Shown here piece after piece: positions 1 to 32,000 of a stretch of 32,000 nt of DNA. Position numbers and translations under genes: made by a program. Below the pieces are notes generated by a model, which did not search any database, had not been told where the DNA came from, and worked only from the letters and a program-made list of their open reading frames with translations. This DNA is from Polynucleobacter necessarius (lineage in GTDB: Bacteria > Pseudomonadota > Gammaproteobacteria > Burkholderiales > Burkholderiaceae). The stretch is from positions 576,164 through 608,163 of the forward strand of contig NZ_LT606950.1 of assembly GCF_900095195.1 (NCBI RefSeq), read 5' to 3'. How positions within the stretch are numbered: position 1 is the first letter of the stretch; every line of letters begins with the position of its first letter.

Positions 1-1865
1 ACCCAGTGGTTGAGGGCTCTGCGCGTGCGCGTATGGAGCGTCGTGGCGATATGTTGGGTGAACAAGTGATGCCAGTATTGGTGCACGGTGACACTGCGAT
101 CGCTGGTCAAGGTGTGATGCAAGAGACTCTGGCAATGTCTGAGGTTCGCGGTTACTCAACCGGCGGTACAGTTCACATTGTGATCAACAACCAGATTGGT
201 TTCACCACATCTGATCCCCGTGACTTGCGTTCGAGCTTGTACTGTACGGATATCATGAAGGTGGTCGATGCCCCAGTATTGCACGTCAATGGGGATGATC
301 CTGAGGCAGTAGTTCTGGCGACGAAATTGGCAGTTGAGTTCCGCACGAAGTTCCATAAAGATGTTGCCATCGACATTATCTGTTTCCGCAAACTGGGTCA
401 CAACGAACAAGATACGCCAGCCATGACTCAGCCGTTGATGTACAAGGTCATTGGCGCACACCCAGGTACCCGCAAACTGTATGCCGACCGCTTAGAAACT
501 CAGGGCGTCTTGCCTGCAGGTACTGGCGATTTAATGGTGAAAGAGTACCGCGCTGCAATGGATGCCGGTAAACAAACCTCTGATCCAGTGCTCAGTAATT
601 TCAAGGGCAAGTTTGCGGTGGATTGGTCCCCATTCCTAAATAAGAAGTGGACTGATGAAGCGGATACCTCCATTCCATTAACCGAGTGGAGGCGCTTGGC
701 AGAAAAGATTTCTACCATCCCAGGGGGCTTTAAAGCGCACCCACTGGTAGCGAAGGTCTACAACGACCGCGCTGCGATGGGTCGCGGTGAAGCGAATATC
801 GACTGGGGTATGGGCGAGCATATAGCTTTTGCTTCTCTGGTTGCAAGCGGCTATCCAATTCGTCTATCGGGCGAGGATAGTGGTCGCGGTACCTTTACTC
901 ACCGTCATGCGGTATTGCATGAGCAAAACCGCGAGAAGTGGGATACCGGTACCTACATTGCGCTTCAGCATGTAACCAAAGATCAAGCCCCATTTACAGT
1001 GATTGACTCGATTCTGTCTGAAGAAGCAGTTCTTGGTTTTGAATATGGTTACGCGGCTGCAGAGCCAAATACGTTGACCATTTGGGAAGCCCAGTTTGGT
1101 GACTTTGCCAATGGCGCACAGGTAGTGATTGACCAGTTCATCGCCTCGGGTGAGGTGAAGTGGGGTCGCGCAAACGGTTTGGTCATGATGTTGCCGCACG
1201 GCTATGAAGGTCAGGGTCCTGAGCACTCTTCAGCACGTCTTGAGCGCTTCATGCAGTTGTGTGCTGATACCAATATGCAGGTGATTCAGCCAACTACGGC
1301 GTCTCAAATCTTCCACGTATTGCGTCGTCAAATGATTCGCCAGTTCCGTAAGCCGTTGGTATTGTTTACGCCAAAATCGTTGTTGCGTAATAAGGATGCT
1401 GCATCACCACTTTCAGAGTTTACGAAGGGCGGCTTCCAAACCGTCATCGGCGAACGCGACGACACCATAGATGCGAAGAAAGTGACTCGCATGATTATGT
1501 GTTCAGGCAGGGTCTACTATGACTTAGTCAAGCAGCGCACAGAGAAGAAGTCAGGGGATGTGGCGATTATTCGTTTGGAGCAGTTGTATCCTTTCCCACA
1601 TAAAGCGCTCACTGCTGAACTGAAGAAATATCCAAAGCTGGAAGAGATTGTTTGGTGTCAGGATGAGCCACAAAATCAGGGTGCATGGTTCTTTGTCCAG
1701 CACAATATCTTGGAGAACATGTCTGATGGTATGAAGTTAGGTTATGCAGGGCGTCCTGCATCAGCTTCACCTGCTTGCGGATATGCTCATTTGCACCAAG
1801 AGCAGCAGAAGTCTCTTCTCAATGCGGCATTTGCCAAATTAAAAGGTTACGTGATCACGAAATAA
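1..1865 (+). CDS. sucA: 2-oxoglutarate dehydrogenase E1 component, C-terminal ~620 aa (5' end lies upstream of the window)
   Basis: The frame of track ORF 6..1865 is open to the window edge. The translation is typical E1o (MLPHGYEGQGPEHSSARLERFMQL, WCQDEPQNQGAW). sucB and lpdA follow directly. Confidence 0.95.
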   Translation, partial: PVVEGSARARMERRGDMLGEQVMPVLVHGDTAIAGQGVMQETLAMSEVRGYSTGGTVHIVINNQIGFTTSDPRDLRSSLYCTDIMKVVDAPVLHVNGDDPEAVVLATKLAVEFRTKFHKDVAIDIICFRKLGHNEQDTPAMTQPLMYKVIGAHPGTRKLYADRLETQGVLPAGTGDLMVKEYRAAMDAGKQTSDPVLSNFKGKFAVDWSPFLNKKWTDEADTSIPLTEWRRLAEKISTIPGGFKAHPLVAKVYNDRAAMGRGEANIDWGMGEHIAFASLVASGYPIRLSGEDSGRGTFTHRHAVLHEQNREKWDTGTYIALQHVTKDQAPFTVIDSILSEEAVLGFEYGYAAAEPNTLTIWEAQFGDFANGAQVVIDQFIASGEVKWGRANGLVMMLPHGYEGQGPEHSSARLERFMQLCADTNMQVIQPTTASQIFHVLRRQMIRQFRKPLVLFTPKSLLRNKDAASPLSEFTKGGFQTVIGERDDTIDAKKVTRMIMCSGRVYYDLVKQRTEKKSGDVAIIRLEQLYPFPHKALTAELKKYPKLEEIVWCQDEPQNQGAWFFVQHNILENMSDGMKLGYAGRPASASPACGYAHLHQEQQKSLLNAAFAKLKGYVITK

Positions 1866-1909
1866 TCGTCTTCATTACTCAACATACATATCAATAAGCA
1901 AGATTAATC

Positions 1910-3082
1910 ATGGCTATTTTTGAAGTTAAAGTTCCACAACTCTCCGAATCTGTTGCTGAAGCAACATTGTTGCAATGGAAAAAGAAAGTCGGCGATGCTG
2001 TCGGTCAAGATGAAATTTTGATCGAAATCGAGACCGATAAGGTGGTACTCGAGGTGCCGGCGCCCTCAGCAGGTGTTTTGACAGAAATCGTTGTTGCCGA
2101 TGGCGGTACTGTCGTTGCTGAGCAGTTGATTGCAAAAATTGATAGCACAGCGGTTGCCGCTGCAGCACCGGCCGCAGCTCCTGCGAAAGCTGCCGCGCCT
2201 GCCAAAGCTGCTGGCGCAGCCGCATCACCATCAGCAAGCAAGATTCTGGCTGAGAAGGGTGTTGATGCAGGTCAGGTAGCAGGTTCCGGTCGTGATGGCC
2301 GTATTACTAAGGGTGATGCACTAAATGCATCTGCTGGCGGTAAAGCTGCTGCATTGCCAAGTGCTCCAATTCCGATTGGTGATCGCCCAGAAGAGCGCGT
2401 GCCAATGAGTCGCTTGCGTGCTCGTATCGCTGAGCGTTTGCTGGAGTCCCAAGCAAACAATGCCATCTTGACCACATTCAATGAAGTCAATATGGGTCCA
2501 GTGATTGCATTGCGTAACAAATACAAAGATCAGTTTGAAAAAACTCATGGTGTGAAGTTGGGCTTCATGTCATTCTTCGTTAAAGCGGCTACTCATGCTT
2601 TGAAAAAGTTCCCACTCCTCAATGCATCTGTGGATGGAAACGACATCGTTTATCACGGTTACTTTGATATTGGTATTGCTGTGAGCTCACCACGTGGCTT
2701 GGTAGTGCCGATTCTGCGCGATGTAGACCAAATGAACTTGGCTGATATTGAGAAGAAGATTGCTGAATTCGGTGTTAAAGCTCGCGAAGGTAAGCTATCG
2801 ATTGAAGAGCTAACTGGCGGTACTTTCTCCATCTCAAACGGTGGCGTGTTTGGTTCGATGCTATCTACACCGATTATCAATCCTCCGCAGTCTGCTATTT
2901 TGGGTATTCACGCAACGAAAGATCGCGCTGTTGTGGAGAACGGTCAAGTTGTCGTACGCCCAATTAACTACTTAGCCTTGTCTTATGACCACCGTATCAT
3001 CGATGGCCGTGAGGCTGTGCTTGGTCTGGTTGCCATAAAGGATGCCTTAGAAGATCCTTCACGCCTTCTCCTTGATTTGTAA
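1910..3082 (+). CDS. sucB: dihydrolipoyllysine-residue succinyltransferase (E2 of the 2-oxoglutarate dehydrogenase complex)
   Basis: 390 aa with a lipoyl domain ([13 protein letters not shown]), an Ala/Pro linker, and a catalytic C-terminus carrying [11 protein letters not shown]. Confidence 0.95.
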
Positions 3083-3094
3083 GAAGGGAAGATC

Positions 3095-4531
3095 ATGAGC
3101 CAAGCTTTTGATGTGCTCGTAATTGGCGGTGGCCCTGGTGGCTACATCGCTGCTATCCGTGCGGCGCAATTGGGTTTCAAGGTTGCCTGTGCTGAATCGA
3201 ATGCCTATGATGATCCAAACGGTGAGCCACGCTTAGGTGGAACCTGCTTGAACGTTGGCTGTATTCCTTCGAAAGCCTTATTAGCCTCATCCGAAGAGTT
3301 CGAGAGGATTGGTCACCATGCAGCAGACCATGGAATCGAAGTTGGCTCAGTCAGCATTGATTCCAAAAAAATGGTGCAACGTAAAGATGACATCGTTACA
3401 AAGATGACGGGTGGTATTCAGTACCTATTCCGTAAAAACAAAATTACCTTGCTCAAAGGCCATGCGTCTTTTGAAGGTAAAGGTGCTGATGGCTATCAAG
3501 TCAAAATTGATGGCAAGGATAAGGATACTGTTACCGCTAAAAATGTGATCATCGCAACTGGATCGAAGGCGCGTCACTTGCCTGGTATTCCAGTGGATAA
3601 CATGTTGATTTGCGATAACGAAGGCGCCCTGAAGTTCGACTCAGTTCCCAAGAAGTTAGGCGTGATTGGCGCTGGTGTTATTGGTCTGGAACTTGGTTCT
3701 GTTTGGCGCCGCTTGGGCTCCGAAGTGACTGTGCTCGAAGCATTGCCATCCTTCTTGGCTGCTTGCGATGTCAGTATTGCCAAAGAAGCGCAAAAGCTAT
3801 TTACCAAACAGGGTTTGAACATCAACATGGGTGTGAATATCGGTGAAGTGAAGGCTGACAAGAAAGGTGTAGTCGTCAATTACACCGATAGCGCTGGTAA
3901 AGCTGCAAAACTCGAGTGTGATCGTTTAATTGTTTCTGTTGGGCGTGTGCCGAATACCGATAAATTGGGCCTGGATAAGATCGGACTCAAAGTTGATGAG
4001 CGTGGCTTTATTCCGATTGACGACCATGCTTGTGCAATTTCTGCGCCTGGTGTTTATGCGGTTGGTGACGTTGTTCGTGGGCCGATGTTGGCGCACAAAG
4101 CAGAGGATGAGGGTGTTCTCGCCGCTGAAGTAATCGCTGGTCAAAAGCCCCACATTGATTACAACTGTATTCCATGGGTCATTTATACCGATCCCGAGAT
4201 TGCTTGGGTTGGCAAAACCGAACAGGCCCTCAAAGAGGCTGGTGTTGCTTATAAATCCGGTCAGTTCCCATTTGCTGCGAATGGTCGTGCATTGGGCATG
4301 GGTCGTGCTGATGGTTTTATCAAGGTATTGTCTGACGCAAAGACCGATGAAATTCTCGGTGTTCATATCATTGGTGCAAATGCATCGGATTTAATTGCTG
4401 AAGCTGCTGTAGCAATGGAATTCAAAGCAGCTGCTGAGGATATTGCACGTATCTGTCATCCGCATCCAAGCTTGTCAGAAGTGATGCGCGAAGCGGCATT
4501 AGCGACAGATCAACGCGCACTCAATATGTAA
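3095..4531 (+). CDS. lpdA: dihydrolipoyl dehydrogenase (E3)
   Basis: 478 aa with an FAD GxGxxG motif (GGGPGGY), the redox disulfide GGTCLNVGCIPSK, and a C-terminal HPHPSLSE interface motif. Confidence 0.95.
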   Translation: MSQAFDVLVIGGGPGGYIAAIRAAQLGFKVACAESNAYDDPNGEPRLGGTCLNVGCIPSKALLASSEEFERIGHHAADHGIEVGSVSIDSKKMVQRKDDIVTKMTGGIQYLFRKNKITLLKGHASFEGKGADGYQVKIDGKDKDTVTAKNVIIATGSKARHLPGIPVDNMLICDNEGALKFDSVPKKLGVIGAGVIGLELGSVWRRLGSEVTVLEALPSFLAACDVSIAKEAQKLFTKQGLNINMGVNIGEVKADKKGVVVNYTDSAGKAAKLECDRLIVSVGRVPNTDKLGLDKIGLKVDERGFIPIDDHACAISAPGVYAVGDVVRGPMLAHKAEDEGVLAAEVIAGQKPHIDYNCIPWVIYTDPEIAWVGKTEQALKEAGVAYKSGQFPFAANGRALGMGRADGFIKVLSDAKTDEILGVHIIGANASDLIAEAAVAMEFKAAAEDIARICHPHPSLSEVMREAALATDQRALNM

Positions 4532-5635
4532 TTGAAAACCATTGAGTATTACCATCAAGAGTTAAAAGCGCGCGGGTATCAAAGTGATCCCGCGCAGCTT
4601 CGTGCTGTAGAGCGTCTGCAAAAATGCGAAGATGAATGGATAGCCTACAAAGGTATCCGTAGCAACAATCTCAAAAAGAAAATCTTCAAACCTACTCTGC
4701 CCAGAGGTCTTTATCTATGGGGCGGTGTAGGGCGTGGCAAGTCCTTCCTCATGGATTGTTTTTACGCAGCCTCTCCTTTAGAGAAGAAGATTCGCATTCA
4801 TTTCCATGAATTTATGCGGGAGGTCCATCGTGAACTCCGTGAACTCTCTGGCCTTGCGGATCCACTTGATGAGCTCTCTAAGCGGATAGCGAATCGCTAT
4901 CGCTTGATCTGTTTTGATGAGTTCCACATCAATGACATTGCTGATGCAATGATTCTGTATCGCTTGCTCAGCGCGCTTTTTGCGGATCGCGTGCAGTTTG
5001 TAATGACTTCCAACTATCGTCCGGATCAACTGTATCCCAATGGTTTGCATCATGATCGTCTATTGCCCGCCATCAAATTGCTAGAAGAAAAACTCGATGT
5101 CTTAAATGTGGATGCGGGAAATGATTATCGTCGGGTACAGATGGCGCAAGTAGAGGCATATCTCACGCCGATTAACGCAGAGACACAGGCAACGCTTGGT
5201 CAAATGTTTCAGACATTAATTGGCAATCAACCAGAAATGCGTAATCCAGACTTGCATATTGAGTCACGAGAGCTAAGACCGTTGCATATGGCCGATGGTG
5301 TGGTTTGGTTTGATTTTCAGACGCTGTGTTGTGGACCCCGTTCCCAGAATGACTATCTTGAGATTGCGAATCAGTTTCACACGGTGATCTTGTCTGGGGT
5401 GCCTTATATGCCCCCCAAAATGACGAATGAGGCCCGCCGTTTTATTTGGTTGATTGATGTTTTATATGACCACAAAATCAAGCTAATTATGTCGGCCCAA
5501 GTGCCAGCCCCTGACTTGTATACCGAGGGGCAAATTACCGCTGAATTCTCCAGAACAGTATCTCGTTTAATCGAAATGCAGTCTCGCGACTACCTAGATG
5601 CTCCGCGCCGGGTAATAGATACCAGCTTGACCTAA
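4532..5635 (+). CDS. zapE: ZapE/AFG1-family ATPase
   Basis: 367 aa with Walker A GGVGRGKS and Walker B-like LICFDEFHINDIADA. The TTG start lies immediately after the lpdA stop, the usual position downstream of the odh operon in betaproteobacteria. Confidence 0.85.
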   Translation: MKTIEYYHQELKARGYQSDPAQLRAVERLQKCEDEWIAYKGIRSNNLKKKIFKPTLPRGLYLWGGVGRGKSFLMDCFYAASPLEKKIRIHFHEFMREVHRELRELSGLADPLDELSKRIANRYRLICFDEFHINDIADAMILYRLLSALFADRVQFVMTSNYRPDQLYPNGLHHDRLLPAIKLLEEKLDVLNVDAGNDYRRVQMAQVEAYLTPINAETQATLGQMFQTLIGNQPEMRNPDLHIESRELRPLHMADGVVWFDFQTLCCGPRSQNDYLEIANQFHTVILSGVPYMPPKMTNEARRFIWLIDVLYDHKIKLIMSAQVPAPDLYTEGQITAEFSRTVSRLIEMQSRDYLDAPRRVIDTSLT

Positions 5636-5644
5636 AATAGGGTC

Positions 5645-6493
5645 ATGAGTAGTTTATCCACCATTAACGCTGATTTACATTGCCATTCCGTTATTTCGGA
5701 TGGCACCTTAACGCCTGAAGTTCTTGCAGAGCGCGCCAAGGCAAATGGTGTGAGCTTGTGGGCTTTGACAGATCACGATGAGCTTGGCGGTCAACAGCGT
5801 GCTAAGAGTGCTGCACAGGCTTTAAGTATTGATTATGTTGCCGGTGTTGAAATTTCAGTGACTTGGATGGGTCAAACGATTCATATTGTTGGTCTTGGTA
5901 TTGACTCAGAGCACCTCGGGATTATTGAGGGCTTGCGTCGTACACGAGAGGGTCGTGGCAATCGAGCCAAACAAATGTCTGACCAATTATTGAAGGTTGG
6001 CATTCCTGGTGCATATGAAGGTGCCTTGCACTATGCCGGCAATCATCAACTGATTTCGAGAACACATTTCGCTCGGTTTTTAGTAGAGCAGGGCGTATGC
6101 AAAGATACCGAACATGTATTCAAAAACTATTTGGTAGAAGGCAAGCCGGGCTTTGTAACGCATCAGTGGGCCCCCTTGGATGACGCGGTTGCCTGGATTA
6201 AGGGGGCTGGTGGGGTGGCGGTCATTGCGCACCCAGGACGCTATAACTTCAATGCTTTGCAAATGGAAGAGCTATATAAGCATTTCAAGAATATCGGTGG
6301 CCTGGGTATTGAAGTGATTACTGGAAGTCATAGCCCAGATCAATATCAAACTTATGGAGAAATTGCCCAGCACTATGGTTTTTTAGCGTCTCGTGGCTCC
6401 GATTTTCATGATCCTAGTGAGAGTCATGTCGATTTAGGATCGCTACCGCCTTTACCAGACTCTCTCACGCCAGTGTGGTCTGTGTTTCATTAA
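5645..6493 (+). CDS. PHP-domain phosphoesterase (TrpH/YciV-like)
   Basis: 282 aa with the N-terminal PHP metal motif DLHCHSVISDG...ALTDHD and a later AHPGRY. Confidence 0.85.
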   Translation: MSSLSTINADLHCHSVISDGTLTPEVLAERAKANGVSLWALTDHDELGGQQRAKSAAQALSIDYVAGVEISVTWMGQTIHIVGLGIDSEHLGIIEGLRRTREGRGNRAKQMSDQLLKVGIPGAYEGALHYAGNHQLISRTHFARFLVEQGVCKDTEHVFKNYLVEGKPGFVTHQWAPLDDAVAWIKGAGGVAVIAHPGRYNFNALQMEELYKHFKNIGGLGIEVITGSHSPDQYQTYGEIAQHYGFLASRGSDFHDPSESHVDLGSLPPLPDSLTPVWSVFH

Positions 6494-6526
6494 CTGATTT
6501 CATTATTCACAAAGAAAAACTAAACG

Positions 6527-7729
6527 ATGTTTGCTGAACGTGTTCTCTCTGGTATGCGGCCTACGGGCAATTTGCATCTTGGTCATTACCAAGGAGTATT
6601 AAAAAACTGGGTACGCTTGCAATCTGAATATCCCTGCTTTTTCTTTGTTGCGGATTGGCATGCGCTAACCACCCACTATGAAACCCCTGATGTGATCGAG
6701 CAATCGGTTTGGGATATGGTGATCGATTGGTTGGCTGCTGGCGTGGACCCAAATCAGGCAGCCTTGTTCATTCAGAGCAAAGTGCCTGAGCATGCGGAAC
6801 TCTTTTTATTGTTATCGATGGGAACCCCGTTGGGCTGGCTTGAGCGTGTTCCAACCTATAAGGATCAGCTTGAGAAGCTCAAAGAGAAAGACCTGCAAAC
6901 CTATGGTTTCTTGGGCTATCCACTTCTACAGTCTGCCGATATTTTGATTTACCGTGCGCAGTTTGTCCCGGTTGGTGAAGATCAGGTTCCGCACGTTGAG
7001 ATGACGCGCGAAGTCGCACGTCGTTTTAATTACCTTTATGGTCGCGAGCCAGGTTTTGAAGAGAAGGCACTCGAAGCAGTCAAAAAACTCGGTAGTAAAC
7101 GTGCCAAGATGTATTCCGAATTGCGAGTAGCGTTTCAGGAGCGCGGAGATGATGAAGCGCTAGAACAAGCCAAGGCGCTGTTGCAAGAAGCGCAAAGCCT
7201 ATCGATGGCCGATCGCGAAAGGCTATTTGGATTTTTGGAAGGTGCTCGCAAAATTATCCTTCCCGAGCCACAAGCATTGCTGACGGCCGCTTCACGTATG
7301 CCAGGAATTGACGGGCAAAAGATGTCTAAGTCCTATGGCAACACGATCAGCGTTCGTGAACAGCCTGAGGAAGTCATTAAGAAAATACGGACCATGCCTA
7401 CCGATCCAGCCCGAGTACGCAGAACGGATGCGGGCGATCCAGCGCGTTGCCCCGTATGGCAACTTCACACCGTCTATTCGAATGAAGAAACCAAGCGGTG
7501 GGTCGGGAAGGGGTGTAAGTCAGCAGGAATCGGCTGCTTGGAGTGCAAGCAACCCGTGATTGATGCGATATTGGCTGAGCAGCAACCGATGTTTGAGCGA
7601 GCTCAAAAATATTTAGACGACCCCAGCTTGTTGCGTTCCATCATTGCCGATGGTTGCGATAAGGCCCGTAAGGTTGCCCAAGAAACCATGCGCGAGGTTC
7701 GTGAGGCCATGGGTCTAGCGTACGACTAG
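6527..7729 (+). CDS. trpS: tryptophan--tRNA ligase (long form with a ~65-aa helical insertion and a C-terminal Cys4 motif)
   Basis: 400 aa with a HIGH-type motif (GNLHLGHY), KMSKS (GQKMSKSYGN) and class Ic architecture. Confidence 0.95.
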   Translation: MFAERVLSGMRPTGNLHLGHYQGVLKNWVRLQSEYPCFFFVADWHALTTHYETPDVIEQSVWDMVIDWLAAGVDPNQAALFIQSKVPEHAELFLLLSMGTPLGWLERVPTYKDQLEKLKEKDLQTYGFLGYPLLQSADILIYRAQFVPVGEDQVPHVEMTREVARRFNYLYGREPGFEEKALEAVKKLGSKRAKMYSELRVAFQERGDDEALEQAKALLQEAQSLSMADRERLFGFLEGARKIILPEPQALLTAASRMPGIDGQKMSKSYGNTISVREQPEEVIKKIRTMPTDPARVRRTDAGDPARCPVWQLHTVYSNEETKRWVGKGCKSAGIGCLECKQPVIDAILAEQQPMFERAQKYLDDPSLLRSIIADGCDKARKVAQETMREVREAMGLAYD

Positions 7730-7745
7730 GGGCTTTCTTGGTAGT

Positions 7746-8257
7746 TTGCATGACACCGTATTAAATCCTTTGCCTTGGGTGAAGCGTTTTGCGCCCATGA
7801 TTCCGAAACCAGGTTTGGTCTTGGGTCTTGCTTATGGTGCTGGCGACATGCAATTTATCTCGCGGACCAAGGCTTTTCAGTGATGGCGGTTGATCAAGAT
7901 GTCTCTCTGCTTGAGCGCAACCAAAACCCCCTCATCGAAACCACAGCCCTCAATCTGGAATTGAATGATTGGCCACTACAAGGTCACCAATTTAACGGGA
8001 TTGTCGTGACCAATTACCTGTTTAGACCCCATTTAGATCAGTTGCCAGCAATGCTGGTTTCAGGCGGGGCGCTGATCTATGAAACCAATGCCCAGTTTGG
8101 TAAGCCCTCAAACCCCAATTTCCTCTTAAATTCAGGGGAATTGCTGGCTTTAGCGACCCGTCATGGCCTGAAAGTCGTGGCCCACGAGGGATCTGTATAT
8201 CAATGAACCCAAACCACAGCCGTGGTTCAGCGCCTTTGTGCCCTAAAAGAGGGTTAA
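7746..8257 (+). pseudogene. class I SAM-dependent methyltransferase, disrupted by a frameshift in motif I and an in-frame TGA
   Basis: The frame starting at TTG 7746 reads HDTVLNPLPWVKRFAPMIPKPGLVLGLAYGAG and stops at 7881-7883. The continuation RHAIYLADQGFSVMAVDQD... is in the -1 frame (track ORF 7775..8206). Joining them at ~7844 needs a 1-nt correction. TGA at 8204-8206 is followed in the same frame by [16 protein letters not shown] (to 8257). Confidence 0.7.
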
Positions 8258-8315
8258 AAAGGGCGCCTTCCGTTACAATTTCAAGGTTAAGACAGCTAAA
8301 ATCGGTATACATTCG

Positions 8316-9239
8316 GTGACATATACAGCTCAATCCAAAGGTAGTAAAAAAACCATCTCTGGCAGCATGTCAGCAATTGTGACCCCCATGTTTGAAGATG
8401 GCAGCTTGGATTTTTCTAGCCTGAAGTCTTTGCTAGATTGGCATGTTGCTGAAGGTACAGATGGCATTGTGATTGTAGGCACTAGTGGAGAATCTCCTAC
8501 GGTGTCCGTAGAAGAGCACTGTGAACTGATTTGTGTCACGGTTGAGCACATTGCTGGACGTATTCCAGTGATTGCGGGTACGGGTGGTAATTCCACAGCG
8601 GAGGCGATCGAGCTTACTGAGTTCGCTAAAAAAGTGGGTGCGGATGCAAGTCTTCAAGTGGTTCCGTACTACAACAAGCCTACTCAAGAGGGTATGTATG
8701 CTCATCTCAAAAAGATTGCTGAGTCAGTAGATTTGCCGGTAATTCTTTATAACGTGCCAGGTCGTACTGTGGCCGATTTAGCGGGCGATACCGTCGTACG
8801 ATTGGCTTCTGTGCCAGGTGTAATCGGCATCAAGGACGCTACAAGCAGTCTCGAGCGAGGCACTCTACTAATCAATGATTTAAAACGTGCAGGTCATAGC
8901 GATTTTGCCGTGTTTTCGGGTGATGATTTAACGGCAGCCATGCTGATGTTGATGGGTGGCAAAGGCAATATCTCAGTGACGGCAAACGTAGCGCCAAGAC
9001 TCATGCACGAATTATGTGTTGCAGCGATGTCCGATGACGTGAAGCGTACCCGTGAAATTCAGTATCAATTGATTGCGGTCCACAAAGCGATGTTTACTGA
9101 GGCTAACCCAATTCCAGTGAAGTGGGCTTTACATGAAATGGGCAAAATTACCGCTGGTATTCGGTTGCCGCTCACTCCACTGAGCGACCCACTCCGAGAG
9201 CCATTGAAGGCAGCATTAAAACAGGCCAATTTATTATGA
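8316..9239 (+). CDS. dapA: 4-hydroxy-tetrahydrodipicolinate synthase
   Basis: 307 aa with the motifs GTSGESPT and the catalytic-Lys context GIKDATSS. The start is uncertain (GTG 8316 or ATG 8367). The stop overlaps the bamC start (ATGA). Confidence 0.92.
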
Positions 9240-10381
9240 AGAATGTGTTTTTCCTACCTGGTCGTATCCTTACTTGTGCTGTAGCCTTGACGGCGGTTCT
9301 CGGATTGGTCTCCTGTAAGTCTGTGACAACTAATGACACGGTAGATTACAAACAATCGGGTGCGGTGCGTGGTCCGAATTTATCCTACCCCCCTGATTTA
9401 ATAACATCCCAAGCAGATCGTCGTTATATCGTGCAAGACGGCACCGCAACCATGTCTGAGTACAATGCAGCGGTTAAAAAATCTGTACAAATGCGAAGCA
9501 ATGTGATGACGGGTATTCCGGGTATGCGCATTGCTAAAGATGGGGAGCGCAGATGGTTGGTAGTTGAAAAACCCGCACCAGAGCTTTACCCCAAAATTAA
9601 GGATTTTTGGCAGGAAAACGGTTTCTTATTGGTGGTTGATTCGCCATCCACTGGAATTATGGAGACTGATTGGGCAGAAAATCGCGCCAAAATCTCACAA
9701 GACTTTATTCGTAAGGCATTGAGTAGCGTTTTAGATTCCGCTTATGACACTGGTGAGCGAGATAAATATAAAACTCGCTTAGAGGTTACGAAGCCGGGTG
9801 TAACGGAGATTTACATCACTCAACGTGGCGCGCTTGAAAAATGTGTGACCGATACGACTGGCGCATGTCTATACACCATTTGGACTCCTCGTCCTAACGA
9901 TCCGGAACTTGAGGCAGCATTCTTGGTGCGCTTAATGGAGCGTCTTGGAATGACGCAAGAGCAAGCTAAGGCAATGGTTGTAACCCCGCTAGGACCAAAA
10001 ACCCCTAAAGCCAAGTTTGTTCAAGAGGCGAATAACAAGGGTTATATCGAGTTAAGCGCTGGCTTTGATCGCTCATGGCGTGATGTGGGTTTGGCGCTGG
10101 ACCGATCGAATTTTACCGTTGAGGATCGTAATCGTTCTGAAGGCGTCTATTTTGTTCGTTACATCAATGCGAAAGACGTTGGTGATTCAAAAGGCTTTTT
10201 CAGTAATCTTCTTAGTAGCAAAGATGATGCAAAACTGCAGGCAAAGAAATATCGTGTTGTTGTGAAGAGCGCCGGTGATAATTCTGCGAATGTCTATGTG
10301 CAGGACGCAGATGGTAAGCCTGAAAATACGCCCGCCGGTATTCAGTTGCTCACGATCCTTACCGATCAGTTGACGAAGTAG
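9236..10381 (+). CDS. bamC: outer membrane protein assembly factor BamC (NlpB-like lipoprotein)
   Basis: 381 aa with a signal peptide and lipobox GLVSC (Cys27). It is translationally coupled to dapA, matching the classic dapA-nlpB pair. Confidence 0.75.
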
Positions 10382-10410
10382 GTCGTATACTAAATGCCGC
10401 ATTAGGCAAT

Positions 10411-10440
10411 AAAAAAGCCGCTCGAAAGCGGCTTTTTTAT
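10411..10440. terminator. bidirectional rho-independent terminator between convergent bamC and the small lipoprotein gene
   Basis: AAAAAAGCCGCT-CGAA-AGCGGCTTTTTT: a perfect GC-rich stem flanked by an A-tract and a T-tract. Confidence 0.75.
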
Positions 10441-10453
10441 TTGATGAAGAAGA

Positions 10454-10639
10454 TTACTTCTTAGCGTCAGCAGCAGGAGCAGCTGGTGCAGCAGGAGCAG
10501 CATCTTTAGCAGCGTCAGCAGCAGGAGCAGCTGGTGCAGCAGCAGGAGCAGGAGCTTCAGCAGGTTTTGCTTCTTCTTTTTTACCGCAAGCGGCCAAAGC
10601 GATAGCTAACATTGCAGCGAATACGAGTGACTTCTTCAT
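10454..10639 (-). CDS. small Ala/Pro-rich lipoprotein (61 aa)
   Basis: MKKSLVFAAMLAIALAAC has lipobox LAAC (Cys18). A GAGGAA Shine-Dalgarno lies 7 nt upstream of the ATG. The mature part is a low-complexity A/P/K/D repeat. Confidence 0.7.
   Translation of the reverse strand: MKKSLVFAAMLAIALAACGKKEEAKPAEAPAPAAAPAAPAADAAKDAAPAAPAAPAADAKK
10463..10542. repeat. 32-nt direct repeat at 48-nt period inside the small lipoprotein gene
   Basis: AGCGTCAGCAGCAGGAGCAGCTGGTGCAGCAG occurs at 10463-10494 and again at 10511-10542. This encodes a 16-aa internal duplication of the AAPAAPAADA unit. Confidence 0.85.
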
Positions 10640-10667
10640 TTGTAATTTCCTCTAAAAAATAAAACAG

Positions 10668-10683
10668 CAATTATCAATAATTG
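10668..10683. repeat. 16-bp palindrome upstream of the small lipoprotein gene (possible operator)
   Basis: CAATTAT-CA-ATAATTG has perfect 7-bp arms and lies about 30-45 nt upstream of the start codon at 10639. Its function is unknown. Confidence 0.3.
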
Positions 10684-10744
10684 TTGCGGGAACTACCAAG
10701 GGCTAATACCTAAGTAATTACCTGTATTCATTATAGTCATACCG

Positions 10745-11980
10745 TTACCGCTTCTCGAAAATTAGCCAACCAGCAAGATAGGCTTCATAGAGGCTTGATT
10801 TGTCGACGTTTTTTAGGGTCTTAGCGGTTAAGCTCCTATTGGCTGAGAGGGTCTCCCATGCCGCAACCACATTGTTTGGCTGATCTTTTGTGACTTCTTC
10901 TCCGTTGCAAAAAACTTGTTTTCTGAAGCTCAAAATTCGGGTCTGCGGGCTTGGTATCAGTGCCTGCTTAGCCAATTTATTTAGAAAGGATTTCGGAGAA
11001 AGGGATGGGACCGGCCCAGTGAAAAAGGCATTCGGTTTTGGTTCTGAGAGGTAGGCTGTAATACCGGGTAAAAAACGGTTTACTTGATTGAGCTGTAGTT
11101 TGCTAACTTCCTCGTGTAATCGCTTTATCAACTCCTCTGGCAGTTGATCTGGATTGGCGGTGGCATTCTGCTTCGGATCAGCAAATCTTTGATCTAAATT
11201 TGGAATATCTTCTAGCGATTCAGCAAGTCGCCATAAACCCTCTTGCAATAACTCTTTGAAGCTTGGCGAACGAAATCCCACGGACCACGTTTGGCAGCCT
11301 GAATCCAATGCTATGCCATCGTGCGCAATATGTGGTGGAAGGTAGAGCATGTCACCAGGCTCTAAGACCCATTCCTGCTCGCTCTGAAACGATTGCAAAA
11401 TCTTCAAGGGAAGTTTGGGGTTAAGGCTTAAGTCCTTTTGTTCCGAGATGCGCCATTGTCTTCTACCCGACATCTGAATCAAGAACACGTCATAGGAGTC
11501 AAAGTGTGGCCCTGCGCCGCCGCCGATGCCAGCAATGCTAATCATCAAATCATCAAGGCGAGCATCTGGTATGAACCGAAACCACGATAGTATGGTTGCT
11601 GCGGCCGGGTGATGCGCTTCCATGCCCTGAAACAACAGCGTCCAATTTGAATCCCCCAACTTCGGGATCCGTTTTTTAGTAAACGGCCCGTGTGAAAAAC
11701 GCCAAGGCTTGGACTGAATCAAGCGTGATTCCAGTTCCTCTTTTTCGGACAATTGAATCAGCTCAGAGTAAGAGATGGGGCTTTCTAAGTACTCATCATT
11801 TTGTTTGGCTAGGGCAAAGGCAGGAATGGCCCCTCGAACTAATAATGGCTTTTTGTGCCAATATTGCTTCATGAACTGCTGTGGACTGATTCCGCCAAAA
11901 AGTGCCCATGGCAACTCCAATGGCAGCTTTTTAGGTGGCTTGGGTGGTTGATGGGGTGTGCTCAAGTAAAATGAGGTCAT
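10745..11980 (-). CDS. JmjC/cupin-domain oxygenase (YcfD/RoxA-like ribosomal protein hydroxylase family)
   Basis: 411 aa with a 2-His-1-carboxylate facial triad context (GPHFDSYDVFLIQMSGRRQW ... PPHIAHDG). Confidence 0.8.
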   Translation of the reverse strand: MTSFYLSTPHQPPKPPKKLPLELPWALFGGISPQQFMKQYWHKKPLLVRGAIPAFALAKQNDEYLESPISYSELIQLSEKEELESRLIQSKPWRFSHGPFTKKRIPKLGDSNWTLLFQGMEAHHPAAATILSWFRFIPDARLDDLMISIAGIGGGAGPHFDSYDVFLIQMSGRRQWRISEQKDLSLNPKLPLKILQSFQSEQEWVLEPGDMLYLPPHIAHDGIALDSGCQTWSVGFRSPSFKELLQEGLWRLAESLEDIPNLDQRFADPKQNATANPDQLPEELIKRLHEEVSKLQLNQVNRFLPGITAYLSEPKPNAFFTGPVPSLSPKSFLNKLAKQALIPSPQTRILSFRKQVFCNGEEVTKDQPNNVVAAWETLSANRSLTAKTLKNVDKSSLYEAYLAGWLIFEKR

Positions 11981-12015
11981 AGAGTGATTAGAAACGAATG
12001 TACGGTAAATTGCGC

Positions 12016-12624
12016 ATGAAGATTGAAAAAAATACTATCGTATCCCTTCGATATAAATTAACAGACGCACACAATAATGTCATCGAAGAGCCAGATGCTC
12101 CGATGGTATACCTGCACGGTGGTTATGAGGGTACTTTCCCAAAAATCGAATCGCTGCTTGACGGTCAGGATATCGGCTATGAAGCCACTATTCAGCTCGA
12201 ACCCAATGAAGCATTTGGTGAGTACGATCCGGAATTACTCAAGATTGAGTCGCGTGCTCGCTTCCCAGAGCCGTTGGAGGTTGGTATGCAGTTTGAAGGC
12301 GTTCCCGACTCTGAGGAGTCTGAAGACATTTCTGTCGCTGATGTCGAGGAAGATAGTGACGATGAGCCGCTGATTTATACCGTTACCGATGTCGAAGACA
12401 ATCAAGTGGTTCTCGATGGCAATCATCCACTGGCTGGAATGGCGCTGCGCTTTTGGGTGCAAGTTGAGGATGTGCGTGCTGCAACCGAGGATGAAATTGA
12501 AAACCGTCACCCAGATGGTGCCGAGAATTTTACCTTCGGCATGCCAAGCGAAGACGCTGATGAAGAGGATTTCTTAGAAAAAGCGCTTGGCACCCAAGGG
12601 CAGGTATCGCGCACCCTGCATTGA
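12016..12624 (+). CDS. slyD: FKBP-type peptidyl-prolyl cis-trans isomerase (SlyD-like)
   Basis: MKIEKNTIVSLRYKLTD...VYLHGGYEGTFPKIESLLDGQDIG is the SlyD FKBP/IF pattern. I prefer ATG 12016 over track start 11998. The insert and tail are acidic rather than His-rich. Confidence 0.8.
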   Translation: MKIEKNTIVSLRYKLTDAHNNVIEEPDAPMVYLHGGYEGTFPKIESLLDGQDIGYEATIQLEPNEAFGEYDPELLKIESRARFPEPLEVGMQFEGVPDSEESEDISVADVEEDSDDEPLIYTVTDVEDNQVVLDGNHPLAGMALRFWVQVEDVRAATEDEIENRHPDGAENFTFGMPSEDADEEDFLEKALGTQGQVSRTLH

Positions 12625-12639
12625 TTTAGATTACTAGGG

Positions 12640-13398
12640 CTACTCTTTCAGCCATTCTTTAATGGCATCTAAATCGCGCTTGGTATCACTGCTGCCCGCA
12701 GAATCTGTTGGCGTATTGCTAAGTTTTGCCAGAGCCTTTTCAAGCTGGGCAATTTTTGCTTCTTGCTCAATCGTGGCATCGATCAGACCCCTAAGTGCCA
12801 TTGACACGGGATCATCAACATTGGGTGTCACGCCATAGGCAGAGAAGTATTCCTTTGTTTTGCTATCCGCGCTTTGCGGTAAATCGGGATGCAGAATGCG
12901 AGCTGGAATTCCAACAGCAGTTGCTCCGGGCGGAATTTCTTTTAAGACCACTGCATTTGATCCAACGCGCGCACTATCGCCAACGGTAAATCCGCCCAAT
13001 ACTTTCGCACCTGCGCTGACGACGACGCCATTGCCAAGGGTAGGGTGACGCTTAACACCTTTGTAGAGCGAAGTGCCACCTAATGTGACGCCTTGATAGA
13101 TGGTGCAGTCATCACCGATCTCGGTAGTTTCGCCAATCACAATTCCTAGGCCATGATCTAAAAATACGCGACGACCAATCTTTGCACCAGGATGAATTTC
13201 AATACCAGTAATAAAGCGCGACACCATCGATAGCAAACGCGCAATCCACTTTAAGCCTAAATTCCATAAAAAATGGGAGATGCGGTGGAGCCAAACTGCA
13301 TGTAAACCTTGGTAGCAGGTAATGACCTCGAGACGGTTTCTTGCCGCTGGATCACGAACGATGATGGAGTCGACTTGCTCAAAGAGTGAATTAAACAT
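12640..13398 (-). CDS. cysE: serine O-acetyltransferase
   Basis: 252 aa with left-handed beta-helix hexapeptide repeats (GIEIHPGAKIGRRVFLDHGLGIVIGETTEIGDDCTIYQGVTLGG). Confidence 0.93.
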   Translation of the reverse strand: MFNSLFEQVDSIIVRDPAARNRLEVITCYQGLHAVWLHRISHFLWNLGLKWIARLLSMVSRFITGIEIHPGAKIGRRVFLDHGLGIVIGETTEIGDDCTIYQGVTLGGTSLYKGVKRHPTLGNGVVVSAGAKVLGGFTVGDSARVGSNAVVLKEIPPGATAVGIPARILHPDLPQSADSKTKEYFSAYGVTPNVDDPVSMALRGLIDATIEQEAKIAQLEKALAKLSNTPTDSAGSSDTKRDLDAIKEWLKE

Positions 13399-13420
13399 AG
13401 CTAGATTCTAATGGGGCTAT

Positions 13421-14152
13421 CTATTTTTTGTGGAGCATCTCTTTTGCCATGCCTCGCAGTAAATCAATCTCCTCTTTTTGAAGGCGAGCGCGGGCAAATA
13501 ATGCCTCTAATCGAGGCATTAGTTTTTTGGGTTGGTGGGGTCTAAATAGCCAATAACGCCAGTGCTCCAGCATGGCTGAAACAGCAACAGGATCAGCTAG
13601 GTCCTGAGCATCACGGTTTTTACGGATTCATCAGCAGCGCCAGCCTTTAAAGCCTGTCGGAGGATATAGGCACAGACCATAAGTGCTTGAGCTAAATTGA
13701 GCGAGGGGTAATTGGGGTTAGCGTCCAGCCAGACACGATGAGTGCAGAGCGATAGGTGGTGGTTTTCAAGACCGGTTCGCTCTGGACCAAATACCATGGG
13801 CGACGTACCCTTGATTTTGGACCGTTTGCGCGATCAGCTGGCAGGCACTCTCCCAGTCGATAGCAGGAGGACCAAATTCCCGTTCGCGACTGGTTAATCC
13901 AACTACCATTGAGCACCCTTGGACCGTGGTGTCGAGAGAGTCGGATACAGAGCAAGATTCCAAAATATCCACTGCGCCACTCGCCATTGCTATGGCATCA
14001 GCTTGCTTTGCGATATCAGGAGTATTGGGGTTCACAAGCCGTAATTGCTCGAAGCCCATGGTCTTGAGGGCTCTCGCGGCAGAGCCGACATTGCCTGGAT
14101 GGCTAGTCTCTACCAGAACCCAACGCAGAAAACGGGCTTGATTAATGTTCAT
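13421..14152 (-). pseudogene. trmJ: tRNA (cytidine/uridine-2'-O-)-methyltransferase TrmJ, split into three frames
   Basis: Segment 1 is the SpoU N-terminus (VLVETSHPGNVGSAARALKTMGF, track 13766..14170). Segment 2 is MVFGPERTGLENHHLSLC...NLAQALMVCAYILRQAL (13597..13797). Segment 3 is unlisted: NRDAQDLADPVAVSAMLEHW...KKLMPRLEALFARARLQKEEIDLLRGMAKEMLHKK*, ending at 13421. The joins fall in the run GGG 13798-13800 and in the T5 run 13617-13621. Confidence 0.8.
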
Positions 14153-14292
14153 TAGGTGGTGGCTTCTCAAGGGATTTGGGGTAAATAAGGCAATTCTTTT
14201 AGAATCATAGGATTAGCTTGGTATTGTCATGCAGAAAATCACATTTTCACAGTACTTCTGGCCCGTTCTTATTTAATTTGTCCACCCATACT

Positions 14293-15081
14293 ATGCATCC
14301 CATGTTAAATGTGGCCGTAAAGGCCGCCCGTCGTGCTGGAACCATTATAAATCGTGCTTCATTGAATTTGGAGCGCCTCCAGATTGATCGCAAACAGCAC
14401 AATGATTTTGTGACTGAGGTGGACAAAGCCGCAGAAGCGGCCATCATTGAAACCCTGAGCGAAGCCTATCCAACGCATGGATTCATGGCTGAAGAAACGG
14501 GTGAGCATAACTCTGATGCTGAAAATGTCTGGATCATTGATCCATTGGATGGCACAACCAATTTCATTCATGGCTTTCCGCAATATGCAGTCTCAATCGC
14601 CCTAGCAGTCAATGGCGTGACACAACAAGCGGTTGTGTACGACCCTACGCGGGATGAGCTCTTCGCTGCTACACGTGGTGCGGGCGCATACCTCGATCGC
14701 CGTCGTTTACGAGTGGGTACGCAAGATCGCTTAGCGAATGCATTGATCGGCACAGGCTTTCCATATCGTGAAGATCAAGACCTCGAAAAGTACCTCAAGA
14801 TATTTGCAAAGATGTCTCGCCAATGCGCAGGGTTGCGCCGTCCAGGTGCAGCCTCTTTGGATTTGGCATATGTAGCCGCAGGTCGTTACGATGGATTTTT
14901 TGAGAGTGATCTCAAGCCATGGGATATGGCCGCTGGTGCTTTGTTGATTGCCGAAGCAGGGGGCCTTGTCGGCAATTATCGAGGTGAGGAAGGGTTCTTA
15001 AAGAGCGGTGAGGTGATGGCTGCTAACCCACGCATCTATGCGCAGATGGTGCAATGTTTATCAAAATATTCCGTCAGCTAA
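14293..15081 (+). CDS. suhB: inositol monophosphatase family protein (SuhB)
   Basis: [16 protein letters not shown]...EE...[12 protein letters not shown]...WDMAAG motifs. The ATG at 14293 is preferred over track start 14218. The gene is divergent from trmJ, as in many proteobacteria. Confidence 0.9.
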
Positions 15082-15082
15082 T

Positions 15083-15871
15083 TTAAGATTTAACTAAATC
15101 GACTGACCGAACTCCTTCCGCATTCACCAACAGCGCATTGGCTCTAGGACGTGCACTTTCATGGCGGTCTAAATCCCAATCCGATAACACCCAGCGTTGC
15201 CATTTTTGCGCACCAAAGGATTCTTGATGGTGTGCAGGCAGATGAGTGTGTCCGTGAATGAGTTGATCGCAGTCAAACGTTTTTAGAGCTGCAGCACAGG
15301 CATCCTGAGTAACATTCGTTTTGATGACGTTTCGATGGTGGGACGTGCTAGCGCGGTGCTGGTATTGAGCCTGACTATTGCTGCGCAGGTGATTAGCGAT
15401 ACCACGACGCCATGACAGTGGTAATCGTAAAAACGATTTTTGTATCCAACGCTTTCTGGTCCATCTACGAAATACTTGATAGCCCGCGTCTGCCGTACAG
15501 AGCGCGTCACCATGTGAGAGTAAGTATTGCTGACCACCTAGGTTTACCAATGATGGATCGGCTAATGGCATTATTCCGGTTTTTTTTAGAAATGCTGGGC
15601 CAATCAAAAAATCGCGATTGCCATGCATGTAGTACGTTTTGGTTTTGCTGGAGAGACTAGCAAGGGCGCGCCTTACTTCCCGAGTAAATGGGGAATGAGC
15701 GGCGGCGGCATCTCCAATCCAATACTCAAATAAATCACCCAAAATAAATACAGCTTCAACCTGGGAAACATCTTTTTCGCAGAAGTCAAAAAAGCGTTGC
15801 GCCGTCAATGGCATTGACGGCGTCAGGTGTATGTCTGAGATGAGCAGGGCGCTCGTGTGATGCGGAATCAT
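15083..15871 (-). CDS. lpxH: UDP-2,3-diacylglucosamine diphosphatase
   Basis: 262 aa with calcineurin-like metallophosphatase motifs ([25 protein letters not shown]). The start ATG overlaps the ppiB stop (ATGA). Confidence 0.9.
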
Positions 15872-16362
15872 TCCTCGAGGACAGAGGCTTTCTCAATCAC
15901 AACGTCTTCCGTTGGAACGTCTTGATGAAAGCCGGAGTTACCGGTTTTCACCTTACGAATGGCATCCACGACATCCATGCCATGCCATGTACCTTACCAA
16001 AAACCGCGTAGCCCCATCCTTGGGCATTTGGAGCGGTGTGGTTTAAGAAATCATTGTTATTCACATTAATAAAAACTGTGCGGTAGCGGAGTGCGGGTCG
16101 CTCGTACGCGCCATAGCAATCGTGCCACACTCATTTTTGAGACCATTTTCTCAATTTGATCACCGGTTGGCTTTTGTTTCATGCCGGCAGTCATTCCGCC
16201 ACCTTGAATCATGAAGTTGTCGATCACGCGATGAAAAATCGCGCCATCGTAATGCCCGTTTTTAACGTATTGCAAAAAGTTGGCTACGCTCTTTGGCGCT
16301 TTTGCTGCATCAAGACTAAGGGTGATATCGCCCTTATTCGTTTTTAATAGTACTTTTGCCAT
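15868..16362 (-). pseudogene. ppiB: cyclophilin-type peptidyl-prolyl isomerase B, three frameshifts
   Basis: The frames read in order: MAKVLLKTNKGDITL...FHRVIDNFMIQGGGM...KPTGDQI | ENGLKNECGTIAMARTSDPHSATAQF | [31 protein letters not shown] | [35 protein letters not shown]. The joins are at ~16150-16153, at the A5 run 16071-16075 (6 expected), and at the CCATG triplication 15975-15989. Confidence 0.85.
15975..15989. repeat. CCATG x3 tandem repeat (one unit too many) inside ppiB
   Basis: Removing one 5-bp unit restores ...[18 protein letters not shown]... in frame. Confidence 0.85.
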
Positions 16363-16403
16363 GGTTTGATTTACCTATCTGATGATTTAGTGGATGAATT
16401 GCT

Positions 16404-17216
16404 CTAAGGATTGCTAGTACTCGAGCCTTTTGCTTGTGGCTTGAGTAGGTTTAAAAGATATTTGGCGCGATTTGCATAAAGACGTTGATTTAACTGCGTA
16501 TTGGTAGCGGCATCCTCATAGGCCTTGGCGCCCAGCCTGACATAGACATCGCCCAAGTTGGCCGATGCAATGCTATAGCTGGGGCGTAGCTTGTGAGCAA
16601 GCTCTAAGTAATCGCGTGCTTCAAGCCACTTGTTTTGATTGGCGGCAATGGCTGCCAGATTGTTATAGGGTTCTGGCAACTCAGGAAATTGCTGTGTAAT
16701 TTCAACCAGTGTTTTCTTGGCGGCATCAAAATCGCGCAGCTCAATTTGTACGCGAGCTTTCACATAGCGTAGTTGAACATTTTTTGGCGTCTTTTTGAGT
16801 TTTGCATTAATTAAATCGATGGCATCTTGATATTGGCGTGCTTTGATTAGTTTCTCAACATCGGATGGCACTGCATTTTTAGTAAAAGGATCAGGCTCAA
16901 TAATTAAAAACGATAAGAACGGAACGCCAACCGTTTCGGATAGCTCTGGATTGGGAGGGTCGTATGGTGAGTCTGTGGTAAGACGTGGAGGGTCAATCGG
17001 GCCGTATCCACCAAGATAAGCCTGTGTTTTTGCTTGCGGGGAAGTCGTTTCTTGCTTGTTAACTGCCGCAATTTCGGCGTTTGCAAGTTGTTGGGCTGGT
17101 GTGCTGCACCCGCTGATGAGCAAAAGGCTGGACGTAGCTACCAAAACCATCAAAAGGGTGGTAAGCAGGGCTTTAGGGGTCACAAACATAGGGGAGGGGG
17201 TGAAAAACGGTCTCAT
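16404..17216 (-). CDS. TPR-repeat lipoprotein
   Basis: 270 aa with a signal peptide and lipobox LLISGC, followed by TPR-like helical repeats. It lies upstream of ppiB-lpxH on the same strand. The start could instead be the internal Met (MFVTPK...). Confidence 0.7.
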
Positions 17217-17276
17217 TCGATATACTCAGCGCTCAGTCTAACAAATTGGCGCTACTTGCCGCACCTTTATAGCTCT

Positions 17277-18698
17277 ATGCTGCAAATCTATAACACCCTC
17301 AGCCGTTCCAAACAGGTCTTTAAGCCCATCCTACCGGGTAAGGTGAAGATGTATGTCTGCGGCATGACGGTCTATGATTTTTGCCATATTGGGCACGCTC
17401 GCGTCATGATTGTTTTTGACATGGTGGTTCGTTGGCTCCGAGCAAGCGGCTATGAAGTTCTTTACGTTCGCAATATCACCGATATTGATGACAAGATTAT
17501 CAATCGCGCCCTAGAAAACGGCGAACCCATTTCTGCGTTAACGAATCGCTTCATCGATGCCATGCACGCCGATTCGGATGAGTTAGGTCTCGTGCATCCT
17601 GATAAAGAGCCTCGTGCTACAGATTACATTCAACAAATGCAAGGAATGATTGGCCGACTTATTGACAATGAACTTGCCTATCAAGCGGCAGATGGCGACG
17701 TCAATTTTGCAGTGCGCCTACTGCCGCGTTATGGCCAGCTTTCTGGAAAGTCATTGGATGAACTCAATGCGGGTGAGCGTATTGCTGTCAGTGGTGGCAA
17801 GCGTGACCCATTGGACTTTGTTTTGTGGAAGAGCGCTAAGCCTGAGGAGCCTGCTGATACGCGCTGGAGTTCGCCATGGGGTGAGGGTCGCCCAGGCTGG
17901 CATATCGAATGCTCGGCAATGTCTTGCGACTTGCTTGGAGAGCATTTTGATATTCATGGTGGTGGCGCTGATCTTCAGCTTCCCCATCACGAAAATGAAA
18001 TTGCTCAAAGCGAAGGTGTCTTGTACGGACAGAATCGTAGCGAAGAAGATGCTCCATTTGTGAACTACTGGATGCACAATGGCCACATTCGTGTCAACGA
18101 AAAAAAAATGTCCAAGTCTCTTGGTAATTTCTTTCTGATTCGGGATGTTCTCAAGCGGTTTGATCCTGAAGTGCTACGTTTCTTTATGTTGAAAGCACAC
18201 TATCGTAGCCCGATCAATTACAGTGACACTCAGCTCGAAGAGGCTCGCGCAGGTCTAGTAAGGTTATACACTGCTCTATCGCAAACTCATTCAACCGATA
18301 GTAGTGTCTTAGACGGCAACAATCCATGGGTCAAGCGCTTTACAGGGGCGATGAATGATGATCTCAATACCCCTGAGGCTATTGCAGTCATGTTTGATTT
18401 AGCGACCGAGGTAAATCGCTCCCAGGGCTCAGAAAAGCAAGCACTAGCAGGCCTTTTGAAGGGCTTGGCTGGAACTATGAACTTCTTGCAACGGGATCCT
18501 ATCGAGTTTTTGCAGTCAGGATCTAAAAAACAGGGTGATTTAAGTCCGGAGCAAATCGAAGAACAAATTTCTGCGCGGATAGCTGCTAAACAGGCAAAAG
18601 ATTTTGCCAAAGCTGATCACATTCGCACAACACTGCTCGAACAAGGGGTTTCCTTGGAAGATAAACCTGGTGGCATTACCGAATGGCGTAGAGCGTAG
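17277..18698 (+). CDS. cysS: cysteine--tRNA ligase
   Basis: [17 protein letters not shown]...[19 protein letters not shown] (HIGH) and KMSKSLGNF. The track ORF start at 17034 would overlap the opposite-strand TPR gene, so I use ATG 17277. Confidence 0.93.
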
Positions 18699-19354
18699 TG
18701 TTGGCTGCAAAAGAAAAAACGATTCTGACGGAATCTGCCCCGGAGTATTGGGAGCAGGCTTGTCGCGAGCTCATGAAGCAAGATCGCATTTTAAAAAAAC
18801 TGATTCCGAAGTATGGTTCAGGATTTTTAGTGACGCGAGGTGATGCATTTACTACTCTAGCCCGAGCAATTGTCGGCCAACAAATATCCGTTGCAGCAGC
18901 GCAAGCGGTGTGGGATAGAGTGATGATTGCTTGCAAGAAAAAAATGCACCCTAAAAATGTCTTATCACTTTCGACCGAGGAATTACGAGCCGCTAGACTA
19001 TCTGGACGTAAAGTCGAGTACATTCGCGATTTGGCCGATCACTTTGACTCTGGGCGCTTGCATGCTAACCAGTGGAAAGACATGGACGACGAGAGCGTGA
19101 TTAAAGAATTAAGTGCTATTCGCGGAATTGGTCGCTGGACCGCCGAAATGTTCCTGATTTTTAATATGGTTCGCCCTAATATCCTGCCCTTGGACGATGT
19201 TGGTCTAATTAAGGCAATTTCCCTCAATTATTTCAGTGGAGAGCCGGTAAGTCGGCATGAGGCTAGGGAGGTAGCAGCGAATTGGGCCCCATGGCGTACC
19301 GTTGCTACTTGGTATATGTGGAGAAGTATCGACCCCATCCCGGTTGAATATTAA
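18698..19354 (+). CDS. DNA-3-methyladenine glycosylase II family protein (HhH-GPD superfamily)
   Basis: 218 aa with a helix-hairpin-helix motif (IRGIGRWTAEMFLIF) and the following catalytic Asp context (LPLDDVGL). The GTG start overlaps the cysS stop by 1 nt. Confidence 0.8.
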   Translation: MLAAKEKTILTESAPEYWEQACRELMKQDRILKKLIPKYGSGFLVTRGDAFTTLARAIVGQQISVAAAQAVWDRVMIACKKKMHPKNVLSLSTEELRAARLSGRKVEYIRDLADHFDSGRLHANQWKDMDDESVIKELSAIRGIGRWTAEMFLIFNMVRPNILPLDDVGLIKAISLNYFSGEPVSRHEAREVAANWAPWRTVATWYMWRSIDPIPVEY

Positions 19355-19363
19355 AATCTGACT

Positions 19364-20335
19364 ATGAAAACGACTTTCCTGGATTTTGAGCAGCAAATCG
19401 CTGAACTTGAGTCAAAAATTGAAGAGCTGCGTTTTGTGCAGGACGAATCATCGGTAGATATCTCCGATGAGATTAAAACGCTTTCCGAAAAGAGTCTGCA
19501 GCTTACCAAAGATGTTTATGCCAACTTAACACCATGGCAAGTTTCACAAGTAGCCCGTCATCCACAGCGTCCTTACACCTTGGATTATGTCAATGCTTTG
19601 TTTACAGACTTTCATGAGTTGCATGGTGATCGCACATTTGCAGATGATCAATCGATTATTGGCGGATTAGCACGTTTTGATGACCAGCCTTGTATGGTGA
19701 TTGGTCATCAAAAAGGCCGCGACACTAAAGAGCGTGCCATGCGCAACTTTGGCATGAGTCGCCCAGAGGGCTATCGCAAAGCAATGCGCTTGATGCGCCT
19801 GGCAGAAAAATTTGGTATTCTCGTATTTACCTTTGTAGACACACCAGGCGCATTTCCAGGGATTGATGCGGAAGAGCGCAATCAATCAGAGGCGATCGGT
19901 CGTAATTTATATGTCCAAGCAGAATTAGAGGTGCCTATTATTGCCACCATCATCGGCGAGGGCGGGTCTGGTGGTGCGCTAGCGATTGCAATGGGGGATG
20001 TGGTACTGATGTTGCAGAACTCAACCTACTCTGTAATCTCCCCTGAGGGATGTGCCTCCATCCTCTGGAAGACCGCAGACAAAGCCTCTGAGGCTGCTGA
20101 GCAATTGGGCCTAACTGCCCAGCGTTTAAAGGCGTTGGGGTTAATCGATAAGATTGTGACCGAACCTATTGGTGGTGCTCATCGTGATTACGATGCCATG
20201 ATGAGCAATATGCGCAAGGCACTCTCAGAGTCACTGAAAACCTTTGATGGCATGAAGATTGATGCATTGCTTGAGCGTCGCCATGAGCGTCTCATGAGTT
20301 ATGGCAAGTTCAAGGAAATCGCCGCCAAATCCTAA
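19364..20335 (+). CDS. accA: acetyl-CoA carboxylase carboxyltransferase subunit alpha
   Basis: 323 aa with [26 protein letters not shown] and [12 protein letters not shown] motifs. Confidence 0.95.
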
Positions 20336-21593
20336 GCCTACAAAACGAATTGCGGTTGCCCTGAGTGGTGGCCTCGATTCGGTTGTATTGTTAGATTCTG
20401 TTTGCAAGTCGCAAGCTCAAAAACATTCTGTTGAAATTATTGTTTTTCATATTCATCATGGTTTGCAAAAGCCCGTTGATGAATGGCTACTCTTTTGCGA
20501 ACAGCTTGCCAAAAAATATCGAGTGCCATTTGATTTTCGATTACTGCATTTGGATCATGAGCTGGGTAATGTTGAAGCTAGAGCGAGAGCGGGACGCTAT
20601 GAGGCCCTGGCAAGTCTTTGTGAAGATCATGGCGTAGACGATTTACTGTTGGCACATCACCAAAACGACCAAGCCGAGACGGTTCTTTTGCAACTCTTAC
20701 GTGGAGCGGGTGTAGCAGGCTTATCCGGCATGCCGGAGGTAAGAAGAATAGGGGGCTCCATAAAGCCAATTACCCTCTGGCGCCCGTTAATCAATCTCAG
20801 TAGAGCTAATCTTGAGGTTTACGCAAAAGAGCATCGTCTGAAGTGGATTGAGGATCCTAGTAACCAGGATAAAAAGTATCGACGCAATGCCATTCGCAAA
20901 GACATTCTTCCAAAGTTAGAAAAAATTCAGCCTCAAGCAATTGCTAATATGGCTCGTAGCGCTTCCTTACTCAGTGATGCGCAGAGTTTGTTGGATCGTT
21001 TGGCGATTCACGATGGGGTGGGCATTTTTTCTGAGGGATTACTCAATGTAAAGCCCTGGCTAGCCCTGGCGAAGTCAGATTTTCTTGCCGCAAACAACGT
21101 GCTGCGGTATTGGCTTAAGCAAAAACAATTGGCGATGCCATCGCAAGAGCGGTTGGATGCTTGGTATCGTGATTTGCAATCTGCGAAAGCGGATACTCAG
21201 CTGGAATGGGTCCACGATGAAAAGGCAATTCGTTTATGGCGGGGTCAATTGCAACTCGTGCCTCAAATAAACGGCCAGTGGGTACTTCAATCGGTGGCGA
21301 GCAACAGTAAGGGGCCTGGCTTGCCAGCAGACTGGGTCAAAAACGCGCAGAAGAGCGGGGCGGTCAGCCAAAAGGCCCGTTCAGGTGCAGAGAAATTGCA
21401 GATTAAATCGAAGGGACCCCGTAAAACCCTCAAGAATCTTTTTCAGGAGGCCGATATTCCTCCTTGGCAACGTCAGGCCCCGCTGCTTTACATTGAGGGC
21501 GAGTTGATCGCTGTTGCTGGCATTGGCGTCAGCTATCCGCATCTCGTTCATCAAGGGCCACGGGTTATGCCCGAATGGCAAGAGGGCTCTTAG
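20301..21593 (+). CDS. tilS: tRNA(Ile)-lysidine synthase
   Basis: 430 aa with the PP-loop SGGLDS. The only in-frame start overlaps the accA 3' end by 35 nt. Confidence 0.88.
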
Positions 21594-21684
21594 CGGGTTC
21601 AAACCCTGTAAAATAAACCATTTTTAGGCCTGTGGCTGAGTGGTAAGGCTTAAATCAACAAACCAATAGATTACAGACAGTTTT

Positions 21685-22935
21685 ATGGCCCTTATTGTTC
21701 ATAAATATGGTGGCACCTCAATGGGCTCAGTTGAGCGTATTGCGAATGTCGCTAAACGCGTTGCTAAGTGGATGCGTGCCGGTCACCAAGTGGTGGTGGT
21801 GCCATCGGCAATGTCAGGCGAAACTAACCGCTTATTGGGTTTGGCCAAGGAGATTAATCCCGATGCCAATCCTCGCGAGTTAGATCAAATTGCATCGACT
21901 GGTGAGCAGGTTAGCTCCGGTTTGCTTGCGTTGGCATTGATGCGTAAAGGTATTGATGCAGCGAGCTATGCTGGTTGGCAAGTAACTGTTCATACCGATT
22001 CATCATTTACAAAAGCGCGCATTAAGAGCATTGATGATCAAAAGATTTTGAAAGATTTGAACGCCGGACGTGCGGTAGTGGTGACAGGCTTTCAGGGAGT
22101 GGATCCGGAAGGAAACATCACTACCTTGGGTCGCGGTGGCTCCGATACCTCCGCTGTTGCGATGGCCGCAGCGCTGAAAGCGGATGAGTGCTTGATCTAC
22201 ACCGATGTCGATGGTGTGTACACCACTGACCCACGCGTTTGCGAAGATGCGCGTCGTTTGGACAAAATTACCTTTGAAGAAATGTTGGAGATGGCCAGCC
22301 TCGGTTCGAGGGTGTTGCAAATTCGTTCCGTTGAATTTGCGGGTAAATACAAAGTTAAAACCCGTGTTCTGTCATCCTTGACAGATCCGTTGATGCCTTT
22401 AGACCAAGAGATGAAGTCGGGCACCTTAATAACATTTGAAGAGGACAGCACTATGGAAGCCGCAGTTATTTCCGGCATCGCCTTTGCGCGCGATGAAGCG
22501 AAAATTACCGTACTCGGAGTGCCTGATCGCCCAGGCATTGCTTATCAAATTTTGGGCCCGATTGCCGATGCCAATATTGATGTGGACATCATCATTCAAA
22601 ACCAATCGGTTGATGGTAAGACTGACTTTACATTCACAGTGCCACGCGCTGACTATCAAAAGGCCTTGGATATTTTGAAAGGAACCGTACAAGCGCACAT
22701 CGAAGCAAAAGAGATTTCGGGTGATCCTAAAGTTTCTAAAGTTTCAGTGGTTGGTGTCGGCATGCGCTCACACGTTGGTATTGCCAGCAAAATGTTCCGC
22801 ACCTTATCGGAAGAGGGTATCAATATTTTGATGATCTCCACGAGCGAAATCAAAATATCTGTCGTGATTGATGAGAAGTACATGGAATTGGCGGTACGAG
22901 CTTTGCACAAGGCATTTGAGTTAGACCAAAAATAG
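21685..22935 (+). CDS. lysC: aspartate kinase
   Basis: 416 aa with IVHKYGGTSMGS at the N-terminus, the kinase core, and two C-terminal ACT domains. Confidence 0.95.
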   Translation: MALIVHKYGGTSMGSVERIANVAKRVAKWMRAGHQVVVVPSAMSGETNRLLGLAKEINPDANPRELDQIASTGEQVSSGLLALALMRKGIDAASYAGWQVTVHTDSSFTKARIKSIDDQKILKDLNAGRAVVVTGFQGVDPEGNITTLGRGGSDTSAVAMAAALKADECLIYTDVDGVYTTDPRVCEDARRLDKITFEEMLEMASLGSRVLQIRSVEFAGKYKVKTRVLSSLTDPLMPLDQEMKSGTLITFEEDSTMEAAVISGIAFARDEAKITVLGVPDRPGIAYQILGPIADANIDVDIIIQNQSVDGKTDFTFTVPRADYQKALDILKGTVQAHIEAKEISGDPKVSKVSVVGVGMRSHVGIASKMFRTLSEEGINILMISTSEIKISVVIDEKYMELAVRALHKAFELDQK

Positions 22936-23011
22936 TTCAATTGCCCAGTCAAAAACCCTGCAGAGGCGGTTATCCGTTAAACTGTGGGGCGCAGTTAGGT
23001 AGCAAAAGTAC

Positions 23012-23106
23012 GGAGACGTGGCCGAGCTGGTCGAAGGCACTCCCCTGCTAAGGGAGCATCGGGGCTAAAACTCTGATCGGAGGTTCGAATCCTCTCGTCT
23101 CCGCCA
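23012..23106 (+). tRNA. tRNA-Ser (anticodon GCU), class II with a long variable arm, CCA encoded
   Basis: I folded it by hand. Acceptor GGAGACG/CGTCTCC; 3-bp D stem GCC/GGC; anticodon stem CTCCC/GGGAG with loop CTGCTAA; 7-bp variable arm; T arm GGAGG-TTCGAAT-CCTCT; discriminator G followed by CCA. Confidence 0.93.
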
Positions 23107-23121
23107 GTACTTTTTGACAAA

Positions 23122-23155
23122 AACTCAGCTTTTTTCATGAAAAGTTGGGTTTTTT
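23122..23155 (+). terminator. rho-independent terminator after tRNA-Ser
   Basis: A 12-bp stem (AACTCAGCTTTT / AAAAGTTGGGTT, including 2 G-U pairs) with a 6-nt loop, followed by TTTT. Confidence 0.55.
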
Positions 23156-23260
23156 GTTGCCCGTATAAATCTATAAGCTATTGAATTTAAACAGAAAAAT
23201 TTTCTATTGAAATTTATTTGTTGCTTAGCAATAAATAATTGTTGCAATACAGCATAAACT

Positions 23261-23892
23261 TTGAAACAATGGTGCATCGCAACAAAAAATGTAACCCAAT
23301 TTCATAAAGGATTAATCATATTTCAAGCTCAATTAAACGATCAAATCGCTCAAGCTAAAGCTAAAGCTGTTGAGAACGCTAAACATTTGGCGCAAGTAGC
23401 TGTTGAAAGTGCTCAAGAATTAGCAGAACTCAACCAAGCTGCTGCTAAAGATGCATTGGCTGCTGCACAAGATGCAAGCTCACAATTGTTGGCAATCAAG
23501 GATCCACAACAATTGGCTAAATTGGCTCAGCCAGAAGCTGCTCAAGAAGCTGCTAAGTATGCTGCTGCTACCAAGCTAAAGTAAACAAAGTTGTTCGTAA
23601 CGGTAACAAAGAAGTTACTCAAGTTGTAGACGCTTCTATTGATGACGCTCGTGATGACTTAGTTAAGTTTGTTAAGGAAGCTACTAAGTCTGCTCCTGCT
23701 GGTTCTGAGGCATTTGTACCTGCATTCAAAACTGCATTCGAAGCTTCTCTCCAACAGTTTGACCAAGTTCGTGCAACTGCAACTGATGCATTTGCAACTT
23801 TTGAAAAGAATGTTGATTCTGCTTTGGCAAACCTTCAAGGTCAATACGCTGTTGCTAGGCCAGCTGCTAAGAGCCGTAAAGCTGCCGATTAA
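23261..23892 (+). pseudogene. phaP: phasin (PHA granule-associated protein), frameshifted
   Basis: The N-terminal half is in the track ORF 23261..23584 (FQAQLNDQIAQAKAKAVENAKHLAQVAVESAQELAELNQAAAKDAL...). The C-terminal half YQAKVNKVVRNGNKEVTQVVDASIDDARDDLVKFVKEATKSAPAGSEAF...AKSRKAAD* reads from 23569 in the +2 frame to 23892. The join lies inside the (GCT)3 run at 23561-23569. Confidence 0.8.
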
Positions 23893-23910
23893 TACACAGT
23901 AATTGCTTCA

Positions 23911-23940
23911 AAAAAAACCGCCTTCGGGCGGTTTTTTATT
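23911..23940. terminator. bidirectional rho-independent terminator between phasin and the convergent lipoprotein gene
   Basis: AAAAAAAACCGCC-TTCG-GGCGGTTTTTT. Confidence 0.75.
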
Positions 23941-23986
23941 TCACTCTCGTAAAGAGCTCCCCCAATCCAGGGGGACTAGGCGTGGA

Positions 23987-24521
23987 TTAATAGTTCTTGC
24001 CATCCACTGCTTTGAGATAGCCCTTAATGTACTGGGGCGGCACATAAACTACAGTGCTAATTCCAGCTTTTGATGAGATTTTTAACTGAAATCCATCATT
24101 CAAATTCTGTTTCAAAAACGCATCCGTTAAATTCACTGATACCAATTCCTTAAACATACAGCCTTTGGCTTCGCATAGGCCGGCTTCTTTGGGGATGACT
24201 TTTAATGTAGTTGCGGGGCCATTGAGAAGAGAGGCCGAATCGTAGTTGCGCATTTGATTGAAATAGGTCAAATGAATCTGCAATTCGTTAGTGCCTTGGG
24301 CAGATAGATCGCTTCGTAGATTAAACATCTCATAGGTATTGGCTTCACCATCGTGTTGATCGAAGGCCCGACATAGGTCTTTCCGCCAGCGCTATTCGGG
24401 GTCGCGGTAGTGGATTGATAGACGTCGTTTACTTCCCATGAACTAATTTTCTATCGTTATTAGCACAGCCGGTGATGACTATGGCAAAAGCGGCGGCAAG
24501 TAATAGTGCAATACGGAGCAT
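23987..24521 (-). pseudogene. lipoprotein of unknown function, two frameshifts
   Basis: A GGAG Shine-Dalgarno precedes ATG 24521, which encodes MLRIALLLAAAFAIVITGC (lipobox) ANNDRK.. and stops at 24429-24431. The second frame reads SSWEVNDVYQSTTATPNSAGGKTYVGPS. The third frame reads FDQHDGEANTYEMFNLRSDLS... and equals track ORF 23987..24328. Confidence 0.6.
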
Positions 24522-24560
24522 AGTTGGCTCCTTAGTTAGCAAAATAATACTATCGTCCCG

Positions 24561-24598
24561 AATCCAGACCGTTTTTTTCTCAATCCCAGGCCGTTTTT
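24561..24598. repeat. imperfect direct repeat in the divergent intergenic region
   Basis: AATCCAGACCGTTTTT (24561-) and AATCCCAGGCCGTTTTT (24582-) are spaced 21 nt start to start. An 8-bp inverted repeat follows: CCCCAAGC 24613-24620 and GCTTGGGG 24636-24643. Confidence 0.4.
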
Positions 24599-24686
24599 CA
24601 TCTACCTGTTTCCCCCAAGCATTTTCTGAGTCGAGGCTTGGGGTTTGTCATAATGTAATTTATGAAGTACTGAACCGGGAGATGAA

Positions 24687-24866
24687 ATGAAGCGACAAAT
24701 ACCGAAAACACATCAGGCCTTGGAGTGGATAGGGAAGGGCCTGAGCGCAGCTCAAGCCGCTAGAAAGATGCAAATTTCAGAATCCAGCGTATACGCCGCT
24801 CTCCGCAAAACGAGAGCAAAGGATTTGGAGTGTTGTCCAACTTGTGGTTACAAAATAAGGAACTAA
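24687..24866 (+). CDS. small helix-turn-helix protein (59 aa), not in the ORF track
   Basis: ATG 24687 is preceded by GGGAGA. The translation is MKRQIPKTHQALEWIGKGLSAAQAARKMQISESSVYAALRKTRAKDLECCPTCGYKIRN, with an HTH-like GLSAAQAARKMQISESSVYAAL and a single C-terminal CxxC. The stop lies 2 nt before the next ORF. Confidence 0.45.
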   Translation: MKRQIPKTHQALEWIGKGLSAAQAARKMQISESSVYAALRKTRAKDLECCPTCGYKIRN

Positions 24867-24868
24867 AA

Positions 24869-25165
24869 ATGAAAAAGACTCTATTAGCAACCGTCACAAT
24901 TTCTGTAGCCGCATTCGCTTATGCAAGCACATCCTCTGATTCATCTGCACTTGTTAGCCAGCAATGTAAACTTTCCGCTGAAGCAGCATCTACCTTAAAG
25001 AGTTTGCAGTATGGCAATACGTCGATACGCAAGGACGTCTCCAGTTTGATTGATCGCCACTTAAAAACTCAAGAAAATCGAGATATTGCGCATAAGAAGC
25101 TGAATCTGATGGTTGATGACAAATCTTCTGATGCTCGCACCCTAGAGATGAAGTACTGCTCCTAA
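24869..25165 (+). CDS. small secreted protein of unknown function (98 aa)
   Basis: An AAGGA Shine-Dalgarno precedes ATG 24869. The signal peptide is MKKTLLATVTISVAAFAYA/STSS. The mature protein has two Cys residues and I recognise no family. Confidence 0.5.
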   Translation: MKKTLLATVTISVAAFAYASTSSDSSALVSQQCKLSAEAASTLKSLQYGNTSIRKDVSSLIDRHLKTQENRDIAHKKLNLMVDDKSSDARTLEMKYCS

Positions 25166-25193
25166 TTGAGCAGCATTCTGCATAGTCAGCTCT

Positions 25194-25654
25194 TTGATTC
25201 AAATAGCAGAATGTCCAGAATGCGGTAATCCACGTGGATTATTTGACGATTGTCCGCACTGTGGATCATTATCCCTCCGCATGTGATATCGGATACTGTT
25301 GAGCTCAATATCAAGCGCGGTAATCTTTCAGTCGAGGAGGCTCTTGACAACCTGGCGGCCAAGATTCGTGAGCTGCAAGAGTTGGGTATCAAGACTATCG
25401 TGTTGATTCATGGGTATGGGTCATCCGGAAAGGGTGGTCATATTAAGAGGGCGGTCCATGATGCACTGGAAAATAATTGCTATGCAGATCGCGTTGAAGA
25501 GTATTGCTTCGGAGAGATGGTTCCCTATGCTAGCCCCGTATACCAATCGCTTATTAAGCAACGCCCGGGCTTGAAACAGTTTTTAAGGCACTTTAAGGCT
25601 GCTAATGCAGGAATGACGGTTCTACTCCTTGGTTCGGCACCTAGGAGTGCTTAG
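25194..25654 (+). pseudogene. Zn-ribbon + Smr-like domain protein, apparently split by one frameshift (alternatively two separate ORFs)
   Basis: The frame from TTG 25194 reads IQIAECPECGNPRGLFDDCPHCGSLSLRM* and stops at 25284-25286. Track ORF 25250..25654, in another frame, carries an Smr-like core (VELNIKRGNLSVEEALDNLAAKIRELQELGIKTIVLIHGYGSSGKGGHIKRAVHDAL...NAGMTVLLL). The join would fall between 25263 and 25286. Confidence 0.5.
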
Positions 25655-25686
25655 AATAGAGTGAATAAAGGATTCGTGGAGCATTT

Positions 25687-26028
25687 ATGAGTGCAAAAAA
25701 ATCAGATCACCAAGTCGACCGGGAAGCGGTATCCGCTAGCGCCGATCAACTCATTGGTGAATTCAAAAACCTGATGGTGGATGCTGAGGCTTTAATTAAA
25801 GTCACCGAGGATCATCCGAGTGAAACAATTAGCTCCATTCGCAATAAGGCACTTGACACTATTGCTGGTGCAAAAGCCAGTCTCTCAAGATTAGAAGGAT
25901 CGCTGACAGATAAGGCGAAGGCAGTAGCTTTGGGGGCAGATGATTTTGTTCACCGAAATCCCTGGGAGGCTGTCGGAGTGGCTGCTGGATTGGGCTTGCT
26001 GATTGGCTTATTTATACGTCGTCGCTAG
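25687..26028 (+). CDS. yqjD: ElaB/YqjD/DUF883 family membrane-anchored ribosome-binding protein
   Basis: 113 aa with a helical N-terminus, the motif FVHRNPWEAVGVAAGLGLLIGLFIRRR, and a C-terminal transmembrane anchor. Confidence 0.85.
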   Translation: MSAKKSDHQVDREAVSASADQLIGEFKNLMVDAEALIKVTEDHPSETISSIRNKALDTIAGAKASLSRLEGSLTDKAKAVALGADDFVHRNPWEAVGVAAGLGLLIGLFIRRR

Positions 26029-26034
26029 GCCCAT

Positions 26035-26400
26035 ATGTCTCAAGAAAACTTCCTTGCTTCCATTAAAAGCCTGGCCTCTACTGGAGCATCTATAGCGCAG
26101 ACGCGGTTAGAGCTTTTATCGGTAGATGTTCAGATTGCCAGAAATAAATTCATTAGCCTGTTGGTCTTAATTGTTTGCGCCTTGTTCTTTTTATTCTTTG
26201 GCTTAGTGATGCTGGCCTTGCTGATTGTGATCTATAGCTGGGAATCCGACAAAATGTTGGCATTAAGCTTGCTGACAGGGGCTTTCATTGGGGTTGGGCT
26301 CATCCTTGCGCTCCTGATTAGACAATCTCTCAACAATATGCCGAAGTTATTTGAAGCATCGATTGCTGAATTAGCCAAGGACCAACAAGATATCACTTAA
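26035..26400 (+). CDS. yqjE: YqjE-like inner membrane protein (DUF1469 / putative holin-like family)
   Basis: 121 aa with two transmembrane helices, located directly after the yqjD homologue as in the E. coli yqjD-yqjE-yqjK operon. Confidence 0.7.
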   Translation: MSQENFLASIKSLASTGASIAQTRLELLSVDVQIARNKFISLLVLIVCALFFLFFGLVMLALLIVIYSWESDKMLALSLLTGAFIGVGLILALLIRQSLNNMPKLFEASIAELAKDQQDIT

Positions 26401-26681
26401 TGGGTAGCACTTTAAATACTCTAGAGACGCGTCGGCAAGCGTTGCAAGAGCGTTCTGTTTTGGAGCGACGTGAGTTTGCTAAACACTTTAAGCCCTGGGA
26501 AAAGCGGCTCTCATGGGCGGCCAAGGGCGTTGATGCCTTCCCCTTTCTAAAAAATAATCCATTGCTCTGGACTAGTGCGTTTGCCACCTTGGCGCACTAT
26601 AAGCCAAAGCTAGCTAGAAAGTTGTTGGCAGTAGGTTGGGGTGGATTGAAGATCTTTAGAAGTATTAAAAAGATCGTTTAG
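26400..26681 (+). CDS. yqjK: YqjK-like protein
   Basis: 93 aa. The start overlaps the yqjE stop (TAATG). It has a charged coiled N-terminus followed by a hydrophobic segment, and it is the third gene of the conserved operon. Confidence 0.55.
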   Translation: MGSTLNTLETRRQALQERSVLERREFAKHFKPWEKRLSWAAKGVDAFPFLKNNPLLWTSAFATLAHYKPKLARKLLAVGWGGLKIFRSIKKIV

Positions 26682-26687
26682 ATTTCC

Positions 26688-27145
26688 TTACTGCTCAGCC
26701 TCGTACCAAACTTGGGTTCTACCAAGAAAGTGGTACGCCGATATACCCACGAACATCCATCTTCTTGTCATCTTCGGTACTGATTTTGACTTTGTAGTAT
26801 TCACCCTCTTTGGGATCTAGAATTTTTCCGCCTGACCATCCCCCAGGTTTATCTTGTTTTAAGCCACTCATGATTTTTAGGCCAATAATCGGCTTATCTT
26901 TGAGCTCGTCTTTGCAGAGATTGCAATTGACTAAAAGCGTTTCATTGGGACGCGGGAATGTCTTAATGATGGTACCTTCTAGGCTACCATTAACCTCATC
27001 AATCTTGATGAGTGATGCTGGTTGATTGGTTTTGTCATCAATCGTTTTCCATACGCCAATTGCGGGGTCAGTGGTCTGCGCTAATGCTATTTAGCAGACA
27101 GGATGGCGATAACTTTAGAACGATTAAAAACCATTTATTTGACAT
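26688..27145 (-). pseudogene. DUF2147 family periplasmic protein, three single-nt frameshifts
   Basis: A GGAG Shine-Dalgarno precedes ATG 27145. The frames read MSNKWFLIVLK | VIAILSAK | IALAQTTDPAIGVWKTIDDKTNQPASLIKIDEVNGSLEGTII...CNLCKDELKDKPIIGLKIM...WSGGKILDPKEGEYYKVKIS...MDVRGYIGVP | FLGRTQVWYEAEQ*. The joins are at ~27114-27116, ~27090-27092 and ~26728-26737. Confidence 0.75.
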
Positions 27146-27176
27146 CTCAGCTCCTTATTAATAAAGATGGATTTCC

Positions 27177-27285
27177 TTAACAGGCAGCAAAAATACCGGT
27201 AGCACCCATTCCCGTACCAACGCACATCGTCACCATGGCATGCTTTAAATTTTTCCGCTTCATCGCATGAATCGCGGTTGCTGCA
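27177..27285 (-). pseudogene. thiolase (acetyl-CoA acyltransferase) C-terminal remnant, ~35 codons, fused in frame to the fadB-like remnant
   Basis: The tail of track ORF 27177..27443 reads ...TAIHAMKRKNLKHAMVTMCVGTGMGATGIFAAC*, which is the thiolase C-terminal CxGxGxG signature. The rest of the thiolase gene is absent. Confidence 0.6.
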
Positions 27286-28684
27286 CGAATGGCCGCTTCT
27301 TTCAGACCACCACCCGCTGGCAGAAGGCCGACACCCACCTCGACTAAGCCGATGTAACTTTCGATTGCCGCGACGCGCCGAGCCGACTGCATGACCAACT
27401 CACAACCACCACCAAGAGCGATGCCGGATACCGCGCACACCACCGGGGACTTTGGAGTATTTCACACGCATCATGGTGTCTTGAAACAACTTTACAAATG
27501 GTTCGACACCAGCAGGTCCGCCTTTCATCACCATGGGCAGGCCAGTTTCGAGATTTGCTCCGAAGAGAAGGGGCCGCCGGGAGTGCCAAGTTTTAGGGAG
27601 GTAGGTTGCCAAATGACTAAGCCAGAATAGTCTGCTTCAGCCAATTCAATCGCTTTTTGAATACCGTTAAAACGTCTGGGCTGATCGTATTCATTTTGGA
27701 TTTAAACGAAGCGATTAATACCCCTGGCTCATTGGGGTCAACCCATGCGCGTAGATCAGCATTTTCGTAAATCGTTGTGCCAGCCGTTCTTGGGTCTGGT
27801 GAGCCATCTCCAAGAAGAGGGGCTCGAAAAACCTGTTTTTGGTAGACGGGAAGGGTGGATCGCTGGATGAATCGATTTTGTGCAGCTGACCAAGAACCTT
27901 CTGGTGTGTGGAAGGCTTGCTTCTCCGCCACAGGCCCATTAAAGATCCAATGCGGTAGCGGTTCTTTGCTGAGGGTTTTGCCGGAATCAATGTCCTCTTT
28001 AATCCAATTGGCTACTTGAGTAACGCCAGCTGCTTGCCAATCTTCGAACGGACCCTTATCCCAGCCGTATCCCCAGCGCATAGCAAAGTCGATTTCGCGT
28101 GCGGAGTCAGCGATGCTTGCTAAATGAATGGCGCAGTAGTGGAAGATGTCGCGGTAGATAGACCACAAAAATTGCGCTTGAGGATGATCAGTTTCTCTGA
28201 GTAATCCCAATCTCTCTGCTACCGGCTTTTTTAAGATTCATTCTACAATCGGATCAACTGTGGCGGTGGAGGGCTTATATTCACCGTTCGCAGGATCAAG
28301 AACCATGACCGCTTTGCCGTCTTTACGATAAAAACCGGCTTTTGTCTTTTGACCTAACGCACCTTTTTCAATCAGCTTTGCAACGACATCAGGAACCTTA
28401 AATAGACTCGAAAATGAATCGCTCTGTAGGGAGTTCTCCATGGTTTTAATGACGTGCGCCATGGTGTCTAGTCCAACGACATCGCTGGTTCGAAACGTTG
28501 CCGATTTAGGGCGACCCAGTTTGCTACCGGTAATAGCATCTGCCCAAACCAAATTTTTGCGCTTGCGCAAATACTGCCAAGATAGAGAAAACGCCAACAC
28601 GGTTGCTGACAAAGTTGGGCGTATCTTCTGCGCGAACAACACCCTTATAAAGGTTTCGAGTGCATCCAGCACCTCTGGATCAGA
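27286..28684 (-). pseudogene. 3-hydroxyacyl-CoA dehydrogenase / enoyl-CoA hydratase (FadB-like, dehydrogenase-first architecture) remnant
   Basis: The pieces, in order on the minus strand, are listed here. DPEVLDALETFI | KGVVRAEDTPNFVSNRVGVFSILAVFAQAQKFGLG | ADAITGSKLGRPKSATFRTSDVVGLDTM...DPIVE. An in-frame TGA sits at 28238-28240. Then ILKKPVAERLGLLRETDHPQAQFLW...AMRWGYGWDKGPFEDWQ...ISPDVL | GIQKAIELAEADYSGLVIWQPT...GGPF | GANLETGLPMVMKGGPAGVEPFVKLFQDTMMRVKYSKVP | VVCAVSGIALGGGCELVMQ...GLLPAGGGLKEAAIRAA. The N-terminal NAD-binding domain and the C-terminal ~100 aa are missing. Confidence 0.8.
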
Positions 28685-29185
28685 GTCTGCGTGATGCGGG
28701 CATCCCGAACATACTGCTCCATTCCCAATTCCGCAATGTAACCGTGACCACCAAACACTTGCAGGCCTTCATTAGTTGCAATAAACGCGTTATCCGTGAG
28801 GAACGCTTTGACGATGGGGGTTAAGTTAATAAGGACACCATTTCATTGGTCTCTTTGCGTACAGATTCATCTGGATGTGATAGTTCTGTGTCAATCATCA
28901 AGGCCACCCAATATGCAAATGCTCTAGCACCCTCTGCATAGGCGCGTTGGGTTAACAACATGCGTCGTACATCTGGGTGAAAAATTCAGGTTCTGTGGCA
29001 CCTTTAAGGCTGCGCATTTGTAGTCGTTCCTTGGCGTAAGCCGCAGAGTTTTGATATGCCACTTCAGTCAAACCAAGGCTCTGCATACCAACTCCAAGGC
29101 GTGCGGCGTTCATCATCACGAACATGGTATTCAAGCCTTTATTCGGTTCGCCGACAAGCGTGCCAATCGCACCATCTATGAGCAA
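28685..29185 (-). pseudogene. acyl-CoA dehydrogenase internal fragment (N-terminal half and C-terminal end deleted), two frameshifts
   Basis: DGAIGTLVGEPNKGLNTMFVMMNAARLGVGMQSLGLTEVAYQNSAAYAKERLQMRSL | HPDVRRMLLTQRAYAEGARAFAYWVALMIDTELSHPDESVRKETNEMVSLLT | PIVKAFLTDNAFIATNEGLQVFGGHGYIAELGMEQYVRDARITQ. The joins are at ~28978-28990 and at the GTTAA x2 duplication 28820-28829. Confidence 0.8.
28820..28829. repeat. GTTAA x2 tandem duplication inside the acyl-CoA dehydrogenase remnant
   Basis: Deleting one 5-bp unit restores ...VSLLTPIVKAFLTD... in frame. Confidence 0.85.
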
Positions 29186-30151
29186 TTCTCATCTTCCAAA
29201 GGCATTGCGAGGACTCCGACTGCCAGTCATTGCAGCGCCGATGTTTACCGTGAGTTATCCAGAATTGGTGAAAGCCCAATGTCTAGCTGGTATTGTGGGG
29301 TCCTTTCCGGCGCTCAATGCTCGTCCCCCTGAACTCTTGGATGAATGGGCTCACGCAAATTCAGGAGGAGGTGAATTCGCATCAGCAGCGAAATCCACAA
29401 TCGAAGGTTGGTCCGCTCGCAGTAAATCAAATTGTGCATGTCTCCAATGTACGCCTTGAGCAAGACATGCGGGTTTGTGTAAAGCACCGCATTCCGTTTA
29501 CATCACTAGCTTACGTGCCCCCATTAAAGACATGATCGATGCTGTTCATAGTTACGGAGGGATTGTTCTGCATGACGTCATTAGTTTGCGTCACGCTGAA
29601 AAAGCACTTGAGGCAGGTGTAGATGGTTTGATTCTCATTGCTGCTGGGGCATGCGGGTGGGTTGTCGCCGTTTGCCTTAGTCGGTGAAGTGCGAAAATAT
29701 TTCAGGGGCCAATCGTACTCTCTGGCGCCATTAGCACTGGATTGGCAGTTTTGGCAGCTCAGGCCATGGGTGCGGATTTTGCCTATATATGGGTACCCGG
29801 TTTATCGCTAGCCAAGAGGCACATGCGAGCGACGCCTACAAAGAGGCGATTGTGAATGCGAGCGCTTCCGATGTTGTTTACACGGACTACTTCACGGGAA
29901 TATCCGGTAATTACATCAAGAAAAGTATTGAAAACGCAGGGCTTGATCCCAATCATTTGCCAGCCGGTGATCCTGGCGCCTTTGCCAAGCTCTCGCAGGA
30001 AAATAAAGAGGCTGGTAGTAGCAAAGCGTGGAAGGATATATGGGGTGCCGGTCAAGGAGTTGGCCTTGTTGATGATGTTCCCTCTGTAGCACAGATTATC
30101 GACACCTTAGAAACGGAGTATGTCGCAGCTAAGAAAGCGCTTATCAATTAA
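29178..30151 (+). pseudogene. nitronate monooxygenase (2-nitropropane dioxygenase / NPD-like) family, about five frameshifts
   Basis: MSNSHLPKALRGLRLPVIAAPMFTVSYPELVKAQCLAGIVGSFPALNARPPELLDEW | LTQIQEEVNSHQQRNPQSKVGPLAVNQIVHVSNVRLEQDMRVCVKHRIPF | ITSLRAPIKDMIDAVHSYGGIVLHDVISLRHAEKALEAGVDGLILIAAGA | HAGGLSPFALVGEVRKYFRG | PIVLSGAISTGLAVLAAQAMGADFAY | MGTRFIASQEAHASDAYKEAIV...KAWKDIWGAGQGVGLV...*. The joins are at ~29346, ~29499, ~29650, ~29707 and ~29786. Confidence 0.8.
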
Positions 30152-30201
30152 TCCATTGTAGATTCATTCTTTTTACCAATCGATTTTTGGAACTTATTAA
30201 C

Positions 30202-30933
30202 ATGTTGTGGCTCGGAGCAGTTTTATTTTATTTGTACGGAATTTTTACGGTGGTTATTTTTGCCTCCGTGATTTTGTTGTTGATACCGTTTTCGAAGTCT
30301 TCCACGCGTTATCAAGTCGGCGTGGTGTGGTGCAAATTAGCCCTCTGGGTGCTTTCAAAATTATGCGGAGTGCGATACAAAGTTGAAGGCTTACACAATA
30401 TCCCTTCAGATCATCAAACGCCATTGATTGTTTTGGGAAAACACCAGTCTGCTTGGGAGGCGATTGCTTACCCAGCACTTTTTCCTAATGAACTCTGTTT
30501 TGTATTCAAGCGCGAATTACTGCTTTTGCCTTTCTTTGGTTGGGCTTTAGGGTCTTTGGGAATGATTCACATCAACCGAGGTGATCGTGAAAAAGCCCGC
30601 GAGGCAGTGGCCAAGTTAGGCAAGCAGTGTTTGCGGGAAGGAAAATGGATATCGATATTTCCGGAGGGTACCCGCACGCCCAGAGGCTCTTTAAAGCCTT
30701 GCCGGCGTGGCGGTGTGCGCTTGGCTATCAGTACCGATACCAATATCCTGCCAATCGCTCAGAACTCAGGTCTCTTATGGCCACGAAATACATTCGTTAA
30801 GAAGCCTGGCTTAATCACCGTATCGATCGGCCCCGTTATTACAGTGGCAGGCAAAACCGAGGATCAACTTCAAGAGGAAGTGGAAAACTGGATTGAGGGT
30901 GAAATGCGTCGCTTAGACCCCAGAGCGTATTAA
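30202..30933 (+). CDS. plsC: 1-acyl-sn-glycerol-3-phosphate acyltransferase
   Basis: It has the acyltransferase motifs HQSAWE (HX4-acidic block) and FPEGTRTPRG plus an N-terminal transmembrane helix. The start is either ATG 30202 or TTG 30187. Confidence 0.85.
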   Translation: MLWLGAVLFYLYGIFTVVIFASVILLLIPFSKSSTRYQVGVVWCKLALWVLSKLCGVRYKVEGLHNIPSDHQTPLIVLGKHQSAWEAIAYPALFPNELCFVFKRELLLLPFFGWALGSLGMIHINRGDREKAREAVAKLGKQCLREGKWISIFPEGTRTPRGSLKPCRRGGVRLAISTDTNILPIAQNSGLLWPRNTFVKKPGLITVSIGPVITVAGKTEDQLQEEVENWIEGEMRRLDPRAY

Positions 30934-30954
30934 TGAACAATTCTTAATAAAGTC

Positions 30955-32000
30955 ATGTATCCAATCACCGAATTTGATTACTTTTTCATTGGCGGTGGAT
31001 CGGCTGGTTCAGTTGTTGCGTCTCGACTTAATGAATCAGGCGCTAATACGGTGGCACTTTTTGAAGCTGGCGGTAGGGGCCGACTGTTTTGTTGTCAATA
31101 CTCCCTTGGCTGCAGCGGCCATGTTGCTCACCTATACCCGTGGGCATCCGTTCCCGTGGGCATCCGTTAGACTATGATCACTGGGCATCTTTGGGAAATT
31201 CAGGCTGGTCATACCAAGATTTACTGCCGTACTTCATTAAAAGTGAATGTAATGCCAATTTAACTGGGTCATTTCATGACAATAACGGCCCTCTACACGT
31301 TTCCCACCTTCAATCTGACAACCCCTATCAAGAGATTTTTATAGCTGCAGCAAAGCAAGCGGGGTTTCCGATTAGTGAAGATTTCAATGGCGAGACGCAA
31401 GAAGGTCTAGGGATCTATCAAGTTACTCACCAAAATGGTGAGCGTTGCAGTGCTGCTAGGGCTTACTTGTTTCCGCATTTGGAAAATCGTCAAAACTTGG
31501 TAGTGCAAACCTTGAGCGTATCGTGATTCAAGAAGGACGCGCGATGGGGATTTTGTACCGCCAAAATGGCGTACAAAAAGAAGCGCGCGCACGAAAAGAA
31601 GTAATTCTGTGCGCTAGAGCAATTGTTTCTCCTCAATTGCTGATGCTATCTGGCATTGGCCCTGCCGAGCATCTTCAGCAACTTCATATTCCAGTGGTTC
31701 ATAACCTTCCGAGAGTCGGTCAAAATCTACAAGATCATCCAGATTTTATATTTGGCTATGAGGCAGATGATACGAATTTAATTGGCATCTCGGTTGCTGG
31801 CACCCTAAAACTCCTTAGAGAATATCAACGCTACTCAAAATCCCGCAGAGGCATGTTTGCGAGCAATTTTGCAGAGGCGGGCGGGTTTCTTAAACGGATC
31901 CCACTGTATCGGCGCCAGATATTCAATTGCACTTCGTGGTTGCATTGGTAGATGATCACGCACGTAAATTGCACATGAGTCATGGCTACTCTTGTCATGT
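30955..32000 (+). pseudogene. GMC-family oxidoreductase (choline dehydrogenase-like), multiply disrupted; 3' end beyond the window
   Basis: EFDYFFIGGGSAGSVVASRLNESGANTVALFEAGGR | ADCFVVNTPLAAAAML, then ~40 aa missing, then LTYTRGHP, then the 16-bp duplication. It continues LDYDHWASLGNSGWSYQDLLPYFIKSE...GERCSAARAYLFPHLENRQNLVVQT | LERIVIQEGRAMGILY...SPQLLMLSGIGPAEHL...LPRVGQNLQDHPD...AGGFLK | TDPTVSAPDIQLHFVVALVDDHARKLH... The joins are at ~31076-31082, 31137-31168, ~31507-31513 and ~31892-31895. Confidence 0.8.
31137..31168. repeat. perfect 16-bp tandem duplication (CCCGTGGGCATCCGTT x2) inside the GMC oxidoreductase gene
   Basis: Copy 1 spans 31137-31152 and copy 2 spans 31153-31168. Deleting one copy restores YTRGHPLDYDHWASLGN in frame. 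Confidence 0.95.

Follow-up and report, generated by a model that had tools for sequence, protein, structure and literature searches.

Accessory gene decay in a 32-kb chromosomal segment of Polynucleobacter necessarius

The window, a stretch of 32,000 nucleotides of Polynucleobacter necessarius DNA analysed here over its whole length, contains housekeeping genes together with many interrupted reading frames. This raises the question of whether the interruptions are genuine and, if so, whether they reflect a recent loss of selection in a host-restricted lineage, as a preliminary description made without database searches had proposed. Massive pseudogenisation in P. necessarius is already known (Boscaro et al. 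2013, 2017).

Broken and intact genes

Intact orthologues from the free-living Polynucleobacter genomes L002, L009, L010, L089, L082, L169, L081 and P0121 were compared with the window using tblastn, a check suggested in the preliminary description, and frameshift-aware protein-to-DNA alignment. Twelve of the 36 protein-coding loci were disrupted (Table 1), confirming that one third of the genes are truly broken. The preliminary description had named the same 12 loci and reached the same proportion, although its total of approximately 38 loci was too high. Pseudogene DNA occupies 7.8 kb (24% of the window). Approximately 31 to 33 small frame-breaking lesions are distributed across 11 genes in addition to three deletions of 1.0 to 4.4 kb, and most broken genes either carry two to six lesions or have lost the majority of their length. 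The mixture of lesion types described previously was also found, comprising indels, 2-, 5- and 16-bp duplications and TGA codons at 8204 and 28238, all verified in the sequence, as well as kb-scale deletions that fuse genes.

Table 1. Intact and disrupted features of the window.
Feature	Coordinates	Strand	Basis
Intact sucA (3' part), sucB, lpdA, zapE, PHP-family 3',5'-bisphosphate phosphatase, trpS	6..7729	+	Full-length NCBIfam equivalog matches
SAM-dependent methyltransferase pseudogene (Methyltransf_25/TehB-like)	7749..8287	+	Pfam on orthologue
Intact dapA, bamC, JmjC-cupin, slyD-like FKBP, cysE	8316..13398	.	Single-frame full-length orthologue alignments
trmJ pseudogene (SpoU-family tRNA/rRNA methyltransferase)	13424..14152	-	Pfam SpoU_methylase on orthologue
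Intact suhB, lpxH, TPR lipoprotein, cysS, HhH-GPD glycosylase, accA, tilS, lysC	14218..22935	.	
ppiB (cyclophilin) pseudogene	15871..16362	-	Pfam Pro_isomerase on orthologue
tRNA-Ser(GCT), intact	23012..23106	+	Identical in sister strain
Phasin pseudogene	23309..23886	+	tblastn, two frames; Pfam Phasin_2 on orthologue
Lipoprotein-like pseudogene, family not known	23990..24533	-	tblastn and frameshift-aware alignment
Intact small genes: 100-aa protein (no name), DUF883, holin-family membrane protein, YqjK-like	24866..26681	+	
Zn-ribbon/Smr-domain pseudogene	25155..25651	+	Pfam Smr and Zn_ribbon_3 on orthologue
DUF2147 pseudogene	26691..27084	-	Frameshift-aware alignment; N-terminal ~21 aa not alignable
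Thiolase remnant	27180..27293	-	95% identity to L082 thiolase aa 361-398
fadB-like remnant (enoyl-CoA hydratase/3-hydroxyacyl-CoA dehydrogenase)	27249..28687	-	90% corrected identity to L169
Acyl-CoA dehydrogenase remnant	28693..29176	-	Alignment to free-living orthologues
Nitronate monooxygenase pseudogene, full length	29178..30148	+	90% corrected identity to L169
plsC (lysophospholipid acyltransferase), intact	30202..30933	+	100% identical to WP_114662280.1
GMC oxidoreductase pseudogene, continues past window end	30955..32000	+	Alignment to orthologues

The methyltransferase pseudogene combines a -1 frameshift near 7845 and a 4-aa in-frame deletion near 8086 with the stop at 8204-8206; its orthologue (L089:547-1116) matches in two frames at approximately 60% identity, whereas trpS and dapA on either side reach 90-93%. 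Four frameshifts (near 13798, 13619, 13555 and 13535) interrupt trmJ, leaving four stops in a single-frame translation, and the frameshift-aware alignment to L002 trmJ has 72% identity. The three frameshifts of ppiB lie near 16148, 16074 and 15988, the last within three tandem copies of CCATG (15975-15989); corrected identity is 88%, and no RefSeq accession exists for the N-terminal fragment. The phasin gene has a frameshift (-1) near 23568 and an in-frame insertion of 12 nt near 23853. Two frameshifts, near 24448 and 24347, were found in the lipoprotein-like gene, whose C-terminal fragment is kept in RefSeq as hypothetical protein WP_114662271.1. Zn-ribbon/Smr has one -1 frameshift near 25271-25276 and DUF2147 a +1 frameshift, an extra A at 26727.

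Thiolase is reduced to its C-terminal 38 of 398 aa (aa 361-398). The fadB-like gene retains aa ~170-658 of 813, with five frameshifts and the in-frame TGA at 28238-28240; the intact fadB of contig L168, used as a control for the alignment method, yielded no lesions. Acyl-CoA dehydrogenase retains aa 272-437 of 595 with two frameshifts, one of them a duplication of GTTAA at 28820, and is flanked by deletions on both sides. In all, deletions of approximately 1.56, 1.0 and 4.4 kb fuse thiolase to fadB, fadB to acyl-CoA dehydrogenase and acyl-CoA dehydrogenase to nitronate monooxygenase respectively, the 4.4-kb deletion ending 16 bp upstream of the nitronate monooxygenase start. Lost entirely through these deletions are TetR, a hypothetical or outer-membrane protein gene and an acyl-CoA synthetase. 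Nitronate monooxygenase carries five frameshifts (near 29349, 29498, 29646, 29699 and 29785), and GMC oxidoreductase at least four (near 31081, 31136, 31510 and 31893) together with a 16-bp tandem duplication (31137-31168) and a net loss of approximately 100 bp (aa ~60-90).

Each of the genes expected to be essential that had been reported as open is a single full-length ORF. plsC has no frame-breaking lesions relative to L082 and L169, and both of its neighbours are dead. The ppiB pseudogene sits inside the otherwise intact suhB-lysC stretch, and the Zn-ribbon/Smr pseudogene inside the stretch of small genes.

Divergence from a sister strain

A sister strain 98-99% identical to the window is represented by three independent public datasets (L173-L175) with a mutual agreement of 99.7-100%; the comparison covers five of the 12 broken loci. 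Synonymous divergence (pS) between the strains is 0.020. Intact genes differ by 9.6 substitutions and 0.2 indels per kb, pseudogenes by 19.4 and 10, and intergenic DNA by 16.8 and 12.6. Broken genes have twice the substitution density of intact genes and gain indels approximately 50 times faster, and it is thereby shown directly that they evolve neutrally, with substitutions at the synonymous rate and indels as in intergenic DNA. The intact genes gave a pN/pS of 0.33, a value derived from only 55 substitutions and lacking a matched free-living control. No frame-breaking indel separates the strains in the suhB-lysC block, where the sole indel is an in-frame one of 3 bp at the end of tilS.

Of the small lesions, a single one is clearly common to both strains, the lipoprotein frameshift near 24448; lesions private to the window are therefore authenticated by their distribution and type, not by independent sequence. 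Zn-ribbon/Smr and DUF2147 carry private frameshifts that differ per strain: the sister has four indels in the former, none the same as that of the window, and in the latter lacks the extra A and has instead lost 1 nt at 26791. Its phasin locus has two additional deletions. The fadB remnants are complementary, spanning aa 171-658 in the window and aa 1-44 plus 667-802 in the sister. Taken together, the shared lesion, the private lesions and the complementary remnants indicate that decay is ongoing.

Frameshift-corrected protein identities of the broken genes to functional orthologues range between 63 and 96%, no lower than those of intact neighbours or of free-living strain pairs. Against L169, the closest free-living synteny partner, broken genes reach 90-96% versus 83% for the intact PlsC. 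These identities, the neutral rates and the presence of several lesions in just one of two near-identical strains bear out the earlier proposal that selection was relaxed recently.

Error, local decay and recoding as alternatives

An intact genome could show frameshifts, stops and duplications if errors had entered at the sequencing, assembly or consensus stage, and a frameshift in suhB of a free-living relative's long-read MAG is apparently erroneous. Frameshifts are also enriched near short homopolymers, 11 of 31 lying within 6 nt of a run of at least four bases versus 16% of random sites; however, only three of the 31 are near runs of at least five. Uniform placement of approximately 33 lesions would be expected to reach 20.4 genes or so, whereas the lesions observed fall in just 11 accessory genes and leave a further 22 kb of coding sequence untouched (P < 5 x 10^-6; 11 or fewer genes in none of 200,000 random-placement trials). 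The chance of the 12 named essential genes escaping altogether is 7 x 10^-10. Neither the three deletions of 1.0-4.4 kb nor the tandem duplications of 5 and 16 bp nor the two nonsense codons can stem from errors. The broken genes also show the doubled substitution density, and the sister strain, in three datasets, has the same genes broken and carries the lipoprotein frameshift as well. The lesions are confirmed as real and non-random, and error is a very unlikely source of the pattern. Slightly less improbable, although still unlikely, is an ordinary free-living, streamlined Polynucleobacter in which the window is a locally decaying accessory region, for example a dying genomic island. Free-living genomes of the genus are also reduced, the tRNA-Ser neighbourhood varies among free-living strains and the GC content of the window is not lowered. 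Against this, the broken genes are spread across 24 kb between core housekeeping genes, with trmJ, ppiB and the methyltransferase in conserved core synteny, and further fragments (GGDEF, thiD and thiC) lie on the sister contig beyond the window region. Eleven free-living genomes have the loci broken here in intact form, and one of 157 orthologue comparisons with them was interrupted; the same stringent criterion, which overlooks the Zn-ribbon/Smr break, scores three of 18 as interrupted in the window. The assembly of origin, described below, is likewise at odds with a free-living organism.

Least probable of all is that some interrupted genes function through programmed frameshifting, stop-codon read-through or split-protein expression. 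Genes with a single lesion (phasin, Zn-ribbon/Smr, DUF2147) could in principle give a large fragment, and RefSeq retains the lipoprotein fragment as a CDS. The number of lesions or loss of length in most broken genes argues against recoding, as do indel and substitution rates equal to intergenic and synonymous rates and lesion sites that differ between near-identical strains, the opposite of a conserved recoding site. The fragments are probably without function.

Host restriction and related symbionts

Ten window proteins tested (TrpS, LpdA, CysE, JmjC-cupin, AccA, LysC, DUF883, holin-like, PlsC and the lipoprotein fragment) have exact counterparts, at 100% identity, among the RefSeq proteins of P. 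necessarius (taxid 576610), all on a single, chromosome-sized contig of 1,550,368 bp. The species name is reserved for obligate Euplotes endosymbionts with many pseudogenes, and genomes of free-living relatives measure 2.0-2.4 Mb (PMC5018217). These identities uphold the preliminary suggestion of a Polynucleobacter ciliate symbiont, and association with a Euplotes host is supported on the basis of the database name, not of the sequence. Low GC, offered as a further sign of symbiosis, did not hold: the window has 47.4% versus 43.5-46.3% in free-living relatives at the syntenic loci, and a feature classically associated with symbiont genomes is thus missing.

The reading favoured here, with a probability of roughly 0.93, is that the window is a segment of the chromosome of an obligate Euplotes endosymbiont, of a lineage other than that of the type-like strain STIR1, whose accessory genes are decaying after host restriction. 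The probable cause is restriction to the host, combined with the drift of small populations. Host restriction would have removed purifying selection on fatty-acid beta-oxidation, the PHA granule phasin, tRNA and other methyltransferases, cyclophilin and some oxidoreductases and envelope proteins. Small indels and slippage duplications would build up in the genes so released at the neutral rate, as would nonsense mutations and deletions on the kb scale, and the decayed DNA would be lost step by step. Genes for the TCA cycle, aminoacyl-tRNA synthesis, lysine/DAP, lipid A, fatty-acid and phospholipid synthesis and outer-membrane assembly would remain under selection and hence intact.

Sodalis glossinidius, Serratia symbiotica and Mycobacterium leprae are recently host-restricted bacteria with massive pseudogenisation. 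Serratia and Sodalis have been cited as comparable models (PMC9837558). All three resemble the window in their many recognisable multi-lesion pseudogenes, deletional loss and retention of essential genes. Unlike in these bacteria, no IS-element expansion was seen within the window, GC is not lowered and the free-living relatives are already small-genome planktonic bacteria.

Symbiotic lineages of Polynucleobacter have independent origins and evolve under drift (review PMC11253213). STIR1 (Boscaro et al. 2013, PNAS 110:18590) shares with the window, according to papers that cite that study, the genus, lifestyle, a genome of ~1.55-1.56 Mb, hundreds of pseudogenes beside a retained core metabolism, few mobile elements and the absence of a marked GC drop (45.6% in STIR1 versus 44.8-46.1%; PMC5018217). 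Its pseudogenes number 231-460 versus 1,279 genes according to PMC4285135 and 269 according to PMC5632650. The lineages differ, PlsC and its STIR1 counterpart sharing only 68% identity. The STIR1-like contig L168 and the window present the same syndrome in different genes: lesion types are the same, but beta-oxidation genes are intact in L168 and destroyed in the window, and TetR and ILVD are dead in L168.

The 2017 study of Boscaro et al. (Nat Ecol Evol 1:1160) reportedly describes how several Polynucleobacter symbionts of Euplotes underwent genome reduction independently and in parallel. With 2018-era RefSeq accessions, the name P. necessarius and its distinctness from STIR1, the window therefore fits that symbiont set, and its lineage-specific choice of decayed genes agrees with the thesis of that work; the comparison with the 98-99% identical sister strain was made in the present analysis.

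Disrupted loci and their intact orthologues

The window holds 36 protein-coding loci and one tRNA-Ser(GCT), with Burkholderiales/Polynucleobacter synteny conserved; an Rfam scan of the window yielded nothing beyond the tRNA. Twelve of the 36 loci (33%), representing 24% of window bases, were found to be broken, in agreement with the preliminary description, which had put the proportion at approximately one third. Frame changes were seen by tblastn and localised by a purpose-written frameshift-aware protein-to-DNA alignment. The references were free-living Polynucleobacter: L002, L009 and L010 for 11.7-26.7 kb, L088-L090 for 7.2-13 kb, L081, L082 and the perfectly syntenic L169 for 27-32 kb, and P0121 for the GMC oxidoreductase gene. 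Gene identities were backed by Pfam searches on the intact orthologues and by precomputed domains. Each of the 12 loci aligned to a single full-length ORF in these relatives (L002, L009, L010, L089, L082, L169, L081 or P0121), and at all 12 the reading frame was destroyed: one to six lesions per locus break the frame, and truncated loci retain 10-60% of their length. The method controls, PlsC, tilS and the fadB of L168 (a STIR1-like contig), exhibited no frame-breaking lesions.

Lesion types are as mixed as had been claimed, ranging from indels, short duplications and in-frame TGA codons to kb-scale fusing deletions, and several genes carry multiple lesions. Chance alone often yields perfect tandem repeats of 5-8 bp, also within intact genes, and a repeat was counted only where the protein alignment placed a frameshift at the same position.

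Disrupted loci, lesions and further features by window position
Feature	Window position	Observation	Basis
SAM methyltransferase	8204 (TGA)	1 frameshift, TGA and 4-aa deletion	alignment plus direct inspection
SAM methyltransferase, TAA	8255	natural stop, no lesion	direct inspection
trmJ		4 frameshifts	frameshift-aware alignment
ppiB		3 frameshifts	frameshift-aware alignment
Phasin		1 frameshift	frameshift-aware alignment
Lipoprotein		2 frameshifts	frameshift-aware alignment
Zn-ribbon/Smr		1 frameshift	frameshift-aware alignment
DUF2147		1 frameshift	frameshift-aware alignment
Thiolase		aa 361-398 of 398 left	frameshift-aware alignment
fadB-like	28238 (TGA)	aa 171-658 of 813 left; 5 frameshifts and TGA	frameshift-aware alignment
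Acyl-CoA dehydrogenase (ACAD)		aa 272-437 of 595 left; 2 frameshifts	frameshift-aware alignment
Nitronate monooxygenase (NMO)		5 frameshifts	frameshift-aware alignment
GMC oxidoreductase		4 or more frameshifts; ~100-bp loss	frameshift-aware alignment
Tandem duplication	15975	CCATG x3	
Tandem duplication	28820	GTTAA x2	
Tandem duplication	~29785	TA	
Tandem duplication	31137	16 bp	
Repeat in intact JmjC-cupin gene	11540	8-bp perfect tandem repeat	
End of 4.4-kb deletion	29174-29193	16 bp upstream of NMO start codon	
ORF WP_114662271.1	23987-24328 (-)	113 aa	
Spot downstream of tRNA-Ser(GCT)	23107-23309	variable	
Small gene	24797-25087	inverted and shortened in sister strain	

Comparison with L082 and L169 revealed deletions of approximately 1.56, 1.0 and 4.4 kb, which fuse thiolase with fadB, fadB with ACAD and ACAD with NMO, respectively. 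Together the three deletions erase genes for a TetR protein, a hypothetical or outer-membrane protein and an acyl-CoA synthetase, so that ~7 kb is gone out of the ~10 kb beta-oxidation cluster. At the end of the 4.4-kb deletion, the minus-strand ACAD remnant directly adjoins the start of the plus-strand NMO gene. This deletion leaves no promoter region, and NMO may have lost transcription earlier than it acquired its five frameshifts.

No RefSeq protein accession was present for either of the two fragments checked, the N-terminal fragment of ppiB and the C-terminal fragment of NMO. The ORF given in RefSeq as hypothetical protein WP_114662271.1 corresponds to the C-terminal part of a lipoprotein-like gene disrupted by frameshift; the counterpart of this gene in free-living L009 is 199 aa long (stop-to-stop ORF). 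Pseudogenes are therefore under-counted in public annotation. The fragments left at the broken loci are predicted to be non-functional, for which the missing accessions of the ppiB and NMO fragments are weak indirect evidence.

Selectivity and age of the damage

The small lesions, numbering approximately 31-33, hit only 11 genes, against an expectation of ~20.4. In 200,000 simulations of a null model that distributed ~33 lesions over the genes according to their length, the number of genes hit never fell to 11 or below (clustering P < 5e-6). The housekeeping genes listed as open in the preliminary description were indeed full length when compared with NCBIfam models or orthologues, and the probability that all 12 of the named essential genes were spared by chance is 7e-10.

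Using the longest uninterrupted piece as the criterion, only one interrupted gene was found in 157 orthologous comparisons across 11 free-living Polynucleobacter genomes, a density far below the 12 of 36 in the window. This single case was suhB in L019 (MAG MsE-30jul19-LR-32), assembled from long reads of a free-living relative, and the break is probably a long-read consensus error and no real pseudogene.

Following correction of the frameshifts, identity to the closest free-living partner was 90% for fadB, 96% for ACAD and 90% for NMO, compared with 83% for the intact PlsC; corrected identities for trmJ, ppiB and Smr equalled those among free-living strains. As the corrected identities of the dead genes are not lowered, their inactivation is recent.

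Divergence from a sister strain

Searching for exact matches to the holin-like protein located three contigs, L173 (ENA) and L174 and L175 (both Logan), from three independent public datasets (ERZ27248707, SRR32119647 and SRR8208349). The contigs are 99.7-100% identical among themselves and 98-99% identical to window 18391-27268, and were consequently taken to represent a sister strain. Between window and sister, intact genes (5.7 kb) exhibited 9.6 substitutions/kb and 0.2 indels/kb, the latter a single in-frame 3-bp indel, whereas pseudogenes exhibited 19.4 substitutions/kb and 10 indels/kb, and intergenic DNA 16.8 and 12.6 per kb, respectively. Relative to pseudogenes, intact genes thus carry half as many substitutions and one fiftieth as many indels per kb, as befits housekeeping genes retained under purifying selection. 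Their pS was 0.020 and their pN/pS 0.33, the ratio being drawn from only 55 differences (26 synonymous, 29 non-synonymous) without a matched free-living control. The test of neutrality covers five of the 12 broken loci and the thiolase/fadB junction, which is all that the sister strain spans. Because their rates match those of synonymous sites and intergenic DNA, the broken genes in this part evolve exactly like neutral DNA, and the relaxed selection on accessory genes that had been proposed is borne out there by substitution at the synonymous rate and by the tolerance of indels.

Erosion has continued separately in each strain. A lipoprotein frameshift at aa 43 is common to window and sister, whereas the frameshifts in Zn-ribbon/Smr and DUF2147 differ between them. 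The fadB remnants are complementary, aa 171-658 in the window and aa 1-44 plus 667-802 in the sister, and the deletions must therefore have occurred independently, after the strains split. In the sister, phasin has also suffered further deletions and the thiolase remnant has been inverted and relocated. No microhomology (0-1 nt) was found at two sister-strain phasin deletions.

The sister is also rearranged relative to the window, with a Peptidase_U32 gene lying between the lipoprotein remnant and the inverted thiolase remnant (L173:1-19885, L174 and L175). Outside the shared part, the gene-call table for L173:11245-19885 lists fragments of GGDEF (69 aa), Phos_pyr_kin (thiD; 85 aa) and ThiC (88 aa), which suggests that the thiamine-synthesis cluster of the sister strain may also be decaying.

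There is a limited chance that window and sister strain, inversions included, form a within-lineage time series of erosion that has yet to be described. From such a series, rates of indels and deletions could be measured directly, as could the sequence in which genes died once the lineage was confined to its host, and it would imply that many genes were still open at the strain split, at ~2% synonymous divergence. The public sister-strain contigs could be used to date individual lesions.

Source organism and reductive genome evolution

Three other explanations of the broken loci were weighed. Were the lesions errors of sequencing or assembly, an excess at homopolymers and a random spread over genes would be anticipated; however, of 31 frameshifts only three are found close to a homopolymer of at least 5 bases, the lesions are clustered, and kb-scale deletions and nonsense codons are present besides. 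Error is accordingly regarded as extremely unlikely. Programmed recoding, by which the interrupted genes would still be read through, was rejected as the lesion positions differ between near-identical strains, and its likelihood is negligible. It is considered very unlikely that the window comes from a free-living strain and is an island undergoing local decay. Exact matches (100% identity) to RefSeq proteins of P. necessarius (taxid 576610; WP_1146622xx) were found for ten window proteins, among them TrpS, LpdA, CysE, JmjC-cupin, AccA, LysC, DUF883, the holin-like protein and PlsC; the matching proteins are all encoded on one contig of 1,550,368 bp. LysC, when searched against representative genomes, matched Polynucleobacter only, at 88-97% protein identity; identity at the DNA level was only ~75%, and the source genome is therefore absent from that set.

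According to the emended description (PMC5018217), only obligate endosymbionts of Euplotes bear the name P. necessarius; their genomes are ~1.6 Mb in size, with 44-46% GC and 'a large number of pseudogenes'. Assignment of the window to an obligate Euplotes endosymbiont rests on the database name together with this description, and the earlier guess of a ciliate symbiont proved apt. The strain is not STIR1, for which genome erosion has been published (Boscaro et al. 2013), as STIR1 PlsC is only 68% identical to that of the window.

The window represents the reductive genome evolution of a symbiont that has recently become restricted to its host, the reading that the preliminary description had put forward, and we infer host restriction and drift as the cause. 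Net loss of DNA is evident in the contig of 1.55 Mb, compared with 2.0-2.4 Mb in free-living relatives, as well as in the beta-oxidation cluster. Low GC, which had been offered as a further sign of symbiosis, was not observed: at 47.4%, the window lies slightly above the 43.5-46.3% of the corresponding syntenic regions in every free-living relative examined, and the AT drift usual in symbionts is not visible. PMC5018217 likewise reports STIR1 and P. necessarius without a GC shift, and low GC is therefore no defining feature in this genus.

Reduction of this kind is already known, and the sister-strain comparison is the only element that is possibly unpublished. In PMC11253213, Polynucleobacter symbionts are described as having reduced genomes, more pseudogenes and independent origins, with reduction driven by drift; the proportion broken in the window is at the upper end of the figures published for STIR1 and of the same kind. 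Polynucleobacter is one of few systems in which obligate symbionts are close enough to free-living relatives for the first stage of reduction to be watched. The window adds no new principle, but illustrates that stage clearly, with gene death that is selective, recent, ongoing and at the neutral rate, and with the genes lost differing between symbiont lineages. It is also of practical value that genome decay could be recognised, and the organism guessed, from the raw sequence.

L168 carries the exact PlsC of STIR1. In this contig a TetR gene beside the beta-oxidation genes (L168:5528-6147) has two stops and four frameshifts, and an ILVD/EDD-family dehydratase gene (L168:11227-12499) has three frameshifts plus deletions, whereas thiolase, fadB and ACAD are intact, the reverse of their state in the window. 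On sequence comparison, this pattern agrees with independent, lineage-specific decay.

The spot downstream of tRNA-Ser(GCT) is occupied by ~5 kb, at slightly different positions, in free-living L002 (12163-17434) and L009 (11426-16264); this stretch is missing from L010 and from the window. The spacer at this spot differs between window and sister strain by four indels.
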